Assembly (NCBI GenBank): GCA_964634935.1
Contig: CAZWJT010000006.1
Coordinates: 10,189 to 74,188, forward strand
Reading direction: 5' to 3'
Length of the DNA: 64,000 bases
DNA from: an uncultured Planctomycetia bacterium
GTDB lineage: Bacteria; Omnitrophota; Gorgyraeia; Duberdicusellales; Duberdicusellaceae
Shown: positions 1 through 64,000 of the stretch, piece after piece
How positions within the stretch are numbered: the stretch's first letter is position 1
How the letters are laid out: every line of letters starts with the position of its first letter
The notes under the pieces: model-generated
What the model saw: the letters and a program-made list of their open reading frames with translations, nothing else
Told to the model about the DNA's origin: nothing
Database searches by the model: none
Position numbers and translations under genes: made by a program

Positions 1-3000
1 AAACTACGCACACAGAAAACAGGAAAACTTTGGGTTGTGATTGAAGGATACCATGGGGCTGGGAAGAGTTATGCGGCGGAGCAAGTGAAGGATCGGTTAA
101 TACATCTTGGTTTACATCCTGTAGTTTTGAATTTTGATCTGTCCTGGACAGACCGACAAGAACGCAAGCGCTGGCGAGAAGAGGCGCGTTCTCGAGGGTT
201 GGGGCATGATTATTATGATGCGTTGAGACAGAGTCCTAGGCCAATGCATTGGCGGAAAGCGCATTCCGACCAGATGATAAAACAGATTACAGAGGGTACT
301 GGCTTGGTGACAATAGACGAGTGCTACCAGTTTGATGAAACGGGAAGCGCCACGGGAACAGAAAGCTTATTTCTGAGAGCTGATTCTGTTATTCTTGCTG
401 ATGGTGTTTACGCTTCAATGGTTGCCAAGAAAGATTGGGATCTGCGGATTTTCATCAGCATCGATCATGCGCTCTCCAAGAGCATAGCGATGGTTCGTGA
501 TCAAAAACGGGTTTATCGGAATCCGGAAGATACACGCGCTTTATACGAAGAAGTCTATGAGCCAAGCTATCAGAAGTACGCACGGCTCTATAGTCCCGAA
601 GAGAAAGCTGATATCGTGATGCGCGTGGAAAGAATCGATACACAAGCGATGGCCCCCTTGTGCCCCAGGCTCATTAGGACAAAGGAAGTTATGGTCATTC
701 TTGAATGTACGAATCCGGATTGTTCCTTCCAACAGCCGGCAGTTAGAACAAATGTCTGCCGCGTGTGCGGAAATGACCCAGGGAATATCATTCTTGGTGA
801 TGTCGATTTTCTGTCTTTGATCGAAGAAGGTGAGTCGAGTATGTGGCGTTATAAAAAATTAATGCCAGTAGATCCCAATGCTATCGTGAGCGATGGAGAA
901 GGGAATACCCCTGTTATTTATATGCCGAACGTAAGCGCCATGCTTGGTGTGCATGTGTGGTTTAAGCTTGAAATTGTGAACCCCACCGGGACATTTAAAG
1001 ATCGGGAAGCCTCTTACGTAGTTTCTTTAAGCCGGCAATACGGTCAAGAAAATCTGGTGATGCAATCCACGGGGAATACGGCAATTTCTATTACCCATTA
1101 TGCTGGATTAGCCGGAATTCCTTCCTGGGCTTTTATACCCGAAACAAGTACCTACAAACTTTTCATGCCCGAAAAAAGAAAACCGAATAAAATAATCGCT
1201 GTTCAGGGTCATCCTATCGATGTGAAGAATTTTGCTGAAGATTTCGCGATGCGGTATGGATTTCCTAAAATATCTCCCTTCTATGAACGTTGTGAAGCAA
1301 ACGCAACGCAGGCTTATGAGATTGCCGAAGCGCTTTTACGAAGAAAGCTCCCTGAGCAAGATATTCTCCGGGGCGGCTCCTTCGATTACTATATCCAGAC
1401 GATAGCGGCTGGTATGGGTCCGATTGGTTATTATCTTGCGATGAAACGGCTACGGCAATGGACACAAGGAAAAGTGGCTGTTCCTAAAATTGTGGCGGTA
1501 GAGGTGAGCGAATTTGCGCCTATTCAAGCTGCGTGGGACCGTGATCTTTCAGAAGTTGGCGAAGAAGTAGCAACCCCATACTTTCCTGATCATCCTTTGT
1601 TTGAGCCGACATTATGGACTACGAATATTAGAAAATATTATCCACATTTAAGAAGAATGCTTAAGGACACACACGGAACACTTACCTTAGTTACTCCAGA
1701 AGAGGTAGCTGTTGCGATGTCTGATTTTGGCGTGAAAGAAGAGCTGGAGAGCGTAGGATATAAACTGAGCGCCACTGAAAATGCTTCATTTGTCGGGTTT
1801 ACCGGGATGGTCCATTTAATTCAATCAGGAAATATTCCTCAAGGCAGTAAAATCATCCTCATGCTTACCGGGAAAGGGTTGCACCCACAACACATTCTTG
1901 AAAAGCCGGATTGCATCATCAATCCCCGGGAGCATAAGCCGCAAGATGCAGTTCGCATGAGTTCCTTTGTTGATTCTTCGGCAGTACTGTTCGAAAGCAA
2001 TGCCTTTTTATTTTTAGGAAGCATCGTGCTCGGGTTATTTTTATTGGGTATTTTGAAAACGCTCTCATCCCCGTTGACTTTGCGGGCACTCTATTTCCAT
2101 TCCGTTGCTCCACGCAGATTTTTAGATAACGGCGGTTATGCGGTCGGCAGAAAATTGTTTGGCAGAATGCGCGGCGCGATTAAAAGTATTTTTGGTAAAT
2201 CGTATGCTGCCCAGGCTCCGCCTCAGATTATCATCATCCCCGCATTTCGCTATGCAAAAAGCAAAAAATACTTGCTGCAAATAGCCACCCAAACCGCGAG
2301 AATAACACAAACAAAAATTCCATATTGTCCTTGTGTCACCATAGCACAACCGGTTCCTTTTTCTTCGTTAACCGATCAGATAGGCGGACGCTACGCACGG
2401 GGCAGAAAGCAGTATATTTTACCGAGTGATCCACCGTTTGTTTTTCAAGATTCGCCCGTAGTGGTTCTCACGGATATTGATCTTACCGGGTATGATCGTT
2501 ACGGAGATACAAAGTCATATGTGTTTGGGAGAACATATTTTCGCAAGCGGGTAGTATTTTTATCGACATACCGTCTGGCTAGCTCTGAGCCTGCTGTCGG
2601 TATCGCGCGAAATGTCAAGAATGCGCTTCATGAGTTTGGGCATCTCGTTGGGCTTGATCACTGCTTTTGTCAGGGGTGTGTCATGCGTTTTTCAGTTTTT
2701 CCGGAACAGCTTGACGGAACCAAAGCGGAATTCTGTGATTACTGTTCTCAGAGATTAGATGAACTATTTTCCCAGGGTAAAGCCTGGTCATTCGCATTTG
2801 TTCCTTTTATTTCGTTGTCGATTCTCGGAGTGATTTTTCTTCTCTGTTGTATCCGGGCAGTATTGAAACGACGGAACGTTGATTTCTGTAGCCGCCAGGA
2901 AAAGAACGACGGATATTTATGTTCCAGTTTGCAGCAATTGCGGAAATTAGGACAGAGACCAATAAGCCGACGGACTTTCTTGGGCGTCACAACGGCAGCG

Positions 3001-6000
3001 CTTATCCTCGGAGCCTTCATGAGTTATCGATACGCTCTAGATACTTCTGATGAGCAGGATATCGCGGATGACGACTTGAGATCGTTTCTCCAGAATTTCA
3101 TCGAAGATCTCGCCTCTTCTCAGGATCCTGCGCTTGCAAGCGCGCAGGCGTTTTACGAGCTGGCCGCTTATCAGATGATTGCCCCGGCTACAATTCCGAA
3201 TGCTGAATGTTGTCTTTCCGGTGTTCTTTGGTATGTTCGGCATCATGCGGATGGAACTTCTACGCTTGAATTACGCTTAGTTCTTGATCTGGAGGCATTC
3301 CATTCTCTGATAGTCAAAGCAAAGAAAAATGCCGTCTATAAAGCATTTGCGCGCTCGATAGTGTTGAAAGAAGGCGCGACCATTTTGGATATTCATGAAC
3401 ATCCAGATTTTTATTTTGAGACAAATGCGATACAGAGAAATTTTCCCGCACAGGCTGAAAAAGAAAATACGTTCTATGCCAGAAGCATCGCGGCGCGTTT
3501 TGTCGAGATTGAAGCTATAGGCTACAGGGAGCAGGAAGCGTACCTTACGCGCTCCGGTGTGAATGCAGAAATGCTTGCAGCACTGTGGCGTAGAGAGTCT
3601 GATGAGCGAATTCGTGTCTGTTTGAGCCTGAGCGCAAATATCATCAGGCTTCTCCGGCATAAAGAATTTTTTGATTTACGAATCGGTTTATTTTTAAGCC
3701 ATATTTCCGCGCTCTGGCCAAGTGTTTTTGAAGCATGCAAGATCCGTACCACGGCAGTACAAGAGAACCGGGGTATCGGAACGTTTCGCGGAGAAAAAGA
3801 GCAGTTTTCCTTTTTAGAAGATGCCAAGTATATAGACAGGAAGATCGAGGTTCAGCAATCTTCTTCTCATGATTTAGCGCATACTTCAGGCTGGCCAGTT
3901 GATGTCGGTATCTTTAGCGTTATTTTTGTTGGTATTCTTGTGCTTGCGATCAAGGAATTCATTTTCGGTTTATATTTTTCCACTCCTGTATCGCAGGGTT
4001 CAGCACAAAATACTCCCGCATACCCGTTCGGTATCTCTTCTTTCGAAACCGAAAAAAAATTAGCCGCGGCGCTTTCTGATTTAAATAGGATATATTCCGA
4101 AAAAGGAACAGAAGCTATTTTTGAAAAAGTTTGTGCGAATTTAGAGTTACAGCGTCACATTTCACGTATAATTCGCGCTCAAGACCGGCTTGAAGATACA
4201 AAAGGTTTTTCAGTGGCGCAGGAATGGGCCGAAGAATTTAAACATCATCTTCTTAGGCGGGCAGTCCAAGAATTACAGGGAAGAGACATCTGTATTTTGC
4301 AAATGGAATACGAATTTTCGATGCGTTTTCTCCAGGAATTTAAAGAATATCTTGTGAAGAGCAAAGGATGTAATGAATCTGACGCCATTTATAATACCGG
4401 TGAACTTGCGAAAATACTCATGGCTGGCGGGCTAGGCAGTTTTAAACCTGATTTGGTGCGAGGCTGGTATTCGGTACTGCGTGATCATTGGGGGGATATC
4501 GAAGCGCGCCGGCGTCTCCATGTTTTTGGCGTATTATATTGCGAAGCAATCAAAGGGCAAGGGAGAATTTTGACAAAAGGAGCAGTACAGTCAGAAAACA
4601 TCATTGATTTGGCCAGGCAGTCCCTATTCAAGATAAAAACCTATCACGGCTTGGAGCTTAATCTGCATGGGGTAGGGAGAGTCGATGTTGAGATATATAT
4701 GAATCCCTATTCGGAATTAAATGAATATTGGCTCTATTGTCCTCAGGTATTCCATGAGGCGTATTGTGGGAATTCCGACGACGACTTCCGGGCAATTCAA
4801 ACACTACTCTACCGGAAGGTAGTGCTCCAGTTTTTGAAAGAGAGGGCCAATGAAGGAGCAATGGGGCGGCGTTTGTTATTTTCGACAAGTGAAGTTAACA
4901 CAACCTTGGCTATTCCAACGGTGGTGAATGATTCATTCCGGACAGATCAAGCTTTTGGCGATATCGTTGTTCACCACTATAACCATACGATCGTTCCGGC
5001 TGGGATGCCGCGGTATCATTGGTATATGTTCGATTTATTGAAGATTGCCGATGAATTCAGGGATGCTATTCGCGATGGGTTCGTCGATTTAGTGAGAATT
5101 ACTGGCCAGGTGAGTCATTTTATTACCGGTTGTTCAAGCGAGCATACACGTATTTTACGTGAGAAGATATTTTGTGAGTTTTCCGGAAAAGTAGTTGAGG
5201 ACGACATTTTTGGCAATAGCGAAGGCTCAGATATCGAACGCTGGCAAGGAATAGGCATCCAAGGAGTGTGCCAGCGATATATGGCCCGAGAGAAAGTTTA
5301 TACCCATACTCAATTATTTAACCACCTTGAAATGAATGCTCGGTTAAAAGCAAGGTTTATCGGAGATTTATTGAGAGTCAAGCGCCAACAGAAACAGCGG
5401 TTTATCGCTGAGCTATTTTTCGGTACTTTCGGCGCTATGAATATTACCGAGGCAGAACTGGTAGCCTTGAAAGTTGATTTTATCAATATGCCATTCTTTA
5501 CCTTTGTCCGGCGTTTTGTCGATTATAAGTGCGGCGATCTTATTGTTGATATCCTTTCCGATCCTGGTTACCGTGAACGGATTATCAAGGCTGGAGCGGT
5601 TATTTTCATCGGAGGAAGAAAATTTGGTTCATTTGCAGATTTGCAGCAATACAGAATTCAGGAGTTGATTAAACAAGATCCGCGGCTGCGGTACCATATT
5701 GTATTTGTTTCGGACCATAACGTGTTTACTTCTTGGATAATTCAACAAGGCGTTGACTTCGGCGGTATGCTTTCTTGGAAAGGAATGGAGGCTGGCCCAA
5801 CCAGCATTAGTAATTCTGGTCAGAATGGGTCTCCAACCATAGCTTCTCCAGACGGGGTGATTCCTGAGCGGCTCAAGCAAATATCCCGCTCTTCCCAGGG
5901 AGTTATTACGGGCGGAACAGGGTACTCTGTGGAATATGGCCAAGAACTTTCTTCTTCCGGAGAGATTAAACCCGATAGAGAATCTTTGGTGCGGCGTATT

Positions 6001-9000
6001 GAGGAAGCTTGTCAGGATTATTTTCATCCGGAACGGTATGGTATCGCTGCATTGAATGTGTTGAGAATGACTACTACACAGGGGGATATTCGGAATCAAG
6101 CCCGAGGATTAATTAAAATTTGGGGAGAACAAATTTTTCTTCTGCGCGCAACCAAAAAAACACAGCAAAAGAAAGGTACTCAAGCATCCGCATCGTATGA
6201 TGGGATATTTTCTGTTCCAATTCTTATCGGAATCGTCGTTGCTGTTATCTTTTTCTCGAAGGTTTTTGTTTACGTTGTTCAATTGCTGGAAACCGTCTCA
6301 AAAAAGAAGATTTTCCAAGAAGAATCAGAACGGTCGCTGTGGAGTTTTCAAAAAAGGTTCCGGTCTACCTTCCGTGGCTGGCGGGGGCCGGAGTCCGCCA
6401 CAGCGGCCGTATTTTTTGAAACTGTTTTTGAGATTGGTATGCTTCTGGGTATTTTATTCTTGATGTTGTATTTTAAGACTGCTCTAACGAGTGATGATGT
6501 AGACAACCCAGGAGAATTTTGTAATCAGGCTTCTGGCGAAAAAGCCCCCGACCCTCAGGTTCCGCTTGACGCAATCTTTTCCGACACACCGGAATTTTCC
6601 CGTTGTTTTGATCGGATTTGGACTGAGCTTGCGAAGGCTTCAGGATCTCTTGAGGGGCTGCGAGCAATGGATATGGAAGAATTTGCCAAAAGGCTTGGCG
6701 GAAAGAAACTTATAACACTGACGAAAATATTTAAACGTGCCAAAAAGAGTGTTCCGTTTGGTATTTTTATCTCTCCCCGTGTATTTGAGCATATCATTAC
6801 GATCAGAAGATTCATCTGTGACCATCCAACAGATCCAATGGTGCGACATTTTGATTCAACACTGCGTAGTCTGGCGCAGGTTCAAGAGATTGATGCTCCC
6901 GGCTGGTATTATAATCCAATCAAGGGATGCACGAAGGCCTATGTTTTTCATGAATTTCTTGAGTCGAGTTTTTATGAAAGCGGAGTTATTGATGTTCATT
7001 TCGAATATTTTCTCAATGATCTGCATCCCGGAGTTCTCCTCGGGGAATTGGCCTTTTCGGCGTTGCTCGGCAAAGAGTGTTTTGAGCAATCCCGGGCAAT
7101 TATAGAAAGACGTCTCACAACTCTGGTTGAATTTGGCGAGGAACTTGAGCGTGCGCAAGGAATGAAACCGTGGGATAACATTAGATTTGATACAGGTAAA
7201 CCTTTAAGAATATTTTTAGGCTATTCTGCGGATGAGTATCATCGTTATGCCATACAATTGTGGAGAAAAGCGGCAGGGTTTTCTGTGCAACGAGAAAATT
7301 CGCAATGTATCGCATTTTTACCTGGGTGGATAACCATCTTTGGAATTTCTTTTGGGCTTCTTGTTCTTTTCGTCGCAGCAATTTTCTACCTGTGGCGGCG
7401 GATTAAACAAGAAGCAGTCTCTTTCCAGAAGATTGGCGGAACCGTGTATGTTCAGGGTGAGCATTTTCACGCTTTTACCGTGATTCGCGGCATTGATTTT
7501 GTTCCACACGTTTTTAGGCCGGCTTGTGGAGGAGTTGTTTTTCAGCGAGTAGACCGAGGTTTTGATCGCGCTACCCTGGAAGAAGCTGCTTCGTATGCGC
7601 GGATGCTTGCTGAGCACACGGATACTGTTGCAGCGCTTTGGAATACATATCTGCAAGGTGCGGCCACGGTTATCATATCCGATGGCTTACAGACAAAAGA
7701 GAAAATTTTATATCTTTGGGCTCGAGTCCTTGCGGAGCAGGGAATTCTAGGTTGGCAGTACATTGTTACTTCGGAACTCGGCACTGCCGAAGAAGATATG
7801 GCGTTCATCGCTGATGTTGCATACGCTACGGGGTTGAAGCGATATTTAGAAAGTGGACGTTTGAGCGAGGCAGATAAGCAAATAATCCGTTTCCATCTGC
7901 GCAAAAAGAGCTGGCATAATGTTCCAATTGAATACTTATGGGATGCGAATCTTGTTCTTCCAGCCGCCGGTTGTCCGGAAAAGTTTGGCGGACATCCGCC
8001 ATTTCGCTGGGATTTGGGGGGATTGAGCGTAGTTTCCGGAATACAGACAATACTTTGGTCAACAAAACAAAATTTTCCTGCGAACATTCTCATCGATGGG
8101 TTTGGATTTACCGGCCGCTCTATTGCCCGCTCCATTATTAAGCGTATCCCCGATGAAGTACGGATTAGCGGTATTGCACAACACAACGAAGCAGTTTTTT
8201 CTTCAGAAGGCATCGATAGTTTTAATCTGCTTCACTATATTAGCGCGCGGGAAAAAGGATTAGCTTCATCCGAGCTCGGTATTCTTGCCCGCCGGGAAAA
8301 ATCTCTGATGCCACGGCAGAAATTACTGAGACAAAATACGGATATTCTTATTTTGGCAAACCGGGATCACGAACTGACCTTTGAAGAGGTTAAATCGTTC
8401 AATGCGAAGATCGTGATCGTTGCGATACCGGGTGTTTTAAGTGTTGCCCATATGGATTGGCTGCATCGCCAAGGAGTTTTTTGTGTTTCGTCAATCTGGT
8501 TAAACGGCGGAATTCTTTTTGGAGCGCGGGAAGAACTCTTGCATAAATTGGTTGGTCGCGAACGTCTGCATGTTCGTGATATGCGCCGGCATGTCGAAAG
8601 CGGCGTCCGGGAAGTAGCGGTAACCGTAATGTTTGAAGAGCTTGACCGATGCAAATCCCATAGCGTATCGAGTGTTGTTGAAATGGGGCGTACAATGGCA
8701 AGTCAAATACGTTCCCATGAATTTGCTTTCTGGGATGCCATTCGGAATTCCGCTTCATCTCAGGGAGTTTCTTTGGAAGCGCTTGCTCAATCTCAGGATA
8801 CAGAGAAGGTAGTATCCGTAATTTCAGATCGGGCTTCTCCAGAATTAGCCCCTGTAACCCAATTGGCACTAGCAAACTATCGGGACGGAAGAAACGCCGT
8901 ATTCGGACTTTTAAGTGCGGTTCTGGAGATCGCCCGGCAACGGGTTATTTATAATGAGCATTCGGCAGAACGTGCCCTCCAGGCAATCAATTCAGATGAT

Positions 9001-12000
9001 GATATGTTGCAGCGTATTGCTGCTTTTCATCTGGGCAGGTTGCGTGTTCCTCAAGCAACCAGTGCTTTGCTTGAGAAGCTGGAGAATTCTCCGGTTTCCC
9101 ATGTCCGGGCTAACTGCGCGCATGCTTTAGGGTTTATTTGCCATGTTACCAGCGATAGCGCGACTCGGAAGAAAATTATCCGTGGTTTGGTTGCTGCTTT
9201 GGGCGATTCAAAGCATAAAGTTCTTGAGTGGGCGCAATGGGCGCTTTCAATTAATGGCGTAGGCGAGAAAGAATTAATGGATATTGCTGAAGAGATAAAA
9301 CGCGATGAAATTGATCCACAGGTAGCCGTTGAAAATACCATTGGTCATCGCGAGGTTACCGATAAAAGCCTTGGTGATTTATTTCTGGAAATGGCCGGTA
9401 TCAGTACTTTTATCCAAGATGATGTGCGAGCGCGCGAGTACCACCGCCATGCGAGATATTATTACCTGCGTGCTGGGGAAAAATCCGGGCCGCTTACCGT
9501 AAGAAGCCAGCTTTCTTTAGCCAGAAATTTTGAGGCTTCGGGGAATATCTACATGGCGTTGCGTTCCTATATGCAACTTCTTAATCCGAGGTCATTTCTT
9601 CGTATCTATGCGCCCCCGACAGCCCGGAAAATTGCTGGTGATTTGGAATGGCTCCACGAATACCGGCGTATCGCCATTGAATCGATGCTTGATATCTACT
9701 ACCCGCACAGCCAAGACGTAAACGAGCTGGTCGCGGCAAAACTTGATGACATTATTCCTGTCGCGCGGCGCTCGTTCTCCCCGAAAGCATCTTGGCAGAA
9801 ATCTTCGATACCGCTTTTTGTGCTCTATGATGTGGAATTGAGACGTTACCAAATGCCTTATCTCGGTTTATTGCTGCTTTTTAGTTCAGATATATTTGCT
9901 CAAAGGCGATACCGGAATGTTCAATCTTTTATCACCCAAGCATTAAGCCATAAGGCTCTCACTGATGAAGACGGGATTCTTTTGCCTGAAAATAGGATTA
10001 TTGCAATCTTAAACTGTCGGCTCAGCGCATTTATCAATATGAACAAAAGAGAGCGCCGTATCGCCATGGAATTACTGAGGGAAACGGATATTATTCATTC
10101 ACCGCACCATGTCCTTTCTCTGATATACGCCGGGATGCGCTTTTGCTATAGAACCGTGCATCATAAACAATTCTTTGCTTGCGGCGCCGGCGTATATACT
10201 GCTTGTGGCAACGTAGACGATAATGTTACCAGCGCAGTACGATCTGAAATCACGCGTGCCCGGAGCCAGGGACGGGATAAAGCCTATTCTGAATTAACCG
10301 ATCAAGACTTACCGGCTCATATCAAGGAACATCTGCGTTCTCTTTTTTCTTCTTTTGGAAATGTGCGCGTTCTTATCCCGGTATCCCACGGATACCAGCG
10401 TGCTCCGCCGTATCTCTGGTACGGTTCAGGAGAGAGATTTGTTGCCGCGTGTGTTTTCGAGAACAAAATCTACCTTCCGCTTCGTTTAATCATCTTGCTC
10501 AGTGTTACCAAGAACGAACCCCTACTTGCTAAAATTATTGCCCACGAGAATAACCATTTGTATCGTAAGAGCGAGGATGTTTCTGAGGCAGTGCAGTTGG
10601 CAGCAGCATTACAACAGGCATGGCATGAGGATTCGGAGAATTGGCTGCGCCACAGTATCGGCGTCGAATTAGCAGTCAGAGACCATGGTGCTTCTGATGA
10701 AACACGGATTGTCCGGAAAGGTTCTTTTGATGATGTGACCAGAGACATCCCGCGGTATGCTGCTTTGGGTATCCGGGCCATACTGCTTTTAGATGTTCTG
10801 GAGCACGCTTACGAGGGTGTTTTTGATGTGCTTGATCCACTCCGCGTTAATCCTGAATTGGGCAATGAACAAAAGCTTGTCAATCTTTTACATGTTGCAC
10901 ATCAACATGGTTTACGAGTGATCCTCCCAGGTGTATTTAATCATGTGTCACGCAGAAGTCCCCTGTGTTCTTTGCATCCCGATTGGTTTATCCGCGATGC
11001 AGGAGGACAGATTGTTTCAGCAACAGATAAGCGGGGTGCCTGGGAATGGAAGTCGCTTGCCCAATTTAATCTTGCTCATTCAGAAGTCCGGTCATTTATC
11101 CTGCAGGTTGCAGAATATTGGATAACGATGGGATTTGACGGTTTTTGGCTTGATGCGGCGGGCAGTCTTCTTTCCCGGAATATTGAGCAAAACTGGGGGA
11201 TACGCGTTTTCGGCGAAGAAATTCTTACTCAACTTATCCACCGTACGCGTTTACTCAATTCTTCAGTGCGTTTTATTGCCGAGTCATTTGATCCACGCGA
11301 TCGGTGTCGGCTAGAAGAGCTTGGTGCCGATTTAACTATGGATTGGGAAGTAATAGAAGCGCTGATTGCTGCAATGCGTTATGATTCGCCTGCGCGGATT
11401 CTGGAAGTTTTACTGCGCTCCGGAGAGATACAGCTTGAACGCAGAGCGTTTCATCGGATTAACCATGATAAATCGGCCTATCAGGATAAGCAGCTCGGTC
11501 TCACGAGAGAGGAAATTATTTTTGCCATGGAATTTCTCGCTTCACTACCTGGAGCTTTCTGGTTTTTTGAAGGAGAAATAGAAGGGAAAAGGACATATTA
11601 CTATCATTTTGACGCAGTGAAGCCGGTTGATGGAGCGCTTGTCGACAGCAAATTAGCAGATTTTTATGAACGTTTTATTCCGATAATCACGTGTGATATT
11701 TTACGGAAAGGTTCATTTCATCCTTTGGGATTGAAGGTTGTTTCACCTCAGGATGTTCCGGTTTGCGCGTTCGCCCGTGAATATCAAGGGAAATTTATTG
11801 TTGTGGCTCTCAATCCAACACAGAGAACATCTGATGATGGGAAGGCTTGGCTTTATCCGGATATCTCTTTTCTTCTCCCGCAGCATGGTGTCCGTTACCG
11901 CGTGGATAATTTGCTCACTGGTGAAGAATTCCCCCAACTTTCCTCCGAAACCATGCGTGTTCAAGGTTTACCCATTGGGTTAGCCAAAGACGAGATACAA

Positions 12001-15000
12001 TACCTGCGGTTAACCCCGCTAGAATGCACGAACGCCAATGGTTTCTTTGCTGATTTTTCTTCAGCCGCGTTCTTTTTTGCAATCTTTCTTATTGTTTCTT
12101 TGGTGATTGCCGCGCATCGGATCTTGAAAAACAGAAACAGGGTTTTTCTCAGAAAAAACATTCTCAGGCAAGTTTCAGCAGATGAACTTTTTTCTCGGGT
12201 ATCGGCGATTATCCCGGATGAAATTGTTTCTGATGAGAAAAAATCGGACGAAGTGAAACAATGGGTGCGGCTATGGCATGAACGTTTTGCACACATTGAT
12301 TGGCTTACCGAGAAAGCTCGTGATTGGTCGTTGGAGCAATATTTACAGCACATTGTGGTGCCGACGGTTACAGCCGTACACCGCATGGATAGGCTTGGCA
12401 AGGTACGTCAGGAAACGCTTCGGGCAATTGCAATAACCACGATACCAAAATTTATTACCGATGAAAGCGGAGAAGACATCTGCGTGGGGACGGCTGAAAC
12501 TCTTAATTACTGCCAGGCCGGTGAAGTGATAAAGCAATTTATCGGCTGTCTGGAACGGCTCAGGAAATACCCTGATAGAACTTTTGAGCAGTCTTTCTTA
12601 CCTCTATATACTATAGCCGTTATTATATTCTTTGGCATAGCTTTGATGCTTCTTGCTGCACCTATCCTGTATGGTTCGCGCCAGAAGCTTGCTACCGATG
12701 ATATTGCAATTCAACTGGATGGGATAAAAGAATTAGTAGCAGCATATAAAGATCCTACAACTTTGGAAAAAGACCGGCGTTTAGCCTTTGGCTGCGTTAT
12801 AGGCCTTCTGCGTCTTGCGCATACAGGCGAGGTATCCACCAGTTGCATGACCTATTTACCAGAAGACCAGGTGATGATACTGCAAAAAGCATCTCTGCAG
12901 GCTTTTGAAGATATGCTTTCTGCTTCTGTAGATGGTGACGCTTATGCGCGTTATCGACATGATTTTAGTCAATTAGGGGTATTAGCCCGCGGCATAGAAA
13001 AAGCAAGGAAATTTGATCAAACAGATCTATTGGAATTCGGTTCTGCTTTTTATCAAGCAGTGCGTAATGCAATCCAGCGCAGCCTTGCTCTCCATGCATT
13101 TGTTTCTGTTCATGAACATGAAGTCGACAATCTTTCTTTTCCCGGATTTATAAACCGCGTATGCGCGCTGTTACCAGGGCCTGATACCTACGCTGCGCAA
13201 TTCCGCAAGGTATTAGTATGTCTACAACAGATGGCACAAGGTAACGAGCAAGGATTGGCTTCGCTTATCAGATGGCCGGCTTATCCGCATTTCATTGATG
13301 GACGGAGAAATCATCCAATCTACATTATCATTGGGCATCTTGACGAAAATGATTTTTATCCTCGATTTGAGAAAGAGATCATCCGCTATTTTCTTTCCAG
13401 TGGCAATTATATCCATTGGGTAATCCGCATGCTCTTAAGCGCCTATGTCGCAAGCGACGGCTTGAAGCGCGAACGTTGTTGGTATCTTTTACAAACAATG
13501 GCCGATGAGACATACCTGGCTTTGTATTCAGATTATGAGGGATTACGCGATTATATCATAACTTTATCCAAAGATTGGCAGAGGGATCACGCATTTCGGC
13601 AGGCAGCGGTAGATTTAGTAAACGATATTCCAGATCCCAGAGAAATCGAAAGCAATCTTTTGGGAAGTTCTGAGTCCTGGGTTCTGGGCACTTTGATCTT
13701 TGATGGAAGCATCCTGATGTTACTTCCTATTGTCGGATGGTTACTGTTGATGTCTTTGTCCCAGTCCGGTTTAAGCGCACATGCGCACAAAAAAGTGCAT
13801 AGAAAGATCACGGAGAAAATTAAAGAGGGCGATTCCGGCAAAAATCCAAAGAAAAAGAAAGATTCCGAAAAGAAACAGAAAAAGCTTAAGAAGCAGCAGA
13901 GAATCGAGCTGCTCCGCTTGATGCAGGTTTTGGTTCAGATGCGCGCTCTTGCCGCGCAATACAAGAGATCAGCGCAAGTCGAAAAAAGCGCAATTGCTTC
14001 GCAGTGGCTCATCCGCGCCGAAGGCGCAACCAGTATGCTTGAACATATGCGCGAATTCGGAGTATTACGGCAGGATGCTGCGGATAAATTCCTGGAGGTT
14101 TTTGATGCTACCCGCGCTATCATCAGGCCGCAAGAGACACTACCAAAGGAAAAGAACGCTGATGGGCTACTCAGTAGCCCGGAGCGGCTGCGTAACATCG
14201 AATGCCTTGTTTACGATTGCCGTGCCCGGCAGGTGATCGCAAAGAACACTTTTAGCAGGAATGACCGCGATATCGCGGAGATTTTGGCCGCATCGTCGCA
14301 ATCATGGCAATGGTTGAAGAAAGCCCGCAAGGTCCAACGCGGATTGGAAATGAAGATAGTTGGCCGTGATACTAGCGATATATCGGCGCAGGATAAGGTA
14401 CGTATAGCCCTTCTTTCTACGGCAATCGATGCGGCAATGTTGGGCGACTTGAGTAAGAATGATTGGCGGGTAAAGCGCGATATCCAGCAGAAACACGATG
14501 AGCTTTGTTATGAAGTCTATTTGCTTAAGGTGCAGGCGGATATGATTCCTGCAGTCGAGATGCACAAAAGCTCAGAATTAAGCCAGAACGACGCAGAGCT
14601 TCTTGATGAAATGGATATGGAGGATGAGAGCATTATAAAGAGATCTACGGCGGAATCCGGGCAAGAAGAGCATCGCAAGATTCCTTATGAAGATTCGGCA
14701 AGCGCAGTCACTGCTGCTGGAGAGTTGATCGCTTTCATGCAGAAGGGTGATTATTGCAGCGCAGCGTGTCCGCCTTTTAAAGGGAGTTTTTTCCAGAAAC
14801 GGGTGGGTGCTGGCCATATGTTGCACCTTGGGACATGGAGGCAGAATAATAAGCAGCACCATATTAATATAATGCTTGGTTACCTAGAAGCCGGGGCGAT
14901 AGTAACTATCAGGAAATTTTTCTCGGTTGATCTGGAACAGTGGCTGATCGTCGTCGAAACCGAAGACGCTGAGCATCAGCGGGTTTATTATTATCCTGCT

Positions 15001-18000
15001 TACACCAAAACCCTGAAAATATTAAAGTGGCAGCAGACAATAGATCATGGCGATACCATGCGGGCATTGAAGGATGTGGAGGTTTGGGATGTAGAGCAGG
15101 CAGCGATATCCGCCGGCCAGGCAGGCGCGTTGCTGAAAGCCGCGGCATTTCGGTTAGGCGTCACAGAGGATCATCTTGGCAGCGAGATCAGCAGGATAAA
15201 CTCCATGCGCAGACAGGTTTCCGGGATCGAGCTTTTAGCCTCTCCTTCCCAGCAATTGCTTGCCGTATTTATACCGAGTGTTTCAATGCTGCTGGTATTG
15301 GTATTGCTCGTGGTTATCCCGGCTTTTAGTTTCGGAAGGTTTTTCGGGGGGAGTAAAAAAGAAAATAATTCGGAACAGGATGCTGCCCTTGTCGGTAAGA
15401 GTGTCGCTAAACCGCAGGAGCATAAACCGCAAGGTACCGTAAAGCTTGTCGATCCCAAGATTTTAGCAGGGGCTAAAGTTTTTTCCGAGCCAGCTCTTCC
15501 TGCGGCCGACGGCGCTAAACCCAGGCAAGAAAAATCAAGCGGGGTCGAATTTTCTCAAGCCGTGAGAGTATTTGCCGGAGAAGTCGATAAATTGCCGGTG
15601 AATTTAGCCAAGCGCATCGAAACACTCATTGCTTTTGCCGTGCATGAAGATGAGAACGCTTTTGGTGCGGATACAGACTCAGCGAGCATTCTGGCGACAA
15701 TCGAGCTTAATTTATTCGATATTGAAGAGTTTCTTGATACTCCGAAAGATGAATGGATGGAAGCTATAGGAGATGGGTTGCGTCAGGCCGGGAAAGAGAA
15801 TCGTTATCGTCCGGCGATGAAGGAGCTGGAGAAGCTTTACGAGCGATGTATTGTTATCAAAGCACAGCAATCTGCCGAGGAAGCAATATTAACCCAGAGA
15901 GAAGCAGAAAAGAAAGAGAAGCCTGTTTTACCGATTTCTCCGCAAACGCAACGAGTAGAAGCCACTCCGGTTATTCCTGCCTCAGATCCGGAGAGATCTG
16001 AGTTTGAATCCGCAGCGCCAAAAGTTAGAAAAATCGCAGTTAAAGATGTAAATGTTTCGAATGATAAACAGGCAGGAAATATTCTACGCAAGGCAGAGAT
16101 TACTTATACTATTATTGATGAGAAAGACACACCGAGCTATCGCGCTTGGCTCAGAAGTAGTGGATTTCTAACATTAATCCAAACTGAACACGGGCCTGAT
16201 GCCCAGTTTCTTTTGGCTATAGTAGATTCCGAAGCGCTGATAAACGAGATTAGGAATCACTGGGATTTGTGGCAGGCGATACTTGGAAAAAAGCACATCC
16301 CGCAAGCATGGCAAACTATAGTACAGGAAGAGAGAGAAAAACATGGAGCTGTTCAGGGGGCTGATCTAGGCGCACAGGAATCAGAAGCGGCAGCGCCAAC
16401 AATTCAGCAAGCAGCTATGGAACCTGTTTTAGTCAATAAACCCGCCAGCAGTATTCCGGCACAAAAAACAGAGCCGCAGTTAATGCGTTCGGCGGATGTC
16501 GTCGCGCGCATCAAATCAGACCGCGATGGCATCAGCATGGTGCGCTTAATCAAAGCGGCGGTTGCTGCTAGGATTGAAATTCTTATTGGAGTAGGGGAAG
16601 AGGATGATACGGCGTGCGAACTTGCTCAAGAAGATGTGCGTTCTTTCGTCCGCGATGAAGGAGGCATCGCCAAGCGCATCGAGTTCTTAAAGGCGAGTAT
16701 TGCCAAGCTCCCGGTGGGTAAGGCACAGGAATATAACCACGTATTTCCGACTCTTGCGAGAATTTTGAAAAACTATATAACCAATCTGAAAGCGCAGCAG
16801 CAGAAACATCGGAATGCAGCCTATTTTCCCATGCTGCTTTTAGCACAACAGGTAACTGATTTTGAAAAGGAACTTTCCGGATGGTGGCATGAGTTTACCG
16901 GAGGAGGGTACCTCGCTATTTTCATCCCAGCGCTCGTGATCATCATTTTGTGTGCGATGGTTTCTCTCCGCAAAAAAATGATTAATAATATCACCAATAT
17001 TCTTAATATCGGCTCACAGCCAGAATATTTAACCGCTACTGGTAAGCACAGTCGAGAAACTACTACTCAGTTAAAGCATCTGGAGACAAAGATTGACGGG
17101 TTATTGCGCTATGCAGGGTGGCGTTGTTTTGTATGTCTTTGGCAGGCGGGGTTCATCAGGAATGAGATTACCAGGCAACTTGCAACTACTCTATCCAAGA
17201 TTGAGAAACGGCTTGCCGAAGTAGTTGAACAGGAGACGAAAAGACTTGAAATAATCTGCGGACTTAAAGTTTCAGAAAGAGAGAAAAGTTCGGCTCATAC
17301 CTGGATGCATCGGTTCGTGCAAGTGTCATATTTGCGAAACGGTCTTCTTTCTAAACAGGGGAAAGATATTTTTGAAAAACTTTTATTTGAACTTACGCGT
17401 GCTTTTGCTGAGGCACATCCTGAGCGAGCGTTTGCTGTCCAGAATGTAAAACAATTGTATCATCTTTTGGGAGTACGCAGTCGCAGGGGATTAAACGCTC
17501 GTATACGCAATAAACATTTTTCTATCCGGGAAATACTTCTATTGATCCGCGGTTTTATGTTTACCAGATTCAAGATGCTTGGCAAGATGGTAAGAATGCC
17601 CGAAAATAAAGATACCCGATATCTGCGGAACATATGCCTTAAGGCCCTTATTGAGCTTGATCAATACGATGCAGTAAGTTTAAATAGTGCTTTTCTTGAG
17701 CTTGATCGCACTGATGGAGCGCAATTACGTCGGGCAAAAATCAATATTCGTCTTTTGCAACTTATTCGTGATGAGATTCATCGCGGCCGCTCCGCGTCAC
17801 AACGTAATACTTCGTCAGAACAATCAGTTGCTTTGGCCGCTCATGGAGTAATCTTGTTGATTGTTCTTTTCGCCGTCGGTTTCAGCATATGTTTGTTTGC
17901 TATCCCATATCAGCGAGATACCTGGGGACAAAAAATGGCTGAAGCACAAGAAGAGCTTGCAATGATTTCTATGGCAGCAGAGCCACAGGAGATTAAGGTT

Positions 18001-21000
18001 GTTGTGTCAGGGTTTGCGCGCTCCCGAACAGGCGAGCATATTTCTGGAATTGAAGTTTTCTACAAAGAGTGTATACGAGGGTTTATCCCGGCTGATTATC
18101 TGGCGGTGTCAGCTGAGGCATACCTTGAACAAAATAGGGACAGGGAAGTTTCCGTATATATGGTGGAATACTCGCACTTCCATTTTGTGGCTGCTGTTAC
18201 TATCGATCGCTGGCAACACAAACAGCAAGCTTTGCAAGAGCTTTTGCGTGGCGTACATAACGAAGATTCGCTTTATGATGTGACTGTTGATTCAGTAATT
18301 GCGACGCACGATAGTGTGGTTGGATTTTCAGTAACCTACGGTGGGATTATAAGGGGGACTGTTCCTTACAAGCATAGACCATGGGATGTTCCGCTTTTTG
18401 AAGGAGAGGTCGACCGATGGAGGAAAGAAATCGCAGGCAAAGTATACCCAGCAATGCTTATTAGTTTGCGCGGACACGAGCACGCATGGAAACCGGTATT
18501 TTCCATTCGCTTTGGGCAAAGGCTTTTAAAAGAAATGCCCACATTGCATAAAGCTTCTGCAGTCGCTGGTATTTCTCATTTTGTAAGTGACGAAGAGATG
18601 GAACAAGAGGCCTCCGAGAGAGAGATTAAGGATAAGCTTTTTCTGGAAGAAATCAAGAAGTGTCCACAGGAAATCTATTATTCACTCCAGGGCCGCCGCC
18701 AGATCCTGTATCAGTTATCACGTTCCTACAAGCGAGGAACATATTTGGGCGAGCTCTTGAATATCTTGATGGCTACGGAGGCAGGAGCCGAGTTCATTGT
18801 TTACACATTACAAGATGAATTTGGGTTGGCACATAAAGAGAATATGATCCGCGCTATCGCGATTGTGCTCAGCGAAGGTTGTTTAGTGCAGCCAACTGTT
18901 TTGAGATTAGCTCGCCTGTATTACCGCCACAGCGATCGGCGCGCGGCGCGCAATTATTTCCGCTGGATTATGTGCAGTTCGCCGAATGCTTCTGCGCGCC
19001 GCTCAATCGCACAGGCAATATTTAATCTTATGCCCGATGAGCGCTATGAAATATTCCGTTGGATTTTAGAAAACCAGGCAGTTGATTTTAAGGTGCGGGT
19101 ATTGGCAGCTGAGATGCTTGCAAAAACTGGCGGTGCGGGACGTAACTGCTTGCAGCGTTTAATTGCACAGGCAAGAGTAATTGAGACTCGCGCCGCAGCA
19201 GTAATAGGATCTTTTATCAAAGGCGGAAGAAAAGGCCTTGGGCTCTTGAAGAGCGTTCAAGTCAGGTATCATCCGGATTCTGGTGTCATTCGGGGGAGAG
19301 ATTTTGATACGATTGCCCGAGTCAGTTACCGTCCATTCCCCGGGTATATGTATAAGCCACTTAGCAAGGCCCGGCTGAAAGAAATAGCAGTTATTCCAAC
19401 CAGCGCATTTATTCATAGGGGCGGTTTATCATCTGAAGCAGAAATAGTATTACGCCGGGATTTGGCTCGGGCGGGGTATTCCAGGGAAAAACGGGATACG
19501 ATCGTTCATAATCTTTCCCGTTCTAACAAAATGTATTCACTTGCCTGCAGTAAATCGCAAGGGCAAATTCCCCGGGTTAGCACCCATATTGCACTCTATA
19601 AAGGATTAACGTTTGGCTTGTATGTTGGTTTACAAAAAATCGGCATGCATATTAACTTATTTGACGGAAGTCTTGAAAAATATGGCGTGCCTCGGGAAGG
19701 AATTGATCTTCTCGTTGTTATGGTCCGCGCGCATGAAGAATGGGAGGCTCAAAACTTAGACCATACCGAAATTATCGCAAAGCAGGCACAGATGTTCATA
19801 GCATGGCCTGATTCATGGCAGTGTTTGTTTCTTGATACGCTCTCAGCAGTGGAGATAAAACATTACCGCTATAACCTTAACTTTTTTACTCAATTATACC
19901 GGGCCTATCTTGTTCATCGCCCTACGCTTAAAAGAATTTCACTTCCAGAAAGGCTTAAACGTCTCATGGATATTCGAGAAGTTCGTTCTGCCTATAATAC
20001 ATTACTTGATTTTGCCGATCAAGTGTACTTAGACCTTGCAGCGCAAGCTTTCAAGGGTTTTCGTAGGAATATTGATTATGCCGCTTTGGAAAGGTATTAC
20101 GGTTTTTCATTTATTGAGCAAGTGCTGCAAATTGCTGATTCGTTTGCCCAACCAGATCTGCGATACGTTTTTGGATATATTCTTGATGTCGCACCAGGCC
20201 CATGGACCATTGAACAGATACGTTTTATCGCCCAGATTTTCCGGGCGTATCGGGATATACCCGGTTTTGAGCAAACACTGGGTATTCTTACTAATGCAAC
20301 CGCACCTGGCGTACGGGGGATTTTACGGGAGTTTATTTACTTTTCTGAAGTCAGCAGGCGTTTTGTCCACAACACCATGGGCAGTGTTCAACCCGTTGCC
20401 GTGCGCGCAGTGGTTCACGATGAGAAGGGAATCTGCACCGATATTGATTTTGTTTTTCGCCTTGAAAAAAGTAAGTGGGGGGATTTTCGTAATGGTACCT
20501 ATTGGCTTTCTGCCGCTTTGACTCCAGCAAATGGCAAAGGTATTTTAGGGATTCGAGCGATGAATCGGGCAATGGAAGCTTTGCAATCGGGTGCGATCAT
20601 TCAACCGGATTCGATACAAAAAGAAATGCTTACTGCTTCAGAAAAGCCATTTATTTCCGGGATTGTTTTTGCATATGATAAAAGCATGGTTCAAGGGAGA
20701 TATGATGAACTCCTTGATATTTACCATCGTGAGTTGCAGGATAGCAGAATATTTTCAGGAGTTTATTTGTATTGTTTTGGTATTGAAGAATCGAAGTATA
20801 TACCTGTCTGCCAGGACAACCAAAGTGCGGCTGAGCAGCAAGAAAGTTTTTCCGGCTGGTATATGAGCATACTTGGAATTTTCATTCTCGCGGTTGTTGG
20901 GGTTATGCTCGTACGCAAGTATTTTCACTCAGCTGTTTTTGCAGCACAAGAAAATGAGAAAATTTCTGATGAACACTACGCGGTTGGCAGAGTACTCGGG

Positions 21001-24000
21001 CAGGATGAGCTGTTGCGTATTATGCAAGAAAGGAAATCGCCATTTCTGCGGAATTCTTTGAAAATATTTGAGGATTCTGCCCGCGCGATTCAACTCGATG
21101 ATTTCTTACAAACAAAGTTTCGTCTGCCCGAACGGGTCATCGAGGTAAAAATTCCTGTAAAAATGAGCAATGGGACCATTCGTATCTATACCGGGTGGCG
21201 TTCACTGCACAATACAGCAAAAGGGGCAGGAAAAGGCGGAATACGGTTTGCTCCCGGTTTGACCGTGGGCGATGTCATTGCGCTTTCTATTGAAATGAGT
21301 TGGAAGTGTGCAATTGCCGGTATCCCCTATGGCGGCGGCAAAGGCGGGATTGATGTGAACGTCAAGGAGCTTACTGAGAGTGAACTTGAACAACTGAGCC
21401 GTGGTTATGTGCGCGGGCTTCTTTCTGCAGATCCGGATGCGATTGGACCTTTAAGTGATATTCCTGCTCCAGACATGAATACAAACGCAAAAATTATGAA
21501 TTGGATGCGCGATGAATACCGCGTGATCAAAGGCAAAGATTCTCCAGCGGTCATTACCGGAAAACCACCGCTTCGCGGTGGTTCTCTGGGAAGAGAAAAG
21601 GCAACCGGTCAAGGTGGTTTTTACACAGCCAAGCTTGCTGCTCCAAAATATCTTGGTAAAGAATTATTTGATTGTAGCGTGAGCATCGTCGGGTATGGGA
21701 ATGTAGGTGGGTGGCTTGCAAGAATTATTTATCCCTATTTCAAAGGACACCAGGGCAAGATAGCTGGGATTGCAGATGTTAACGGTTGTATTTGGTCCTG
21801 GCAGGGCATTCATATTGACAAGCTCGATAAGCATCTTGCCCAGGGTGGTAAAGTGGAAGATTTCCAAGATAATGACGCGCCAGTTGAGCATATCAGCCTC
21901 GAGGAATTTTTGCTCCGGCGCCTGGATATTTTGTTCCCCGCCGCCTGCGAAAACCAAATTCACGCAGGGAATGCCCAGGAAATAGGCGCTTCGCTCATCG
22001 TTGAACTGGCAAATGGGCCAACTACTGCAGAAGCAGATGCGGTTTTACACAAGAGAGGTGTTGTTGTAGTTCCGGATATTATGGCTAATGCCGGAGGCGT
22101 TATTGTTTCCTTTTTTGAATGGGTGCAAAACCTGACCGATGAACTCTGGGATACCTTGGCAGTGGATAAGAAATTGGAAGAGCGCATTTACAAGTCATTT
22201 CATTGTATGGTTGATATTGCTGAATCAAAAGATCTGGCTTTGCGTGATGCCGCGATGTGCGTGGCTTTAAAGAAAATAACAGACGCCACGTTAGCAAAGC
22301 ATCAGGAGTTATCATTATCTCTCAACCAAAAAGGCAATTTGCCGTACGTTATAGCCGATGTTGTTTTTGATCCCGAAACCATTGAAGAGCTTAACTGCGT
22401 AATGGCCAGTGTCCAAAAAAGAGCATTTATTGCGCGGGCTGAAAATGTACATTCAAGGAAAATTGGTGTTATTGCCGATGAGATCAGTGTTACACTGACG
22501 CCTGCGCGCGGTAATGTTGTGTTGATCTGTGGTCCGGATGCCTGCGGAAAAGCGTCACTCGCTTTGAGGCTGGCTTCGGAATTAGCGGTGCGGAAAATCC
22601 CGGCTAAGGTTTTACATCTTGATAATCATGATGTGCGTGATATCGGGAGGCTTTTGAGCGGTGAAGAAATCAGATTGAATGGAACCGACAAAAAATTCAA
22701 CCGTTCTCCAGAAGAGACCTTGCGGCTTACTGCTGATGAAATATTGATTGTTGAAGGCCAGATTGCTTTTGCTGAACCGATTTTAACTCTTATTCCGGCA
22801 CAGAGCCGCTATGAGATATTCGCTGAAACAGTCTGTAGTATGAAGCTGGCTGGCAATTATCCGCTTACTTCGCATAACGTGCGTTTGATGCGTGAGCTTT
22901 TAGACAGATATCTTAATGAGGATACAAGTCCGTATGAAACTATATCCGGCTGGCGGATAAACCGGAAACGGCAGATTTATAATACGTATCCCCTGTGGGG
23001 GAGAGCAAGAGTTACCGTCAACACATTTTTGCCTTATGAGCTTGCACTTTTAGCAAAATATGTGCAGCCGCATCTGCGCCGGGCATACCACCAGGCTCGC
23101 CGCAAAAAGGATGGTGATTCGCTGTTTCTCATTGAACATCTTATGGCAATTACTCGAGAGGTACTTCGGGATATTGATGATTTTGATATTCCTTCCAATT
23201 CTATTCTGCAGCAGTATTTGCCGCACTCTGCTATCGTGCAGCGTAAAACTTCGGTTTTGGATGATATTCTAGACGAATTGATTGTTGCTCCAGCCAGGAA
23301 GGATTTTGAGCGTATCATGAAAGATATCGCAGATAAAAAAGAAATGCGTGGATATCTCGGCAATGTAACCGAAGAACATATCGGTGCAATTCGGGCATGT
23401 ATTGACCGCGGAGAATTTGCGGAAAGTTACGAATGCAATGGAATTCTTCCGGAATTCGAAGGAGATCCCGTGTGTTTCCGTTTCTTGACTGCGCAGATTC
23501 CCCGGGCTCCCCCCGAAGGGTTTATCTGGGCCAGGAAGTTTCAGGGGCGGTTAGAGATATATTTTTCTTCAATGCAGATTTGGGAGCATATTCATGAAGT
23601 ATGCGCTGAAACTCAAGTGGCCAGTCTATTATTACGTGAAACGCTTCAGTCAATCGCCCTTCATGAATCAACAGAGATTTTTTGCCTTGAACAGAATATC
23701 GCCGGGCCAGAGTTTGCCCACAGTCTCGCCAATGACGTAACCCTCGATGCCTATCCTGCCGCCGCTCTTTTACTCTGCGCTATTTTTGGTGATATGCAGC
23801 AATCCGCAGCCTCCGCTCATATTTTCCAAGAGATTATTTCGGCTCATGTCGCAGAAAGAATCAATGATTCGACGACAGATCTCATTTTTATCGATAATCA
23901 ACAGCTGCACACCAGTAATCAGCTATTCCTGCCAGCTCTCAATAAATTACAGGATATTTTATCAAGGCCGGTATTGCCCGAACCATTCTACCTCTGTTTT

Positions 24001-27000
24001 CTTTCCGGTAAGAATAAGCCAAAACGTTTTGGGTCTGATCCTTATTCTCTAGCGCTTGTAGGCAGCCAGCGTATTTATGTCGCCCGCGGAATTCATACTG
24101 GAGCATTTGGGCGGCACAAGATGATCTATATGACTTATGAAACATTCTTGAATCTGCCGCGTGTTCTCCTGGATCAGTATATCGTACGGAATAGCAATTT
24201 GGTTGGACTTACCGCGCGCTACGTAGAGGGTCAAGAAGCGGCGGTTTCTGCGCCGCAAGTTCATACGTCAATGAGTCAGGTCAACGAAGAAATTGGAACA
24301 TACCTTTCTTCGTTAAAAGAACCGTTCCAAATACAAGAAGACAGTTGTTATTATGCGTGGCTTACTCCAGTGCAATTAGACAGAGAAGCACGAACCGAGC
24401 GTACCTATGAGGAAGATGCATTTCATATCAGGATGGATCAAAATCCAGAGACTGCTCCGATCGCCATTCCCTGTTTTATTGATGTTCAGATGCAGCAGAT
24501 TATGGATCGCGCGTTTTTCACCGCTACCGCTGCCGCTCTGCGTTCAGCACTGGAATTGACCGGTATACAGAACGCAGAAACGATTTCGGGAGGATTAAGA
24601 ATCGCTGGCATCGATCAGTCTTTGCATCTGGTATCTTTCGCAGAAGAAAGCGGCGTTATTCTTGTCAATGTTCCGCTCTTAAAAACATTGCGCGGAGAAT
24701 GCAGAGGAGCTGCGCTTGCTCTGTTTTACGTTGGCATGCTTCACGTTCTTATCGCGCGGTTCTCCGGACTGCAAGCAAAAGGACCAGTAATTCTGGTGGA
24801 AATCTATGCACACGCGCTCAAAGAATATATAATTCAGCGGCTGCATGCCCGCATTGACTATGGAACGTTAAAGAGGCTTTATGATACATATTTTGCTTCC
24901 GACATGACCGCGGAAGTTTTTACCTTCATGCCCAATGTCTTACGCGCACGAATCGATGCTTTACGGGCAGAATGTACTTGGTTGAGGAATTTTCATGTAC
25001 GGCATGGGCAAATCCAGACGCTTCTTAGTGACAGGAGCGTCATTGACCGAGTGAATGGAGTGTTTCTTGCACTGTATGATTTAATCGATGAGCTTTCCAC
25101 AAAACTCTATCTTGATGAAGCACTTGAGTTAATTCAGCACGCACAAGCATGCGTCAGGTGTTCATTCTTCTATACGGAAGCGTTCGCTGTAACACGCAAT
25201 GAAACTTTTCGCGAAAATTGGGTGAAACACCACGCCGCTTTATACCAGCTTGTCCTCAACCAGGGTCGCTTTAGCCGCTTGTACATGAGCCGGATTATGG
25301 ATGGAGTGTTGGATTTTTGTGCGCAGAACGTGCGATTTGAGCATGCAAGAGTAATTCTGGTAAGTACCCTGGAATCATTGATACGTGTTGAGGAACGGGA
25401 AGATGTTTCATTGCAAGAACGCCTGCGCGATGATTGGTATAGTTTTCATGTTGCCGAAAAGGCAGTTTCTGTTTTTACAGGATTCCGCGGAGGAGAGCAT
25501 ACCGCAGAGTATATTCAACTGGTCCGGCTTTTGGTAGTAAGTGCCATCTCTGTTCATCAGATCGATGGTATTTCCAAACAGTTTCAGGCTTTTGAGCGGG
25601 CGATTGCAAGATTATCGCCTGCACAACGGGCAGCTCAGAAATGGACCGACACTATTCGGCGCATGGAGATGCTCAAGCTTTATTTTGAACTACACTCCGT
25701 TGTCTATAATGCACACAGTCACCGGAACCGCCGAAAAGAAGTTTTTGTATTAGCCGGATCTATCGAGGCTTTTGCTCAAGAGTGTACGGTAAGTTCTGAG
25801 AATAGCAACTTTGATATTGGTCAGTTTTTCTTTTTTCTTCTGGCAACGAGCCAGCGTGCACTCGGGAATACCCGCGGAGCATGCAGTAACCTTGAACAAA
25901 ACATGGCGCAAATTTGGGAGAAAAAGCTGCTCCATGGAGAAACCGTCTGGCTTACGCTCTTTGACTTGATTTTTACCTATGAGTGTCTTGGGGAAGAATT
26001 CAATCATGCTCAACGAGAACTTGCCCGGCGGTATAAATCAATCCGTCGAAGTGAACCGTTGCTTGGTGATTTGTTTGAAGCTGTGGCGGAAAAAGATTAT
26101 AGGCGTATCATTACGCTCTATCGGCAGAATAAAAATTTTTCCGCGAACCACTACGTATATATGCTCATGGTTCTTTGCTATCTTTTTGCTCTATCGAAAA
26201 CTAATAACCGTAGCGCGATGAAAGCAGTTATTGCTGCAATGCTTAGGCTTCATGCTGATACAGAGACGACCCACAAAATATTATATGACATATTAGCGGT
26301 ATTTATTTTTATGCCGGATGATACGCAGCGCATGATTGGCGAAGTTGTTGCTGAGCTGGTTTCGGAAGATACTCTTGGCCATCGAGCCCGCAGTATCGCC
26401 GTTGATTTTCTTGTCGCGGTGCAAGACAGAGCATTTTGTACATTTTTGAACCATACTTTTGAGCAGGCGCTTGAAACCGGCAAAGCGGGGGGGTTTGATT
26501 TGATGTCGCTTGTACGCCTGCTTGGTTTCTTCTCTTTGCCAAGTCAGGCAATATATCTTGATTCAATCCATACCGGTCGGATAAAAGATAGGGGTATGCG
26601 TCATGATTTTATCGCCGCAAGATCCGCGATAAAATCAGCAGTGCAGAATGAACCGGAAATTTTTCTGCCACACCTTGAACAGCTTTTTGCTGATGGACGC
26701 TATGCGGATATTGTTGGTGCGGTAACTCGGCACCACGCAGAGGAAGGGAATTATTCAACCATTCAAGTGGCCTGCAGTGTTTTTAAAGAGAAGGCCGAGC
26801 GCGTTGTCGATTTAGTGGGACAATCTGAATCAGCGTACCATCAGCATCATTACCAGCGCGCCAATGACTTGCTTCAAGAAGCGATTGCCATAAATCCGCA
26901 GGACAACAATCTTTTTTCCCGACAGTATGTGGTTGCCGACATGGTCAAAGCAAGTCATTGCTACCAGAGCGACGATCTTGATCTGGCGATTGCTATCGCG

Positions 27001-30000
27001 CAGACGCGCTTGCAGAGTAACGGGAAAACTGATTCTGTTGTTGAACGTTTTATCTTGAAAGTTAACCAGTATAGGGAAGCATTGAAAATGCGGGGTGACA
27101 ACCCCGATGCGGCAGCGCGCCTTACGAAGGCTGGTTTAAAAGAGTTTCCCGAAGATGAGAAATTAATCGCCCTTCATCGGGATACAGTAGCCGTCATTGA
27201 GAGCAGAGACTTACTCCTGTGTGAAGCGCGTTCCTGCCGTAACGATAGGAATTTTCCACGCATGGCAAGCCTCTATATGCAGGCAGTAAGATTAGGCAAA
27301 GATGTTCGTAGGGTTCATCAAGAGGCCACTTCGGCTATCGACCAGATGTACCACGAGGGTTTTTACGATCATTCTCATCAGATGGCCGGCGATTTGTTGG
27401 AAGTATACCCCGGCGATGCGCCATTACGGGAACTTCGTGATCACTCATGGGCGCATATGTTACTTGCGATGCTGCGGCCACAGAAGAATATTTTAACGGC
27501 AATCCTTGAGGCAAAAAATAACCAGCACAAAAGGCGCAATAGCCGTTACCGTTTTACCTCGGTTGTTTTTGGGGAAGAAAGTTTTACTGTACGGCGGGTG
27601 AGAGCAGTAGATAAGGACGGAAAACCTCTTTTAGCTATTGATAATCTCCGCAGAATCGCGCACAAAGCAGACAGTTTCCGGTTTCTCACCCCTTCTGGTA
27701 CGATAAAAACATCTGATTATTTTGAAGTTGTTGAAGTGGCTCCTGACTCGATTAGTTTTGGATTTGAAAATATTGAACAACGGCAAAGAGCGCTCGAATT
27801 TATTGAGAAGAATGGTCTCATGGAAGAAGCTGATGATATTGCCACGCGACGTCAGAAAGAGGCAATCGAAGAAGTCATCCGTAGCTTGGAAGCTTCTTTC
27901 AGTAAGTATAGGGTTACCACTGGAAATGAGTTTTTGGATATTCTTTTCGGTCTGCGCGAACAGCCTGTTGTACAATCCGCAGGGACCATAGAACTTCTTG
28001 TTCCTGCAATACGGAATGATCAATCGCAGATGCAGGCGATTTTAAATAGCCTTGATTTTGCAAATCCCGTCACCCTCATTCAGGGTCCACCAGGGACTGG
28101 TAAGACGACAACAATTGCTGAAATTGTAAATTGTTTTATTCGCAACGGTAAGCGCATACTCGTAGTTTCTCAGTCTCATGCCGCGGTGAATAACGTTTGC
28201 GAGCGGTTACTCCGGAATCAGATTGGTTTTGCGCGCGTAGGGCAGCAAGAAGAAAAGGTGAGCGAGGAAATCAAAGAACAGTGGGAACAGCGAGAAAGGA
28301 TCTTAAGGGATTTTCAGGAGCAATACCAGAAAAAGCACCAGGGGTTCGTGGTATTGGGCACCAACAATGGTTTTTCCAGCGATAAATTTATCCGTAAATC
28401 CCCATTTTTCCATGAATTTGACGTAGTAATTGTTGAAGAGGTTGCCCGTGCAACGATAGCCGAAACACTCGTTCCCATCTCCATGGCGATTTCTCGGGGA
28501 AAAGTTATTTTAGTTGGAGATCATAAACAACTGCCTGCTTTTGGGGTGAATCCCGAATCTATTGAGATGATTCATGAAGAGATTGCAGAGTACCAGTATC
28601 GGCTTGAAGAATTCCGCTTGCCTTCAGTTGAAGAAATATTTTCTCCCGCCAACTTGCATAATTTCAAAAAATCGCTCTTTGAGCGGGCGTTCGTTGAAAT
28701 AACCCGCCAGAGAGGGGTTACGCTTGATACGCACACGCTTTTGATAAATCGCCGTTCACATCCTATGCAGGTTGGATTAATTAACATTTTCTACGATGGA
28801 GTACTTAAGCCGCGTGATTATGACAGAATACCCAAAGAAAAAACCGAACCGGATACTCTGAAATTAGTTGATTTAGTAGAATCTGGGGAGCAGATTGCCG
28901 GCCATTCTTACTATAATCTCGATGAGGCTGATGCTGTACTTTTTGAATTTGTCCGTCTTTACCACCAAAAGAATCCCGATGGTTCTTACCGGTACAACAC
29001 GCAGGATATCACGATTCTTTCTCCATACTTAGAGCAGAATGAAGTTATCTGGTCCGGGCTTCGCGCCAAGGCGGTGATTGATAAGATTCGTTGCATCCCG
29101 CGGAATAATATCCAACTTTCCGAAATCGAACAGGAAGCGCTGTGGGATATCGTGCGGCCAGATCTTTTTGCCGACAAAAAACAGAGGATATTCAGAAATC
29201 CGAGAACTGGATCATTTGTCTGCGCTTTCATCCGGCAGCCGTTTGTACAGAGCATAGGACGGTTTCTTGAGTTTGCGATATTAGCGATTCCTGAGCGCCA
29301 CGAAAGGCAGTTGATTTTCGAGGAAGTCGCCAGTACCGATATTTTGGTGAATACCGTTGATGCTATTCAGGGTCACGAAAATAAAGTGGTGATTGTTTCA
29401 TTGGTGCGCAGCAACCGGAGTGGAAACCTCGGGTTTTTAGCCACTGTCGACGGGATGCAAAGGCTGAATGTTTCTTTGTCGCGTATGCAGGAAAAATTGA
29501 TTCTGGTTGGAGATTTTAGCGGTACGCTTACGAAGGCGCGCAATGACGCTGCTCGGCAGGTGAATAGCAAGATCAAAGAATATATTGAAAGACATGGCCA
29601 ATATCGCCGAGTCAGTCGACGCGAGGAACATAACCGTGATCGAGGCAGCCATTCGCATGGATTTATCGGATCGACAGATTTGGAGTTATGCAGTATCGGA
29701 ACGTTCATTCTTGGATTTATGTTGGTGCTCATTGTTCTGCGCAGTCGGAATTCCATAAGGCGGGTATTGAAAATTCTGGAACAGGTTGATGTTGGCAATA
29801 GACCTTTGATGGATTTTCGAGAAATTACTCATCGCATTCTTTCTTATGTTTCTGTTCTTTTTTCTGATTTGACCAATTGCGTTGATTTTTTACGCTGCTT
29901 ACTTTATAAGGCAGAAGCTATTATTGCTAAGCAAGATTACGGTGAAAAATATAATTCATTTGTTGCCAGGTGTATTCTTTATGTAAAGCAATTCTTTCAC

Positions 30001-33000
30001 AATGAGCGCTTAGAGTATGTGGTTGAATTCATGAGTAAATCCGGTTTGCATCAAAAAGAACGTATGACAGAAAGCAGTATGCAATATGTGAATGATTTAT
30101 ACGCGCAGGTTCATCCGGTTTTTTCCAAAATAACCGGCACGCAATGGGGGCAAATTTCGGATACATTTGTGACTGTAGGATACTTACGTCCAGGCGGAGG
30201 CGAGTCGCCCAAAAACAGCAACGGTTCAGGATTTTTGTTTTCTGCCGATGTTCATTATTATTACGTGCTTACAGCCGGACATGTAGTAAGCGGTGTATCT
30301 CCGGAGCGGGAAATTACCTTATCCTTTGACCACGGGATTGTATATGGGCAGCGGATTCCTGAAGATGAAATAAAAGAGGCATGTGCGATTGCTGGTGTTC
30401 CTCAGGATCTCGATATAGGTGTGATTCGTGTTGAAAAAGCAAAGATTTCTTTCCCGGTGTTTTCACTTGATTCAGAAACAGCGCATGTTGCCCGCGGGTT
30501 CTGGAAGATGCTGCCGGGTTTACAAAAATACCAATCTCTTGTTTTAGGAAGCACCTCATTGTTCCCGCGGAAGATTCATGTTGTTTCAGGAATAGCCGCC
30601 CCCGTAGGAGACAATCTTGATTTTGAGATTCAAGCCAGAATCCTCCATGGGTTCAGCGGTGGGCCCGTATTCAACGAACGAGGGAAGCTTATCGGTATGG
30701 TTTATGCTGGATCTCACCAAGCAAGTTACGCTTTTGATATCCATATGCTCAAACGAGTTTTCGATCATATCCCTTCCGTGGTTCTACACCAGAGAGCGCG
30801 GCGCGATCTTCATTACTCATTTGTATTTTTGTCTGTTCCCGGTTTCATCATTCTTGGATTGTTTTTTATCATGTTTTTTGTTTTTTGCTATTGGAAGAAA
30901 ATTAGTTTGTTTTTATCCCGCAATAACCATGAGGACTTCGAAGGAGCAGCTCACCCGATAACTCTGCCTTCTCCGCAGCCGCACTGGCACGGTTCAAGCA
31001 CAAAGCTTAGTTGGGATTCTCCAGAGCAGGTAACGCAGGCTGCGAAGGTATTTCTTACTCGATCCCATATTCCATTTCCCCGAGCTTACATGAAAGATGG
31101 CAGAGTCATTGAGTCAATGCCGCAATTTACAGCCGCCGAGTTACAGGCAGTTGCCGGGAATCTCTCCGCCCAGGAGTTTGTCCGGTCTCTTTACCAAGGT
31201 TACCATGACGGCATAACTGGTATTGCTGGGCTTTCGGCAGAGTCTGATTTGTGCATTCGATTCCTGAATAGATTTTCTCTCTACCCGAATGGGATGTATT
31301 GGTTCCGTTATCCCGAACAGGGCAAGATCATTGCAGATAAAATTTCTAGTTTCGATCAACAGATGGTCAGCCAAATTACCATTATTGGGGTGTGGAATGG
31401 AGAAGAAGCATATTCTCTCGGATTAATGCTGAGAGCACTTATTCCTCAAAAACAATGTTTGATTACCGGAGTCGATGCGGTGGAACCAGACAAGAAAGCA
31501 GTTTCTTGGATAGACGACGCACTCATTCCAGAATATCTTCAGAGAGAATACGGTGCGTATTTTATTCCACAAGGACCAGGAGTTTCACAATGCCGTGATT
31601 GGGTTTTGCAGATCTGCAAATTTAAACAAGCGAATGTTCTTACCAGTGGTGTCCTTCCTTGTAATGCGGATGTTGTAGTTATCAATAATTTGTTAGGGGT
31701 TGATTTGAATGCAGAGCGGGATATAGCCCAGGTTCTCCACAATATTATTCTATCGTTGCGAATAGGTGGTTTTGTTCTCATGGACAGCAGTCACGTTCTT
31801 GGCAAGAATGAAGCAATATTGAAGCGGGCGATCTCTGGTTTTGTTTTATCTGGGATGTTGGAACAAATTGAGGAAGGTGTGTTTAGGAAAATCAGAAATT
31901 CTATCACGCGAAAAGATCTTCCTCAAACCTCAACCGCGCTTTCTTCAGTCACTTTTTATGATGTTGTGTTTGGCGGAAAAGAAGCCACGGTCACTGATTA
32001 TCTTTCCGGAGCGCTGGCTCCTGTGTTTGTATCTGTTCTTTTATGTCTTGTCGTTTTATGGGTGCTTCGGGTAGCGCCGCCAGCACGCAAGGTTATCCAA
32101 AAGATAAGCCGGTATCTTTTTCTGTCAGGTATCGCTCTTTGCGCTATTTCTTATGATATCAACATTTTTCTTTATGAGCCGGTTGGTTCGCAATGGTGGG
32201 TAAGGGGAGCGGGTTTTCTTCTGTTTGGTATCGGCGGGTATTATTTTTTACGAGAAATGCTTTCTGCTTCCAGAAAAAACAAGGAGATTGGTTCTTTTAT
32301 TCACGAGAAAGACAGAAACTCTATGTTTACATCAGGAGCAGATGTGTTTCTTCAAGAAGCTGCGTGTCCATTCAGGACCGTATTCCTTTTTGTGTTTGCC
32401 GCTTTTTTCTTTACGACGCTCGTTTCTCTATCCGCCCAGCAACAAAACGCACTACAGCGTGGTTACCACCAAGGAGACTATGCGAGGAGATACCGGGAAG
32501 TTGTCCGTCTCCTTGGTGAGATGCAATCGCGCCAATCGCCCCAGGCGTTGAGATGCTTGCAACGGTGGAGCTGGGGTCCGCGTTATCTGGAAGGCCGGAG
32601 AAACCACCCAATTCAAATTATTATCGGGCATCTCGACAACGACGATCTATATCCTTGTTATAAGAATGAAATCATGCAGTATTTTTTATCCGAGAAAAGA
32701 ATCGCATTTGTCGCCATACGGACTTTGATTCTGGGTCAGATAGATTCTCCCGATTTCAAACAAACCAGAAATCTGGATCTTTTGTCGAGCATGATCGCAC
32801 ATGCGCGTCGATATATGCCTTTGCGGTATCGGGAGATCAAAAATGAAGTGCATAGCCTTATGCATGATCGCACCAGAGATACTCAATATCGTAAGGCTGC
32901 CCGCATTGTTTTCCGCAGTCTGCAAGAACGTCAACGCACCCGGTCAATATTGATCACGAGTGCAGTCGTTTTGGGTTCGGTCATCCTGGTCTTGTTCTTA

Positions 33001-36000
33001 GCCAAATACGCACTTGGTATAAACTACAGCAGAATTTTTCAGGCAAGCTTACCTTTCATGCTCGCCGCAGCCGTTGCCGGCCTGAGCATGAATTATACTT
33101 TTTCGTTTGCCGTGTGTTTGGTAGCACTCGGAATAGCTTGCGTCTTAATCGTCAGCGCCCTGCTGCCTTTTGTCGTGCTTTCATATCGAGTAAACAGGCC
33201 GTTACGTGGGTTATTGTTTCCGTACCTTGACAAGGAATATACAGTTGCCCGGGAAGATAGAACGAAGATTCTGGATAATCCGGGTTACAGAAAATATTAT
33301 GCTTTGGCACGGATGATATCGCTTGGAATCTGTATGGCCCCAGCTTTCGTTATCCCTGCTCTGACATTGTTCCATACAAGCGGTTTTATTGCGCAAGACA
33401 TTGTGTTGCTCATGAGCGGACTGAGCATCGGTTCATTATTTTTTATGGCCGGGGCATTCCTTGATTTTAAACGTATGCGTCATGAATGGAGAGGATTAAA
33501 CATAGCCGGTATCTACAAGTACTATCGCCATCCGACATATCTTGCTTGGAAAATGGTGGGTATTTGGTCGTTCATAGTTCTCCCTGGTATAGTTGGTTTT
33601 ATTCTTACCTTGACGATTATTTTTATTAACGAGATTGAGTCATTAGAGGAAAATATTTCTTTATGGAGGCGTTATGGCCAAGCATATGAGAACTATGCGC
33701 GCAGTACGCCGCTCTTCTCAGAACTTATTTTTCATACGTCAGGGCTCTTCGGGCGCATTCTTTGGGGTACTCAAAAGAATGCGTGTTTTAGGAAGTCCGA
33801 TGATGGTTTTCTCCGGCGCAGGAGAGAAAACAATAGCGTTTCCAACGGCTTATTTTTGAGCGCCAATATGGTTGTGTTTTTATGCGCCGCATTTCTTGCG
33901 GTTTTTCTTCCGGCAGTGCAGCACTCTTTTTCTCGGATTCCCAGAACATACCGCCGGTCTGATTATGAAGGATATACGGATGAGGAGCTTTTGGAGATGC
34001 TTGAAATTATTCAGAGGCGGTTTGAGCGCAATCGTTTCCGGAGTCTCGGGCCAGATGAGGAAGCGGGAGCAAATGTGTTTCATATGAAAGCATTGCGCAA
34101 GCTCAATGATGGATTTTTTGAATATCTATCAAAGTATAGACCGTACCTTCTCTCTAAGTATTTTTCGCCTCGCCGGGTAGACCAAGGTGTCTTTCAAGAG
34201 ACGATGGCATCGGTTATCCAAGAGGCAGAAGCGCTCTATCGGCAGTATGAGGGGCGTGGTGGTCAATTCTATCTTATGTCTGATGACGAGCTGCTGAGCC
34301 GGCTTGATCAAGCCAGGAGAAAATTTGACTCTGAGGAAGCGTTGGTTGCAAAGCAAGAGCAGAGAAGCCCACGCTTTTTTTCATTGTCTCGTTTAAGGGA
34401 TAGCGATGCGAAATTTGCAGTTTTTTTAAGGAAGCAAAGGCCGGATTTATACCGAGATTATATGGTTGGTTTACGGGGGAATTACGGCTATCGGCAAATA
34501 ATAACGCGGTGGGGGAGAGGCGATTGTGCCCGCGACAAGATAATGCGGGAAGCGGCTCAAATGTTCTATCAAGGCAAAGATAGCCGCGGGAAAAGATATA
34601 CCGTGGCGGATTTAGTTTATTGGGGAGGATCTAGGGGCATTCGACGCGCTTACCAAGGTTTTTTAAAGGCTGTAATTCGAGAATATGGCGGTGATTATTT
34701 TGCCCGTGAAGGAAGTTCCTATGCTCAAAATATTTCTGACAGGATGGCCTGGGCAAATATGTGGTCTGCTGTTGAGGTTGATTACGATTTTGATATCCTT
34801 GAGCGGGCCAAGCTAAAAACCAGCCCAGTCTGTAATTTTTCGAGTATCCAAGATACGTCTGTGATTCGGAAGCTCTTGCAGATTCCAGACGCACAAGAAG
34901 CTTTGAGTCTCGATGATGTATGGAGCGAAGCTGGTTTAACTGCGCAAGAAAAAGAGCTTCTCCTTGTTTATTTTTCCCTGCACGATGCAAGCGCTCCTCT
35001 TCTTGCAGCAGTAGGAAACCATTTTGGTATTCATAACCGCGAAAGCGTTCGCCAAAAGAAAGAAATAGCCATCGCGAAAATCAGATTTGCGTTCATTGCC
35101 CTGGGGATACACTTTGTAGTTTCCCCGGAAGAATCCGTCACGCAGCAGCGGTTATTCGCAAAAGCATACGCAGCAAAGAGGGTTTTGGTGTTTTCTGATC
35201 TTGCCCATGGTCATACCGCGAAGGCAATAGCGATGTTGCACAAATTCAGCGTCGCGGAAACAAACCTTTTACGTGATTTTTACTGGCATAATAGAGAATT
35301 TGTTAGAAGACATAAAGGCTATTATCATTTTTCTCCTGTAAGACATCCTCTTGGTTTAGCCAGCGGAGCAGTTTCTATGCTCGCTCAAACGGATATTTTT
35401 TCTGACAACCAGCCGCATCAGTCCCAGATTTTTCCCCTAGAGCTCCAAAGCGCATTTGACTCGATTATTCCAATCATGTTGATTTTTATCGCATCCGTTG
35501 CTGTGGTTGCGTTTTTGATTCATCTGCTTATGCATCATCGGAATATTTCCAGCCAAAAGAAAGATATGTTTGAAAATATGATGACCATGGCATTCTTGTC
35601 TGTTCCCGCAATAGGTTTACCTGGCACAATCTTTCTTGGTCTTTTTGAAGGTCCTTTTGCGGAGAAACTTTGCGCGGGGAGCTTCCTTCTTTGTTTGGGA
35701 ATCGCAGCGGTCTATACGCTCTATAATTTATTTGAGGATTACGCCGAGAGAGGGCATGGGTTGAGCGGGAAAAAAATGGGAATTTTTCTGCTCGCATCCG
35801 CTCTAGCTTTTCTAGGGTTTCAATACAGCCATTTTTCCTGTAACAAGGATATACTATCCGGATCTTTTCTGCTTGATGCTCCCCAGGAAACGGTTTTCTC
35901 GTCCACTCATCAGAAAATTCAGCAAACTGTTCCCGTAGATTTTGCTCCCGGGGTATTCTTGAGCGCGCTGTTTCTTGTGTTTTTAGTCTTACTTCTGGTT

Positions 36001-39000
36001 CAGCCGGTTTATGGTGCAGAACACAGAGGTTCATTGGGGGGAGCGTTTCTTGGCCACAATGATAAGCATGCATCAAGCCTGGATATCCATAAGCTTGAAG
36101 CGGTAGTAAGAAACTTTGGTTTTCCGACCTGTTTAGCCAACGCATGCTTGCTTATTTACCTCATACGATTGTACGGCGAGCAAGCTGATTTGGGGGGGAT
36201 GTTTCGCAGAGGAGAAGATCATCCTTTCCAATATGTTGTGTTGACTCAAAAATGGGGAGAGCGGGATATAATGCCTTATGATGAAGATTGCGATGATTAT
36301 GAACGCACAGAAAAAGTTCATGGAGATGATTACGACCGGGGCATAGCTTCCTTAAGGCGCAGCGGTTATCTTGCTCGTGCAGAAGAAGAGCTATCCAGCC
36401 ACGCAGTAAATGAGAAAGAAATCACCAGTCTTATTAATCCTGTTTTTTCCCAACAATCTGGTTATTGCGCGGTGGTTATCTTGGTTGCAATGATGCTATC
36501 AGTAGTACCTGTATTCTTTGCTATGCCCGGGGCAAAGGCACTGGCCGAACAAATTCGCTTGACCACATTATCCCAACAACCGTTGGTAGCTCAGGAACCA
36601 CTGAATCACAATAGGTGTTGGCCGATGATTCAGGCTTGTATTGAAAAGAACGGAAGTGAAAACGCCCTAAAAATGAAAAGAGGTATTGAATTATTAGGTT
36701 TGGGTGCTCTGTGGAAACAGGAGATTTTTGAAGACCTCAGAGCGCTTGAGTGTGTTGAGGAGATACGCTGGAACAATTTTGTGCTTTCTAAGGAAGCGGC
36801 TTCTCGAGCCATATTCAGTGACCATTTTTGGATTGAAATAAAACTTAGGGGTGACAAAAAATGGTATGTGCTTGATAGGACGATTGGTCAGTTCGCGGAT
36901 GTTAAAGTGTTTATTTCGATGGGGGGGATGATGTATCTGCCGCGCATTCTGACGAAATATTTCATGAAAAAACAAGTGATCACCAAAGACAAAGCATTTT
37001 TAGGTATTTTTTCCCAGTATGATAAAGCCAAAGGCTTTTATGGGCTTAAGAAAGACTATCCGTTCCAGGGAAGACCGGAATACAACGGATGTGCAGATAA
37101 AAAAGCGAATAGTCAAGGATTGTCTCAAGGATCAAATCGTGCTGCTCGGAAAAAACATACTCAGGGATCCGCGTTCAATATATCCGGTAACTTACCCATT
37201 ATTGTTGTTTCTCTTTCAGTAATATTTTTTGTGCTTTCAACTTTGGGCATAGGAACCATCATGCATGCCAGGTCTCCAACGTATTTCGCAAAATTCAAGC
37301 ATGCAAAAGAAGCCAGAATTATTCATCGTTCCGCTTGTTTTCCTCGTAATGACTTGGATGATATGATGCGAGCTGCCCGTAAGATTATTTCCATGAGCAA
37401 GAAAAGGGAGATAGGCGCCGATCTCGCCGATAGATATGTCAGTGATTTATATGTGAGGTTTCTTTATTTTGATGCCGGACTCGAGAAATCACGCCAGCGC
37501 TATCCAGTGGCGGCGATGATTGTTGACGAGGATGGATTTGTTGTTTCTAAGGGCAGACGGTTTACCTACGGCGGGATGAGGGATTTCATTCATTCCGAGC
37601 GAGATGCCGTAATGAATGCTTCGCGAGAAACCTGCGCAAATTTTTCTCGTTGCACCCTTGTTACAACAATGGAGCCGTGTTTTCATTGCTCACAGCTTCT
37701 CAACCGTTGTCGTTTTCAGAGCGTGGTTATTGGAAGTCTCGAGAATAATATTGCAATGTTTGGCAACAGCATCCAAGTTATCAATAACGGGTATACAAAA
37801 ATTATCCCGGTTGCGTTTCGTGTCACACAACTGCTGTGTCGTAGCGGGTATCGTGACAGAAATATTCTCTGGCAAGAGCGGGCTCTTCTGTATCCGATGA
37901 ATAGGCTGCGGGAACATATGTATTTTCTTCTTGGCTATTTTCTCTATCGCTATTTTGGAATTCTACCAGGAGGGTTTATCCGTAAAGCAAGGAAGCGCCA
38001 TGCGTTTGGCTGTGTTATTTTGGCGTTGCGCGAGGCATTTAGAACAGGCAATCCGAGCCAAGTTGGATTTCTTTCTTCGTTTCTATTGCACTCAGTGGCC
38101 CCTGTTTACAATGTGAAGGGCCTTGGGCTTATGTTTATGCCTTATTATGAATGGCTTCAAAAGCACCTAACCGATAAATATCATGACAGATTGAATCATG
38201 TCCCGTTTGCTGTTGTGTTGATTGGCAACAGTCAGAACAGATGTCGTGCTCGCCAATTGCTTGACGGTCAACGCGCCCTTGGGAGGGAGAATATCTGGGA
38301 ATTGACCGGCATTGATACAGACGAGGATGTGTATTTAAAAACAGATGATTCAGTTATGCTCTTAGCATGTCAGCGTGATTTAAAATTGCTCTGCTGCCCC
38401 CATATTGCTTCTGTGGCAAAAATACTTGCGCGAGGATTAACCTTTTTAAGGGAAACAAAAAAATCTGTTGATAGGAGTAAAAAGAAAAACGCACAAAGCA
38501 ATTTGTATCGCTCGCACAATCTGGGTTTTTTCCCCGGTAGTGGTGTTATTTTATTGTTGATGGTGCTGGGTGTTTTTTCGTTGGCGGTAAGCGCAAAAGG
38601 CGCCAGGCTGATTTATGCAGGCAATGATCTTTTTACCCCGGTTTCCGCGGTAAAGAACCATATTGTCGCTTTGGTGCGAAACGGACAGAACGAAGCATTG
38701 GCATTGCGCTGGGATCTGCGTTTTGTGCACTATCAGGAATTTATCAAACATGCCGCAGCAATCAACGAAGCAATCATTGAATTGCTCAAAGACCCTGATT
38801 TTTGTTTGGATCATCCTGGGTTTATCAAACAGGCACTACGCACCAGGATTGAGATGATGGACCACGATGTTGTTCCGGTGAACAAAGGCGGATATATCGC
38901 TGGGCTTTCCAGGAGCGGGAAGGTAGCGATAAAGAAAGCAAGGGTTGGAATATCACGCAAGAGAATGAGTGAGCGCATCCTACGCGTACTTGCGCGGTTA

Positions 39001-42000
39001 ATGGCACCTCGCGAAGATTGGTTTTTATCTTTGCCGGAAAGCACAATCGCTCCTTACCGTGTGAGCGTATATAAGAAAATGTGTTTTTTACCAACGCTTG
39101 GCTGTTCAGTGCAGTGTGATCACTGTTATGTCTCCGCACCTTTCTGCGTGCATTCTTTGCCCTATCCGTGGATGAGCCAAGTTGTAAACACGCAGGCTTG
39201 CCGTGGTTTTATCTGGCAGTTAGGGGATTATTGGCGGGATTATTACGATTGGGTATTTATGAAATCTGCCCCGCATCTTGTTCGGGATATGTTTTCGTTA
39301 AAGTCTTCACTTCCGGTATTACGTCAAACAATGAGCAGTGGCGGCATCAGGCCAGGATCCGTGACCGCACATTATCTCGGAAATCAGAACGGATTTTTCG
39401 GCAAACACAGCCCATGGCATCAGTTCCAATTTAGCATTACTCCAAGCGTTGAAACAAGAATTTTGGGCAGACGCTACAATGAATTTTTACAGTATAATGC
39501 GGGAATTTTAAAATGGCTTGAATATCTTGGATGTACGGTATCATGCACGCATTACCGTATACAAAGAGATAGTGAGACATGGCCATTTGATGCCGATCTT
39601 ATACGGCAGATAACTGGTATTTTTTGTAAGGATCATAAGGTCGAAATGAGCGGACGTCTCAAACAACTGGAAAAGCGAGGGATTGGTTTTACGTGCAGAG
39701 GCAATACATTTATTGATCCTTTGGCACCCCATGATTATAAACTTACCGAAGATGTGCTTCTCGCCGATGGAAGCATGATTGATTCCAATTTTTTAGTCAA
39801 TGATGACGGTCAATCAAAATACAGATCGCTTGCTCGGGCAGCAGGCCTGAAATTATGCCGCGACTGTTCAATAACCTGCGCCAAGCGAGAAAGTTGTTTA
39901 CGGGAACAAGGGTTAACTGAGGATGGCGGTCTCCGCCAAGAATGCATTTTTAGTGGTTTTGTCCCTAGCATGGCCATTTTTGGGATTTTTCTTATCGGAT
40001 TTTTTATATTTTTTACCCCTTTGCGTAATAGAACACGAGTTTCTCGCCGGAACGTCGAGCCGTATGTGCGTTATTCACATATGACGCAGCAGAAATTTCG
40101 CGCTATGGTTTTACAGCTGAAAGATTGGCAGTTAAACCAGAGCGAACAAAAATCATTAGAGCGCTTTCTCAATATTTTCCCGCTGCTGGAATCAGTGAAC
40201 CGTGAAATGCGCATGAATACGCGATTTCCTCGTTTATGTCAATGGGCAAGTCAGAGGCTAGGCGAAGTATTGAAAGAGCATCAAATTCCTTTTAGGATCG
40301 TAATGAAACGAAACTTTATCCGCAAGCAAAGTTCGTTATTCCCGAGCGATGCAATAATTTATACAACCTGGATTGACGATGAAGAAGATACCCATATGCA
40401 TCAATATCCGATCATCGAAGTAGCTGGGATGGAATTCATTGTTGATATAACCGCTGATCAATTCGTATTCCAAGTTCATGAGCAATATGGAAAGTATAAA
40501 AATCTTGGGATATTTATTATTCCCGTTACTGCATTGCAAGAAAATTCTTGGCCGTATTCCGGAGGCGATGAATTCGCAGTGCGATTTTCTTCTTGCGCTT
40601 CCGTCGTTCTATCCATCCAGAGCATTAGTTTGGTTTTCTTGTTGTTCGGGGTATTGGTTTTGTGCGTAACGTATAAGGGCGTTGTGGCCAAGCTTTTTAA
40701 GCAGCACACGGAAAGCTATAGGGTGAGAATCGCAACTGAATTTTCTGATATCATACAGATAAGAAACGTGCGTTGGAATAAGTTCGGACCAAGAGGAAAA
40801 CAATATATTAATTCATGGCGCGATACACTTGATAGATATGATACCCAAGGATTAGCTTTGAACTTAGTGGTTGAAAGAAAAGGCCGCTTTCCTTTTCGGC
40901 CATGGACGTGTGTTGTAGCAACTGCCCGGCTTCTGTTTTACCGCGAAACTGATTTACTTCCAGCAGAGCAGACTTACCCTGCAGAATTTGCCCAACTCAA
41001 GACTAATTCGTCTGAGCATATTGCAGAAGTATCCCGATTGGCGAGCATCGCCGAGAAAGATACTCTTAAAGTTATCTTAGAGCTTTATCGATTTATATTC
41101 TATATTGCAAACGCCATCGGGATAAAAACATTAGTGATGGTGCATAATCCAGAGGATCAAGAATTCTATGCGGGTAATCTCTTTCCATTCCGTGTGATCG
41201 CTGATTGCAGTCAAGCGCGATACCTTGGTTTTTCTTCAGAACCACATCACGCAAATCGTGGCCTTCCGGCGCAGTTGTTGGCCCTTGATTTACATGGTGT
41301 TTATAAAGCTTCACAAGAAGTTGCCCATAAGAATGGGAGTAAAACCAGGAGTCAAAGAACACACGGATATTTTTACCATAAATGGAATTTTGCCATTGAG
41401 GATTGTCCAAAACTCGGCTGTCAGCTGGCAAGGGCAGTACGAGATGGAGTTATTCCTGAAAGCATCTGGAATGCGTATCGTTCGCAAGTCGTTCCGACTG
41501 ATACCTGGGCTCGGATGTTTACCTTGTCGATGCGCGGGAGTGCTGAAGCAGAACTAAAACGTATGTTGTTGGTGCATATACCGCGTGCGACAACGCCCAT
41601 GAATACAAAAGGAGTGGAAGATTATCTTACCGTGTGTGTTACTACAGGTCCACCTCTTTGGGTGTTGCTTGTGCTCTGTGCTATGGCCGCCGTATTCTTC
41701 CAAAATGTCTTTGCTGTTGACGATGGCTTTTCAGGAGCCGAGGAGTCCGATCAGCCTATCGATTCTCCCAAAAGGTCAGGGGCGAGCGCGTTTTTGTGGC
41801 TTCAGATCCGAGAGCCCACTGAGCTTTACCATACAACACACCAAGGTGTTTCTCATTTTCTCTATCGTGTAAGCTCAAGAGGAGCTATGCCTATGTCAGA
41901 AATTACTATTTCCAATGATTGGGCAGGAGGGTTGCGAGAGGGTAAAGAATCAATTTCTGCTCGTGCCGTTTCTTCCATAGCTGCGTATGATTTCTTTTTT

Positions 42001-45000
42001 CCGGATCCATTTTTTATACTTACCGTCGTAACTTTTTATCTTTTTATCCGGAAAATGAGCGGAGATAGAAAAGTAGAAGAAACCCCCTTTACCAGGTTAG
42101 AGGTTCTTGAAAATAAGCGCAATCCCCTTGGTTCGTTGGAGGAGAGATTAAAAGGTGGTAAAAAAACAATTACCGTTGAACTCTTGCCTTCCCGAAAAGG
42201 CAATATTTTAGATCAACAGCGTTTTCTCGAGCAAAAAGCGCTCTACAAGAGATTATATCTGGAAGGGATTATTGATGGGGTTACTATGGTTGATGCTCCT
42301 CGGCTTGGCATCATTGGAGAGAAAATTCTATTGTTCCTTGAGAAACTCTTGCCGGATCGGTTCAAGGCAATGAAAGCAATCAGCGCCCATATCGGTTGCT
42401 TTGAAGATCCGCTTACTGCTGGTTTTTGTGATATACCTGGTTATTTTGCCACGGTTGCTGCGCAACTGCGGAGTCGTAGGCAGATTGAGCGGCGCATAGA
42501 AAAATTTGTGCATCAGGGAGTGAAAGTTATTTTGTTTGTTTCGGGTAGCCATCCGTTACGTAGCATGCGTGGGTTACGGTGGTTCTTCGCCCGTCAGAAT
42601 GCGCTTACGATGCTTACTTTGGCGGCGCGCATGCAACAAGATGGGCGAATCTCCAATGACATACAATTCTGCGTGGCGGCTAATCCTCAGGGTGAACCGA
42701 CATCTGATGAAGCGATAGTGCATTGCTTAGAAAAATCAATCCGCGGGGCTTCTTTTGTATTTTTGCAGCCAAGATTTTTACGCAACAAAACAACGACAGC
42801 GGTAAAGATGATCTCGGAATCCGGATTAAAAATAGTGGAAGGAGTTTCTCTTATCAGCTCAGTCAGGAATCTTTTCTTTTGGTTCTGGCTAGTCAGGGTT
42901 CATCGAGAGCATCATGAGGCACGAACGCTTATTGATCAGTGGTTTGCCGCAGAACAACAGGGTGATTTAAGCGATTTTATCGTGAGCTGGAACCAAGAAC
43001 AGCTTCGCAATCTTTGGAGGACATCGAGTATCCATTATATGCCTATTGCCGCTTGGAGATATCTCGAACCTATTTTCCGGGCAGCGGGGATATCGAAAGA
43101 GGTCCGTTTGCAGGAAGATGCTTTGGGGCAGCATGCGCTCAGGGCAAGGGCGCTCTATCAAGCGGCTTCTTTGAATTTTTCAGTAAGGGAATATTTTTAC
43201 TCTATCGCCGATGTTCTCTGTGCGCTCGTTCAAAGGGCGGCTGAATTGGGGATTATCCAATTACGAGGTCCACCCGAAGATTTTCCTATAGCGATTTGTG
43301 ATTCCGACACCCGCCGCATAACATTTTCTATCAGTCCCGACGATATGTTGATAATTTTGTGGAAGTTGAAGACTGTTTCTCCTGAGGATATCTTAAATTT
43401 TATCTGGGAACACGAAAGACTTCATGAGAAACATCCTTCTTTTAGTGAACAGAATGTTCTGCAGATTCAAGCCGGGCATATTCTTTCAAATCGGTATGCG
43501 TTTTCCGGAAGCGCAAGCGGAACAAAAAAATATGCTGTTTTTTCAGTAAGTGATCCGAGTTTAGTCCAGGGGGCTTCTTTTGTTATGACTTCTTGGGTTG
43601 TTATTTATATTCTAGGCTTGTTCTTTTTGGTTGGATATTGTATGGTGCTTAGTCCCGGGGTTGCCTGTCCGCCCAGGAGTAAACTCGCCGATAGAATTAT
43701 TGCCTGGGAGAATCTCGACGCCTACCAAGATCTTCTCAAAAAATTAATTGAACAACATCGCGGCCGGATTATGTTTTTGATTCATCCAGGTGGAGGAAAC
43801 GTCGGAAGGATGGAAGACGGGCGGTACGAAGCGTATTATCCAATGGCTGATGTTTACATGGAAAATATGCGAATTTTGCTGGAACAAGAAGATGGGGTTG
43901 TTTGCGTTTTAGGGGGTGATTTTAGTACCTTCAATGGCGTTTATACAAAAGCGGTCATCGTTTATATTCCTTCAGACCAGCTGAGCCCGGTTCCTATTTT
44001 GGATCGAGTTCATGATGCGCAAATTTCCTGGGAATCTTGGGATCGTGTCATTGAAGTTCTTCAGGAATTTGGTGTTACGAGGTTGTCACCATTTGGCGGT
44101 GAGCGCGCTTCATTCGATGCGGATGGGAAAGTGTGCGTTACATTCGATCAAGCAAAGGTTGTTGGGTGTGTTGGTAGAGCTTTACATGTTCTTCAGGCCC
44201 ATTTTTCCATTACCGTGTTTCCACAACTGTGCTGTGATTACTCAGCGAATACGCATCTTTCCGGAAGGCGTTCACTAGATAAGGGAGCCTACAAGGTATT
44301 ATCAAACGGTACAAGCATTCGTCAGGATTTACCGGTAGGTTCGCCGTTCCTTTCTACATCCATTCCGGAATTACAAGATCGAATTATATCCAAAGCGCAA
44401 GCAGGTGACTATTCAGTTTTACGATTACACTGGAATTTACGTTTTATGCACTATCAGGAGTTCATCAAGCATGTTTTAGCCGTAAATCTTGCTGTACAAA
44501 AATTATCTCAGGACGCTGTTTACTGTGCTGGACATCCGGGTTTTGTGCGCCAAGCAATTCGAACTCGGATCGAAATGATCGATAACCGGATCATTCCCAT
44601 AGAACATGGTGGATATTTAGCATCGCTGACTCAAGAAGGAGAGGCAGTCGTCTCCAAAGCCTGGGACAGTATATATGACGAAGTCAAGCTTGTTGAGCAA
44701 GGCAGAAAAATTTTGGATATTCTCATCGATCCGAAAATGTCTTGGTTTATTCCGATCGATTCCAACGATCGGTTTGTCAATATTGATTGTACCGAGATAT
44801 CTGATTTGTCTGCCACGCTTGGATGTTCTACCCAGTGCGATCATTGCTATATCAACGCGCCATTCTGTGTTTTTTCTATGCCGTGGCCGTGGATCATGCA
44901 AGCAAAGGAAATTTTTCCTTCCATTCTCCCTTCTTGGATGATTGGTGACTATTTGCGGGATTATTTCGACTGGGTATTCTTCAAATCTTCAATTGACATT

Positions 45001-48000
45001 ATCGATCTCTTCTTTGGTTGCGATGAAGATAAGTCGGAGTTGATCGTTACTTCAGGAATAAGACCAAATTCAGTTGCAGCGTATATGCTGCGCAATTATC
45101 TTGATCGGCATGGAATGCCGTTATTGTATAAAGATATACGTTTGAGTATCGCGCCAAGCATAGAATCAAGGCTGTTGAACAGAATATCCGGAGCCAAAAG
45201 AGATTCGGCGCCCGAAATTGTGTGGCAGTTTATGGAAACTTTGGCACCGCCATCCCTGATATATCAGTATCCGATTCATCGCTATGGCGATGTTCCGTGT
45301 TATCTTGATTCCATAAAGTCGACAAAAAACCCGCCACAAATCATCAGCTTTGCTGTTGAGCCGCTAGGAAGATATGTCCAGCTGAAAAAAGCCGGGGTTT
45401 CTTTCCAGGGGGTAGTCGATACCTATAATGAGGGTTGGACGGGATCCGAACGAAAATATCTGTTTGCGGATGGCTCACTTATTTTTGGTTGGCAGGAGTC
45501 AGCGCGTTCTCAACGGCAACCAGCGCATAACATGGTAATTCCGCCTCTTGCCCGCACCGTTCAAGGTAAAGACTTATGCCGTGTCTGTCGAGTTCATTGC
45601 AGGAATCGCCAAGAGTATCTTCACGATTTAGGATTATCAAAATTTGGCGGAGCTGAACCAAGCCAACAAAACTCCTCTAAAACTTCCGCGGTTTCGTCAA
45701 TATCGCCGACATTGGTGCTTACGGTAATTTTTATCGTATTTTTGTTTTCCGCTGTATTTTCGCTGAGCCCGGCTTCTCGAAAACCGCAATTCGTGTGGAG
45801 CAGAGAAGGAAAAAGTCTCGGTTATGCTCCGCTTGATCTAAAAATTCCGCTTATCGTTTCTCGCTTGCTGCAAAATCATCAGCTTAGCCGTACACCACTT
45901 GTGTCCATGCGCCGGCTGAGCAACTTTACCGGCAAGCGGGTTTTTCTCAAAGATGAATCTTGTCAGATTTCCCATTCATTCAAAATGCGCGGTGTTCTGG
46001 CAGAAGTGGAAGAGGCAGTCAGCGAATATATTGCGATGATCAAGAAATCTTATTTTCCGAGCGCAATGCCTTTTTATGTTGTCACTCAGACTGTGGGTAA
46101 CCACGGCATCGCGATGATTGAAGCAACCCGTTTTTGTATCGAGAAATACAGAAATATTTTTCCCCAATACCAACGATGGATTAACGGTATTGAGCCGGTT
46201 GTTTTTACCACAATATTACTTCCGGCAGTAAAACGGGCGGGTCTGCATGACGCGTTGTCTTTATACCGGATGACTGTCGGCAATAATGAGCAAGGGGCTA
46301 TATACGATAGATTCGGAACCTATGCGCAAGCACGCATGGGACGGGAAGCGTTCATCGCTTTACATCCCGCGAATGCTGTTTACATGGAGCACGGAGGTTT
46401 GACGATTATGGCCGGGCATGCTTCTGCCGGGATAGAAATTGCCGAACAGCTTCAAGAGCGAGGTATCAACAAGGCAAGAAAGGTTGCTTTACTTATTCCC
46501 GTAGGAGCCGGCGGGCCGTTGGGTATTGCCGCGGGATTAAAAATGGAGATGCCGCATGCGGCTTCGGTTATGGTGCAAACGGACCGGTATTCGGCGTTCG
46601 TCCGCAGTCTTATTGCCGGATCACTTATGAATAATGATTTTACACAAATAGAACCGCTTGTTATCAAAGGGAAAGAATTCGTTTTTGAGGACGGCATTGC
46701 CGTGGATGCTCCGGAAAAGGAAGCGATACATATCGCTCAATCCGTTCTTGATGCCGCAGTTACGGTAGATTCTTTGAGTGCTTTGAATCGCGGCGCCATA
46801 ATTACCTATGCTGACCTCGCGGATTTCTACGCTGATCGCGCCGTAGTCGTGGGAGGGACTACCGCCGTAGCTGCCGAGGCGCTTTTGGAACATTCCACTC
46901 ATCTCGAGTCGCTCCGCCAGGCGGATGTGATCGTGCTTTTCGGCACCGAAGGCAATGTTGATCCTTGTATCACGCAATATATCAAACAACGAGCGCAAGA
47001 TAATAAATCAACAAGCTTATTATGCTCGCCAGCATGGTTGGGATTTTCCCTGATCGGATTGATACTGATCGGGATAGCTATGCTGCAATATTCCGCGCAG
47101 CTGCCATTGGAGGCGCATTTTGATAAAGATAGTTTAAGTCAAAAACGAGATATGTTTACCAATTTTCGGATAAGCTGTTCTGCGGATAGGCAAAGACACG
47201 ATTTAAGAGTCGGTGATATTATGCGGCGAGAACTTCCGTCAGCTTATTTTGCCTTCAGATGCATGTTGGCAGTGCGGTTTATCCTTGACGAATATGCTCC
47301 AGATAAACCGGTTATTGTATGGCAGAACGAGCGCCTGGGGACACTTTATCCATATATCAATGACACGCTTAAAAAAATGTTCGGGATCGTTGGGATTACA
47401 AGGGCTGACCTTATTGCTCCAGAGGCGATCAGTTCCGGGATAAGACAGGCGCGTTTTGTTTTGGTGCGCGAGAAAATTTCTTCGGAGAGACCCGAGCATT
47501 CCTGGTGCCTGGATGCGGTCAGGAAATTATCTATAGAATTAGCTGCACCGATCGTGTTTATCGATCACAGCGAACATCATTTCTCTGCGGCGCAATTATA
47601 TATTCAGAGCGTTGAAAATAGCAAAAAAAGGCAAACCATCGAAGTTGATTGCCGGGGGAAAGCGCAGGCGTATATTCCAGAAGGCGCTTTAGCGCAAAGA
47701 CCTTTCTTTATTCTTGTGAATGCCAATGTATATCCGGGGACGCGGTCGCTGTTTGATGATAATGAGTATTTTCTTGAACCATCTAAGTCGTGCGTCGTAG
47801 ATTTGCAAGATGAGCAAATAAACTTCTATTTAGCCTTTAGGCGTTTCTTTGCGCAAGAGATTGTCATGAAAAAGAGATATGATGAATCACGTTCTTTCTC
47901 CATAAGTCCGGCTTTGGCTCTGAGCGATGTCTTCCCCGATATGAGGGGTAAGGGTAGCCGCGACAGCAGTGATCATAGTATTAATTTATCATTAAATCTG

Positions 48001-51000
48001 CCGCTAGCTGATTTAAACATTTATGCCCCGCTATTATTATTGCTTTTCCTGATCGCAACCGGACCGGTATGCGCATTGAACCTACGCAGATTGTTCGGAG
48101 GTAAAGGGAAGGATGTTAACCCGGCTAGGGATCCCGGACAAGGAAGATCAGCTTCACAGCAAATACAATCTACGCAGGAGGTTTTGGCAACAGAATTGAT
48201 AGAGCAGGCAGATCAGCTTTCTCGCCGCCTGGAAACTCTGCAGTCAAAAGATACCGCAGAGCGCCTGAAAAGGATTATTATGGCGGTTGCGGCTCCGGAA
48301 CTAACACATCTTCAGGAAGGATTGATTCCTGTTGGGTTAAAAGATTATGTTGTGGAATTCCTGGCAATGGCAGAAGAGGTTTGGGCGGCAAGGATAGAAG
48401 GTATTTTAACTAAGGTCGATCAGGCTAAAAGAGAAAGATATGATGCCGCAATCGGAGCATTAAAGAAATGGCATCGTCGATTCGCGGAAACCAGGACAAA
48501 AACAGAAAAAACAGCCGCCCGTGTTCAAGAAGAAAAACCTAAGCCGCCCACCGAGATAAAAGAGGCTACGGCCGAAGAGTTGGCAGACATACAAACGATG
48601 CTGGGGATGTTGGATCATTCAAGGGTTGTTTCTTTTGCAACCGTTGTTGGAGAATTTGTTGAAGCAATAGAGAAGCTTGAGCCTGTTCTGTATGCAGAAC
48701 GAGTCAGTAAGCTTGTTTTTGCCTGCGCATATAATGACGGATATTTTCTGGATGAAAAGAGCCATACTTTCGGGGTCGATACGGATACCGCAAGAAAATT
48801 TCTCGTATTGCCCCGGGAAGTTTGGCATAAAACACTCAAAGGTATTTTTGAAGGCAAGGACGAGTTAAAACAACGCTACGAAAAATCCGCCCGGGTATTG
48901 AACCAGCTTTATTTGAAGATGGGCGCACCTTTGGCAAAACCGAGTGGTAGCAGTCAATTGAGCACGGATTCCTGCATTGGGATTGCGCAGTTTTTGGTTT
49001 CTGCTCAGCCGCATGCCCCTCCCGGATTTTCGATAACCGGTATTGTCATTCTCGTTTTAATAGCACTAGATTTGTACACAAAAGCGTTCGTAAGAAAGAG
49101 ATTCCCCGCGCATTTAGACCAAGAAGATCCCTACCATATTGGGCTTAAAGCTCCTAGAGGCGTATCAGTTACCCGCGCATTTCACCATGCCGGTCGCAGT
49201 GTTGGGTTTCCTTTAATAGGACTTGGTATTGTCAGTTGTTATTTGGTCATGAATCCCGCATTGACTACGCTCATGCGCATAGGTTTTGTTTTTCTCGCAG
49301 GAGGATTCCTTGCTCACGGCATCGAAGCATTCATGCGCGCCGGAGGCACGGATTGGATCGCCATACGCACAAGATTAAATGCCCGGATTATGAATATCGC
49401 CGATGTTTACCAGAGATTAGGGGGACTGCTTCTTATACTCGACGTTTTTCCGCGCTTTTTATTCGTGGTTCTGGTTTTTATTCTGATAAGCAGCGTAAAG
49501 TCGCGCCTGGAATTCGCAAAAATCATGTCGCAGACATGCCTCGCTAAATATTTGCGGCAACACGGTAAAGATCGTCTGGCGCAGAAGTTATCCAATGAAA
49601 CAGATATAAGGAACATAAGGGTATTTCCGCGGATAAGCGATAAGCCAGCCTGGAATATTCTTGCTGCGAACGCGTTATTGGGTAACCAAGCGCAAAGTAT
49701 CATGCTTGCAGAGCCGGTACAGGTGCAAGTTGAGGGCAGGCGGCATCTTTTGTATCACGTAAGCGCTGCCGGCAACGTTGCCATGTCTAGCATTACTGAT
49801 CCTTTTGCCTGGGTTGGGGGTGAGGTGGTTTTGTCTGAAGAAATAGAAGCAGTGCTTTCTGCCATTGATGAATTGCGTAGCAATGAAGCTATGGTTGGAG
49901 GTATTTCGATAAAGCAGATTGCAGAAAAAATTAATTGTACAGATATTGCCAGATTGGAAGAACTGCTGCATTTATTAATCGAAAGGAAGCATTTACAATC
50001 ATTTTTTGTTTCGCGCAAAAAGAGCTTAGAAGATCAAGCAAAGGCTAAAGAATTAACCAAACAACGCGCAACACACCAGATAGATACTGATACCTATACC
50101 AGAGAAATGCGTATTTTAGAAGAAAGAGCAAGAGAAGAACGGTTTCTATTTAGTCCGGCTGAATTGGAAAGAAGGCAATTTTCATCACGAAGAGCACAAG
50201 CAGTCATTTCGGATGAGGATGAGCTGTATAGATTGGCAGGTGCGATAACTTGGTTTTTTGGCGACAGCCTCAATGGAACCATTCAAGGAGCTTTGCATAC
50301 AGCAATGTACCAGTTGGAAAATTACTTCAGTGACGAAGGCGGTAAGGCGGTAAAAGGCCTAAATGAGAAGATCCATTCCATCCGCCGCGACAATGATTTA
50401 TATCTAAGGGTAAGTGATGCTAGGATGTCAGGTACTCTGAATGCTTTAAGTAAGGAAGATATAGACCGATTTATTATGCAAATGGCTGGACAGTTCAAAG
50501 AAGTGATAGCTTTGTTGGAAAAAGCCAGAGAGAATATAGTTTTTGATCGACAGATAGTTGCTGCAGAAGATATTCAATCCGTAGATTTGTTTTACAGGCA
50601 ACTCGAAATAAGTCTTACTCATTTTCTGTTTGTCTATGATGTATACCGCGCTGTAGCTGAGGAGATTAATAAAAATAAAGAGGATGGTCCAAACACTTCA
50701 AGTTTAGCTCTGGTTTCTCCTGGTGTAGCCACTGCCGTTATTTTAAGTGCCGGATTAATAGTATTGGCTTTTATTCTTGTAATTGAATTTCAGAGACTGA
50801 ATAAGCTTAAGAAGTTGTACAAATATTTATATGATAAAGGATTTATTGGGGAGAAAAGGTTAGAGGAGTTGCTTTGTATTGTTAAAGAACCGGATCAGGA
50901 AAGTATCGCGTTACTTTTTAATCGCCAGGAATTCGATTTATCAGAGGATTGTAAAGCATTTATAAAACTGTGGGAACGCGTAATAGGGCAACTGAAAGAG

Positions 51001-54000
51001 TTGCATCCCAGAATAAAGTCTCCGGTGTATTTCTTACAGAAGAAATCAGCTGCAAATGTCTCTGGGTTGCTTTCTGCGCAGATTTACTATACCTTCGCTT
51101 TAGCCAAACCATTAAACAGTAGATTAATATATTTGATTGTTTTATCTTCTCATGGGATGCTTGATGAAGCAACTGTTAACGAATTGCGCCGTATTCAAAA
51201 AGAATTCGATGTGCTGATATCTTCCTCTACTAAGATACAAAGAGAAATTGATCATGTCATGCATATATGGGGAGTAAGGCCTGAAACGAATAACAGGGAG
51301 GATGCTAATCAGAAGGGTTCGGAACCGGTATATTCTTTATCCATGGCATTATTACCCATATCTGTAGTTATGATTGCCTTGGGGATATCTCTTTTAATCT
51401 TTATTCTAGCGGTTCGCCCGGGAGAATTTTTAACTAAACCATGGATACGGAGTAATGCGTTGGTTGTTGCGGCATCGCTTTTTGGCTTTGGACTCGGCAT
51501 GGTCTTTGTTCTCTGGCTCGTATTAGGTAACTTTACGATCGCTGCTTTTATTGGCGTGGTTTATTTTATTGGCTGTTTCATATTTATCAAACAGCTGGAA
51601 CAGGATAGTATTAGGCAGTCGTTAGAACAGGACAGAGAAGAAGCGCAGTTAAGGCAAGCGCGGGCGAAAGAGGATAAAAGAAGAAGAAAAGAGAAAAGAA
51701 GAGAAAGAAATGAAGCTGTCAGGGCAAAAGCTGACAAGTTAAAACAAATGACCCCGGTTTGTCAAAAATCTATTAAACAGCCAATGCCGCAGAGGTTGCC
51801 AATAAAGCCGGTTAAGAATGCCAGACAAATTTTTGAAGAGCATTTACTGGGATTTGTTGTGGGTGGTCCTACCGCAGAAGACAAAGAGAGGATTAAACAG
51901 TTTGTTTTATACTGTGACATTACCGGGACGTCTTCTATCTGGGCTGCGGTATGCGCGGCATTTTTTACGCGAGATATTCATGGGCAATACCTTTTCAGTG
52001 AACGCAGCTTGGCCACGTTTTTACGACACGTTGCTTCTTCTCAATTGTCCATTACAATCGGATGGATCAAGAATTTTATCGCTCAGGTAGAAGAAATGAA
52101 CCAGCTCGTCGAAGGTGATGGCAGGGTTTTGCGTAAACGTGATTATTTAGCATGCCTGGCAATCGTCGATAGCTTAAACTTGCACCGGCCGTACTTATTG
52201 CCTACGCAAGGAAGAGGCATCGCATTCGCGGAATTAAGGTCATTTAAACAGAGGCGGACGGCATTTATCCAAGGAGAAATTGATCTTTTGCGCTTGCGCA
52301 GTACGATAGCTTCCATTGTGCTGGGTGATGAGGTGAAAGAATTATGTAGTGAAGTCTCGTTGCTGTCTCCTTTTTTTGTGCGGCATTTAGTCGAAGAGTA
52401 TCCCGAGGGTGAGTTTTTCGGTCGGGATAATCAAAAAGTGCTTCATCGACAGCTTGGATTAAAAACGGGCATTGGACTATCCGCCATGAAAACAACAGTC
52501 GCGCAGGAAGTATATTTTGCGAATGCAGATTATATCGGGTGGCCGTTCGTTAAGGCGTTCTATCAAAACAGGATTTCTTGCCGGGAACGCACCATGCGGC
52601 ATTTGGAAAAGTTTTGCGATATAGCTGATATGCAGAGTAGCTATGCGGAATATCAACATGAACTGGATCGAATTGAAGCATTGCTGGTATCGGTTCCTTT
52701 TTCAATCGAATATCTCGATAGATGCGCCAGTCACACTATGCGCGATATGAGTAAAAATAAGCAATTCGCTTTATCAGCGACCCGTATTACGGCCATAGCG
52801 ATGAGTCGTGGCTTTATTCTATTGTCTGATATCAGTCAAAGCTCCAGCTTTCCCGGGGTCGAAAATGCCCAGTTAAAAAGATTGCTTTTACAGCATGTCG
52901 AGATGGTGCTTGCAGATATTTCTGCAGCAAAAGAACGGGAACGGCAGGCCTGGCAGGAGGAGAAAGAAAAAAGAAAGCAAGTAGAGTTACTTTTAGCTTC
53001 GATCGCGGTTTTGACGCGCGAAGGAAGATTTAGCGAAGCAAAACCTTTGGCGCAAGCTGCCTCCGAACTCGATAGCATCGCGTTTCCGCTTTTTGTGTTA
53101 GTGAGTGCACCGGTTGAAAGAAAAGTTTTTGAGTCACAGCTTACAGCATTGGCTTTTGCGTTGAAGGAGCAAGATAAAGCGCGGATTGCCCGTAGTGCTG
53201 CCTATTTTGCTAATCTTATGCAAGAGTTTGCACAGGTTTTAGGGTTGCTTTTGTCTAGGCTTAATTTTTCTGCGGATATTTCAGAAAGTCAGGCAGAGGT
53301 TGATGTGGCGATTTTTTATCTGCTTACGCAATTACTTCCTGGAGAAAAGACCTTAGCATTAGCGCAAAGAGTCGTTGGTTTTATTCATTACCAGGGTCCC
53401 CAGCAAGATGCTGTTTTAAGCGCAGGGATAGCGTTTTTTGAGTCTATTCCCATTCCTGATATTATCGAAAGAGGCGCGCGTGAGGCGCCATTAGAAGTTA
53501 AAATCGCCAGTGATGAAGAGGCGATGATTACCCAGTATCTTGGGGAGATCGGACAGTATCGGTTGTTAACACATTTAGAAGAAATTGTTCTTGGAGTCAG
53601 AGCCCGGTGCGCGGCGGGTAAATCAAGAGAAAAGGCGATTGAGGCACTTATCTTATGTAACCGCCGGCTTGTAGTTTCTTGGGCAAAGAAATATCGCTGG
53701 TCAGGAATTAACTTTTCAGACTTGGTTGGCGAAGGAAATCTTGGTTTGATACGGGCGGCAGGAGTTACAAGAAAGAATAAAGTTACTGGGCTACCAACAG
53801 ACAAGGAACCGAAGGAGCGGGAATACAGGAAATTCGATCCGGCGCACGGAAGCAGGTTTTCTACTTACGCATCGTGGTGGATTCGTCAGGCAATTATCCG
53901 ATTCATAAAAAGCAATAGAGGGCAGATTCGTCTGCCGGAAAGTTTACGGCAGGCAATAGACGATTTTAAAGCATTGTGTGCCCAAAAAGGGTTTAATCCG

Positions 54001-57000
54001 GAAGATCCCAACCTCACCTCGGAAGATGTAGGCATGCTTCCGCAACGATTTAATACTATCCGCGCGGGAATGTTTTTAGTATTTTCGCTTGATCCTGGAG
54101 GAGAAGAAGTTGACGAGAGACAACCTCGTTTAGCCGATGTTATCGGTGAACGAGACGACAGTATTGAGCTATCATCGGTAGAGAGAGTTTTACGCGGAGT
54201 AGTTGCAAAAACAGAAAGACGCCTGCGGGAACAATGGTCAAGGGTCAATTCACAGAAAGAGGTTGAACGAAATATCTTGATATTTGAAATAAGACTTGCG
54301 TCTTCATTAGGGCTGGGGATAGCAGAGTATTCAACTTTGGAAGAGACTGGAGAAAGAGTAGAACTTACTCGTGAGAGAGTAAGGCAGATAGAGAAGCAGG
54401 CCCGTCCTATTTTTGAGGAAGAGCTATTATCCTCCGGTGTGACCCTAGAGGAAATTAAAGGGTTGCGTAACAGTGTCCAAAACCGTTCCAGAGATAACTC
54501 TGTTTTTTCAAGTCCCGCGATCGTTACGCCGGTAGCGATGGATGGAATAAGCAACTTCAGCTTGCTTGCTTTTTTGTGCATGAGTTTATTTGTGTTTTCG
54601 GTATTATGGGCAACTCAAAATCCGCGCAGCCCGCCGCAGGAGAGAGATGCTCATGTTTCTGCTGCAACCCACAAGAAAGAAAAACTCCTGCCTGTCATTC
54701 AAAAGAAATACGGCCTCGGGAATATTTTACATCTCGAAGATACCTTTAATCAGGCACGCATCATCACGGTGGTCATCTTTGGATGTATCGGTGCTCTGAT
54801 CGGCGTTTTGATACACGTTTCTCCTGGTTCAGGCTATTTAGGGCTCATGATCTCGGCTGTCATTGGCGGAGTGGTTTTGATTGTTGTTCATAATTGGATA
54901 TTTCCTAAGTCACCAGTCCGAGAAACCGAAGGGATACTGAGCGATCTGGAAAGGTCTTCTTCGCCGGAAATCTTGGACGGTATTTTCCGAGCGCTTCGCA
55001 TTCAATCACAATCCAAGGGGTTTATACAGCCAGTGGATTTATTGCACGGATGGACGGCGGGCGTGGTTCAGGAAGTCGGAGAATTTGCTTCTCCATCAGG
55101 GCATCCATTAGCCGCATTGCCGTTACCTTTTTCAGTTGTTCATCCTTTGGATGTTTTTGCATATGATAATTCGCGAGAGTTCATCACCTATGCATTTAAG
55201 ACAGTTTATGGAGAACTTGGGGTATCCGAGGAAACAATGGATGGGATTATCAGGATTCTTACCGATTCATACGGTCAGGATTTATCTACGGTAGCGCGTA
55301 GTCTTAGGGAATACATCTTATCAAGGGATATTGCGGATATTTTTGAGCGATACAGGCGGCAAAATTCTATTGATAAGAAATTTGAATTGGTGCGACCATA
55401 TCTACAAGGACCAGTAGTTGCGGATATCGGAACAGGAACCGGGGAGTTAGCGTTGCGTATCCTTGATCGACTTCCACAGGTAAGAAAGGTTATCGCAACC
55501 GATTCCGTATCTTATCTTGGGGTAACACATCCGCAGATAGACTTTAGACAGCAGACCCATGAGAATGCGCTCCCTCTAGAATCGGGATTAGTCAATACCG
55601 CATTGCTCAGTTATGTTTTTCATCATATGAGCCGAGACACACAGCAGGATATTGCCGATGAACTTTATCGTATTCTTGCTCCCGGAGGCAGAGTTGTCAT
55701 CCTGGAGGATACCTATTCTGCGGTTTTACCGGCACAACAGTCGAGTGAGCTCATGAAGCGTTTTGTGGCACTCGAATATTTAGCGCAAATGCGGGTTTTG
55801 GGTTTGAGCGACTGGTTGAGTTTTCAGGTATTCCGCGGATTTGATATCAGCTTAACATTCACCTATCGCACCCTTGAATCATGGGCAAGGTTCTTTGAAG
55901 CGGCAGGTTTTCGTATTCTGCAAACAGATTTTATCGGCCGGCCCCAGGGTAATTTTCACATAGTTCCCCGCGGATTAATTGTAATCGAAAAAGTTTCCGA
56001 AGATGAGAAGGAATTTGATCCTAGGCCATTATTCCCAATCCGAGCAATCATGCGGCACGATCCTCATCTTTGCGAAGGTGCGCTCAATATTGGCACAGTT
56101 CAGAGAGATCCATCGTTAAGCGGTAAAGATATTCTCGGCTTTAATTTTGAGAACATCATAGATAAATTCCGCACCTTTATTTTAAGGCATAACGAAGAAG
56201 AACTAGCGAGTCTCACGCTGTGCCAAACACACGATGCGATATATTTTAGGATCCGCTTAGCTGAGCGGTTGAGGAACAAAGGTATCGGCAGTGCGTGGTT
56301 TCATGATCTCCTTGTGCCTTATTTTTCAAGCCTTGCTGATTCAGGGATACAAGATATACGTACGTATTGGTACTGCGCAGAAGGCGGTTATGGCGAATTT
56401 GTCATGGAGAAACTACATTTTGCTCATAAAAGAGCGATAACCCTGGATACCCATGAAATAGTATATTTTTGTGCATCAATGGTGAATAGATGTAGCCCTA
56501 TTCAGCCAGACAAAGGTGTTGGTCAGTCTTTGGACCAGTCGTCTTGCTCTCAGCTTGGCGTTGCTTTATCTGGAACAGGAATCATAGGATCACTGATTTT
56601 ATTCTGTGTGTCTGCGTGCGTCGTGTGTATGTTAGCGCATGCATCGCAGGGCAATAGGGTACGTGTTTTAGATTCTTCAGACAGAACAAGCCCGGAGAAT
56701 TTGCTTGTAGGTGAAAGTGTGTTTACCCCGGTTGATGTAATCGCGCATGATATTTTTCTGCAAGCACGAAATGGTAACGCCTCAGGGTTTAAATTACGCT
56801 GGGATTTGCGCTTTATGCATTATCAGGAATTCATTAAGCACGCCGCGGCGATAAACATCGCAGTCCGAAAACTCGTCCAGAGCTCACCGCGTTATAGCCG
56901 AGAAGTAATACGCCAAGCGCTTCTTACGAGAATCGAGATGGTCGATCAAAGCATGAAACCTGTTTCCGAAGGAGGATATCTGGCGTCATTATCGGAGAAA

Positions 57001-60000
57001 GGAAGGGGAATTGTAGACTGTGCGAGGAAAATAGCTGTATCCCGTAATTCCAGGAGAACTATTCTTTTGTATCAATTAGAGCGGCTGATCGATGTGCCAT
57101 TTGATTGGTTTACGTCTTTATCCTATCCCTCCCCCCAGCAGCATCTGTTCATTGGTTTTATGCCTACAGTCGGTTGTTCTTCTCAATGCGATCATTGTTA
57201 CTTGAATACGCCATTCTGCGTCTATAGCATGCCGTGGATCTGGGTTAAGCAATTGCTGCAGCTGTGGCCGCACATCCGTCCAATGTGGGAAACCGCCGAC
57301 TATATCCGAGATTATTATGATTGGGTTTTTGACAAAACAGCAGTGGATATTATCAAGGAATGCGCCGAAAATATTTTTGAAGATAATTTTGCTTCGATTA
57401 GTACCTCAGGGATTCGTCCAGGGTCTTCCGTTGCTTCTGCCTTGAACGGATTATGTCAGTTTTTGTATGACAGAGAGTATCATTTGCGGATGCAATGGAG
57501 TTTTGCTCCGAGCGTTGAATTGCGGATATTGGGAAAAGAAAATTTTGTGAAGATGCTTGAATTCAATGCGCTCGTCATGCGCCAGATTCGTCAATCCGGG
57601 GGTGAGGTTCTCCTCCCTTGGTATGATTTTTGCCGCGATAGCGACCAGGACGTAGATGTTGCGTCTTTGCTCATGTCATTCGCTGGTTCCGCTTACGCAC
57701 CAGAGCCAACGCCCTGGATTGCGGAGAGGGGAAGATTGCGCGCTTTGCAAGCACAGGGAGTAAGATTTGTTTCTCATGCGACGAAGTTCTATCAGGGGAA
57801 CATGCCCTCTGATGATTGTTTGTGTTTATACCGCGTTATGCCCAACGCGACCTTAGGCAAAAGATCGTTAGACCGCGATCAGGACGTCAATTATGTCCAT
57901 GAACGGTCGCTGCTGAAAGATGAAACAGGTGATGGTAAGACAAAACATACTTTGTGTACTGTATGTAATCTGAATTGTCCTCAGCGAAAAGAATGTTTGG
58001 TTACCTTGGGGTTATCGAAAACCGGGGGCAAGGTAACTCGTCTATCGAGTTTTGCCGTCGAAACGCCATTCACAACAACGGGAAGTATCGTCATCGCAGT
58101 GTTTATATTTTGGTTGTTGCTTAGTCCGCTCCATTTTTCTCGGGATAAGCGTGACGCCAGAAAAAAGCAGAAGGCGCAAAGGTATAGAGATTTTTTAGAT
58201 AAAAAAGGCAAGCCAGGCATGCGAATTTCTTCTCATGTTTCTGCGCGAATTCGGGAAATTAAACCCGGTAAGATCGTTGATCCGCTGGAGCAGTATATAG
58301 TCACTAAGCGGGAGCAGTTTAATTCCCTGTATTATATTTTCACGGACCTAATTAATCAAGATGGTCCGCAGAGTGAATATATCTTGCGCAGTGTTCCCGA
58401 TATCGCAGGTTTTCTGTATCTGGCCAATCTTTTGGCCGAAGAAATTCCGCAAACAAAATGGGCTGATTTTATTCGGCCGATCCATACCGGCGATGGTTTT
58501 AGTTTCGATTGGATTCTTTCCATTGCTCAGTTATCCACCGAAGAAGAACGCTTTATGGCTCTTTTAAGGCGGATCATGCAGATTGATCAAACTCCGCTTA
58601 CAATGCTTTTTGAAGGTACGAGGAATCGGTTACGCGGATATGTACGAGGCGGTTTATCGGTAGAACAATTGTATGCAATGGTGTGTTCCATTAAACGGGA
58701 CTATCGGTTATGGAATCAGCGCGAAAAAGCGGATGCCAGGGATAAAGCCATAAAGCGAGAGAAATATGTATCCTCATTTATGAACAGCCCGCTTGATCTC
58801 AAACGATTTGCCATAATGAGGGCGTTGAATTTCCGTATACCGCAACATATTCTTACACCAAAGAATATTACTGCGCTTTGTTTAACCGATGCCTGTCCGC
58901 TTCAATGTCGGCACTGCTTGCAGGGGTTTACTGGGAGGGGTAAAGCTTTAACCGAGGAAGAAGTCTTGGGGGCGGTTGATTATTCCAATGAGCAAAATGT
59001 ACATGGTTTGCTTTTAAGCGGCGGAGACGCGTGGCTTAAAAAAGACTTGGTACGGGTTGCAATTTTAGAAACAAACGCAAAGATTGTCAATATTGCTACA
59101 ACCGGTGTCTGGGCAAAGACGCTTGAATCAGCGCGGAGTGTTTTATCAGAGATACAGACAATGTACGATGAGCGCGTAGCTTCTGGTAAGAGGCCGGTTA
59201 AAATTAGCGTTGATTTAAGTATCGACGCGTTTCACCGCGGACGGCACATGAACAACGATGGGAATATTGCTGATCGTGTCCCGGCAGCGTATGTTGCCAA
59301 TCTTGTTCAGGTCGCGCTCCAGGAGTTTCCCTTGCTGCGCGTAGGTTTAAGCGGGCAGATGATGCTGCCGATGGATTGGCAAGATGAAATATTAGTTGAG
59401 TTTGCCAACCGGGGTTTACAACCGATACTAAGAATTACCGATTCTCTTCAGGGTACTACTGATGCCGGCAGAGAAGTTGAGTTTATGACGCAAGGAAAGA
59501 TTATTTTTAAGAACAGCAAGTTTGAAATTGGTTTAGTAAATATGGCAACTGTGCAAATAGGACGAGGTGTTTTATTGTACTGGGATGAGATTGTCAGCCA
59601 GTGGAATACGGTTTTTATCGATAAGGATGCGCTTAAAATTCCCAGTCAGGTTAGTCTGACAATATGCGGTGATGGTCAAGTATACCATGGGGATGAAAGC
59701 GTAAAAATTATGACGCTGGGATCATTCCGTAACAGATGTGAAATACCATCAACTATTGCGCTGGAAGACAGAAGAAAAGAAGTGGCGCAGCGCTTAAAAG
59801 AGATATTGCACTCTACCTGTAATGATCCGTTGGTTATTCTTCGCTATGTCCACCCTGTTCTGATTCGCCGGATTGCCGAGGAGATAGCAGGACCCCAAAG
59901 AATAGGTAATGCTGGACCTAATGTCTGGAATGTGTATTTACAATATCCTGAAACCAGACTTTATTTAACACAATATGCAGCGCTCATTCTTGCAGGATTT

Positions 60001-63000
60001 CATTCTCAGAGCAAAGATGTTTTTAAAAAGATGAATTCTCCCGGGCCGATCTATACACCGGCGGATTTAATGAATGCTGGTATATCGACTGATGTCCGGA
60101 TATTGCAAGCCGAATACAAACGCAATAGAGAGAATCGGCTCAGAGATAATCCCGTACCGTTTGACGATATTGACGAGATTAAGCCGTATCAGCGCTATGT
60201 ATCAATAGCTCAAAGAGAAGAGTACCGGCGCCACGGTTTTTGTGTCGATGAAGCAACGGGCCGTCCTTATAAACCCGGTACTTTAGATGAGCCAGCATGG
60301 TTTTCATCTTCTTCTATCACCCCGGTGATGACCTTTGATGGGTTTACTGCATCTGTTGGTTTTGTGTTCATGCTGTCGGTTGCCGCCCTTCTGTGTTCGG
60401 TTTTATGGGCAGCCCAGAATCCGCGTGATCCGCCACACAAGAACATAGAATTTACCTTTGGTCATGAAAGTCATCCCAATATCCCCAAGTTTCATCGAGA
60501 AGGTCTTGACAAGAGTTTTTTCCCATCGGAAGAAATCGTCGCAGTTTTAGAATCACAAGATAAAAAAGGTTCTTTGGAAGCCACCGTTACTCTGTGTGAA
60601 GAAAATAATGTATGTATCTGTCTTGTCCTTATGCCAGTTGGTGAAATTCTGGCAAGGATAGAAATGAGTAGGCAGGATTATATTGTAGTGACGAGACGAA
60701 ATCCGACACTGCCACGCGATATTACGGATATCGTTATGAAGCAGGATAGTACTGTTCGAGAGAGCGATCCTTTTTGGGTGGGGGATGTGATTGTTACTCG
60801 GAAGTATTACGCCCATTTGCATTGGATGGCCGCTATTACACATTTTGAAATTCATCCCTGGATACGCCAAAGAGGGATTGGGGATGCGTGGTATAGAAAA
60901 TTTGTTGAACCTTACATTCGGCAGTGTGGTTTCGATATTATTCTGGTGAGAGGAACCTGTCTGGATGATTTGTACATTAGTAATTTCTGGTATGATCAAG
61001 GTTTTTCTGAAAGCACCCCATTAACTCAGCTGATCGGTGGCGAGACACTCATGGAGTATATTTCGGTAAAAAAATTGGATTTTGTATCGCAAGAACCGAA
61101 TCGGGAAACAACCAGTGGAACAGAGAGTCAGGAATCATCACGGTCCAGTGTTCCTTCGCTTATGATCGGCGGCACGAGTAGCACGCTTCTTCCATTCTTG
61201 GGTTTTTGTGTTCTTGCCGTTTCGGTCTTGTGGGCAACAAGAAATCCTCGACGTTTGCCCTTTGGGTATCTTACCATTGAAAAAGCGCAAATTGATTCTG
61301 TTGATGAAATCGCAGATATATTTGAAAGAGAGCTGATGCCTCTTTATGCGGATGATGTAGACGGCAGTCCCTTGTGGACAAGGCAGAATTATGCACAAAG
61401 TGTGCATGATATGATCGCAGGGACAAACGAAGGACGGGAAATTGAAGCTGTTGTGTTGGTAGCTCGGGTTGACGGCTTTATCATTGGCTATATATCAGCC
61501 TGTTTTTATCCGGAAAATAATTGCGGAGAAATAAATGAGATGGCAGTTGATAGACGTTACCAAAAGCGCAAAATAGGCACCAGACTTTTGGGTGAGGCGG
61601 TTGCTGTTCTTAAATCCATTCCGCACATAAAAAAGGTTACGCTTACCGCCGACATATCTCAGGGAGAAAGATCGAGTCGGATTGCCCGTAAACTTGGTTT
61701 CCGGGATGAAGATGATACTATGACTTTCCCGATTGCCGATGACACAAGACGGAATCTTCTTTCTCTCTGCCCCGATTTTATTTTTCCGGTTGCGGTGATA
61801 GTATTTTTTGCGTTTCTCAGCATGAGAAGGAAAGAAGCTTTTACGGAAAATTATAACCCGGACACAAAAACAAAAAAGATTGAGGTTGCTGATGGCGATG
61901 ACCCTCATCGTGCCAAGGAAAATAATTCACTTCCTCAGGATAAGTTCGCGCGGGAAGAGGCGATCCAAAGGGAGATTACCCGGAGTACAGTTGTAGGTGC
62001 GCTTGGACGGCAATACATTATTGATGCTTCTTTACAGGTGCAATATGTTGTTCCCCAAAAACAATCCGAAGTAAGATATATTTTAGGTCAGATATCAGCT
62101 CTCAAGATTCGGGCTGGGCCATTTGCTAACCTTTGGGGAGTCATCCGCGCTGACACTCTCTATCTCGATGATTCACTAATAGATCCCTTAAACCGAGATG
62201 AACTTTTGCTTACCTTATTACACGAGGCGTCTGCTTTAGCCTATCCTCGAAATTCAGATAAAGAAAACGAATCTTTTGCCAAAACTTGCAGCAAACCGCT
62301 CAGAGAACAAATAGAATTTAATTATATCGGTGATAAAAGCAGCGGGCAATGCAGTATTTATCAGGTGGGTTGGATTATGAATCATCTCTATGCAATGCTG
62401 TATGCCCACAAGAAATTGCTTGAACGTACGAGCAGTGAATTTGGTCCTATTGGGCGTGTTTACGAAGGAGCGTTTTTAGTCGAATGCGGTATGTTTCAAG
62501 TTACCCCTGCAATTGTTCTCAGAAGGTTGATTTCTTTTATTCCGGCTATTTCCGGAGCAAAAATATTTGATTTCGGTTGTGGTGATGGTTGGACGGCATT
62601 TCGTTTAGCTGCGTATGGCTTTTTCGTTGATGGAGTTGAAGTTAACTCTCAGTGGGTTACTATGGCAGAGCAGGCTAAGGATAAGCTTTTTTCGTGGGCT
62701 AACCTTGTGCGAGATACAACCCTAAGCAAAAAATTAGAAATGGTTGCCAGCGCAGTTTCAATCCGTGAAGCAGACATACTTCAACAAAAATTTGATTTCT
62801 CTCCGTATGATATTGTATATCTTTATTATCCTGAGCCACGCGCCGAATGTGAAACATTTCCCGTAGATGTGGCGCGGGTTTTAACCGATTTCCACTTAGG
62901 AATGAATTTAAACGCGCGGTTTGTTGTCACTCGCCAACGTTCAATCAATGCTCCGGTTTTTCCCGGCTTTGTACGCTTACCTCAAGAAGAAACAATTATT

Positions 63001-64000
63001 GTTACAGATGTTGAATCGGTGCTTGTGTGCATTGGTCGTATTGAGGAGTGCACGCTCTACGCGTATAGGCGTAGTTCTCAGAAAAGCCATGCTTATGGCC
63101 TGAGTGCGCTGGGCAGTGTTTCTGTGCTGGTAATGGCATTTTTATTCTTGGTTCTATCGCGGTTGTATTTTGCCCAGCAGAAAAGAATTCGTCCAGGCAG
63201 GCAAAAAAAAGAAGAGCGTAAACGCCGCAAAGAACCACGACAAATCTTGATGACCCGGAGAGGTATGTTGCTATCACTCTGTGGTTTAACAGGCGTGGTT
63301 GCTAGTATATATATAGGTAAGAGGTTTTTATATCCAAGTTTTGAAGAGCGTATTCGCGCAGCGGCAGGTCAGCTTCTGAACGACCTTAGGTGTATCCAGG
63401 ATTTAGGTAACCTAAGTCAATCGGAAACCGATGAGTTGCGTGAATTTTATGCAGGGATAGGAACAGGTAAACGGATTGAAGTTTTTGATGATCCCGCAGC
63501 TTCCGAGATTCTCAAGGTCTTTCTTGAGACTCAAAAGCTGAGGATGAACAAGTTTTTTCTGGATAGATTCTCTGATTTTGAATTAGAGGCACGTCTGGTT
63601 CATGAAGGCTTGCATATGTTGCAAAGTCAGTTTGATGCTACTGAACAATCGGAAAAAATATTTGCGGCTTTGCCAAACAGCACATTCGCTCTATTTGCGC
63701 CTACTGCGCAGGGTGAAGAAAATAGGCAGGCTATTAAACGCGCGGCAGCTTTAATTATTGAAACTGAACGTGCTGCTTACAGTTTAGAAGTTGCTTATAT
63801 TCGTGCACGCGGAATCAAGAAAATCAAGGAGTATTTTCTGAAGTTGCGCGACCAGGCAGAGCATGATTTTATACGCCAGACCTATGGTTTTATGGCGCAA
63901 TTTACTACAGAATCCGGAGTCGATCAAGATTTGCTAGTTCGGCTTTTATTTGAGAAAAACATGAGTGTTCGGCCAAGTATCAATAAGATGCTCAGGCGTA
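1..64000 (+). CDS. Internal fragment of a single giant ORF (frame 1), >=21,333 sense codons with no in-frame stop, open at both window edges; multidomain, membrane-threaded giant protein
   Basis: Codon-by-codon reading of frame 1 (each listing line = 20 codons) found no TAA/TAG/TGA, while out-of-frame stops are abundant. The ORF track has no + frame-1 entry at all, as expected if the frame has no stop inside the window, but many frame-2/3 and antisense entries. The translation has coherent protein features throughout (P-loops, catalytic motifs, TM helices). Confidence 0.85.
25..650 (+). other. Domain: uridine kinase / phosphoribulokinase-like P-loop NTPase (N-terminal part may lie upstream of the window)
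   Basis: Walker A 'GYHGAGKS' at 46-69. Downstream 'VILADGVY...DLRIFISID...ADIVM' resembles the Udk/PRK family 'IIVEG..DLKIFVDTD..ADIII' pattern. Confidence 0.5.
703..770 (+). other. C4 zinc-ribbon-like motif (CxxC-x11-CxxC) preceding the PLP domain
   Basis: 'ECTNPDCSFQQPAVRTNVCRVCGND': Cys codons at 706, 721, 757, 766. Confidence 0.4.
850..1910 (+). other. Domain: threonine-synthase-like fold-type-II PLP enzyme
   Basis: 'KLEIVNPTGTFKDREAS' (979-1005) matches the ThrC PLP-lysine motif 'N-P-T-G-S-F-K-D-R', with candidate Lys at 997-999. The segment is about 350 aa, the length of a ThrC core, and carries a glycine-rich 'GFTGMVHL...MLTGKG' tail. Confidence 0.55.
2005..2058 (+). other. Predicted TM helix ('AFLFLGSIVLGLFLLGIL'); first of about 60 TM-like segments in the ORF
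   Basis: 18-20 contiguous hydrophobic residues flanked by charged residues. Confidence 0.5.
2330..2760 (+). other. Domain: archaemetzincin-like metzincin zinc peptidase
   Basis: 'HEFGHLVGLDHCFCQGCVM' (2629-2685) matches HExxHxxGxxH-CxxxxCxM exactly. 'CDYC' lies 16 residues later (2734-2745). Together they fit the archaemetzincin signature (HExxHxxGxxHCx4CxM...CxxC). Confidence 0.6.
7450..8600 (+). other. Degenerate Glu/Leu/Phe/Val-dehydrogenase-like Rossmann domain (probably non-catalytic paralog of 21060-22300)
   Basis: 'ANILIDGFGFTGRSIA' parallels GDH 'VAVQGFGNVG'. 'DILILAN', 'AKIVIVAIPG' and 'GVFCVSSIWLNGGILF' parallel the GDH C-terminal motifs 'DILIPAA', 'AKxIxEGANGP' and 'PDxxANAGGVxVSYFEW'. 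The catalytic GGGKGG equivalent ('QGAATVIISDG') lacks the Lys. Confidence 0.25.
8990..9260 (+). other. HEAT / PBS-lyase-like alpha-helical repeats
   Basis: 'LLEKLENSPVSHVRANCAHALGFI' and 'LVAALGDSKHKVLEWAQWALSING' fit the 'xVRxxAAxALGxIG' HEAT-like repeat pattern. Confidence 0.3.
10740..11900 (+). other. Domain: GH13 (alpha-amylase family) catalytic (beta/alpha)8 core
   Basis: All four conserved GH13 regions are present in order: I 'RVILPGVFNH' (10921-10944), II 'GFDGFWLDAAG' (11131-11163, nucleophile Asp 11152-11154), III 'RVFGEE' (11206-11220), IV 'FHRINHD' (11449-11469). Confidence 0.55.
13200..13440 (+). repeat. Internal protein-level repeat, copy 1: '...LIRWPAYPHFIDGRRNHPIYIIIGHLDENDFYPRFEKEIIRYFLS'
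   Basis: Paralogous to 32500-32710 ('LQRWSWGPRYLEGRRNHPIQIIIGHLDNDDLYPCYKNEIMQYFLS'). The core 'GRRNHPIxIIIGHLDxxDxYP' is conserved. Both copies lie about 100 aa upstream of a TM helix. Confidence 0.5.
21060..22300 (+). other. Domain: Glu/Leu/Phe/Val amino-acid dehydrogenase (intact catalytic and NAD(P)-binding parts)
   Basis: '[41 protein letters not shown]' carries the family signature, with catalytic Lys in GGGKGG at 21340-21342. Rossmann 'GYGNVG' at 21691-21708. C-terminal '[41 protein letters not shown]' is typical of GDH. Confidence 0.65.
22510..23050 (+). other. Domain: second uridine-kinase/PRK-like P-loop domain with degenerate Walker A (GPDACGKA)
   Basis: 'VVLICGPDACGKASLAL' at 22531-22557. 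'DEILIVEGQIAF' and 'SRYEIFAETVCSMKL' parallel the PRK/Udk motifs 'VIIEGLH' and 'DFKIYLD'. Confidence 0.35.
28000..29520 (+). other. Domain: SF1 Upf1-like (AAA_11/AAA_12-type) helicase/ATPase
   Basis: Walker A 'LIQGPPGTGKTTTI' (28084-28113). Motif II 'VILVGDHKQLPAF' (about 28504-28542). Motif V/VI 'TVDAIQGHENKVVIVSLVRSN...GFLATVDGMQRLNVSLSRMQEKLILVG' (29356-29511). Confidence 0.7.
30150..30780 (+). other. Domain: trypsin-like (S1/chymotrypsin-fold) serine protease
   Basis: Catalytic triad context in canonical order: 'LTAGHVV' (His 30280-30282), 'DLDIGVIRV' (Asp 30412-30414), 'HGFSGGPVF' (Ser 30655-30657). Confidence 0.6.
31300..31810 (+). other. Domain: CheR-like SAM-dependent methyltransferase
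   Basis: 'ITIIGVWNGEEAYSLGLML' (31393-31416) parallels the CheR motif 'IWSAGCSTGEEPYSLAM'. Downstream 'ADVVVINNLLGVDL...GGFVLMDSSHVLG' parallels CheR 'FDLIFCRNVLIYF...GGYLFLGHSE'. Confidence 0.5.
32000..33650 (+). other. Multi-pass membrane region (about 10 TM-like helices) hosting the ICMT-like domain
   Basis: Successive hydrophobic 18-24-aa stretches with short loops between them: 'LAPVFVSVLLCLVVLWVL', 'FLSGIALCAISYDINIFLY', 'GAGFLLFGIGGYYFL', 'VFLFVFAAFFFTTLVSL', 'ILITSAVVLGSVILVLFLA', 'LPFMLAAAVAGLSM', 'FAVCLVALGIACVLIVSALLPFVVL', 'ISLGICMAPAFVIPALTLF', 'IVLLMSGLSIGSLFFMAGAFL', 'IWSFIVLPGIVGFILTLTIIFI'. Confidence 0.55.
33230..33720 (+). other. Domain: isoprenylcysteine carboxyl methyltransferase (ICMT)/PEMT-like integral-membrane methyltransferase
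   Basis: 'GIYKYYRHPTYLAWKM' (RHPxY, 33526-33540). C-terminal 'EENISLWRRYGQAYENYARSTPLF' (33646-33700) matches the ICMT 'EExxLxxxFGxxYxxYxxxVxxxIP' motif. The segment is embedded in TM helices. Confidence 0.5.
34936..35085 (+). other. Sigma-70 region-4-like / LuxR-like helix-turn-helix segment
   Basis: 'LTAQEKELLLVYFSLHDASAPLLAAVGNHFGIHNRESVRQKKEIAIAKIR' resembles ECF-sigma region 4 ('LPxRxREVxxLxxxEGLSxxEIAxxLGxSxxTVKSRLxRARxxLR'). Confidence 0.3.
35460..36010 (+). other. Multi-pass membrane region (about 5 TM-like helices)
   Basis: 'IIPIMLIFIASVAVVAFLIHLL', 'MTMAFLSVPAIGLPGTIFLGLF', 'FLLCLGIAAVYTLYNLF', 'MGIFLLASALAFLGFQY', 'VFLSALFLVFLVLLLVQPVYG'. Confidence 0.5.
36600..36900 (+). other. 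Transglutaminase-like (papain-fold) core, copy 1
   Basis: Cys in 'NRCWPMIQAC' (36616-36618) followed by 'DHFWIEIKLRGDKKWYVLDRT' (His-x-W-x-E ... W-x-x-D), the C/H/D arrangement of transglutaminase-like domains. Confidence 0.3.
37480..37780 (+). other. Domain: cytidine/deoxycytidylate (TadA-like) deaminase zinc-binding motif
   Basis: 'HSE' (37591-37599) then 25 residues then 'PCFHC' (37675-37689), equivalent to the H(A/C)E ... PCxxC CDA signature. 'TLVTTMEPCFHCSQLL' parallels TadA 'TLYVTLEPCVMCAGAM'. Confidence 0.5.
38640..39930 (+). repeat. Paralogous about-430-aa Fe-S (radical-SAM-like) module, copy R1: 'LRWDLRFVHYQEFIKHAAAIN...GCSVQCDHCY...GDYWRDYYDWVF...SGIRPGS...CRDCSITCAKRESC', followed by TM helix 39950-40020
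   Basis: CX3CX2C at 39103-39126. C-terminal CX2CX3CX5C at 39856-39897. Collinear similarity to 44360-45650 and 56720-58020 over the whole module. Confidence 0.55.
40230..40470 (+). other. Transglutaminase-like (papain-fold) core, copy 2
   Basis: 'LCQWASQRLGEVLKEHQIPFRIVMK' (Cys 40237-40239) parallels 'CGEFANLFVALCRALGIPARYVSG'. 'HMHQYPIIEVAGMEFIVDITADQ' parallels 'HAWVEVYLPGYGWVPVDPT' (His/Asp). Confidence 0.4.
42130..42900 (+). other. Domain: methylenetetrahydrofolate-reductase (MTHFR)-like TIM barrel
   Basis: 'KTITVELLPSRKG' parallels MetF 'ISFEFFPPRT'. 'KVILFVSGSHP' parallels 'NILALRGDPP'. 'QFCVAANPQGEP' (42667-42702) parallels 'FCIGVAAYPEGHP'. Confidence 0.4.
44360..45650 (+). repeat. 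Paralogous Fe-S module, copy R2: 'LRLHWNLRFMHYQEFIKHVLAVN...GCSTQCDHCY...GDYLRDYFDWVF...SGIRPNS...CRVCRVHC', followed by TM helix 45700-45770
   Basis: CX3CX2C at 44824-44847. C-terminal CX2CX3C at 45577-45600; a Tyr occupies the fourth Cys position. Confidence 0.55.
45850..46900 (+). other. Domain: fold-type-II PLP enzyme, threonine/serine-dehydratase-like
   Basis: 'KDESCQISHSFKMRGVL' (Lys 45982-45984) parallels 'KREDLQPVFSFKLRGA'. 'GNHGIAMIEAT' parallels 'SAGNHAQGVA'. Glycine loop 'LIPVGAGGPLGIAAGLK' is present. Confidence 0.5.
49030..49500 (+). other. Multi-pass membrane region (about 4 TM-like helices)
   Basis: 'ITGIVILVLIALDLY', 'VGFPLIGLGIVSCYLVM', 'MRIGFVFLAGGFLAHGI', 'LLLILDVFPRFLFVVLVFILISSV'. 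Confidence 0.45.
51340..51620 (+). other. Multi-pass membrane region (3-4 TM-like helices) followed by a strongly basic/charged patch (51640-51720)
   Basis: 'LLPISVVMIALGISLLIFILAV', 'ALVVAASLFGFGLGMVFVLWLVL', 'FTIAAFIGVVYFIGCFIFI', then 'EQDREEAQLRQARAKEDKRRRKEKRRERNE'. Confidence 0.5.
53520..54420 (+). other. Domain: complete sigma-70-family (RpoD-like) sigma factor, regions 1.2, 2.1-2.4, 3.0, 4.1-4.2, embedded in the giant ORF
   Basis: Region 1.2 'ITQYLGEIGQYRLLTHLEEIVLG'. Region 2 '[35 protein letters not shown]...[22 protein letters not shown]' (53857-53895) parallels 'NLRLVVSIAKKY..[42 protein letters not shown]'. Region 3.0 'QIRLPESLRQAIDDF'. Region 4 'EIRLASSLGLGIAEYSTLEETGERVELTRERVRQIEKQA' parallels 'RMRFGI..TLEEVGxxFxVTRERIRQIEAKA'. 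Confidence 0.7.
54508..54636 (+). repeat. TM-anchor cassette, copy 1: 'SSPAIVTPVAMDGISNFSLLAFLCMSLFVFSVLWATQNPRSPP'
   Basis: Ser-rich, then 'TPV(A/M)xDG', then a TM helix, then 'VLWA(T/A)(Q/R)NPRx(P/L)P'. Same pattern at 60301-60435 and 61141-61260. Confidence 0.5.
55380..55950 (+). other. Domain: class I SAM-dependent methyltransferase
   Basis: Motif I 'VVADIGTGTGELALRIL' (55414-55446). 'KVIATD' acidic beta2 end. 'GGRVVILED' motif IV-like. Confidence 0.5.
56000..56470 (+). other. GNAT-like acetyltransferase fold (copy A)
   Basis: 'IRLAERLRNKGIGSAWFHDLL' fits GNAT motif A (R/Q-x-x-G-x-G/A). Confidence 0.35.
56720..58020 (+). repeat. Paralogous Fe-S module, copy R3: 'LRWDLRFMHYQEFIKHAAAIN...GCSSQCDHCY...ADYIRDYYDWVF...SGIRPGS...CTVCNLNCPQRKEC', followed by TM helix 58080-58140
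   Basis: CX3CX2C at 57175-57198. C-terminal CX2CX3CX5C at 57955-57996. Closest to R1 (for example 'FTPVDVIAHDIFLQARNGNASGFKLRWDLRF' vs 'FTPVSAVKNHIVALVRNGQNEALALRWDLRF'). Confidence 0.55.
58850..59650 (+). other. Domain: canonical radical-SAM core
   Basis: 'LTDACPLQCRHCLQGF' has CX3CX2C at 58894-58917. The glycine-rich SAM motif 'GLLLSGGDAWL' (59017-59028) lies about 35 residues downstream, the expected spacing of the GGE motif. Confidence 0.5.
60301..60435 (+). repeat. TM-anchor cassette, copy 2: 'SSSSITPVMTFDGFTASVGFVFMLSVAALLCSVLWAAQNPRDPP'
   Basis: See copy 1. Immediately upstream of GNAT domain 60560-61000. Confidence 0.5.
60560..61000 (+). other. Domain: GNAT acetyltransferase (copy B)
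   Basis: 'HWMAAITHFEIHPWIRQRGIGDAWYRKFVE': motif A 'RQRGIGDAW' at 60865-60891. Confidence 0.45.
61141..61260 (+). repeat. TM-anchor cassette, copy 3: 'SSRSSVPSLMIGGTSSTLLPFLGFCVLAVSVLWATRNPRRLP'
   Basis: See copy 1. Immediately upstream of GNAT domain 61270-61720. Confidence 0.5.
61270..61720 (+). other. Domain: GNAT acetyltransferase (copy C)
   Basis: 'GEINEMAVDRRYQKRKIGTRLLGEAVAVL': motif A 'QKRKIGTRLL' at 61561-61593. Confidence 0.5.
62450..62900 (+). other. Class I SAM-methyltransferase-like Rossmann (copy 2)
   Basis: 'KIFDFGCGDGWTAFRLAAYGFFVDGVEVN' (GxGxG, then an acidic residue about 18 aa later). Confidence 0.35.
63601..63615 (+). other. HExxH zincin-like motif ('LVHEGLHML')
   Basis: Short motif only, with no third ligand identified. 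Confidence 0.15.

Follow-up and report, generated by a model that had tools for sequence, protein, structure and literature searches.

One uninterrupted reading frame fills the 64,000 nucleotides of DNA analyzed here (the window). Frame +1 contains no stop codon across 21,333 codons, whereas the other five frames hold 1,028, 1,388, 1,054, 801 and 800 stops, and their longest open stretches are 129-242 codons. At the stop probability per codon given by the base composition of the window (p = 0.0577), a run of 21,333 codons free of stops has a log10 P of about -550. The frame runs off both ends of the window without closing, so the full gene must exceed 64 kb.

1..63999, + strand: single ORF of 21,333 codons, both window edges open (stop count and coding-frame score)

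A sequence-only reading of the same DNA had claimed both the stop-free frame and the open edges, and our counts bear it out. Frame 1 keeps its first-codon-position G/GC enrichment in 16 of 16 4-kb tiles and ranks first by codon-usage log-likelihood in all 424 sliding 450-nt windows, so the ORF contains neither fossil intergenic stretches nor frame switches. GC content is homogeneous across the window (0.40-0.49). Scanning the window against Rfam matched no family, a tRNA scan found none, and TRF located two tandem arrays, both tiny. In the first 20 kb, terminator-like matches are weak short stems only (33 versus 21 expected), and promoter-like matches are fewer than the shuffle expectation. 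We conclude that the window lies inside a single genuine coding gene, whose length exceeds 21,333 codons.

That this frame stems from a misassembly or chimera, or from non-coding DNA free of stops by chance, is extremely improbable, and we found no point in the sequence that supports it. A stop-free frame of 64 kb has a chance probability of about 1e-550, frame-1 codon periodicity and even GC content persist throughout, and multiple full-length enzyme domains share the one frame. Sequencing errors, assembly errors and chimeras break frames and would not create a 64-kb ORF. Moreover, 21-kb loci that are open throughout are independently present in two JGI contigs.

The locus could instead be a cryptic operon, in which many internal start codons give rise to overlapping or nested genes and not to one protein. 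Consistent with this, some of the modules described below are separate genes in relatives, and in one case (L009) the gene for a Cys-motif module begins 95 bp past the stop of a long ORF. However, separate genes require stops, and the frame has none. SD-like motifs before in-frame ATGs are not enriched (7.3% versus a 10.3% background), and the six strong SD-like candidates include none at a domain start. There are also no intergenic-like dips in coding potential, and the shortage of promoter-like matches in the first 20 kb speaks against an operon as well. We therefore consider this arrangement very unlikely.

Domain composition of the predicted protein

The earlier reading had proposed a Pfam search of the translation as a check, and this search placed about 20 distinct domains in frame 1. 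According to Pfam, NCBIfam and PDB searches and inspection of motifs, the domains are complete, motif-intact and divergent. The enzyme and regulator domains are as follows.

40..621, + strand: P-loop kinase domain (PRK/uridine-kinase-like) with Walker A motif GYHGAGKS; weak match to Pfam PF00485 (E 4.9e-4, 20.4 bits versus a 22-bit cut-off)
715..1911, + strand: threonine-synthase-like PLP enzyme domain (PALP fold); Pfam PALP 6.5e-31, whole profile covered; NCBIfam threonine synthase 122 bits versus a cut-off of 303; PDB 6cgq, E 5e-19
2458..2769, + strand: archaemetzincin (peptidase M54) with zinc motifs HEFGHLVGLDHC...C...CDYC; Pfam PF07998 8.8e-15; NCBIfam archmetzin 75 bits versus a cut-off of 145; PDB match to 3zvs
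5653..5868, + strand: weak carbohydrate-phosphorylase-like match; Pfam PF00343 E 2.4e-6, 26.6 bits, just below the 27-bit cut-off; no support in the PDB search
8002..8511, + strand: weak ELFV-dehydrogenase-like (Rossmann) segment; Pfam PF00208 E 1.7e-6, 28.4 bits
8968..9246, + strand: HEAT repeats; Pfam HEAT_2 1.4e-9
10636..11595, + strand: GH13 alpha-amylase-family catalytic domain; Pfam PF00128 1e-11; NCBIfam cyclomaltodextrinase 74.6 bits versus a cut-off of 540; PDB 2z1k and 1wza
21058..22299, + strand: complete glutamate dehydrogenase (GDH), N and C domains; Pfam ELFV_dehydrog_N 5.8e-46, ELFV_dehydrog 4.2e-59
30211..30768, + strand: trypsin-like (HtrA/MarP-like) serine protease domain, with His, Asp and GFSGGP present; Pfam Trypsin_2 7.9e-13; NCBIfam weak
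31300..31812, + strand: CheR-type SAM methyltransferase domain; Pfam PF01739 1.9e-6
37483..37773, + strand: cytidine/dCMP deaminase-fold zinc domain (HSE...PCFHC); Pfam PF00383 9.7e-15
40906..41229, + strand: FeeM-like N-acyl amino acid synthase (GNAT-fold) segment; Pfam PF21926 8.6e-10
45874..46998, + strand: second PLP enzyme domain (threonine/serine dehydratase-like PALP); Pfam PALP 2.3e-22; NCBIfam IlvA-like 50 bits versus a cut-off of 421
49045..49449, + strand: signal peptidase II (LspA, peptidase A8) with its own TM helices and an NIAD motif; Pfam PF01252 9.8e-7, profile positions 1-141 of 142; NCBIfam lspA 24 bits versus a cut-off of 74
53506..54456, + strand: complete sigma-70 family factor with regions 1.2, 2.1-2.4 (with an insertion), 3 and a 4.2 HTH; Pfam Sigma70_r1_2, r2 and r4
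55369..55923, + strand: class I SAM methyltransferase domain; Pfam Methyltransf_23/25/11
58858..59235, + strand: radical SAM core (CPLQCRHC); Pfam PF04055 2.1e-8; NCBIfam rSAM maturase-type, weak
61435..61713, + strand: GNAT acetyltransferase domain; Pfam PF00583 1.1e-13; NCBIfam RimI-like, weak

The GDH carries the GGGKGG catalytic-lysine motif and the GYGNVG motif of the dinucleotide fold. It aligns to positions 10-413 of 419 in the NCBIfam archaeal GdhA profile (390 bits versus a cut-off of 750) and to residues 11-412 of 419 in PDB 1gtm (E 3e-96), a full-length match to hexameric enzymes. The sigma-70 factor scores 120 bits against NCBIfam RpoD/SigA/RpoS-like profiles (cut-off of about 380), and it matches SigA, RpoD and RpoS structures in the PDB, including residues 342-594 of E. 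coli RpoD. Hydrophobic helices border several of these domains: the GDH starts about 45 aa downstream of one, another lies about 50 aa after the sigma-70 factor, the trypsin-like protease domain is flanked by one on each side, and one directly follows the archaemetzincin.

None of the roughly 20 families exceeds two copies, a number reached by PALP, radical SAM and ELFV; in addition, one unnamed module occurs three times. For about 66% of residues, we detected no relative. Self-BLAST identified just two repeats, the threefold module of about 450 aa and a pair of segments of about 170 aa, the first copy of which is listed here.

13189..13701, + strand: duplicated orphan segment of about 170 aa, copy 1 (self-BLAST, 34-42% identity, E 2e-23 versus copy 2 at 32479-32988)

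The duplicated segment has one weak external match, P0126. In the dark stretch of aa 4001-7000 there is no word-indexed homologue, and a full HMMER search with aa 4225-5424 returned only 10 weak matches, confined to about 270 aa. Size is the only property that would recall a different class of giant, such as a repeat-built adhesin or surface fibre (Chlorobium chlorochromatii-type, Bap/RTX-type) or an NRPS/PKS megasynthase. Internal repeats are almost lacking at both the protein and DNA levels (self-BLAST, TRF), and no tile has a Pfam match to adhesin, Ig-like, cadherin, RTX, condensation, adenylation, ketosynthase or carrier-protein domains. We give such a class practically no weight; the predicted product is a mosaic, neither a repeat protein nor an NRPS/PKS.

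Modules shared with Omnitrophota genomes and other giant ORFs

Specific relatives of the window are limited to two modules. One is a helicase super-module located downstream of the GDH.

23980..29613, + strand: helicase super-module, a conserved unnamed region of about 1,350 aa and an Upf1/DNA2-like SF1 helicase core (Pfam and tblastn)
28018-29613, + strand: SF1 helicase core with Walker A motif GPPGTGKT (Pfam AAA_11 9e-36, AAA_12 4e-25)

The region upstream of the core has no Pfam match, and its alignment contains just 4-5 sequences. By tblastn, the super-module is 33.5% identical over 1,980 aa to an Omnitrophota MAG sequence (L008) and 41.6% identical over 1,018 aa to L010. Among the named top matches to the core (about 31-50% identity), five of six are Candidatus Omnitrophota MAG ORFs and one is labelled Elusimicrobia. 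The Omnitrophota MAG matches to the module are contig-filling ORFs with 33-50% identity to it, and they are fragments of very long ORFs. The lineage assignment depends on this one conserved module: the window contains no marker genes, its source contig is absent from the GTDB representatives, and an exact 45-mer search did not find it in the JGI metagenomes. The sequence-only reading had placed the window inside a rare giant gene of a kind known mainly from Omnitrophota, and these best specific homologues support that placement.

Large stand-alone helicase-domain proteins of Omnitrophota, predicted to be secreted (P0004, P0010; L005, L006), share some 1,000-1,900 aa of the super-module as well, at 30-34% identity; by tblastn, identity to the L005 and L006 genes is about 30% over about 1,000 aa. 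They are separate genes of 2,440-2,695 aa without strong internal TM helices, set among same-strand genes of 3-7 kAA, and P0004 and its large neighbors have signal-peptide-like N-termini. In the window, by contrast, the super-module follows the GDH as part of an in-frame fusion and is placed between helices.

The other shared module, which we call the Cys-motif module, is the one present three times.

38611..39954, + strand: Cys-motif module copy A, ending at a stop-transfer-like helix (self-BLAST, alignments)
44326..45681, + strand: Cys-motif module copy B (self-BLAST, alignments)
56698..58062, + strand: Cys-motif module copy C (self-BLAST, alignments)

Its motifs are WDLRFxHYQEFIKH, GCSxQCDHCY, RDYYDWVF, SGIRPGS and LCxxCxxxC, and it has no Pfam match at E <= 0.01. 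It contains CSxQCDHC, but we rejected a radical SAM reading, which would call for a recognizable core in a cytoplasmic protein: it has no Pfam radical-SAM match, and its stand-alone homologues have signal peptides. An AF2 model built from a 4-sequence MSA was uninformative (pLDDT 49). We found one protein relative, P0121, and further copies inside the giant ORFs of two metagenome loci, L011 and L013. These ORFs are open over the full 21 kb, lie on JGI contigs of 128 kb and 86 kb, and are multi-enzyme mosaics too. The stand-alone genes encode 562-563 aa with Sec signal peptides, which implies, at the level of sequence, that the module is exported. We conclude that this is a new module, predicted to be exported. 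Because it is common to otherwise unrelated giants and to a stand-alone secreted protein, the giants may have been assembled by shuffling autonomous units.

Membrane helices and their charge polarity

A simple hydropathy (KD) scan, as distinct from a trained topology predictor such as DeepTMHMM, defines 50-62 helices in the window, or one per 340-430 aa. The domains are set apart by about 50 hydrophobic helices, whose median spacing is about 300 aa. Two stretches differ in their arrangement.

12055..29742, + strand: run of eight well-separated single helices (aa 4019, 4205, 4565, 5088, 5638, 5950, 6953, 9895), K/R sparse ahead of each and abundant behind it (flank charge)
31999..37263, + strand: polytopic membrane block with about 12 closely set strong helices of mixed charge polarity (hydropathy and flank-charge analysis)

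The polytopic block includes copy 2 of the duplicated segment and a weak ICMT-like match (Pfam E 1e-3, below the cut-off), and it has no PDB match. The run of single helices is the clearest same-polarity stretch, in which a polar linker and an acidic residue precede a helix of about 23 aa and a burst of K/R follows it. Across the whole window there are 37 isolated helices, and flanking K/R are more numerous on the C-terminal side in 29 of them and on the N-terminal side in 5 (p = 3.9e-5). This bias holds across thresholds and is absent from control ORFs, which split 35:26. Of two other giants, L011 shows it only as a trend short of significance and L013 lacks it; the relatives of the helicase module have too few helices for a polarity test. 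The signature is statistically solid, and it does not fit simple alternating threading, a conventional topology that predicts no such bias. It hints at processing into units.

These data bear directly on whether the product is an uncleaved scaffold, a single giant polypeptide whose alternating helices would hold enzymes near each other on both membrane faces without proteolysis. Strict alternation should leave about half of the helices with K/R on the N-terminal side, while the isolated helices run 29:5 the opposite way. At short range, sidedness does fit alternation. Each Cys-motif module is exactly one helix from a cytoplasmic-type enzyme, as one helix separates the deaminase from copy A, copy B from the second PALP domain, the methyltransferase from copy C, and copy C from the radical SAM core. 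Two helices lie between the helicase and the CheR domain and between the radical SAM core and the GNAT domain. Globally, the in/out parity of the domains is inconsistent (6-10 of 13 transitions, not significant); for example, three helices lie between the sigma-70 factor and the SAM methyltransferase that follows it.

The search for cleavage sites is more favorable to an intact chain. No conserved motif upstream of the helices was apparent by inspection, lipobox sites for the embedded LspA are not enriched (6 versus 5.1 expected), and neither are AxA or small-x-small sites at helix ends (19 versus 20.7 expected). Furthermore, DeepTMHMM-based accounts treat the published giants as threaded chains that stay intact. 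On the other hand, the scaffold would require both the hexameric-type GDH and the complete sigma factor to be functional inside it. Weighing these points, we regard the uncleaved scaffold as a serious possibility, but on balance a doubtful one.

Relation to known giant proteins

While the earlier reading could not match the domain composition to anything nameable, we find that it corresponds to class 1 of Nielsen & Lui 2026 (10.64898/2026.06.07.730766), the 'multi-enzyme metabolic cluster' giants of Omnitrophota (class Gorgyraeia), and that it resembles the archaeovorin category (10.1101/2023.11.21.568195). Class-1 giants are uninterrupted ORFs of at least 10,000 aa, mostly from Gorgyraeia genomes, with TM helices at about 1 per 370 aa (about 2% of residues) (10.64898/2026.06.07.730766). 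Similarly, the window holds an ORF above 10 kAA (at least 21,333 codons) in which many distinct Pfams tile the chain, none is dominant, and most of the sequence is orphan. Its helix density of 1 per 340-430 aa is comparable, although it comes from a KD scan and not from DeepTMHMM. Both feature the methyltransferase PF08241, GNAT PF00583, radical SAM PF04055, signal peptidase II and HEAT families, and both have homologous modules in Omnitrophota MAG ORFs. The starch-synthase/GT1/phosphoglucomutase and histidine-kinase ATPase content of class 1 was not seen within the window, which in turn goes beyond class 1 in its complete sigma-70 factor and full-length GDH. The main text of Nielsen & Lui 2026 contains no occurrence of 'sigma', 'glutamate dehydrogenase', 'helicase', 'cleav' or 'positive-inside', and it does not mention that isolated helices share one charge polarity.

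The type of the archaeovorins is a 39,678-aa protein of Velamenicoccus archaeovorus LiM (West-Roberts et al. 2023, 10.1101/2023.11.21.568195). Archaeovorin-type giants and the window have in common a giant single ORF with numerous TM helices, large unannotated stretches, and divergent methyltransferase, glycoside-hydrolase and peptidase domains, represented in the window by GH13 and three peptidase families. Archaeovorins have embedded proteases, and their post-translational cleavage has been proposed (10.1101/2023.11.21.568195). Most, but not all, contain a SecA_DEAD/preprotein-binding domain, and they have an N-terminal signal peptide or C39/S8 peptidase and T2SS, pilin and pilZ neighbors (10.1101/2023.11.21.568195). 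No Pfam tile of the window matches SecA_DEAD, and its sole helicase is the AAA_11/AAA_12 SF1 type, Upf1/DNA2-like. Glycosyltransferase, NUDIX and C39/S8 peptidase domains are, like SecA_DEAD, typical of published archaeovorins, and Pfam likewise found none of them in this 21,333-aa fragment of a gene whose ends lie outside the window. For related giants, transcription as a single mRNA and proteomic detection have been reported, and cleavage has been proposed for the class; the largest giants already reported have 85,804 and 147,155 aa. Judged by sequence, the window gene is a new example of a giant-gene type already described in Omnitrophota and not a new kind. The new details here are the embedded complete sigma factor, the GDH and the 29:5 polarity of isolated helices.

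Membrane-threaded viral polyproteins, such as those of the Flaviviridae, offer a functional analogy without homology. There too, one long ORF has helices that alternate enzymatic modules across the membrane, and the window also has embedded serine and metallo-proteases. In the viral systems, embedded and host proteases release the units, a process that can only be postulated for the window. The window also differs in being part of a cellular gene, in being about six times longer or more, and in having no identified cleavage sites.

A proposed threaded chain that may be processed

The window is probably a fragment of a Candidatus Omnitrophota-type gene for a membrane-threaded multi-enzyme mega-protein. 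Such a gene could have originated by in-frame, head-to-tail fusion of units able to function alone, and it would be translated as one chain with its helices inserted co-translationally. The three Cys-motif modules, and probably the trypsin-like and GH13 domains, would be exported and tethered to one face of the inner membrane, with the cytoplasmic cofactor-dependent enzymes (GDH, helicase, SAM methyltransferases, radical SAM and GNAT) and the sigma-70 factor tethered to the opposite face.

This chain may then be cut into membrane-tethered units, which we tentatively hold to be somewhat likelier than the uncleaved scaffold, though still just short of an even call. Processing is favored because it is difficult to see how a hexameric GDH and a sigma factor would serve within an uncut chain of 21,000 aa, because three protease families are embedded, and because nearly all isolated helices have an N-out/C-in signature, as if each opened a new anchored unit. 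Units of this kind are known separately elsewhere, in the helicase-module and stand-alone Cys-module genes described above. The embedded archaemetzincin, trypsin-like protease and signal peptidase II would be candidates for the cutting, as would host proteases.

A stronger version of processing, which we think unlikely, treats the entire product as a polyprotein. The pattern of linker, acidic residue, helix and K/R would mark unit boundaries, and proteolysis upstream of each helix, by the archaemetzincin, the trypsin-like protease or host proteases, would free dozens of enzymes and the sigma-70 factor. An N-terminal helix in N-out/C-in orientation would anchor each unit, as in the Pf3 coat protein. 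If this were true, the released sigma-70 would couple processing of the giant to transcription, and one ORF would do the work of a large regulon with stoichiometric expression, in a cell that is ultra-small and depends on a host.

Few bacterial genes are as poorly understood as giant multi-enzyme ORFs with respect to whether they yield one chain or a polyprotein, how they insert into the membrane, and what role the orphan sequence, about two-thirds of the total, plays. A large protein database appears to have no entries above about 5,000 aa, so giants of this size seem to be invisible there and need a search at the DNA level. The embedded sigma-70 factor and hexamer-type GDH are easy to assay and hard to square with an uncut product.

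A single open frame longer than the window

Six-frame translation bears out the sequence-only reading, which had taken the window for an internal fragment of a gene of more than 21,000 codons. Frame +1 contains no stop in 21,333 codons, and because this ORF is open at both window edges, the gene is larger than 64 kb. The remaining five frames hold 1,028, 1,388, 1,054, 801 and 800 stops, with longest open runs of 129-242 codons. Given the base composition of the window, the chance that any one codon is a stop is p = 0.058, and a stop-free run this long has a probability of ~1e-550. GC content is even throughout (0.40-0.49), G and GC are enriched at the first codon position, always in frame 1 (16 of 16 4-kb tiles), and by codon-usage likelihood frame 1 ranked top in every one of 424 sliding windows. 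Scans of the window found no Rfam families or tRNAs, and its tandem arrays number two, both tiny. We conclude that the giant gene is real and that an artefact is a very unlikely source of the long ORF. Internal initiation inside the frame is unlikely as well, because SD-like motifs are not enriched ahead of in-frame ATGs.

Domain content and class of giant gene

Pfam, NCBIfam and PDB-sequence searches of the window translation identified about 20 different domains along the frame, and inspection found catalytic and binding motifs intact in most of them.

Domains along frame 1 (+ strand), in order, with motifs and NCBIfam score versus equivalog cut-off
P-loop kinase
Threonine-synthase-like PLP enzyme (122 vs 303)
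Archaemetzincin (HEFGHLVGLDHC...CDYC)
Phosphorylase-like and ELFV-like segments, both weak
HEAT repeats
GH13 catalytic domain
Glutamate dehydrogenase (GDH), full-length (GGGKGG, GYGNVG; 390 vs 750)
Upf1/DNA2-like SF1 helicase (GPPGTGKT)
Trypsin/HtrA-like protease (GFSGGP)
CheR-type methyltransferase
Polytopic membrane block
Cytidine-deaminase-fold domain (PCFHC)
FeeM-like GNAT
Second PLP enzyme
Signal peptidase II (LspA, 24 vs 74)
Sigma-70 factor, complete from region 1.2 to 4.2, with RpoD-like regions 2.4 and 4.2 (120 vs ~380)
Class I methyltransferase
Radical-SAM core (CPLQCRHC)
GNAT

The domains match their profiles end to end, yet score well under the equivalog cut-offs; judged by these alignments, each is a complete copy that has diverged strongly. 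Inside the polytopic block, a weak match to ICMT (isoprenylcysteine carboxyl methyltransferase) at aa ~11166-11208 (nt ~33496-33624; E 1e-3, under cut-off) could be a membrane-embedded methyltransferase.

The earlier impression that this composition matches nothing nameable did not survive comparison with the literature. Omnitrophota giant genes reach 85,804 aa; their products have many TM helices and divergent domains of the methyltransferase, hydrolase and peptidase types, and proteolytic processing has been proposed for them (West-Roberts et al., 10.1101/2023.11.21.568195). Nielsen & Lui (10.64898/2026.06.07.730766) describe giants of up to 147,155 aa. One class that they define, the "multi-enzyme metabolic clusters", has chains tiled by many distinct Pfams, and its content includes methyltransferase, GNAT, radical SAM, signal peptidase II and HEAT. 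In all features open to testing the window agrees with this class, and its gene belongs to an already described kind of giant. The fragment showed no SecA_DEAD, glycosyltransferase or NUDIX domain. Pfam searches excluded an NRPS/PKS-type giant and, together with self-BLAST, an adhesin-type giant. The new details are the embedded sigma-70 and GDH, a same-polarity helix pattern and a predicted exported module shared among giants. The main texts of both papers make no mention of a sigma factor within a giant protein, nor does that of 10.64898/2026.06.07.730766 mention glutamate dehydrogenase.

Repeats and orphan sequence

Self-BLAST detected one ~450-aa module in three copies (30-44% identity) and one ~170-aa pair, and nothing else, ruling out a repeat protein. 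The ~170-aa orphan segment lies at 13189-13701 and 32479-32988, ~19 kb apart with 34-42% identity, the second copy within the polytopic block; its single external relative, the protein P0126, is weak.

Named domains cover 19% of residues, rising to 34% when anything with a detectable relative or paralogue is included. No match among 5.8 billion clusters was found for a dark stretch of 3,000 aa, and another of 1,200 aa had only 10 weak matches, all within ~270 aa (full HMMER, 1.84 billion representatives). The longest protein match listed was 4,883 aa, and the protein database appears to hold no entries above ~5,000 aa; a protein search would therefore miss intact giants, and every such negative here is biased by that ceiling. 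Giant relatives missed by the protein search turned up in a DNA-level scan.

Two modules with specific relatives

Specific relatives were found for two parts of the window.

Modules with specific relatives
aa 7,994-9,871, + strand: helicase super-module, ~1,900 aa
38611-39954, 44326-45681 and 56698-58062, + strand: Cys-motif module copies A, B and C
L009 6736-8427 and L012 3396-5081: Cys-motif module in other loci
L011 ~9850-11310 and L013 ~9860-11275: Cys-motif module in two other giant-ORF fragments

Five of the six named top matches of the super-module are from Omnitrophota; membership of the window's gene in that lineage is probable. A Ca. Omnitrophota MAG has a >4,611-aa ORF that aligns with the super-module at 33.5% over 1,980 aa; this ORF has a signal peptide at its start and extends beyond the contig edge. 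In another Omnitrophota MAG, an ORF that fills its contig matches at 41.6% over 1,018 aa. Stand-alone genes of 2,440-2,695 aa, which sit among 3-7-kAA genes, match at ~30%. At one such locus, L005 (GCA_015231405.1, JADGBR010000019.1, 1-28088; an Omnitrophica MAG), the module has a 2,695-aa gene of its own, within a run of 3-4-kAA genes on one strand with ~300-bp gaps, two of its neighbours having signal-peptide-like N-termini. This run resembles a "split" version of the fused giant. Large Omnitrophota SF1-helicase proteins (P0004, P0002 and the large genes of L005 and L006) carry classical Sec signal peptides, which is odd for an ATP-dependent helicase and echoes the "unlikely localisations" of West-Roberts et al. 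(10.1101/2023.11.21.568195).

The Cys-motif module contains WDLRFMHYQEFIKH (consensus WDLRFxHYQEFIKH), GCSxQCDHCY, RDYYDWVF, SGIRPGS and a C-terminal CxxCxxxC (LCxVCxxxC). It has no Pfam match and represents a previously unnamed ~450-aa domain family. A single relative, a stand-alone 563-aa protein, was found in the protein database, which apparently lacks proteins above ~5,000 aa. The DNA-level scan placed the module at three further metagenome sites, two of them inside ORFs without a stop over the full 21 kb retrieved; these ORF fragments run for 7,092 and 7,088 codons, and their contigs measure 128 kb and 86 kb. Both are multi-enzyme mosaics with enzyme sets different from the window's. Because the stand-alone copies (~563 aa) start with Sec-type signal peptides, one with a lipobox-like IIAC, the module is predicted to be exported, making it a new candidate exported module common to several giant genes. 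A radical-SAM identity, suggested by CxxxCxxC, was rejected on the grounds of export and the lack of a Pfam match. In L009, the gene for the 563-aa protein starts 95 bp (6641-6736) past the stop of a >2,212-aa ORF, and AGGAG precedes its ATG; this is a naturally occurring instance of the junction fused away in the window's gene.

Membrane helices and the fate of the chain

A hydropathy scan called 50 helices as strong, or 62 once the threshold was relaxed, with a median spacing of ~300 aa. The majority are isolated singles between soluble modules, and there is one densely polytopic block (aa ~10,670-12,420). Isolated helices are followed by 3.16 K/R in 15 residues and preceded by 1.59 (background 1.80), with 29 having more K/R on the C-terminal side and 5 the reverse (p = 3.9e-5), a bias that holds across thresholds and flank widths. 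Locally, a polar S/T/Q/N/G/P-rich linker with an acidic residue after it leads into a helix of ~23 aa, and a K/R burst follows, most clearly here:

aa 4019-9895 (nt 12055-29742), + strand: same-polarity stretch

Ordinary ORFs of unrelated loci gave 35:26 in the same pipeline (Fisher p = 0.006 versus the window). Simple threading does not explain the pattern, because an alternating chain should give about half of each polarity; the polytopic block is mixed, as expected of normal threading. Elsewhere, L011 shows a non-significant trend and L013 none, and helices are too few for the test in the relatives of the helicase module.

Stand-alone Cys-motif modules have no C-terminal helix. Every copy in the giant closes with a helix and then a strong K/R cluster, an arrangement resembling a stop-transfer. 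Each also lies exactly one helix from a cytoplasmic-type enzyme (deaminase and A, B and the second PLP enzyme, class I methyltransferase and C, C and the radical-SAM core), so the chain appears, at least locally, to cross the membrane. Across the window, helix-count parity between domains with an a-priori side agreed with alternation in only 6-10 of 13 transitions, the figure varying with the threshold used; this is not significant.

One continuous frame holds complete, motif-intact, divergent enzymes and regulators with hydrophobic helices between them, and some of its modules exist elsewhere as autonomous genes. Autonomous units were probably fused in frame and shuffled into the giant gene. 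The product would be translated as a single chain and inserted co-translationally, so that exported modules would lie on one membrane face and the cytoplasmic, cofactor-dependent enzymes on the other. We tentatively consider that the chain may then be cleaved, which is favoured by the three protease families within the chain, a GDH of hexamer type, a sigma factor that needs access to RNA polymerase, the earlier literature proposal, and the uniform N-out/C-in signature, as though every helix began a new anchored unit. No conserved motif precedes the helices, and lipobox and AxA sites are not enriched; both results count against cleavage and suit an uncut scaffold, a somewhat less likely alternative. 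The embedded sigma-70 and GDH, the same-polarity helices and the shared exported module make the choice between polyprotein and mega-scaffold experimentally approachable.

At 51546-51710 (aa ~17196-17245), where local GC is 0.40, the two small tandem arrays encode a strongly charged K/R/E-rich stretch (…RQARAKEDKRRRKEKRRERNEAVRAKADK…) that immediately follows a helix; it is an extreme post-helix basic burst, or possibly a coiled-coil.

Follow-up and report, generated by a model that had tools for sequence, protein, structure and literature searches.

The window, which is the whole 64,000-nucleotide stretch of DNA analysed, consists of an internal piece of one giant gene. Frame +1 (nt 1-63999) has no stop in 21,333 codons, against 800-1,388 stops in each of the remaining five frames. 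The composition is uniform (GC 0.43-0.47, with positive GC skew throughout), and the only tandem repeats are two short ones (period 18 and 21, about two copies, nt 51546-51710). No tRNA genes or Rfam families were found across the 64-kb window, nor were any taxonomic marker genes found in it. The modules look like ordinary free-standing genes (the GDH plus kinase fusion, for example, corresponds to ~800-aa proteins), as they would if the reading frame were a stop-less run of genes translated one by one, or an artefact of assembly or annotation, rather than one protein. This is very improbable: chance origin is impossible for 21,333 consecutive sense codons, the composition does not change along the window, and the independent MAG loci L001 (21.8 kb) and L003 (13 kb) are also entirely stop-free. 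Separate translation of the modules was rejected because in-frame SD+ATG sites are not enriched (3, versus 6 and 2 in other frames).

About 20 distinct Pfam families lie along the chain, and every NCBIfam equivalog match is below its cut-off. Internal paralogy in the window is limited to one three-copy and one two-copy family. The GDH module (aa 7019-7432) matches ELFV_dehydrog (2.6e-58) and GdhA_Arch (1.5e-114), and the best match to it, with 41% identity, is a partial protein from an Omnitrophota MAG. The same region contains a PRK-like P-loop (aa 7482-7544), with a weak nucleoside-kinase family match (3.5e-4), and an SF1/IGHMBP2-type helicase (aa 9340-9870; AAA_11/AAA_12 profiles). The sigma-70 module matches the RpoD/SigA family (3e-32) and aligns to SigA structures. 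The peptidase modules are M54, an HtrA-like protease, whose intact His, Asp, and Ser catalytic motifs align with HtrA 1l1j, and LspA. The Peptidase_A8 match of LspA covers model positions 1-141 of 142, and a PDB search with this cluster gave no match. The ICMT-like membrane methyltransferase (aa 11167-11236) matches isopcys_mtase (2.6e-5) and ICMT (2.6e-4). Judging from sequence, the LspA and ICMT-like clusters are probably ordinary integral-membrane enzymes.

The three Cys-motif modules are internal paralogs with 35-40% identity to one another, and the second has no entry helix. They have a CxxxCxxC motif but no Pfam or PDB profile match, and a radical SAM identity was rejected. Among the closest complete homologs that stand alone, 5 of 6 carry a Sec-type signal peptide. 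The family's more remote free-standing members lack one, so these modules are not a certain marker of the outer side. No homologs came up when aa 12381-13360 and aa 15696-16006 were used as queries, and a metagenome scan with the alignment of the Cys-motif paralogs was likewise negative. An AlphaFold2 model of a bracketed module, made from a 3-sequence alignment, had a pLDDT of 37 and was unusable.

Hydrophobic stretches of helix length recur along the whole chain (Table 1). Helices were called on hydrophobicity scales, namely Kyte-Doolittle (KD) 19-mers and the Hessa 2005 dG. There are 50 non-overlapping hydrophobic 19-mers at KD >= 2.0, 59 at KD >= 1.8, and 66 at KD >= 1.6, and the Hessa 2005 scale gives 38 segments with summed dG <= 0. 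Global or local shuffles contain 2.0-3.2 such segments, with a maximum of 7. The density on the hydrophobicity scales is one helix per 427 aa (KD >= 2.0) or per 362 aa (KD >= 1.8). The sequence-only reading had counted about 60 transmembrane helices, a figure reached once weak peaks are included; only 50 stand at KD >= 2.0. It had also described them as regularly interrupting the soluble domains. The spacing is instead irregular and domain-scale, with gaps of 0 to 2,922 aa (median 311, CV 1.2). All 31 single positions that it listed match a peak, 30 of them at KD >= 2.0; the exception, nt 41980 (KD 1.85, dG +4.5), has a KD of 2.19 in the relative L001. Its five multi-pass clusters are all real, and its list lacked two isolated helices (nt 60340-60414 and 61144-61239). 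The longest helix-free lobe (aa 6972-9893, nt 20914-29679) carries the GDH and SF1 helicase assigned to it, and the PRK-like assignment comes down to the weak P-loop match.

Table 1. Helices, clusters, and modules of the giant reading frame.
Feature	Position (nt)	Strand	Details
Giant gene internal piece, ORF open at both window ends	1..63999	+	21,333 codons
Isolated TM helix aa 666-685	1996..2055	+	KD 2.34, dG -1.1; K/R N15/C15 1/2
Isolated TM helix aa 928-951, M54 peptidase module ends 7 aa earlier	2782..2853	+	KD 2.71; K/R N15/C15 2/5
Isolated TM helix aa 1295-1317	3883..3951	+	KD 2.49; K/R N15/C15 2/1
TM helix pair aa 2068-2093 and 2132-2158	6202..6474	+	KD 2.67, 2.06
Isolated TM helix aa 2436-2465	7306..7395	+	KD 2.65, dG -2.9; K/R N15/C15 3/4
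Isolated TM helix aa 4019-4038	12055..12114	+	KD 2.54; K/R N15/C15 0/6
Isolated TM helix aa 4198-4226	12592..12678	+	KD 2.87; K/R N15/C15 4/2, N side richer
Isolated TM helix aa 4559-4587, then polybasic tract nt 13789-13920	13675..13761	+	KD 2.18; K/R N15/C15 1/4
Isolated TM helix aa 5086-5112	15256..15336	+	KD 2.97; K/R N15/C15 1/3
Isolated TM helix aa 5632-5656	16894..16968	+	KD 2.96; K/R N15/C15 1/3
Isolated TM helix aa 5949-5970	17845..17910	+	KD 3.11, dG -4.8; K/R N15/C15 1/2
Isolated TM helix aa 6949-6971, GDH module starts 48 aa later	20845..20913	+	KD 2.44
Longest helix-free lobe: GDH, PRK-like P-loop, SF1/IGHMBP2-type helicase	21055..29610	+	Helix-free span aa 6972-9893
Isolated TM helix aa 9894-9913, helicase / HtrA-like protease junction	29680..29739	+	KD 2.37; K/R N15/C15 2/5
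HtrA/MarP-like serine protease module, single helix each side	30211..30735	+	Trypsin_2 5e-12; MarP family
Isolated TM helix aa 10272-10298, protease / CheR-like methyltransferase junction	30814..30894	+	KD 2.57; K/R N15/C15 3/3
Multi-pass cluster aa 10667-11306, ICMT-like methyltransferase inside	31999..33918	+	7 helices KD >= 2.0 plus weaker ones
Multi-pass cluster aa 11689-12000, without family match	35065..36000	+	3 helices KD >= 2.0 plus 2 weaker
Isolated TM helix aa 12153-12178	36457..36534	+	KD 2.75
Isolated TM helix aa 12398-12421	37192..37263	+	KD 2.52; kept in L001
Entry helix (signal-anchor-like) of Cys-motif module 1, aa 12841-12865	38521..38595	+	K/R N15/C15 4/2, K/R upstream
Cys-motif module 1 (GCSxQCDHC and C-terminal Cys cluster)	38629..39900	+	Internal paralogs
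Closing helix (stop-transfer-like) of Cys-motif module 1, aa 13315-13341	39943..40023	+	K/R N15/C15 2/5; in all three paralogs and L001
Isolated TM helix aa 13529-13558	40585..40674	+	KD 2.54; K/R N15/C15 1/3
Isolated TM helix aa 13875-13906	41623..41718	+	KD 2.39; K/R N15/C15 2/0
Weak hydrophobic segment aa 13998-14016	41992..42048	+	KD 1.85, dG +4.5; L001 aa 2036-2062 counterpart KD 2.19
Isolated TM helix aa 14524-14558, 35 uncharged residues	43570..43674	+	KD 2.46
Cys-motif module 2	44350..45660	+	Internal paralog
Isolated TM helix aa 15228-15259, Cys-motif module 2 / PLP-enzyme junction	45682..45777	+	KD 2.68; K/R N15/C15 2/4; kept in L001
Isolated TM helix aa 15670-15695, PLP-enzyme module ends 3 aa earlier	47008..47085	+	K/R N15/C15 3/1, N side richer; kept in L001
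Isolated TM helix aa 16007-16026	48019..48078	+	KD 2.16; K/R N15/C15 0/4
Multi-pass cluster aa 16339-16499, LspA module (lipoprotein signal peptidase)	49015..49497	+	Peptidase_A8 5.2e-8
Isolated TM helix aa 16899-16928	50695..50784	+	KD 2.84; K/R N15/C15 2/5
Three-helix TM cluster aa 17109-17196	51325..51588	+	KD 2.5-3.0
Sigma-70 (RpoD/RpoS-like) module aa 17843-18134, next helix 52 aa downstream	53527..54402	+	Sigma70_r1_2, r2, r4
Three-helix TM cluster aa 18186-18296: one helix and a glycine-rich hairpin	54556..54888	+	Hydrophobicity peaks
Entry helix of Cys-motif module 3, aa 18852-18879	56554..56637	+	KD 2.70
Cys-motif module 3	56695..58020	+	Internal paralog
Closing helix of Cys-motif module 3, aa 19355-19380	58063..58140	+	K/R N15/C15 3/8
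Isolated TM helix aa 20114-20138, C-end VLWAAQNPRDPP	60340..60414	+	KD 2.35
Isolated TM helix aa 20382-20413, C-end VLWATRNPRRLP	61144..61239	+	KD 2.01
Isolated TM helix aa 20586-20608, GNAT module ends 18 aa earlier	61756..61824	+	KD 2.25 but dG +3.8; K/R N15/C15 2/4
Isolated TM helix aa 21031-21053, then K/R patch nt 63170-63250	63091..63159	+	KD 2.52; kept in L001

The 50 strong stretches comprise 20-35 uncharged residues each, set between polar linkers and K/R caps, and they lie between modules, typically 3-62 aa past a domain end. A typical helix has about 20 residues, an N-cap Pro or small residue, and a Lys/Arg-capped C-end. Pro clusters at the N-cap, 16-25 residues from the C-edge, and is rare mid-helix; the helices resemble straight 20-residue spans rather than re-entrant wedges. 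Hidden, weakly hydrophobic partner helices were sought 120 aa upstream and downstream, where hydrophobicity is no higher than background, and a hairpin reading of the single spans was rejected. The stretches could alternatively be buried hydrophobic cores of globular domains, and three weak peaks (KD 1.8-2.0) do fall in the cores of the GDH, PALP, and GNAT domains. As an account of the stretches, this is scarcely credible, since none of the 50 peaks at KD >= 2.0 lies within a soluble Pfam envelope (P = 1e-4). Their length, lack of charge, and polar and basic flanks also oppose it, as do the 0-1 such segments in 1,555-4,325 aa of related long soluble ORFs. These observations support membrane-type helices and not globular cores, as the sequence-only reading had proposed with buried cores as its refuter.

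The closest module-level relative of the window is L001, a giant ORF on MAG contig CAZRVK010000003.1 (PVC group, labelled Planctomycetales). It is stop-free across the whole 21.8 kb fetched and contains 22 helices in 7,262 aa, one per 330 aa. At least seven of its modules have counterparts in the window at 42-69% identity, with helices in matching positions, whereas the module order is changed, some junctions have no helix, and the K/R polarity is weaker (8 versus 4). Seven window helices align to hydrophobic segments of L001. Six of them have 20-35% identity compared with 43-62% for their modules, including the entry helix at aa 12841-12865 (24% versus 60%) and the helix at aa 6949-6971 (35% versus 47%); the seventh has 53% versus 60%. 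The helix at aa 6949-6971 forms the right edge of a shared module, and the aligned block (window aa 6574-6971, L001 aa 1-406) stops at its C-edge. Where related giant genes have their modules in a different order, the helices have moved with the modules; position and hydrophobicity are retained and the sequence is not. Because they keep these two properties yet diverge faster than the modules, they are best read as lipid-facing anchors, which again speaks against buried cores.

The flanks of the helices are strongly biased. Isolated helices are followed within 12 residues by an excess of Lys (2.4-fold, P = 5e-7) and Arg (1.8-fold, P = 6e-5), and preceded by an excess of about 2-fold in Ser, Gln, and Asn. 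Lys/Arg-rich patches after many helices had been noted from the sequence, and both examples given are real, with 19 K/R in 44 residues after the helix at 13675..13761 and 12 in 28 at nt 63170-63250. Their use as positive-inside markers does not hold cleanly, because nearly every isolated helix has them: the C side is richer in K/R in 24 of 29 informative isolated helices (24 versus 5, P = 5e-4), whatever the expected orientation. Four consecutive helices at the 3' end are K/R-capped, although an uncut chain could not have all of them running out-to-in. Some of the K/R signal does not depend on orientation. In distant long relatives the polarity is absent (13 versus 10).

The expectation that consecutive soluble domains alternate between the two sides of the membrane is borne out in part. 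The K/R asymmetry of adjacent isolated helices is anticorrelated (lag-1 r = -0.41, P = 0.024), and the parity required by threading is found in 12 of 17 marker-to-marker intervals (P = 0.07), with the other 5 in conflict. Single-helix intervals join a cytoplasmic-type to an exported-type module in 7 of 9 cases, and a single phase accommodates 10 of the 11 markers running from GDH to sigma-70. The four exported-type modules (the HtrA-like protease and the three Cys-motif modules) are bracketed by single helices beside cofactor-dependent modules. On the other side, strict alternation, tested over all 50 helices, accounts for none of the K/R asymmetry (|S| = 2 of 102), a global parity test that is uninformative because the phase slips at clusters, and in L001 only 2 of 5 intervals have the threading parity. 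The related check, whether cofactor-dependent domains lie on one side and hydrolases on the other, does not come out clean: whichever threshold is used, some SAM-, acyl-carrier-, or PLP-dependent modules (FeeM-like, PALP-1, and at least one methyltransferase) end up on the wrong side. No alternation of bead composition was found, and no consistent full in/out map is derivable from sequence heuristics. An initial reading, that there is no alternation at all and that radical-SAM-like paralogs outside would be absurd, was withdrawn because these modules have no radical SAM profile match and have relatives with signal peptides, and because the K/R asymmetry of adjacent helices is anticorrelated. 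The evidence for threading through the membrane is real and partial.

The window is a further giant 'multi-enzyme' protein, with an architecture already reported for Omnitrophota and related bacteria. 'Multi-enzyme metabolic' and Archaeovorin-type giants of Omnitrophota have a TM helix roughly every 370 aa and are placed in membrane classes by DeepTMHMM, the predicted localisation of their metabolic domains is acknowledged as doubtful, and most, not all, carry a divergent SecA_DEAD and/or C39/S8 peptidase (West-Roberts et al. 2023, bioRxiv 10.1101/2023.11.21.568195; 2026 preprint 10.64898/2026.06.07.730766). The likeness to published giant proteins with numerous TM regions, drawn from the sequence, therefore stands for the architecture. 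Both have a single ORF of tens of thousands of codons (>10,000-30,000 in the class, at least 21,333 here), a similar helix density (one per 360-430 aa here, on hydrophobicity scales and not DeepTMHMM), and many divergent housekeeping-type Pfam domains without a dominant repeat. Methyltransferases, radical SAM, GNAT, HEAT, and signal peptidase II are common to both, and in both the localisation of metabolic domains is doubtful. In contrast, the window has no SecA_DEAD or C39/S8 peptidase and, compared with Dockerin-type and Archaeovorin proteins, no dockerin I or TSP3 Pfam matches; the gene continues past both window ends. Its closest related locus is labelled Planctomycetales and not Omnitrophota, and no exact 60-mer match to the window turned up in the genome and metagenome contigs searched.

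Within such a PVC/Omnitrophota giant, the helices may serve as membrane-spanning anchors at module junctions, with the chain pinned and threaded and some loops exported, a reading with about an even chance of being right. Each helix would be handed to the SRP/Sec/YidC machinery during ribosomal synthesis, and in this way the growing chain would be threaded through the cytoplasmic membrane and pinned to it at intervals of about 400 residues. A signal-anchor-like helix would enter each exported loop and a K/R-capped stop-transfer helix would close it. The exported loops would be the HtrA-like protease and the three Cys-motif modules, and most cofactor-dependent modules (GDH, helicase, CheR, deaminase, PLP enzyme, sigma-70, methyltransferases, and GNAT) would stay in the cytoplasm. 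Cys-motif module 1 resembles an embedded type I membrane-protein unit, with K/R before the first helix and after the second, and its free-standing relatives start with a signal peptide. It differs in being internal to a chain of >21,000 residues and in being repeated, with paralog 2 lacking the entry helix.

The uniform flank polarity, S/Q/N-rich upstream and K/R-rich downstream, also fits a one-sided array, in which nearly all soluble modules act at the cytoplasmic face and the C-end of every helix lies there. This arrangement requires either cutting near the helices, which would make a membrane polyprotein of N-terminally anchored enzymes, or 'frustrated', partly inserted anchors. A model with all helices in the same orientation fits 32 of 44 informative helices versus 21-23 for alternation, cofactor-dependent modules occur on both parities, peptidases lie in the same ORF, and both preprints raise a cleavage or cytoplasmic-face reading (10.1101/2023.11.21.568195; 10.64898/2026.06.07.730766). 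The array is nevertheless rather unlikely. It would put the exported-type modules (the HtrA-like protease and the signal-peptide family) in the wrong place, the distant long relatives lack the polarity, the helices resemble straight spans and not re-entrant wedges, and there are no hidden partner helices for hairpins. The junctions show compositional bias only, with no conserved motif, known sorting signal, or lipobox. A search for the lipobox [LVI][ASTVI][GAS]C with upstream K/R at helix ends gave only 3 chance-like matches in the window, and internal lipoprotein signals as LspA sites were rejected; the distant relative P0155 has 6 clear matches. C-terminal sorting signals were rejected likewise: the helix and basic flank are present, but an NCBIfam scan of 30 isolated modules for LPXTG, PEP-CTERM, PGF-CTERM, and GlyGly-CTERM found at most one member per model, at E >= 0.5, and no recurrent model.

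In Flaviviridae-type polyproteins, TM segments separate functional units and a trypsin-fold serine protease lies in the chain. The window shares both features, but it has no conserved junction cleavage motif and is a cellular gene, about ten times longer or more. It is improbable that the window encodes a bacterial membrane polyprotein in which the near-uniform junction polarity (S/Q/N linker, helix, K/R patch) reflects cutting of the chain ahead of most helices. If this were true, the pieces would insert with the N-tail out and the C-end in, giving dozens of separately anchored cytoplasmic enzymes, including a sigma factor, from a gene of more than 60 kb.

With the threaded and pinned chain as the preferred reading, the near-universal K/R cap and the need for alternation form a sharp, testable conflict, though the system is not of a new kind. 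Few products of bacterial genomes are understood as poorly as giant genes in which dozens of housekeeping-type enzymes are fused with membrane helices. The window offers a test set with about 50 mapped helices, four bracketed exported-type modules, and two membrane enzymes of known topology class, to which L001 adds a related gene with modules shuffled along with their helices.

Frame +1 of the window is free of stop codons over 21,333 codons, and each other frame has 800-1,388. ORF listing yields only six short spurious ORFs, and the giant ORF goes unlisted because its reading frame exits the window at both ends. GC content (0.43-0.47) and the positive GC skew are both even along the window. 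The stop-free frame, open at both ends, and the even composition therefore indicate an internal 64-kb portion of a single giant gene. The window contains neither tRNA genes nor Rfam families, in-frame SD+ATG sites are not enriched, and the tandem repeats are just two, both short and with ~2 copies each.

Hydrophobic helices stud this ORF, in agreement with the architecture described in the sequence-only reading. The count of non-overlapping hydrophobic segments on the Kyte-Doolittle (KD) scale, scored over 19 residues, rises from 50 at KD ≥ 2.0 to 59 at ≥ 1.8 and 66 at ≥ 1.6. Shuffled controls (global, 300-aa, and 100-aa block) yield 2.0-3.2 segments (maximum 7) with summed dG ≤ 0 on the biological scale of Hessa 2005, and the window yields 38. 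All 31 single positions of that reading lie on a hydrophobic peak, 30 of them with KD ≥ 2.0; the weak exception, at nt 41980, has KD 1.85, and its counterpart in L001, a related giant ORF on MAG contig CAZRVK010000003.1, has KD 2.19. Its five multi-pass clusters are all real by the hydrophobicity scan, as is its longest helix-free lobe (aa 6972-9893). It overlooked two isolated helices (nt 60340-60414 and nt 61144-61239), and the spacing that it called regular is not so (gaps 0-2,922 aa, median 311, CV 1.2). Three helices (nt 54556-54636, 60340-60435, and 61144-61260) end in a shared juxtamembrane motif, VLWA[TA][QR]NPRxxP, and are a putative small paralogous helix-plus-flank family.

The alternative that the hydrophobic stretches are buried cores of globular domains does not hold at KD ≥ 2.0, where soluble Pfam/NCBIfam envelopes contain 0 of the 50 segments (envelope coverage 16.7%, P = 1e-4). 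A threshold of 1.8 brings in three peaks within the GDH, PALP, and GNAT cores, so KD 2.0 divides both classes well here. Pro is enriched 16-25 residues from the helix C-edge and ≤ 7 residues from it, and is scarce between, a pattern that fits straight helices of ~20 residues carrying an N-cap. Hydrophobic segments of L001 match seven helices of the window; six show 20-35% identity versus 43-62% in the surrounding modules, and the seventh has 53% versus 60% for its module. Low helix identity inside better-conserved modules is the behaviour of lipid-facing anchors. Long related ORFs of other types comprise 0-1 such segments per 1,555-4,325 aa, and isolated modules compared with NCBIfam give scattered weak single matches only, several to small membrane proteins. 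On this sequence evidence, the helices are real membrane anchors positioned at module junctions.

The soluble enzyme-like modules, or beads, were identified by Pfam and NCBIfam profile searches of the window translation. Every NCBIfam equivalog match scores far under its cut-off, so the modules are divergent copies. A helix starts 3-62 aa past the end of a recognisable domain, and the following domain starts 37-160+ aa later. The sigma factor module is well preserved, with conserved regions 1.2, 2, and 4.2 and a ~22-aa insertion in region 2; lying inside the giant ORF, with a helix beginning 52 aa downstream, it would be membrane-tethered unless released. An unannotated internal paralog pair (aa 4397-4567 and 10827-10996; nt 13189-13701 and 32479-32988) has 34% identity and also matches L001 aa 5139-5285.

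Modules recognised in the window translation
Module	Position	Strand	Basis
Threonine-synthase-like PLP enzyme	aa 296-624	+	Pfam/NCBIfam
Archaemetzincin M54	aa 821-920	+	Pfam/NCBIfam
Phosphorylase-like module		+	weak profile match
HEAT repeats		+	Pfam/NCBIfam
GH13 amylase-like module		+	Pfam/NCBIfam
Glutamate dehydrogenase (GDH), then PRK-like P-loop	GDH aa 7019-7432	+	Pfam/NCBIfam
SF1/IGHMBP2-type helicase		+	Pfam/NCBIfam
HtrA/MarP-like protease		+	profiles; His, Asp, and Ser motifs align with HtrA
CheR-like methyltransferase		+	Pfam/NCBIfam
ICMT-like membrane methyltransferase	within first big cluster	+	Pfam/NCBIfam
Cytidine deaminase		+	Pfam/NCBIfam
FeeM-like acyltransferase		+	Pfam/NCBIfam
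Radical SAM matches (n=2)		+	Pfam/NCBIfam
Second PLP enzyme		+	Pfam/NCBIfam
LspA (a multi-pass cluster)	nt 49015-49497	+	Pfam/NCBIfam
RpoD/RpoS-like sigma factor, regions 1.2, 2, and 4	nt 53527-54402	+	profiles
SAM methyltransferases		+	Pfam/NCBIfam
GNAT		+	Pfam/NCBIfam
Cys-motif beads (three)	nt 38629-39900, 44350-45660, 56695-58020	+	internal paralogy

The genome and metagenome collections searched hold no exact 60-mer match to the window. A word-indexed search of a 5.8-billion-protein index gave no homolog for a 980-aa stretch (nt 37141-40080) or a 311-aa bead (nt 47086-48018). A GTDB MAG nevertheless encodes a protein stretch 61% identical to the 980-aa one, so such giant ORFs seem absent from that protein index. 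The best match of the GDH bead is a partial Omnitrophota MAG protein with 41% identity. GDH and the PRK-like kinase (window nt 21055-22632) also occur as a free-standing fusion of ~800-1,060 aa (P0002, P0004, and P0005), for example in a Verrucomicrobiae MAG, and the giant gene apparently took up a two-domain gene that was already fused. With an alignment of the three Cys-motif paralogs as query, three related loci were found, each from a MAG with a Planctomycetales or Planctomycetia label; a metagenome scan with the same alignment gave no match. The reading frames of L001 (21.8 kb) and L003 (13 kb) run open from end to end. At least seven modules are common to the window and L001 at 42-69% identity and in a different order, the window blocks being aa 6574-6971, 12027-12132, 12405-13375, 14001-14373, 15235-15695, and 20665-21096. 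Block edges lie at or adjoin TM helices, and the beads are therefore evolutionary cassettes that travel with their helices, which points to cassette shuffling within giant genes. In L003 (CAZFPS010000005.1; 12,976 nt, 4,325 aa) the Cys-motif domain is accompanied by just one strong hydrophobic helix, so helix density varies greatly among related giant genes.

The three Cys-motif beads (aa 12846-13365, 14775-15254, and 18858-19402) are 35-40% identical, with a GCSxQCDHC motif and, towards the C-terminus, a cluster of Cys residues (CxxCxxxC) in common. The family has 37 matches only among 1.84 billion representative proteins, many within long proteins. A cytoplasmic 'radical-SAM-like' role was rejected: the beads have no Pfam, radical SAM profile, or PDB match, and close free-standing homologs carry signal peptides. 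These are of the Sec type in five of the six closest complete homologs and in 10 of 22 overall, and are absent from distant ones. An AlphaFold2 model of a bracketed module from a three-sequence alignment reached only pLDDT 37, too low for use. Cys-motif module 1 and its L001 ortholog both carry K/R ahead of the entry helix and behind the exit helix, and this charge layout resembles an embedded type I unit.

The Lys/Arg-rich patches noted after helices are a real enrichment; as clean positive-inside markers they do not stand, since K/R follows nearly every isolated helix. Isolated helices are followed, over 12 residues, by a 2.4-fold excess of Lys and a 1.8-fold excess of Arg, and are preceded by a ~2-fold excess of Ser, Gln, and Asn. 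Among 30 isolated helices, K/R is higher in the 15 residues after than before in 24, lower in five, and tied in one (sign test P = 5e-4). Both patches cited as examples are present (19 K/R in 44 residues; 12 in 28). The first is an extreme polybasic tract, nt 13789-13920 (aa 4597-4640), ~10 residues past a TM helix. The last four helices each have a +2 asymmetry, which speaks against threading. In distant long relatives the polarity is not seen (13 vs 10). Strict-alternation parity over all 50 helices explains none of the K/R asymmetry (|S| = 2 of 102; 21-23 agree vs 21-23 disagree), and an 'all C-end-in' model agrees with 32 of 44 helices; phase slips at the clusters break this global test. 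Asymmetries of adjacent isolated helices are anticorrelated (r = -0.41, permutation P = 0.024), and together with the near-universal C-side K/R this indicates an alternating component atop an orientation-independent K/R cap.

Threading was examined with Cys-motif beads and the HtrA-like protease as 'out' markers, and with cofactor-dependent modules, sigma-70, and LspA termini as 'in' markers. LspA has cytoplasmic termini. The helix parity needed for threading occurs in 12 of 17 marker-to-marker intervals (P = 0.07), and of nine intervals with a single helix, seven have an 'in' marker at one end and an 'out' marker at the other. Between GDH and sigma-70, 10 of 11 markers fit one phase, and one slip in the three-helix cluster aa 18186-18296 would put the next four markers right. 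PALP-1, FeeM-like, the step from sigma-70 to methyltransferase, and that from GNAT to methyltransferase still conflict with threading. Only two of five L001 intervals have threading parity, and bead composition does not alternate along the window. No hidden partner helices able to make hairpins of single spans were found; some uncharged 30-43-aa stretches could be two helices each, and parities would then change. The proposed alternation of soluble domains across the membrane is thus well supported locally, around exported-type modules, and a full alternating in/out map is not supported. A chain threaded through the membrane and pinned to it would be the best explanation, one that we believe about as much as we doubt. 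A one-sided or processed array is the main rival and rather unlikely. Known sorting signals do not recur at window junctions in the NCBIfam scan of isolated modules. The window has no internal lipoboxes despite its LspA module, and P0155, a distant long relative, has six lipoprotein-signal-like internal segments (aa 28-51, 286-310, 1198-1218, 1940-1968, 2081-2093, and 2918-2936), also found in P0154. They end in [IL][GS]GC, then AP, AA, or EP, and in those read a second hydrophobic helix follows after ~25 aa.

For giant proteins, West-Roberts et al. (10.1101/2023.11.21.568195) report disagreement between TMHMM and DeepTMHMM, call some predicted localisations 'highly unlikely', and raise cleavage by peptidase domains as a possibility. 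The Omnitrophota giants that a 2026 preprint (10.64898/2026.06.07.730766) terms 'multi-enzyme metabolic' have methyltransferase, radical SAM, GNAT, HEAT, and signal-peptidase-II domains, and the preprint gives ~one helix per 370 residues, and every giant of at least 80 kaa in membrane classes; the terms 'positive-inside' and 'polyprotein' are absent from that text. Very large genes are reported from other PVC phyla too, including Planctomycetota. The architecture belongs to a kind already known at preprint level, and a giant membrane-studded protein is striking, yet previously described. The testable crux is that the near-universal K/R cap conflicts with the topology required of an intact chain.

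Follow-up and report, generated by a model that had tools for sequence, protein, structure and literature searches.

Organization of the locus

The window, by which we mean the whole 64-kb stretch of DNA that was analysed, is occupied by one open reading frame (ORF) of 21,333 codons in frame +1, which contains no stop codon and is open at both edges of the window, and each of the other five frames contains between 800 and 1,388 stops. The strong transmembrane (TM) helices of the encoded protein occur at a density of roughly one per 450 aa. All the residues quoted in an initial annotation of this DNA are present where it placed them in frame +1, and its description of hydrolase-type domains strung on a membrane-threaded giant protein agrees with the single ORF, the helices and the profile matches.

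Profile searches, including Pfam and NCBIfam, recognised modules of at least 20 unrelated families, of which three to five are hydrolase-type. The rest consists of cofactor-dependent, cytoplasm-type enzymes and a sigma factor, and includes threonine-synthase-like PLP enzymes, a full glutamate dehydrogenase, an SF1 helicase, a dCMP deaminase, radical-SAM modules, methyltransferases, a GNAT/FeeM module and an RpoD-like sigma module that retains regions 2.4 and 4.2. The motifs TFKDR, GGGKGG, GPPGTGKT, HSE..PCFHC and CxxxCxxC (four times) are intact in these modules. All embedded domains score far below equivalog cut-offs, and some 75% of the ORF could be assigned to no family, which leaves room for unrecognised wall-degrading or adhesion modules.

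Table 1. Features of the giant ORF (nucleotide positions in the window; protein positions in aa)
Feature	Position (nt)	Strand	Protein position and remarks
Single uninterrupted frame	1..63999	+	~47 strong TM helices
M54 cassette	2059..2790	+	687-930, flanked by TM 666-686 and TM 931-951
Weak similarity to alpha-glucan phosphorylase or GT-B fold	5080..5979	+	1694-1993
Conserved orphan module with HExxH	10177..10749	+	3393-3583; HENNH at nt 10543-10557
GH13-like (alpha-amylase family) domain	10720..11595	+	3574-3865
Trypsin-fold cassette	29680..30894	+	TM 9894-9914, S1 domain 10075-10233, TM 10278-10298
TG1 orphan module	36577..37146	+	12193-12382 (C12206, H12275, D12292), between TM 12156 and TM 12398
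TG2 orphan module	40006..40581	+	13336-13527 (C13413, H13467, D13482), between TM 13321 and TM 13538
HExxH, EHERLHEKHP	43411..43425	+	14471; absent from the initial annotation
LspA-like (Peptidase_A8, signal peptidase II) membrane domain	49045..49449	+	16349-16483
HExxH, HEGLH	63601..63615	+	21201; motif scan

Hydrolase-type domains

The M54 cassette adjoins a PLP enzyme and carries the catalytic half of an archaemetzincin (aa 821-920), with the motif HEFGHLVGLDH-C-x4-C-x-M at nt 2629-2685 and CDYC at nt 2734-2745. The archaemetzincin-like HExxHxxGxxH-CxxxxCxM signature proposed initially is borne out both by the Pfam Peptidase_M54 profile (E 4.8e-14, 53.2 bits, cut-off 24.4) and by alignment to the archaemetzincin structures 3zvs and 2x7m (E 5e-14), in which the long motif, C-x4-C-x-M and the downstream CDYC are kept, and with them both zinc sites, every zinc ligand and the Met-turn. 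The module shares HExxHxxGxxH, the Met-turn and the Cys4 second zinc site with the M54 peptidases AmzA of Archaeoglobus fulgidus (3zvs) and Methanopyrus kandleri (2x7m), but archaemetzincins are free proteins of ~160-200 aa, whereas here the module is set between two TM helices of a giant protein, and the family profile is left unmatched over its N-terminal half. The spacer before the CxxC, usually 17 residues in archaemetzincins, has 16 residues here. The NCBIfam M54 subfamily gives 73 bits, below its cut-off of 145, and the NCBIfam 'non-proteolytic archaemetzincin-like' family scores weakly.

The trypsin-fold cassette lies downstream of the SF1 helicase and upstream of a CheR-like methyltransferase. 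Its S1 domain is matched by Trypsin_2 (E 5e-12, 47 bits, cut-off 27.6), and its His10094, Asp10138 and Ser10219 fall on the triad of Thermotoga maritima HtrA (1l1j) in the alignment, which confirms the proposed trypsin-like His/Asp/Ser site. Trypsin_2, the aligned triad and GxSGGP are common to HtrA/DegP and MarP (Rv3671c) of the S1C family, and MarP is likewise tethered by TM helices. In contrast to these proteases, the domain found here has no PDZ domain and scores 27.7 bits, far under the equivalog cut-off of 250, and there is one TM helix on each side instead of four N-terminal helices.

The GH13-like domain is real, with matches to Pfam Alpha-amylase (E 1.3e-10, 41.5 bits, cut-off 22) and to neopullulanase 2z1k (E 2.5e-15), but from its sequence its catalytic competence is doubtful. 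Regions I (PGVFNH), II (GFWLDAA) and IV (NHD) are recognisable, and the nucleophile Asp in region II and the region IV NHD, with the transition-state Asp, are aligned and retained, as in neopullulanases and cyclomaltodextrinases, which are the best matches, and in alpha-amylases. In contrast to these enzymes, a Trp takes the place of the family-invariant Arg that lies two positions ahead of the nucleophile, in all the alignments shown, and region I has a Pro for its Asp; the alignment of the region III Glu is ambiguous. The GH13 regions I-IV with a catalytic Asp/Glu/Asp that had been claimed are borne out as to the domain, the nucleophile and NHD. The strong match is confined to the N-terminal half, the barrel shows weak similarity over its second half (E 0.003), and no C-terminal domain was detected.

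GH13 is an alpha-glucan family rather than one of wall hydrolases, which matches the glycogen/sugar theme reported for Omnitrophota giants. Within ~5 kb of this domain, with two strong TM helices in between, there is a weak similarity to alpha-glucan phosphorylases or GT-B folds (E 3e-5, 22.8 bits, under the Pfam cut-off of 27; 4bqe, E 1e-4), in which the PLP-lysine position is unconserved. One related long protein is annotated as a 4-alpha-glucanotransferase.

A further hydrolase-type module, the LspA-like domain, lies beyond the 2330-40470 range that had been described initially (E 1.4e-6, 29 bits, cut-off 25). It has no PDB match, and two simple patterns for the LspA motifs matched nothing, which does not make its catalytic motifs absent.

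The catalytic residues are found in alignments for M54 (zinc ligands) and S1 (triad), and in part for GH13. This bears on the idea that the hydrolase-like modules are captured folds reused for binding or as scaffolds without catalysis, as are the GH13-like domains of rBAT and 4F2hc. The substitutions and half-domain match of GH13, the match of M54 to the C-terminal half of its profile, the weak score of the 'non-proteolytic' family and the low scores of every embedded domain relative to equivalogs would all agree with it, but the complete M54 zinc sites and Met-turn, the intact S1 triad, the GH13 nucleophile and transition-state Asp, and the catalytic motifs kept by the other embedded enzymes make it highly improbable.

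Orphan modules and bare HExxH motifs

Two transglutaminase-like Cys/His/Asp cores, here TG1 and TG2, had also been proposed. Their likeness to transglutaminase-like or papain-like cysteine peptidases (PF01841, clan CA) is at the motif level: the Cys is at a predicted helix start and the Asp lies 15-17 residues past the His, in the pairs H12275-D12292 of TG1 and H13467-D13482 of TG2, the latter being conserved. However, neither module matches Transglut_core or has any other above-threshold Pfam match, even at E ≤ 10, and the sole match is a sub-threshold one of TG1 to the papain-like Tox-PLDMTX (E 0.17 in one search and 0.018 in another). Nothing was retrieved from the PDB with single sequences or profiles, the AlphaFold models have a pLDDT of 40-44, and at this pLDDT the TG2 model gave no match in Foldseek. 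Both are conserved, with homologous modules in other long proteins: the only homologue found for TG1, P0027 (31% identity), has a Phe at the proposed Cys position, whereas that of TG2, P0019 (27% identity), keeps Cys, His and Asp. The assignment as transglutaminase cores is not confirmed, having neither profile, solved-structure nor usable fold support; TG1 and TG2 are orphan modules, probably lineage-specific. They show no detectable relationship to each other, and the tail D-x-T-x-x-Q-F is common to both and occurs nowhere else in the window.

The window contains four HExxH motifs including that of M54, with ~0.85 expected by chance (P ~0.06 for the three besides M54), so that as a count the bare motifs are at chance level. 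Two of these three are nevertheless conserved in homologous modules. The HENNH at aa 3515, whose orphan module immediately precedes GH13 with no TM helix between them and has a faint DUF2268 match (E 0.14) as its sole family match, is conserved as HEFRH in the closest relative of the window, L001, and the motif at aa 14471 has a similar segment, EHEQVHQDHP, in P0008 (E 4e-4, small database). HEGLH at aa 21201 has neither homologue nor family match, which is consistent with chance.

Relationship to other giant proteins

No close relative of the window sequence was found in the collections searched, and the best, L001, is also an uninterrupted ORF. The two share at least ten blocks with 30-69% identity in a different order; most of these are bordered on at least one side by a TM helix in both proteins, two of them on both sides. 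The hydrolases described above are absent from the 7,155 aa of L001 compared, and the M54, GH13 and trypsin cassettes have no homologue in the other giants searched. The enzymes of L001 and the other relatives are of different kinds (HD, HAD, Rce1-like, ATP-grasp, GT9 and kinase ATPases). The protein is built as a series of cassettes, each a soluble module flanked by TM helices, which are acquired, dropped and rearranged between relatives.

The defining content of the Archaeovorin class of Omnitrophota giants (West-Roberts et al. 2023, bioRxiv 10.1101/2023.11.21.568195) is glycosyltransferases, methyltransferases, glycosyl hydrolases, peptidases and SAM enzymes, and a class of 'multi-enzyme metabolic cluster' giants is described (Nielsen & Lui 2026, bioRxiv 10.64898/2026.06.07.730766); the most frequent Pfams in Omnitrophota giants are starch synthase, GT1 and phosphoglucomutase. 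Such giants resemble the window in the length of their ORFs, which reach tens of thousands of codons, in having about one TM helix per 450 aa, and in a divergent content of methyltransferases, radical-SAM, GNAT, HEAT repeats, glycosyl hydrolase/transferase, peptidase and signal-peptidase-II modules; the nearest relatives of the repeated radical-SAM-like module of the window are Omnitrophota MAG proteins. In contrast to these giants, the 21,333-aa segment has no SecA-DEAD, C39, S8, NUDIX or dockerin. The passages of the two preprints that were consulted do not name M54, MarP/HtrA-like S1, a GH13 with Arg replaced by Trp, a full glutamate dehydrogenase or an RpoD-like sigma among the families of these classes, and no mention of sigma, amylase, trypsin or glutamate dehydrogenase was found in the two texts.

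Topology and possible processing

By simple alternation of TM helices, M54, the trypsin-like domain and TG1 are placed on the opposite face from their cofactor-dependent neighbours, which, if true, would fit an outward-facing function. The rule is unreliable, because it also divides the radical-SAM and the PLP modules between the two faces. K/R follow 37 of the 47 helices and D/E precede 29, so that most share the same polarity, but over 15-residue flanks the bias (19 versus 13) is not significant.

In an alternative reading, the protein would be a self-processing polyprotein: its embedded proteases (M54, the trypsin-fold and LspA-like domains, and perhaps the Cys/His/Asp module TG2) would cut the chain at or near TM boundaries, as in viral polyproteins, so that enzyme cassettes and sigma domain were released or separately anchored. 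With strict alternation, the SAM, PLP and acyl-carrier modules cannot all be kept on the same side, and a shared charge polarity is impossible for an uncut chain; moreover, several catalytic classes of protease occur within one ORF, and the trypsin-fold domain has TM helices on both sides. In relatives, short recurring motifs (SSSPV nine times and RRSPSG six times) or lipoprotein signal peptides within the chain (LxGGC, five times) lie between the domains, and cleavage by C39 and S8 peptidases has been proposed by West-Roberts et al. 2023 (bioRxiv 10.1101/2023.11.21.568195). However, no repeated candidate cleavage motif, lipobox for the LspA-like module, or C39 or S8 domain was found within the window, and the hydrolase cassettes are missing from the compared part of L001; together with the non-significant flank bias, this makes self-processing, taken as a whole, unlikely.

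Function of the hydrolase cassettes

In one of the readings of the initial annotation, the hydrolases would be an outward-facing kit for degrading the envelope of prey or host, part of an adhesion or attack organelle; processing of the giant protein itself had been offered there as an alternative. Relatives of HtrA and MarP are extracytoplasmic, and M54 beside a PLP enzyme and the trypsin-like domain between helicase and CheR-like modules, with one TM helix on each side, would by alternation both lie opposite cytoplasm-type modules. Archaemetzincins, however, are small peptidases that are not known to act on cell-wall material. In addition, cell walls are a substrate of none of the confirmed families, GH13 included, and GH13 lacks its invariant Arg here; the topology rules give contradictory results, and the hydrolases are a small minority amid cytoplasm-type enzymes; no lysozyme, amidase, NlpC/P60, M23, lectin, dockerin, Ig-like or other adhesion domain was found by profile searches in the 21,333 aa. 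Although an adhesion/attack role is a published hypothesis for Omnitrophota giants, and the flanks of other giants are described as rich in T2SS and GH2 genes, the attack reading is weakly supported and seems quite improbable.

We lean instead, by a modest degree, towards reading the window as an internal segment of a multi-pass giant of at least 21,333 aa, of the Archaeovorin/multi-enzyme class, in which the hydrolases are separate mosaic cassettes and not a coordinated kit: an intact-looking archaemetzincin type, a MarP/HtrA-like trypsin fold, a GH13-like domain with an atypical active site and an LspA-like domain. Each cassette would most likely perform the function of its family, tethered at the membrane. 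The archaemetzincin-type zinc peptidase and the MarP/HtrA-like serine protease would process or check peptides or proteins, and the GH13-like domain would handle or bind alpha-glucan, in keeping with the sugar-metabolism theme of such giants.

One open frame divided by transmembrane helices

Frame +1 contains no stop in its 21,333 codons, compared with 800-1,388 stops in each of the other five frames, and no ORF longer than 231 aa is found outside this reading. Since the frame is open throughout and runs off both ends, the window is an inner segment of a single giant gene. Recoded stops were ruled out, since frame +1 lacks all three stop codons, which the other frames have in large numbers. 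GC content (0.43-0.47) and GC skew are both even along the whole window. A hydropathy scan identified about 47 strong transmembrane (TM) helices, approximately one per 450 aa, plus 15-20 weaker candidates. The domains that could be recognised in the window ORF are listed in the table, and they account for only about one quarter of its length.

Features of the window ORF, with the positions of recognised domains, paralogous modules and example TM helices
Feature	Position (aa)	Position (nt)	Strand	Basis
Threonine-synthase-like PLP enzyme	296-624		+	profile match
M54 peptidase	821-920		+	profile match
Alpha-glucan-phosphorylase / GT-B-like segment, weak	1694-1993		+	profile match
HEAT repeats	2992-3082		+	profile match
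GH13-like domain	3574-3865		+	profile match
Paralogous pair, first copy	4397-4567	13189-13701		self-comparison
Glutamate dehydrogenase, full-length, GdhA-type	7019-7432	21055-22296	+	383 bits
SF1 helicase, IGHMBP2/Upf1-like	9340-9838		+	profile match
Trypsin-like protease	10075-10233		+	profile match
CheR-like methyltransferase	10434-10604		+	profile match
Paralogous pair, second copy	10827-10996	32479-32988		self-comparison
ICMT-like membrane methyltransferase	11167-11236	33499-33708	+	profile match
TG1	12193-12382			orphan module
dCMP deaminase	12498-12578		+	profile match
Radical-SAM-like module 1		38536-40095		self-comparison
TG2	13336-13527			orphan module
FeeM-like N-acyl synthase	13636-13743		+	profile match
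Radical-SAM-like module 2		44323-45762		self-comparison
Second PLP enzyme (PALP2)	15296-15638		+	profile match
LspA-like Peptidase_A8 (signal peptidase II)	16349-16483	49045-49449	+	E 1.4e-6, slightly over Pfam cut-off
RpoD-like sigma-70, regions 1.2, 2 and 4	17843-18134	53527-54402	+	profile match
Methyltransferase	18457-18641		+	profile match
Radical-SAM-like module 3		56572-58206		self-comparison
Radical SAM	19628-19702		+	profile match
GNAT	20483-20568		+	profile match
Strong TM helices, examples		12055-12117, 29680-29742, 39961-40023	+	hydropathy scan

The key motifs of the non-hydrolase modules are intact (TFKDR, GGGKGG, GYGNVG, GPPGTGKT, HSE..PCFHC, and sigma regions 2.4 and 4.2), and judged by these motifs the modules do not look like decayed fragments. 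The glutamate dehydrogenase, which includes both GGGKGG and GYGNVG, covers profile positions 10-413 of 419 and starts about 50 aa past the TM helix at aa 6951-6971. In the sigma-70 segment, region 2.4 reads YASWWIRQAI and region 4.2 LTRERVRQIE, and a strong TM helix begins 50 aa past region 4; a membrane-tethered sigma factor would need release in order to act. The LspA-like module has four TM helices, and a PDB search with this region gave no match. The ICMT-like (isoprenylcysteine O-methyltransferase) match sits within a cluster of seven TM helices. At the start of the window (nt 1-120), a P-loop-like GYHGAGKS at aa 16-23 suggests a further NTPase/kinase module, cut by the window edge. In chunk coordinates, exactly 15,000 aa separate the PALP domains of the two PLP enzymes, a spacing that raised the possibility of an assembly duplication; this was rejected, as self-BLAST finds no similarity between them.

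Hydrolase-type domains

The initial annotation had read this ORF as carrying a hydrolase toolkit, made of an M54 metzincin, a GH13 glycosidase, a trypsin-like protease, two transglutaminase-like cores and bare HExxH motifs. All the signature residues that it quoted are at the positions it gave, and three of its five signature classes hold (M54, the GH13 domain and the trypsin-like protease), whereas the transglutaminase cores are not confirmed.

The archaemetzincin assignment is borne out by Pfam Peptidase_M54 (E 4.8e-14, 53.2 bits against a cut-off of 24.4), with a match that covers the catalytic C-terminal half only (profile positions 93-193 of 194), and by alignment to three solved archaemetzincins, 3zvs, 4axq and 2x7m (E ~5e-14). 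The zinc-binding motif and Met-turn, HEFGHLVGLDH...CVM (HExxHxxGxxH), line up position by position with 3zvs and 4axq; both C-x4-C-x-M and the distal CxxC are retained, and the second structural Cys4 zinc site is present and aligned (CFCQGC and CDYC, with a spacer of 16 residues). The NCBIfam subfamily model gives 73.2 bits and does not reach its cut-off of 145. No close relative of the M54 cassette was found in the metagenome contig collection, and a word-index homologue search over aa 777-5776 gave no match at a threshold of 1e-8, which was too strict.

The trypsin-like domain is confirmed by Trypsin_2 (E 5e-12, 47-51 bits against 27.6), and its triad of H10094, D10138 and S10219 is in the family order and aligns with that of HtrA 1l1j. 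The top NCBIfam names are MarP and DegP, each far under its cut-off. HtrA/DegP proper has one or two C-terminal PDZ domains, whereas the window domain has no PDZ match and is followed by a TM helix 45 aa downstream. A word-index homologue search over aa 9851-10650 found no match.

For GH13 the domain stands and the activity is doubtful. Pfam PF00128 (Alpha-amylase) matches at E 1.3e-10 (41.5 bits against 22; profile positions 16-193 of 446), PDB matches reach E 2.5e-15 (neopullulanase 2z1k), and the top NCBIfam model is cyclomaltodextrinase. The nucleophile Asp is kept, with GFWLDAA aligned to the GxRLD of region II, and so is the transition-state Asp of region IV, in a weak alignment of INHD to TNHD. 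Two residues upstream of the nucleophile, Trp replaces Arg in the alignments to 2z1k, 1wza, 2wc7, 6y9t and 9xvi; to our knowledge, this Arg is among the few strictly invariant residues of the family. In region I, Pro stands in place of the Asp; the barrel shows only weak similarity in its second half; and the acid/base Glu of region III is ambiguous, FIAESFD offering a plausible strand-end Glu while HMMER places the Glu of 1wza GEVW on a Ser with low posterior confidence. The active site of the GH13-like domain is atypical. A weak GT-B/phosphorylase-like segment lies within about 5 kb, with two strong TM helices in between, and together the two fit the alpha-glucan theme of these giants. Beside this atypical site stand the two proteases, M54 and trypsin-like, which are intact-looking, and a non-catalytic reuse of the hydrolase folds is in our view very doubtful.

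Neither Pfam, PDB nor fold comparison supports the two transglutaminase-like cores, here TG1 (C12206, H12275, D12292) and TG2 (C13413, H13467, D13482). PF01841 (Transglut_core) matches neither even at E<=10, and the sole Pfam match, of TG1 to the papain-like Tox-PLDMTX, is under the cut-off (E 0.018). PDB searches were empty, whether run with a single sequence or with a profile of two, and the AlphaFold single-sequence models are unusable (pLDDT 43.6 and 40.2). Foldseek on the TG2 model, a comparison that was meaningless, had no match at E<=0.001. With hhalign, the relationship between TG1 and TG2 is not detectable (probability 2%). Both have a Cys at a predicted helix start, followed by a His and, 15-17 residues later, by D-x-T-x-x-Q-F, a tail that occurs only at these two sites in 21,333 aa. 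The one TG1 homologue, in the related long protein P0027 (31% identity, E 3e-22), keeps the His and Asp and has Phe at the proposed Cys; the one TG2 homologue, in P0019 (27% identity, E 4e-13), keeps all three residues, and a word-index homologue search with TG2 gave no match. As far as sequence comparison goes, TG1 and TG2 are orphan modules, conserved in other long proteins; TG2 may be a Cys/His/Asp enzyme, and TG1 is probably not a cysteine enzyme.

The bare HExxH motifs occur at chance level (four HExxH in the window against about 0.85 expected, or three without that of M54, P ~0.06), and none of the three was matched to any known peptidase family by profile search, but two are conserved in relatives. 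The motif at aa 3515 lies inside a module of about 190 aa that is conserved, with the motif kept (HENNH vs HEFRH), in L001, the closest relative of the window ORF, and for a motif at aa 14471, missed initially, P0008 offers a comparable segment, EHExxHxxHP. A homologue search with that at aa 21201 gave no match.

Relatives and cassette shuffling

Self-comparison of the ORF revealed three paralogous modules of about 500 aa with the CxxxCxxC radical-SAM motif, 25-44% identical in pairs (BLAST). They share the motif GCSxQCDHCY and a C-terminal CxxCxxxC, and an invariant GL[ST]xxGG closes each of them, directly ahead of the TM helix that follows. A profile of the three window modules found only 37 proteins of this rare family among 1.84 billion representatives; many of these are long fragments, and those named are Candidatus Omnitrophota MAG proteins. 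In one related long protein, P0001, the copy of this module is adjoined by an Rce1-like CAAX protease (aa 752-843); no motif of the CPBP (CAAX-protease) type was found in the window.

The same profile, scanned against genomes, found L001 on contig CAZRVK010000003.1 (281 kb). Its MAG is labelled uncultured Planctomycetales, and the best module relatives of the window ORF are named Candidatus Omnitrophota. The L001 segment of 21.5 kb (L001:2-21466) is again a single open frame, of 7,155 codons, and has at least ten blocks in common with the window, at 30-69% identity and in a different order, such as L001 2888-3800 with window 12405-13317 (62%) and L001 5712-6169 with window 15235-15695 (61%). 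For most blocks, at least one of the two ends falls at a TM helix in L001 and the window alike, and for two blocks this holds for both ends, which looks like a shuffling of TM-bounded cassettes. Within its 7,155 aa, L001 has nothing homologous to the cassettes of M54, GH13-catalytic, trypsin-like, TG1 or TG2 type, and an HD domain, not GH13, comes after its HExxH module. Further relatives carry HEAT repeats, methyltransferases, an Rce1-like protease, HAD, ATP-grasp, GT9 and kinase ATPases. The picture suggested by these comparisons is of a shuffled mosaic with variable cargo, not of a conserved hydrolase set. Neither shuffling, cassette order nor boundary motifs were mentioned in the searched text of the two giant-gene preprints cited below.

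An internal pair of paralogous modules in the window (34% identical, E 1e-24), without a family assignment, also has a third copy in L001, at aa 5080-5221.

Among the related long proteins P0014, P0003, P0005, P0013, P0035 and P0032, some have their domains divided by short recurrent motifs, namely SSSP[VI] (SSSPV nine times, SSSPI four times), RRSPS(G) (six times), SASPL and SSSPL. Others have internal lipoprotein signal peptides, L-x-G-G-C (five in P0035), with a second TM helix after each. These boundary motifs are possible "punctuation", serving as linkers or for cleavage. In the window, no short motif recurs at boundaries and none of the punctuation motifs of the relatives occurs; nor does it have internal lipoboxes for its LspA-like module, such as are present in P0035 and P0032.

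Membrane topology and possible processing

Two strong TM helices enclose each of the small cassettes (196-363 aa) that hold M54, the trypsin-like domain, TG1 and TG2, and the GH13-like domain shares a TM-free stretch of 1,556 aa with the HEAT repeats and the HExxH module. One TM helix lies between M54 and the PLP enzyme, one between TG1 and the downstream deaminase, and one on either side of the trypsin-like domain, which is placed between the helicase and the CheR-like domain; from GH13 to the glutamate dehydrogenase there are seven strong helices. If simple helix alternation and cytoplasmic cofactor enzymes are assumed, several hydrolases fall on the opposite face. Single strong TM helices also separate, in succession, the deaminase, radical-SAM module 1, TG2, FeeM, a radical-SAM-like domain, radical-SAM module 2 and PALP2, and likewise the methyltransferase, radical-SAM module 3 and the radical SAM domain. 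Because these runs are split by single helices, the alternation rule breaks down here, putting SAM-, PLP- and acyl-carrier-dependent modules on both faces and so giving impossible locations.

Counting outward from each strong TM helix, the nearest charged residue on the downstream side is K/R in 37 of 47 cases and that on the upstream side is D/E in 29 of 47; among isolated helices the counts are 30 and 24 of 34. Given this uniform polarity, most helices look like anchors of the same orientation. The net-charge bias across 15-residue TM flanks is not significant, and an in/out assignment by a TopPred-like scan with charge-bias dynamic programming was discarded as unstable and implausible, placing for example the helicase and sigma outside. 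"Highly unlikely" predicted localisations are also reported in the literature (West-Roberts et al. 2023, bioRxiv 10.1101/2023.11.21.568195). As a test of separate cassette translation, Shine-Dalgarno-like motifs with an in-frame start were sought at TM boundaries, where they are not enriched.

Both the TM polarity and the parity paradox would be accounted for by a self-processing polyprotein, in which the embedded proteases cut the giant chain. Such processing is echoed by the SSSPV, RRSPSG and internal lipoprotein signal peptides of the relatives, but a repeated cleavage motif is missing from the window, and we regard it as rather unlikely. Also unlikely, in our estimate, is a cellular polyprotein whose TM-delimited cassettes are cut at their boundaries by M54, S1, the LspA-like aspartic peptidase and possibly TG2. 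Cleavage would then leave each enzyme and the sigma factor as a separately anchored membrane protein of the same orientation, which would explain the acidic-TM-basic polarity, the failure of alternation to keep the cofactor modules on one face, and the differing punctuation marks of the relatives. If this were true, cassette shuffling would be an easy route to evolve an enzyme set.

On balance, we favour a reading of the hydrolase signatures as separate cassettes within a multi-enzyme mosaic; at the membrane, each probably acts in the manner typical of its family.

Comparison with published giant proteins

Of the two preprints, one defines "Archaeovorin" giants by their glycosyltransferases, methyltransferases, glycosyl hydrolases, peptidases, SAM methylases and NUDIX domains, and proposes that they degrade prey walls and may cleave themselves through C39 and S8 peptidases (West-Roberts et al. 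2023). The other describes, under the name "multi-enzyme metabolic cluster", a class whose members have many TM helices and in which the sugar-metabolism Pfams starch synthase, GT1 and phosphoglucomutase are commonest, together with methyltransferase, GNAT and radical-SAM, and signal peptidase II is among the scattered domains (Nielsen & Lui 2026, bioRxiv 10.64898/2026.06.07.730766). The window shares with these Omnitrophota giants an ORF of >10,000 aa, many TM helices and the mix of methyltransferase, SAM, glycosyl-enzyme and peptidase domains; profile searches found no SecA domain within it. Since the window fits this published class, hydrolase-type domains in such giants are already known in kind, and the particular families found here are new details, a modest extension of the two preprints.

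For the function of giant Omnitrophota proteins, attack on prey walls is the main published idea. The initial interpretation of the hydrolases as an envelope-attack toolkit is supported as regards hydrolase-type domains on a TM-threaded giant, and not as regards a coordinated wall-attack kit. Lysozyme, amidase, NlpC/P60, M23, LysM, lectin, dockerin, Ig-like and other wall-directed or adhesion families gave no match at E<=0.01 across the whole window, though this is not proof, given the small share of the ORF that recognised domains cover. We consider an envelope-attack kit quite unlikely. The recognisable hydrolases here are not wall enzymes, and most recognisable modules are of cytoplasmic type and keep their motifs, a full glutamate dehydrogenase and an RpoD-like sigma among them, which argues against an attack organelle as the main function of such giants. 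Cassette shuffling, uniform TM polarity and alternative boundary motifs provide testable handles for distinguishing a single chain from a processed polyprotein.

What the first reader, a model, noticed from the sequence alone, without database searches (positions are those of the whole stretch)
25..46900. Small-molecule-metabolism folds in unexpected context: ThrC-like, Thr/Ser-dehydratase-like, MTHFR-like, 2x uridine-kinase/PRK-like, CDA-like
These domains normally occur as free cytosolic enzymes: 25-650 and 22510-23050 P-loop kinases; 850-1910 and 45850-46900 PLP enzymes with the Schiff-base Lys retained; 42130-42900 MTHFR-like; 37480-37780 zinc deaminase. Here they are fused in one polypeptide between TM helices. 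Either the giant protein is a scaffold that captured enzyme folds as binding or structural modules (some may be pseudo-enzymes, for example the degenerate Walker A 'GKA' at 22549), or the locus is an artefact or engineered/generated sequence. The coherent codon usage and absence of any frame break argue for a single evolved ORF.
Basis: partly seen in the sequence, partly recalled or inferred. Interest (0 to 1): 0.6.

Follow-up and report, generated by a model that had tools for sequence, protein, structure and literature searches.

The report
Enzyme domains inside a giant membrane gene

Summary
Frame +1 is open for all 21,333 codons; the other five frames carry 800-1,388 stops. All six fold assignments hold. 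ThrC-like, Ser/Thr-dehydratase-like and CDA-type deaminase pass Pfam thresholds and keep their catalytic residues. Kinase 1 passes Pfam PRK narrowly and has an intact Walker A. Kinase 2 and the MTHFR-like segment needed family profiles, and for MTHFR a confident AlphaFold model whose top 50 PDB matches are all MTHFR. About 50 transmembrane helices separate the modules. Codon and k-mer usage are uniform, so nothing points to a chimera. The nearest relatives of the best-conserved module (glutamate dehydrogenase plus kinase 2) are long Candidatus Omnitrophota proteins. The architecture matches published Omnitrophota giant genes ('Archaeovorins', 'multi-enzyme metabolic clusters'). The verdict is a new member of a known kind. 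The scaffold/pseudo-enzyme reading is mostly unsupported; only kinase 2 lacks a key residue, and it does so family-wide. Two findings are new. Nearly all isolated TM helices share one charge polarity, which an uncut, alternately threaded chain cannot satisfy. And GDH-bearing relatives mostly carry signal peptides. Which side of the membrane the enzymes work on is unresolved.

The parts
1..63999 (+). Internal fragment of one giant ORF (21,333 codons, runs off both window ends)
   Evidence: 0 stops in frame +1 against 800-1,388 in the other frames; homogeneous codon and k-mer usage
40..624 (+). Uridine-kinase/PRK-like P-loop domain 1 (aa 14-208); Walker A GYHGAGKS at nt 46-69
   Evidence: Pfam PRK 25.0 bits, gathering cutoff 22; NF004018 21.8 bits, far below its cutoff of 180; motif
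820..1914 (+). Threonine-synthase-like fold-type II PLP domain; Schiff-base Lys at aa 333 (nt 997-999)
   Evidence: PALP 105.6 bits; NF006050 126 bits; alignment to 6cgq
1996..2055 (+). TM helix aa 666-685 closing the first module
   Evidence: KD19 2.34
2458..2760 (+). Peptidase_M54 (archaemetzincin-like) domain; ends 8 aa before TM 928-951
   Evidence: 58.8 bits
20845..20913 (+). TM helix aa 6949-6971 preceding the 2,900-aa TM-free interval
21127..22296 (+). Complete glutamate dehydrogenase (ELFV_dehydrog_N + ELFV_dehydrog), with KGGIR, GGGKGG, PAPD, GYGNVG and NAGGV motifs kept
   Evidence: 153.6 + 198.2 bits; NF040817 390 bits; alignment with 13 relatives
22336..23235 (+). Uridine-kinase-like domain 2, conserved partner of the GDH; Walker A GPDACGKA (nt 22531-22554) lacks Ser/Thr
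28018..29514 (+). Upf1/DNA2-type SF1 helicase (AAA_11/AAA_12), Walker A GPPGTGKT
   Evidence: 118.4 + 83.9 bits
29680..29739 (+). TM helix aa 9894-9913 (K/R in N/C flanks 2/5)
30223..30699 (+). Trypsin_2 (S1-type serine peptidase) domain
   Evidence: 52.4 bits
37198..37263 (+). TM helix aa 12400-12421 upstream of the deaminase (K/R 1/4)
37492..37734 (+). CDA/dCMP-type zinc deaminase; HSE at nt 37591-37599, PCFHC at nt 37675-37689
   Evidence: 57.6 bits; alignment to TadA 1wwr
38638..39942 (+). Copy 1 of a triplicated ~440-aa module with invariant GCSxQCDHCY (CX3CX2C), a probable divergent radical-SAM domain
   Evidence: no Pfam hit
41656..41718 (+). TM helix aa 13886-13906 upstream of the MTHFR-like module
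42136..43170 (+). MTHFR-like (beta/alpha)8 barrel (aa 14046-14390)
43570..43653 (+). TM helix aa 14524-14551
44359..45708 (+). Copy 2 of the CX3CX2C module
45709..45768 (+). TM helix aa 15237-15256 (K/R 1/4) between CX3CX2C copy 2 and the dehydratase-like domain
45874..46998 (+). Ser/Thr-dehydratase (IlvA)-like PLP domain; Lys at aa 15328 (nt 45982-45984); GAGGPL loop; about 90-aa insertion
47008..47085 (+). TM helix aa 15670-15695, 4 aa after the dehydratase-like domain
49045..49449 (+). Signal peptidase II (Peptidase_A8) multi-pass domain
   Evidence: 29 bits, gathering cutoff 25
53527..54402 (+). Sigma-70 regions 1.2, 2 and 4
56728..58068 (+). Copy 3 of the CX3CX2C module
58069..58140 (+). 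TM helix aa 19357-19380 (K/R 2/8), the only hydrophobic segment between CX3CX2C copy 3 and the Pfam Radical_SAM domain
58882..59106 (+). Radical_SAM domain with CPLQCRHC
   Evidence: 30.4 bits
61447..61701 (+). GNAT acetyltransferase
   Evidence: 51.2 bits

Best explanation
The window is an internal piece of one natural giant gene (longer than 64 kb, more than 21,333 aa) of the Omnitrophota type: the 'multi-enzyme metabolic cluster' or Archaeovorin-like class.

Shown:
- The six flagged segments are genuine but highly diverged homologues of threonine synthase, Ser/Thr dehydratase, MTHFR, uridine kinase/PRK (two copies) and CDA-type deaminase.
- They lie in one chain with a complete glutamate dehydrogenase, an SF1 helicase, sigma-70 regions, radical-SAM-type modules, methyltransferases, a GNAT, three peptidases and a signal peptidase II.
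- About 50 transmembrane helices punctuate the chain.
- Most domains keep their catalytic residues.

Inferred:
- The domains work as enzymes, or at least as ligand-binding units, tethered to a membrane, and are not decayed scaffold.
- The chain is built from repeated cassettes of 'enzyme, short Ser/Thr-rich linker, TM helix, basic patch'. It grew by capture of enzyme genes and by internal duplication.
- Nearly every isolated TM has the same N-out/C-in charge polarity. The cassettes therefore look topologically equivalent, and they cannot all be threaded alternately in an uncut chain. My preferred resolution, at roughly 0.25-0.3, is proteolytic separation of cassettes, possibly by the embedded M54, S1 or A8 peptidases.

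Not settled: which face the enzymes work on. Their cofactor needs (ATP, NAD(P)H, SAM, Fe-S, acetyl-CoA) point to a cytoplasm. Signal peptides on the relatives point to export.
For: - Open frame and homogeneous composition.
- Domain inventory.
- Catalytic motifs retained.
- MTHFR fold confirmed.
- The GDH plus UK-like pair is conserved at 30-41% identity in 13 long proteins. Those with names are Candidatus Omnitrophica or Tantalella. Five of seven GTDB loci are Omnitrophota MAGs.
- Density of 50 TM helices in 21,333 aa, about 1 per 430 aa. Published giants show roughly 1 per 370 aa at the densest and 42 in 39,678 aa.
- The published domain palette (methyltransferase, GNAT, radical SAM, HEAT, signal peptidase II, peptidases, glycoside enzymes) matches.
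- Internal duplicates at 35-40% identity include the downstream TM and basic patch.
- TM polarity: 25-27 of 30 isolated TMs have more K/R in the C-flank than the N-flank (p 2e-7 to 3e-5). 20 of 32 adjacent TM pairs with nothing hydrophobic between them share polarity. The multi-pass cluster alternates normally, which serves as an internal control.
- SAM/Fe-S-dependent domains sit in three consecutive single-TM-separated intervals.
Against: - The source contig was not found in any collection. Phylum assignment therefore rests on one conserved module. The gene ends, any signal peptide, any SecA_DEAD or C39 domain and the neighbouring genes are unseen.
- No NUDIX or GT5 domain, both typical of Archaeovorins, occurs in the window.
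- About half of the modules have no detectable fold.
- 11 of 15 GDH-bearing relatives have signal-peptide-like N-termini. This argues that at least this module works outside the producer's cytoplasm.
- No conserved cleavage motif was found in the linkers.
- The polarity bias could not be tested in other giants; the few TMs in the available long proteins split 9 to 7.
- TM calls rest on hydropathy only, not on a trained topology predictor.
- No enzyme activity was tested.
Confidence: 0.7

Rival explanations
1. Exported arsenal. The enzyme modules lie outside the producer's cytoplasm: in the periplasm, in a surface 'coat', or delivered to prey. They act on prey envelope, lysate or cytoplasm. The TM helices only anchor the chain. 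The identity as an Omnitrophota giant gene stays the same; only location and role differ.
For: - 11 of 15 complete GDH-bearing long relatives begin with a canonical signal-peptide-like N-terminus and have few or no other TMs, yet all keep the GDH catalytic motifs.
- Published TMHMM and DeepTMHMM surveys place most giant-protein domains outside. A signal peptide plus TM helices was called in three of the four proteins longer than 100 kAA and in nine of the 14 longer than 80 kAA.
- Upstream domains end 4-30 aa before a TM whose polarity puts that side outside.
Against: - GDH, kinases, helicase, sigma-70, four radical-SAM-type modules, SAM methyltransferases and a GNAT need ATP, NAD(P)H, SAM, reduced Fe-S, acetyl-CoA or DNA. 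None of these is available outside a cytoplasm (established biochemistry; domains).
- The window contains few envelope-degrading domains: only alpha-amylase-like, phosphorylase-like and peptidases.
- The same-polarity paradox applies to this model equally.
Confidence: 0.3
2. Scaffold of pseudo-enzymes. The enzyme folds were captured as binding or structural modules and no longer catalyse anything.
For: - Kinase 2 lacks the Walker A Ser/Thr, as does its whole family.
- A second, partial GDH-like Rossmann domain lacks the catalytic half (aa 2668-2837).
- Every domain scores far below the NCBIfam equivalog cutoffs.
- The MTHFR-like family carries 'SGSHP' at the place where, from my recollection of E. 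coli MetF and not from any alignment made here, the catalytic Asp motif would lie.
- HEAT repeats are present.
Against: - The PLP lysines, the deaminase HxE/PCxxC, the Walker A of kinase 1 and of the helicase, all GDH motifs, and CX3CX2C in all three 35-40%-identical paralogues are conserved. This is the pattern expected under selection for catalysis.
Confidence: 0.15
3. Assembly chimera, or an engineered or generated sequence, not a real gene.
For: The exact sequence is absent from all three collections searched. An ORF of this length is extraordinary.
Against: - There are no composition, codon or k-mer breaks at any scale tested.
- 64 kb without a stop in one frame only.
- There are almost no DNA repeats that could mislead an assembler.
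- Divergent natural relatives exist for a two-domain module.
- The MTHFR-like segment gives a confident AF2 fold when modelled with an alignment of its natural relatives.
- The class is independently documented from long-read complete genomes.
Confidence: 0.03

Closest known systems
Omnitrophota giant proteins: 'Archaeovorins' (West-Roberts et al. 2023, bioRxiv 10.1101/2023.11.21.568195), the 39,678-aa V. archaeovorus LiM protein (as described in Seymour et al. 2023, PMC10066038), and the 'multi-enzyme metabolic cluster' class (Nielsen & Lui 2026, bioRxiv 10.64898/2026.06.07.730766)
   Same: - ORF of tens of kilobases.
- A TM helix every few hundred residues.
- Many different, highly diverged enzyme Pfams tiling the chain: methyltransferase, GNAT, radical SAM, HEAT, signal peptidase II, peptidases and glycoside-active domains.
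- Almost no nucleotide tandem repeats.
- Nearest relatives of one module are Omnitrophota.
   Different: - The source genome and the gene ends are unknown.
- No SecA_DEAD, C39, NUDIX, GT5 or dockerin domain occurs in the window.
- The amino-acid, one-carbon and nucleoside enzymes seen here (GDH, ThrC-like, IlvA-like, MTHFR-like, UK-like, CDA) are not mentioned in the main text of those papers.
- Their main texts contain none of the terms 'positive-inside', 'polyprotein' or, in Nielsen & Lui, 'cleav-'.
Signal-peptide-bearing long GDH proteins of Omnitrophota (P0001-P0013, 1.8-5 kaa; e.g. GCA_023818895.1, Candidatus Tantalella remota)
   Same: They share the GDH plus uridine-kinase-like two-domain module at 30-41% identity, with all GDH motifs and the Ser/Thr-less GK P-loop.
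   Different: They are ten or more times shorter, have few or no internal TM helices, and mostly start with a signal peptide. They lie among ordinary housekeeping genes.
Tripartite C-terminal sorting signals (LPXTG/sortase, PEP-CTERM/exosortase, PGF-CTERM/archaeosortase). This comparison comes from my own knowledge.
   Same: A Ser/Thr-rich linker, then one TM helix, then a basic patch, with N-out/C-in polarity and tight coupling to the upstream domain.
   Different: No signature motif was detected: a Pro near the TM start occurs in 21 of 30 against 16 expected, not significant. The elements are internal and repeated about 30 times, not C-terminal. No sortase-like domain was seen.
Multi-enzyme fusion proteins and polyproteins (AROM, CAD, PKS/NRPS megasynthases, viral polyproteins). 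This comparison comes from my own knowledge.
   Same: Many catalytic domains are encoded in one reading frame. Proteases are embedded in the chain, as in viral polyproteins.
   Different: The domains form no pathway or assembly-line logic and there are no carrier domains. TM helices lie between domains. Processing is not demonstrated.

Membership tests
Omnitrophota giant ORF (multi-enzyme / Archaeovorin-like) | Single ORF longer than 20-30 kb | tested here: met
   More than 63,999 nt open, with both ends outside the window
Omnitrophota giant ORF (multi-enzyme / Archaeovorin-like) | Numerous TM helices, roughly 1 per 370-950 aa | tested here: met
   50 segments with KD19 >= 2.0 in 21,333 aa; literature values
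Omnitrophota giant ORF (multi-enzyme / Archaeovorin-like) | Many distinct diverged enzyme Pfams, none dominating by copy number (methyltransferase, GNAT, radical SAM, HEAT, peptidases, signal peptidase II, glycoside enzymes) | tested here: met
   compared. NUDIX and GT5 were not seen in the window.
Omnitrophota giant ORF (multi-enzyme / Archaeovorin-like) | Encoded in an Omnitrophota genome | tested here: inconclusive
   The source was not found. The named nearest relatives of the GDH+UK module are Omnitrophica or Tantalella. Of the GTDB loci, 5 of 7 are Omnitrophota and 2 are labelled uncultured Planctomycetia.
Omnitrophota giant ORF (multi-enzyme / Archaeovorin-like) | SecA_DEAD-like domain, N-terminal C39/S8 peptidase, neighbouring type II secretion genes | not testable with these tools
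   The window lacks the gene ends and flanks. None of these domains occurs within the 21,333 aa.
Threonine synthase (ThrC) | Fold-type II PLP domain with the Schiff-base Lys in the xxFKDR motif | tested here: met
   NPTGTFKDR aligned to 6cgq NPTGSFKDR; PALP 105.6 bits
Threonine synthase (ThrC) | Score above the curated equivalog cutoff | tested here: not met
   NF006050 126 bits against a cutoff of 303; TIGR00260 59.7 against 167. The segment is ThrC-like, not a bona fide ThrC.
Ser/Thr dehydratase (IlvA/TdcB) | SFKxRG Lys and Gly-rich phosphate loop | tested here: met
   SFKMRG and GAGGPL
Ser/Thr dehydratase (IlvA/TdcB) | Score above the curated equivalog cutoff | tested here: not met
   NF006390 54 bits against a cutoff of 421; the match is split in two by an insertion of about 90 aa
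MTHFR (PF02219) | MTHFR-type (beta/alpha)8 barrel | tested here: met
   AF2 model pLDDT 86, pTM 0.82; top 50 Foldseek PDB hits are all MTHFR; 1v93 E 2.9e-11, TM-score 0.74 on the target
MTHFR (PF02219) | Sequence score above the Pfam gathering threshold | tested here: not met
   The window segment itself gets no Pfam MTHFR hit. 4 of 10 relatives pass. The family profile hits 6fcx at E 1.3e-7.
MTHFR (PF02219) | Catalytic Glu and Asp and the FAD-binding residues | not tested
   Only the C-terminal half aligned by sequence. No residue-level structural alignment was made.
Uridine kinase / PRK (PF00485) | Domain 1: Pfam threshold and Walker A GxxxxGK[ST] | tested here: met
   25.0 bits against a gathering cutoff of 22; GYHGAGKS. 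The equivalog cutoff is not met: 21.8 against 180.
Uridine kinase / PRK (PF00485) | Domain 2: Walker A Ser/Thr | tested here: not met
   GPDACGKA; the residue after GK is A, M, I, L, R, P, E, Y and so on across 13 relatives. Fold-level kinship rests on profile hits to UCK1 (E 8.5e-4, 140 aligned columns), UCK2 and 1rz3.
CDA / dCMP deaminase (PF00383) | Pfam threshold, with H[AS]E and PCxxC zinc and catalytic motifs | tested here: met
   57.6 bits against a gathering cutoff of 25; HSE and PCFHC. The best named relatives are TadA and RibD, at scores far below their cutoffs.
Glutamate dehydrogenase (ELFV) | Both Pfam domains plus the catalytic Lys, Asp and Rossmann motifs | tested here: met
   NF040817 390 bits against an equivalog cutoff of 750.

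The most novel reading that the evidence does not exclude
The giant ORF is a bacterial polyprotein. Its roughly 30 'enzyme, Ser/Thr linker, TM, basic patch' cassettes are separated by embedded or partner proteases and inserted one at a time, all in the same N-out/C-in orientation. One gene would then yield dozens of single-pass, membrane-anchored enzymes. This would explain why consecutive TM helices share one charge polarity, which an uncut chain cannot satisfy. A bolder variant is that the cassettes are delivered to a prey cell, which would reconcile cytoplasm-type cofactor needs with the signal peptides seen on relatives.
Probability: 0.2. Interest if true: 0.8.

Novelty: new member of a known kind. 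Interest (0 to 1): 0.4.

Why it matters
Giant Omnitrophota genes take up a large share of very small genomes, and nobody knows what they do. This fragment adds three concrete and testable points.

1. The embedded amino-acid, one-carbon and nucleoside enzymes keep their catalytic residues. They are probably not inert scaffolding.
2. One module, GDH plus a Ser/Thr-less uridine-kinase-like domain, is conserved across Omnitrophota long proteins, and most of those carry signal peptides. That sharpens the puzzle of cofactor-dependent enzymes being exported.
3. The isolated TM helices nearly all share one charge polarity. This conflicts with the alternating in/out topologies that predictors assign to such proteins. 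It points to processing or to an unconventional way of handling the chain.

If the polarity rule holds across the published catalogue, it would change how these proteins are modelled.

Tried and rejected
- **Source contig.** An exact 48-mer was searched in the genome, metagenome and viral collections, with no match. A protein scan of metagenomes found only 43-46% identical GDHs.
- **Word-index homologue searches.** The MTHFR-like segment and the CX3CX2C module returned nothing. The exhaustive search then rescued the MTHFR-like segment.
- **CX3CX2C module structure.** An AF2 model from a 3-sequence alignment had pLDDT 42 and was unusable. A PDB profile search found nothing. The radical-SAM reading therefore stays at motif level.
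- **Radical_SAM hit inside the MTHFR-like segment**. Rejected: there is no CX3CX2C motif there, and the fold is MTHFR.
- **Sortase/exosortase-like signature before TMs.** Pro enrichment was not significant, 21 of 30 against 16 expected.
- **RSE[MVIL]R junction motif** seen in another long protein: absent from the window.
- **Internal translation starts.** SD-like plus start sites number 57 in frame against 103 and 23 out of frame, and are only weakly enriched near TMs, 20 against 12.4 ± 3.2. No support.
- **Internal promoters and terminators.** Promoter-like sites are at or below shuffle expectation. Terminator-like sites are slightly above, with weak stems only.
- **Generality of the TM polarity** in other long proteins at hand: too few TMs, 9 against 7.
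- **Kinase 1 against the kinase 2 family by hhalign.** Only the P-loop aligns, 37 columns, so the two are not close paralogues.
- **Tandem DNA repeats.** Essentially none.

Full report
**What is there.** Translating the window shows that frame +1 is open from nt 1 to 63999. That is 21,333 codons without a stop, while the other five frames carry 800-1,388 stops each. The ORF runs off both ends, so the gene is longer than 64 kb. GC content is 0.40-0.49 and GC skew is positive throughout. Codon usage per 4-kb tile differs from the global usage by KL 0.046-0.079, against a resampling null of 0.050 ± 0.005. GC3 is 0.38-0.46. Relative synonymous codon usage inside the flagged enzyme domains correlates with the rest at r = 0.97. 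There are essentially no tandem DNA repeats.

**Checking the six assignments.**
- The ThrC-like segment scores 105.6 bits on Pfam PALP and 126 bits on threonine synthase NF006050. It aligns to B. subtilis ThrC (6cgq, E 1.8e-22), with NPTGTFKDR opposite NPTGSFKDR, so the Schiff-base lysine is present.
- The dehydratase-like segment scores 75.8 bits on PALP and 54 bits on IlvA. It keeps SFKMRG and the GAGGPL phosphate loop, and it carries an insertion of about 90 residues.
- The deaminase scores 57.6 bits on dCMP_cyt_deam_1 and keeps HSE and PCFHC.
- Kinase 1 passes Pfam PRK when scanned alone (25.0 bits, gathering cutoff 22) and has an intact Walker A, GYHGAGKS.
- Kinase 2 on its own gives only P-loop matches. 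It is, however, part of a conserved family (see below). That family's profile gives its longest-range PDB matches to uridine-cytidine kinases 1 and 2 and to 1rz3.
- The MTHFR-like segment was the weakest: no Pfam MTHFR hit and only 18 bits in NCBIfam. An exhaustive phmmer search found 66 relatives. Seven of ten free-standing relatives match Pfam MTHFR, four of them above threshold. The family profile hits only MTHFR structures at the top of the PDB. An AlphaFold model built on that alignment has pLDDT 86 and pTM 0.82, and its 50 best Foldseek PDB matches are all MTHFR.

All six calls are confirmed at fold or superfamily level. None reaches a curated equivalog cutoff, so they are '-like' and not orthologues of the named enzymes.

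**The rest of the chain.** Pfam also finds:
- a complete glutamate dehydrogenase (153.6 + 198.2 bits);
- Peptidase_M54, a phosphorylase-like region, HEAT repeats and an alpha-amylase-like domain;
- an Upf1-type SF1 helicase, a Trypsin_2 peptidase, a CheR-type methyltransferase and an FeeM-like acyltransferase;
- a signal peptidase II, sigma-70 regions 1.2, 2 and 4, further SAM methyltransferases, a Radical_SAM domain and a GNAT.

About half of the inter-helix modules have no detectable family. A module of about 440 aa occurs three times at 35-40% identity, with an invariant GCSxQCDHCY (CX3CX2C) and a C-terminal Cys cluster. It is probably a very diverged radical-SAM domain, but neither Pfam, nor a PDB profile search, nor a shallow AF2 model could confirm this. 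Hydropathy analysis finds 50 strongly hydrophobic segments of 19-30 residues, about one per 430 aa.

**Whose gene is it.** The exact sequence is not in the GTDB representative genomes, the JGI metagenomes or IMG/VR. The best-conserved stretch, aa 7010-7745, comprises the GDH plus kinase 2. It matches 13 proteins of 1,800-5,000 aa at 27-41% identity over the whole two-domain unit. Those that carry names are Candidatus Omnitrophica or Candidatus Tantalella. A scan of GTDB species representatives with the kinase-2 family alignment returned seven loci. Five are Omnitrophota MAGs and two are labelled uncultured Planctomycetia.

Giant ORFs with many TM helices and many diverged enzyme domains are described for this phylum.
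- A 39,678-aa, 42-TM protein is reported in V. archaeovorus.
- 'Archaeovorins' carry glycosyltransferases, methyltransferases, hydrolases, peptidases and even glycolytic enzymes.

The window fits this class. Membership in the phylum is likely but not proven.

**Enzymes or scaffold.** In the alignment with the 13 relatives, the GDH motifs KGGIR, GGGKGG, PAPD, GxGNVG and NAGGV are all conserved. In the partner kinase-like domain, GPxxxGK is invariant but the next residue varies (A, M, I, L, R, P, E and others). The family as a whole therefore lacks the Walker Ser/Thr, while uridine-kinase-like blocks (ILIvEG; FVNTAPSMKL.DN.PLTS..LR..R) are conserved. A second, partial GDH-like Rossmann domain lacks the catalytic half. 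The pseudo-enzyme idea thus holds for a minority of modules. For most, retained catalytic residues argue for function, including CX3CX2C in three old paralogues. This is inference from conservation; no activity was measured.

**An unexpected regularity.**
- For TM helices at least 150 aa from any other, the 15 residues before the helix are poor in K/R and rich in Ser. The 15 residues after it are rich in K/R. The summed counts are 40 against 100, where 54 is expected on each side. In 25 of 30 helices the C-flank has more K/R, and in 3 the N-flank does (p = 2.7e-5).
- The result is stable to window length, threshold and flank size. It peaks at 27 against 1, p = 2e-7.
- Of 32 adjacent helix pairs with no other hydrophobic segment between them, even at a permissive threshold, 20 share this polarity. 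The multi-pass cluster at aa 10794-11285 alternates as the positive-inside rule predicts, which serves as an internal control.
- An uncut chain that crosses the membrane at every helix cannot satisfy this pattern.
- Three consecutive single-helix-separated intervals hold a SAM methyltransferase, CX3CX2C copy 3 and a Radical_SAM domain. Two further neighbouring intervals hold a GNAT and a methyltransferase. Strict alternation would therefore place cofactor-dependent enzymes on both faces.
- The duplicated units include the downstream helix and its basic patch but not the upstream helix. Upstream domains end 4-30 aa before a helix, while downstream domains start 36-160 aa after it. The building block therefore looks like 'enzyme, short linker, TM, basic patch'.
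- The main texts of the two giant-gene papers contain none of the terms 'positive-inside' or 'polyprotein', and Nielsen & Lui does not contain 'cleav-'.

**Where do the enzymes work.** The evidence conflicts.
- GDH, kinases, helicase, sigma factor, radical-SAM modules, methyltransferases and the GNAT need cytoplasmic cofactors or DNA (established biochemistry).
- Yet 11 of 15 complete GDH-bearing relatives begin with a canonical signal-peptide-like N-terminus and have few or no other TM helices. This implies export, even though their GDH motifs are intact.
- Published topology predictions likewise put most giant-protein domains outside, and the authors themselves call some of these placements implausible.

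My preferred reading is a membrane-tethered chain of working enzymes whose cassettes are handled one by one, most simply after proteolytic separation. Three peptidase domains and a signal peptidase II are embedded in the chain. I give the processing step only about 0.25-0.3. No linker cleavage motif was found. Internal translation starts and internal promoters find no support. The main rival is an exported or prey-directed enzyme arsenal.

**Verdict.** The object is a new member of a known kind. Its interest lies less in the six folds than in the open question of how such chains are threaded and where they act. The polarity rule and the signal peptides on relatives make that question directly testable.

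Noticed in passing
window-wide; e.g. nt 2782-2853, 12055-12114, 29680-29739, 39943-40017, 45709-45768, 58069-58140: 25-27 of 30 isolated TM helices have a K/R-poor, Ser-rich N-flank and a K/R-rich C-flank. 20 of 32 adjacent TM pairs share this polarity, which is topologically impossible for an uncut, alternately threaded chain.
   Followed up: yes
window 38638-39942, 44359-45708, 56728-58068: A module of about 440 aa is present three times at 35-40% identity. It has invariant GCSxQCDHCY (CX3CX2C) and a C-terminal LCxxCxxxCxxR, and is probably a diverged radical-SAM domain. It has no Pfam or PDB match, and the AF2 model was poor.
   Followed up: partly
window 21028-23235; relatives P0001-P0013, loci L001-L010: GDH plus a Ser/Thr-less uridine-kinase-like domain form a conserved two-domain module in Omnitrophota long proteins. 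11 of 15 such proteins start with a signal-peptide-like N-terminus, although they carry an NAD(P)-dependent enzyme with intact motifs.
   Followed up: partly
window 53527-54402: Sigma-70 regions 1.2, 2 and 4 are embedded in the giant chain between TM helices at aa 17178-17196 and 18186-18205.
   Followed up: no
window 49045-49449: A signal peptidase II (LspA, Peptidase_A8) multi-pass domain lies inside the chain. Together with the M54 (nt 2458-2760) and Trypsin_2 (nt 30223-30699) peptidases, it is a candidate for self-processing.
   Followed up: no
window 8002-8511: A second, partial ELFV_dehydrog-like Rossmann domain (29 bits; 22% identical to the true GDH at aa 7166-7365) lacks the catalytic N-terminal half. 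It is a likely degenerate copy.
   Followed up: no
window 54556-54636, 60340-60435, 61156-61260: Three TM helices share the ending VLWA[TA]-[QR]NPR and are mutually alignable, which shows that helix-plus-flank elements were duplicated. Another internal duplicate is aa 4397-4567 with aa 10827-10996 (34% identity).
   Followed up: no
L014 65-23995 (protein P0034, 7,976 aa, GCA_035390585.1); also P0027 and P0045: A TM-poor multi-enzyme protein that shares the MTHFR-like domain carries the pentapeptide R-[SA]-E-[MVIL]-R 21 times, against 0.1 expected, roughly every 380 aa. Codons vary synonymously, so selection acts on the peptide. It may be a junction or cleavage motif. It is absent from the window.
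   Followed up: partly
window 50001-52000: This is the lowest-GC stretch (0.40) with the highest GC skew. It encodes three closely spaced TM helices (aa 17120-17196) followed by a K/R/E-rich, probably coiled-coil segment.
   Followed up: no

Follow-up and report, generated by a model that had tools for sequence, protein, structure and literature searches.

A giant open reading frame and its modules

The window, that is, the whole stretch of 64,000 nucleotides analyzed here, is occupied by one open reading frame (ORF) in frame 0 of the + strand, which runs without a stop from position 1 to 63,999 (21,333 amino acids). In the other frames, no stretch is open for 300 amino acids or more anywhere in the window, and their longest complete ORF between 50 and 64 kb is 231 amino acids long. 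The features considered here are as follows.

1..63999, + strand: ORF of a putative giant multi-enzyme membrane protein, at least 21,333 aa, open at both ends and housing all three cassettes
53527..54402, + strand: sigma-70-family module, regions 1.2 to 4 (Sigma70_r2, r4, r1_2), ending about 35 aa before cassette 1
54418..54501, + strand: about 28 aa 5' of cassette 1, aligned weakly by self-BLAST with the region 5' of cassette 2 (nt 60217-60300)
54502..54642, + strand: cassette 1, aa 18168-18214; lead-in VFSSPAIVTPVAMDG, helix, then SVLWATQNPR-SPP; decapeptide at nt 54598-54627; 93.4 bits
54760..54906, + strand: hairpin of two hydrophobic helices by hydropathy, aa 18254-18302, about 45 aa past cassette 1
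55369..55923, + strand: SAM-dependent methyltransferase module (Methyltransf_25/23/11), downstream of cassette 1
58882..59106, + strand: radical-SAM core (PF04055, PF13353), whose module precedes cassette 2
60301..60441, + strand: cassette 2, aa 20101-20147; lead-in FSSSSITPVMTFDG, helix, then SVLWAAQNPR-DPP; decapeptide at nt 60397-60426; 91.4 bits
60427..61140, + strand: 238-aa domain between cassettes 2 and 3, with a motif-A-like GNAT stretch at nt 60862-60918
61126..61266, + strand: cassette 3, aa 20376-20422; lead-in SQESSRSSVPSLMIGG, helix, then SVLWATRNPR-RLP; decapeptide at nt 61222-61251; 84.9 bits
61273..61704, + strand: GNAT acetyltransferase domain (PF00583, E 4e-13), starting 7 residues past the exit motif of cassette 3
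61756..61812, + strand: next inter-module hydrophobic helix by hydropathy, aa 20586-20604, outside the cassette family by profile

Many distinct Pfam families tile the ORF, none of which dominates in copy number: PALP, M54, phosphorylase, amylase, HEAT, GDH, SF1 helicase, trypsin-like, CheR, dCMP deaminase, FeeM, radical SAM, signal peptidase II, sigma-70, methyltransferases and GNAT. According to hydropathy, about 50-65 hydrophobic helices separate these unrelated enzyme modules. The trypsin-like (TAGHV, GFSGGP) and M54 (HEFGHLVGLDH) protease modules have intact catalytic motifs, and a signal peptidase II domain also lies within the ORF. The sigma-70 module is matched by RpoD/RpoS-type models (E 1e-36) and passes the TIGR02937 cut-off. 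The methyltransferase module has homologues in many long proteins and is 56% identical to protein P0001.

Giants of the "multi-enzyme metabolic cluster" type (class 1) are known from Omnitrophota and other PVC bacteria (Nielsen & Lui 2026 preprint, 10.64898/2026.06.07.730766), and our comparison also covered those of West-Roberts et al. (2023 preprint, 10.1101/2023.11.21.568195). Like the published giants, the present one consists of tens of thousands of residues in a single ORF (here at least 21,333 aa, the criterion being at least 10,000 aa), combines methyltransferase, GNAT, radical SAM, signal peptidase II, HEAT and sugar enzymes among unrelated Pfam families, and contains old internal domain repeats whose DNA has diverged. 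Helix density is also similar, with approximately one helix per 370 residues in the published giants and one per 330-430 residues here, a figure from hydropathy only and not from DeepTMHMM. A host in Omnitrophota (class Gorgyraeia) is a further criterion of class 1. Unlike the published Omnitrophota giants, this one has a nearest relative labelled Planctomycetales, a metagenome-assembled genome (MAG) whose modules are 30-69% identical to those here. "Uncultured Planctomycetales/Planctomycetia bacterium" is the title borne by the most closely related MAGs, and the window contains no marker genes.

Sequence and conservation of the three cassettes

The initial annotation had proposed three copies of a membrane-anchor cassette ending in VLWA..NPR. 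A search of the whole ORF with the expression [VI]LWA[TA][QR]NPR returned exactly three in-frame matches, at aa 18201, 20134 and 20409 (nt 54601, 60400 and 61225), one within each interval where a copy had been placed. The preceding serine is invariant, which extends the motif to the decapeptide S-V-L-W-A-[TA]-[QR]-N-P-R, starting at nt 54598, 60397 and 61222. In all three copies the decapeptide closes a hydrophobic segment on its C-terminal side (Kyte-Doolittle mean of 2.0-2.35 over 19 residues), as had been described, and the hydrophobic stretch ahead of the exit motif is of membrane length, approximately 18-22 residues. Low-confidence AlphaFold models drew copies 2 and 3 as helical, the helix of copy 2 covering model residues 14-39. 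The proposed "TPV(A/M)..DG" turn was found in copies 1 and 2 only; the corresponding stretch of copy 3 reads VPSLMIGG.

Hydrophobic helices may resemble one another by chance, and when about 100 helix windows were compared all against all, many other hydrophobic segments indeed gave marginal mutual matches (E 0.001-0.04). The trio was the sole clear within-protein family (E 7e-11, 6e-7 and 2e-4), and a profile built from the three copies scored its members at 85-93 bits, as compared to 4.9 bits for the runner-up site in the 21,333 residues. The amino-acid composition predicts 1.3e-8 copies of the decapeptide, versus three observed, and the W, N, P and R of the conserved part are not low-complexity. 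The low-complexity coincidence that would have undone the original proposal is ruled out by these profile scores and the expected count. Self-BLAST aligned copy 1 with copy 2 over 76 residues (aa 18140-18214 and 20073-20147; 31.6% identity, E 1e-5), including about 35 residues upstream, and copy 1 with copy 3 over 36 residues of linker only. As judged from these alignments and scores, the three cassettes are homologous and share one ancestor, and are no chance match.

Conservation is concentrated in the exit motif, where eight of 10 columns are invariant as compared to five of 39 in the rest of the cassette (Fisher p 1e-4); the helix outside the motif is almost fully diverged among the copies. 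Among the ten codons of the decapeptide, positions 1 and 2 are invariant in eight to nine and position 3 in four, and the Val, Leu, Pro and Arg codons differ among the three copies. These differences at synonymous sites indicate an old duplication preserved by selection on the protein, and at the level of codon comparison they show the decapeptide to be held by protein-level selection. A recent repeat at the DNA level, such as a tandem duplication, gene conversion or recombination scar with an unselected peptide, would fit the separation of only 825 nt between copies 2 and 3 and the fact that modules of these genes do rearrange. We consider it highly improbable, because the DNA copies are on average just about 68% identical per alignment column rather than near-identical, and because the differences cluster at third codon positions within the invariant peptide while nearly all of the remaining helix has diverged.

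The modules that follow the cassettes differ: a hairpin and a methyltransferase after copy 1, a domain without a family match after copy 2, and a GNAT domain after copy 3. A GNAT domain had been expected directly after copies 2 and 3. This was borne out for copy 3, where PF00583 scored 50 bits against a cut-off of 20.7 and PF13302 covered residues 7-150 of the piece analyzed; the domain is RimI-like, and its homologue in protein P0003 has no helix in front. The 238-aa domain after copy 2 had no match in Pfam, NCBIfam or PDB. It does contain a motif-A-like stretch (RQRGIGDAW...FWYDQGF) with a local match to aa ~18757-18775 (E 2e-4), but the hhalign probability in the GNAT test was 0.3%, and the structure models (pLDDT 35) were unusable. 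No GNAT domain directly follows copy 1.

The idea that the cassette had been duplicated together with its downstream domain found no support in self-BLAST, in which similarity among the copies was not seen to reach the downstream domains, and the domains following copies 2 and 3 had no detectable mutual similarity (E 0.12). An ancient tandem duplication of anchor plus GNAT may nevertheless have occurred.

Occurrence outside the gene

The initial annotation had also suggested a signature of the giant-protein family, that is, a sorting or membrane-exit signal conserved across homologous giants, as three copies within 7 kb of one giant gene might indicate. The cassette was absent from the relatives L004, L006 and L007, the closest relative being covered by 21 kb (7,155 aa) in which modules are shuffled, and from 150 module homologues. 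A degenerate DNA pattern of the exit motif gave no match in 596 Gb of genome sequence, comprising 185,579 species genomes and the whole assembly of the closest relative, or in viral contigs. Among 5.8 billion protein clusters, none had three 5-residue words in common with the cassette. Three pattern matches in metagenomes were dismissed as unrelated coincidences picked by the pattern, scoring 13-24 bits against the profile; one sits in a polytopic membrane protein rich in proline, glycine and alanine. A family-wide signature is thus largely refuted and seems very unlikely. Within the sequences searched, the cassette is private to this gene, without a counterpart in the published giants or elsewhere, and there is no family-wide signal. 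Distant relatives carry private short motifs of their own every 170-450 residues (15 copies of [LF][DN]NGG, 15 of xDGG and 20 of [AS]SP[LVI]).

Linker architecture and possible function of the anchors

Several properties of the cassettes are shared with the other linkers of the ORF. In 29 of 33 isolated hydrophobic segments, the charged residue met first beyond the segment is K or R (p 1e-5). Isolated segments with acid-helix-base polarity outnumber those with base-helix-acid polarity by 20 to 1, and by 7 to 1 in the relative L004. Serine is approximately fourfold enriched directly after the acidic residue of the lead-ins. A Ser-rich acidic lead-in and an Arg past the helix are common to nearly all linkers and are not cassette-specific. 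Thus, of the cassette as originally described, the homologous copies of a single helix of membrane type, each closed by a fixed exit motif, stand, whereas the Ser-rich lead-in and the basic residue are generic.

The homology blocks shared with L004 stand in a different order there, which indicates shuffled modules, and 12 of 20 block ends fall within 25 residues of a hydrophobic segment, as compared to 3.4 expected. Shuffling between relatives with breakpoints at helices suggests autonomous units, and these block comparisons show that hydrophobic segments mark the boundaries of such modules. For 15 pairs of neighbouring cofactor-dependent enzyme domains, the number of helices between them is odd in 8-12. 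Neither conserved helix cassettes nor uniform helix charge polarity or module shuffling at helices is described for the published giants (10.64898/2026.06.07.730766, 10.1101/2023.11.21.568195).

We consider the trio to be, probably, paralogous inter-module anchors of about 45-75 residues that arose by internal linker duplication and are private to this gene lineage. In each copy the lead-in is Ser-rich and closes on an acidic or Gly residue. The helix exit is predicted to combine a Trp at the membrane interface, a helix stop formed by Asn-Pro and an Arg that the positive-inside rule places on the cytoplasmic side. From hydropathy and charge bias, the segments are predicted to be transmembrane and the exit motif to face the cytoplasm. 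The contiguous SVLWA-x-x-NPR may represent a fixed helix end or a short linear recognition element; it is unlikely to be a helix-packing face, because every side of the helix is conserved. A simple helix end has no obvious need for ten contiguous conserved residues.

Tripartite C-terminal sorting signals (LPXTG/sortase, PEP-CTERM/exosortase, GlyGly-CTERM/rhombosortase) consist of a short motif, a hydrophobic helix and basic residues. The cassettes likewise combine a short motif, one helix and basic residues, and copy 3 even places GG and then Ser/Thr ahead of the helix. Unlike such signals, all three cassettes are internal rather than C-terminal, the ORF running on for 900 to 3,100 residues beyond the copies, and their conservation peaks after the helix, not before it. 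An NCBIfam scan of three 101-aa segments with E up to 10 matched no family (LPXTG, PEP-CTERM, GlyGly-CTERM etc.), and no cognate sorting enzyme was seen within the window. A Sec signal peptide or lipoprotein signal was rejected, as acidic or Ser-rich sequence precedes the core in place of a positively charged n-region, the charge polarity is reversed and no Cys is aligned that could serve as a lipobox Cys; with respect to an AXA site, LWA satisfies the -3/-1 size rule, yet an Arg stands at +5, and in copy 3 also at +2.

Insertion as an N-out/C-in "reverse signal-anchor" is known for small YidC substrates such as the Pf3 coat protein. With these the cassettes share a single helix, here with predicted topology, and its flanks, which are short and acidic or neutral on the N-side and basic on the C-side. 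Unlike in the Pf3 coat protein, the "N-tail" of a cassette in an uncut chain would run to hundreds or thousands of residues. The same N-out/C-in orientation for every single anchor cannot be realized in an intact chain; given this conflict and the odd helix counts between enzyme domains, the tethering of one continuous chain does not by itself explain the anchors completely.

A different reading, which we regard as rather unlikely, is that the cassettes are processing or recognition sites in a bacterial polyprotein. Cleavage close to the anchors, either within the Ser-rich lead-in or at the conserved exit, would free N-out/C-in enzymes, and the decapeptide would be read by a protease or insertase for a subset of modules. 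The single charge polarity of nearly all isolated anchors and the conflict between domain-pair parity and a single threaded chain fit this reading, and ten conserved residues in a row resemble a linear motif. The two proteases and the signal peptidase II in the same ORF point the same way, as do the private short motifs punctuating distant relatives. However, these proteases may have other substrates, the motif occurs on only three of about 50 anchors and is therefore no general junction signal, no NCBIfam sorting-signal or signal-peptide model matches the cassettes, and a search of the other lead-ins gave no common cleavage motif. In viral polyproteins, junctions are cut by chymotrypsin-like proteases from the same polyprotein. 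The present ORF is similar in its autonomous modules, its trypsin-fold protease in cis with an intact triad and its recurring junction features, but differs in that the gene is cellular, spans at least 64 kb and showed no defined cleavage consensus, any cleavage being putative. Cleavage of such giants is already suspected in the literature, with no cleavage sites known (10.1101/2023.11.21.568195).

Taken to its full extent, and with the same reservation, the polyprotein reading would have nearly each isolated helix start an autonomous N-out/C-in enzyme that is freed when a protease, possibly the ORF's own trypsin-like or M54 one, cuts within the acidic Ser-rich lead-in. SVLWA-x-x-NPR would then be the recognition element for one subset of modules, and LDNGG, KDGG and ASPL would be equivalent junction signals in helix-poor relatives.

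Taken alone, the trio of inter-module anchors is a small detail, a private, selected anchor family in an already described kind of giant protein. Giants of 20,000-150,000 residues may work either as one chain or as cut pieces, and they are not known to bear junction signals. The analysis of the cassettes exposed a uniform acid-helix-Arg polarity, frequently odd helix counts between cytoplasm-type enzymes and breakpoints at helices; polarity and helix counts are difficult to square with one chain threaded without interruption. The cassette thereby offers a handle on the chain-or-pieces question, in that some linkers bear a contiguous, selected ten-residue motif.

A giant reading frame built from unrelated modules

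Frame 0 of the forward strand contains no stop codon over nt 1-63999 of the window, giving a single ORF of at least 21,333 aa that is open at both ends. Stop-free stretches in the other frames of the window all fall short of 300 aa, and among the complete ORFs listed for those frames between 50 and 64 kb the largest has 231 aa. The GC content is approximately 45%, and the GC skew is positive throughout. A Pfam scan resolved the ORF into a chain of mutually unrelated enzyme modules, including PLP enzymes, M54 peptidase, phosphorylase, amylase, HEAT repeats, glutamate dehydrogenase (198 bits), SF1 helicase, trypsin-like protease, CheR-type methyltransferase, dCMP deaminase, FeeM, radical-SAM domains, signal peptidase II, sigma-70, methyltransferases and GNAT. 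Between the modules lie 51–65 hydrophobic segments, approximately one per 330–420 aa.

Features of the giant ORF (all on the + strand)
aa 821-920 (nt ~2461-2760): M54 archaemetzincin-like protease, HEFGHLVGLDH at aa 877
aa ~10075-10233 (nt ~30223-30699): trypsin-like protease, TAGHV and GFSGGP (aa 10217), between two helices
nt 38536-40095, 44323-45762 and 56572-58206 (aa 12846-13365, 14775-15254 and 18858-19402): three paralogous radical-SAM-like modules of ~500 aa
aa ~16349-16483: signal peptidase II domain
nt 53527-54402: complete sigma-70-family module, regions 1.2-4 (RpoD/RpoS-type models, E 1e-36)
nt 54502-54642, 60301-60441 and 61126-61266: cassettes 1, 2 and 3
from 7 residues after the motif of copy 3: GNAT domain (PF00583, E 4e-13; PF13302 covers the domain)

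The catalytic motifs are intact in both the trypsin-like and the M54 module. The radical-SAM-like modules score under Pfam detection but share 33–40% mutual identity, an invariant GCSxQCDHCY (CxxxCxxC) and a C-terminal Cys cluster, and at least two of them have helices on both sides. The sigma-70-family module is embedded in a giant membrane protein, with cassette 1 beginning at most ~35 aa downstream, and sigma-like modules recur, at times several-fold, in the long relatives P0007, P0010, P0026, P0028, P0069 and P0100.

The ORF matches a class of giant proteins described from Omnitrophota under the name "multi-enzyme metabolic cluster", which has approximately one helix per 370 residues and contains methyltransferase, GNAT, radical SAM, signal peptidase II and HEAT domains (Nielsen & Lui 2026, 10.64898/2026.06.07.730766). 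Conserved helix cassettes or junction motifs are mentioned neither in that study nor by West-Roberts et al. 2023 (10.1101/2023.11.21.568195).

Homology and age of the three cassettes

The three copies of a membrane-anchor cassette named in the initial annotation all lie in this frame, and a regex search of the translated ORF with [VI]LWA[TA][QR]NPR recovered exactly three matches, at aa 18201, 20134 and 20409. Because the preceding Ser is also invariant, the shared element comprises ten residues, S-V-L-W-A-[TA]-[QR]-N-P-R, for which the composition of the protein predicts 1.3e-8 chance occurrences versus the three found. It terminates a hydrophobic segment in all three copies, drawn as a helix in copies 2 and 3 by a low-confidence AlphaFold model. 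An HMM of the three 47-aa cassettes scored its members at 85–93 bits and nothing else in the protein above 4.9 bits. In an all-against-all comparison of ~100 hydrophobic windows from the ORF and a relative, the trio was the sole convincing within-protein family (E 7e-11, 6e-7 and 2e-4), the remaining helix pairs being marginal hydrophobic matches. The repeat is genuine, not a product of chance, and under selection.

When the three cassettes are aligned, 8 of the 10 columns of the motif are invariant, as compared to 5 of 39 elsewhere (Fisher p 1e-4). The cassette DNA is ~68% identical per alignment column (mean of the copies). Within the decapeptide, the first two codon positions are each invariant in 8–9 of the 10 codons and the third in just 4, with synonymous variation in Val (GTA/GTT/GTC) and Arg (CGC/CGT/CGA) and differing codons for Leu and Pro. 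Such third-position variation in an invariant peptide indicates that the duplication is old and that selection has acted on the amino-acid sequence; the codon-position pattern rules out both a recent DNA-level repeat and gene conversion as the origin. The conservation is contiguous and includes all faces of the helix end, suggesting that the decapeptide is a linear element situated where the membrane meets the cytosol rather than a helix-packing surface.

Self-BLAST aligned copies 1 and 2 from ~35 aa upstream of the helix, over 76 aa in all (31.6%, E 1e-5), and copies 1 and 3 over 36 aa (47%, E 1e-4), with no alignment between copies downstream of the cassettes. Copy 1 follows the sigma-70-family module and precedes a two-helix hairpin and a methyltransferase, and the domains following copies 2 and 3 have no detectable relationship (E 0.12). 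The proposed duplication of the cassette together with a downstream GNAT domain is therefore unproven: the surviving similarity is that of the linker, and a GNAT domain was confirmed only after copy 3. A homologue of that domain, in the distant long protein P0003, lacks a preceding helix. The 238-aa domain between copies 2 and 3 contains a motif-A-like stretch, RQRGIGDAW...FWYDQGF, which locally resembles RNKGIGSAW at aa ~18757-18775 (E 2e-4). It gave no matches in Pfam, NCBIfam or PDB, and neither hhalign (probability 0.3%) nor phmmer on a local set identified it as a GNAT domain; two single-sequence AlphaFold models (pLDDT 35) were unusable.

Module shuffling in relatives and distribution of the cassette

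A profile of the three-copy radical-SAM-like module retrieved three relative loci, in MAGs labelled Planctomycetales or Planctomycetia. The closest, L004 (CAZRVK010000003.1:42069-63535), is 21.5 kb of a 281-kb contig with 45% GC and a single uninterrupted frame; L006 likewise consists of a single open frame (4,325 aa). L004 and the window have ten module-sized blocks in common (30–69% identity) in differing order. Of the 20 ends of these blocks, 12 fall no more than 25 aa from a hydrophobic segment, as compared to 3.4 expected. The position of the block ends at helices and the changed order indicate that helix-delimited modules are the units conserved and rearranged between relatives.

The distant long relatives P0047, P0011, P0099 and P0126 share the methyltransferase or sigma-like modules with the window, and the first three have few hydrophobic segments outside localised clusters. 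P0047 is punctuated by 15 copies of [LF][DN]NGG (Ser before, Arg/Lys/Gln after), P0011 by 15 of xDGG, and P0099 and P0126 by 20 and 11, respectively, of [AS]SP[LVI]. These private motifs recur every 170–450 aa and look like junction or cleavage signals; LDNGG in the context of giant-protein junctions is unmentioned in the literature searched.

Homologue searches with aa 20073-20620 (cassette 2 to GNAT) and with the three-cassette profile gave no candidates, and none of 5.8 billion protein clusters had three 5-mers in common with the cassette. A degenerate DNA pattern of the decapeptide had no matches in 185,579 species genomes, the L004 assembly included, or in viral contigs. Three metagenome matches, scoring 13–24 bits against the cassette profile, were dismissed as coincidences: two are short frames with stop codons nearby and no clear hydrophobic helix before the motif, and the third (metagenome locus L002, nt 1470-1498, - strand) is an exact SVLWATRNPR at a helix end in an unrelated Pro/Gly/Ala-rich polytopic membrane protein, picked by the pattern search and otherwise without similarity to the window. 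A search with aa 18101-18700 found only P0001, whose 3.8-kb contig begins inside the methyltransferase module, so that the cassette position upstream is out of view. An exhaustive representative search with aa 17801-19000 returned numerous long proteins with sigma-like and methyltransferase modules. None of the best 150 stretches listed extends across the cassette (query positions 368-414); the one that comes closest ends at 384.

The cassette is thus absent from the relative loci sampled (including L004 and L006), the 150 listed module homologues, the species genomes and the protein clusters, and the suggestion that it is a signature of the protein family is not supported. Nor is it common in unrelated membrane proteins, the case that the initial annotation had named as counting against it. 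The cassettes are a private paralogous family of probable membrane anchors in a known kind of giant protein.

Charge polarity and the topology of the chain

Of the 33 isolated hydrophobic segments of the window, 29 have Lys or Arg as the nearest charged residue on their C-terminal side (p 1e-5), and the polarity of the set is acid-helix-base in 20 cases versus base-helix-acid in one; L004 has seven and one, respectively. Among pooled segments, Ser is ~4-fold enriched after an acidic residue before the helix, and Arg is the first residue past the hydrophobic core in 28 of 46. The annotated Ser-rich lead-in and basic exit are thus present but describe the general linker, and TPV..DG, proposed for all three copies, occurs in copies 1 and 2. 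The features specific to the cassette are only TPV..DG in these two copies and SVLWA-x-x-NPR. NCBIfam sorting-signal models gave no matches to the cassettes. Readings of the cassette as a lipobox or a signal-peptidase-I site were dismissed, given its charge polarity and the fact that no Cys aligns between the copies.

The cassettes are homologous, hydrophobic, uniform in charge polarity, located at module boundaries and under selection. With moderate confidence, we read the three as paralogous versions of the membrane anchor that the giant protein typically has between its modules. The Trp/Asn-Pro/Arg end would face the cytoplasm, the following transferase modules would be tethered at the membrane (the GNAT domain starts only 7 residues past the motif), and the decapeptide, maintained by selection, would be a defined helix end or a short recognition element. 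The earlier description as a membrane-exit motif is reasonable; the spanning itself is probable from hydrophobicity and charge.

The arrangement of the modules bears on this topology. Among 15 pairs of cofactor-dependent enzyme domains that follow one another along the chain, 8–12 have an odd number of helices in between. Examples with one strong helix are deaminase and radical SAM, radical SAM and PLP enzyme, methyltransferase and radical SAM, and GNAT and methyltransferase.

Helices and domain pairs of the giant ORF
aa 4019-4039, 5632-5656, 9896-9913, 13315-13341 and 19355-19380: examples of isolated hydrophobic segments with the shared polarity
aa 12578-12877, 15230-15296, 18641-18901, 19350-19628 and 20567-20846: domain pairs separated by helices of odd number, often one

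Uniform polarity of nearly all single anchors cannot be reconciled with one intact, alternately threaded chain. This conflict speaks for a less likely reading, in which the giant ORF would be a polyprotein and the cassettes would be connected with its processing. The same ORF encodes a trypsin-fold protease (TAGHV, GFSGGP) and an M54 metalloprotease (HEFGHLVGLDH), and the private motifs of P0047, P0011 and P0099 punctuate those chains every 170–450 aa. However, the cassette is found on only three of ~50 anchors, and no cleavage consensus common to the lead-ins was found, so that we regard processing as unlikely and retain the anchor interpretation. The cassette itself is of modest interest. 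The topology paradox, in which simple threading would leave SAM, Fe-S and PLP enzymes extracellular, and the punctuation of modules around the cassette deserve follow-up.
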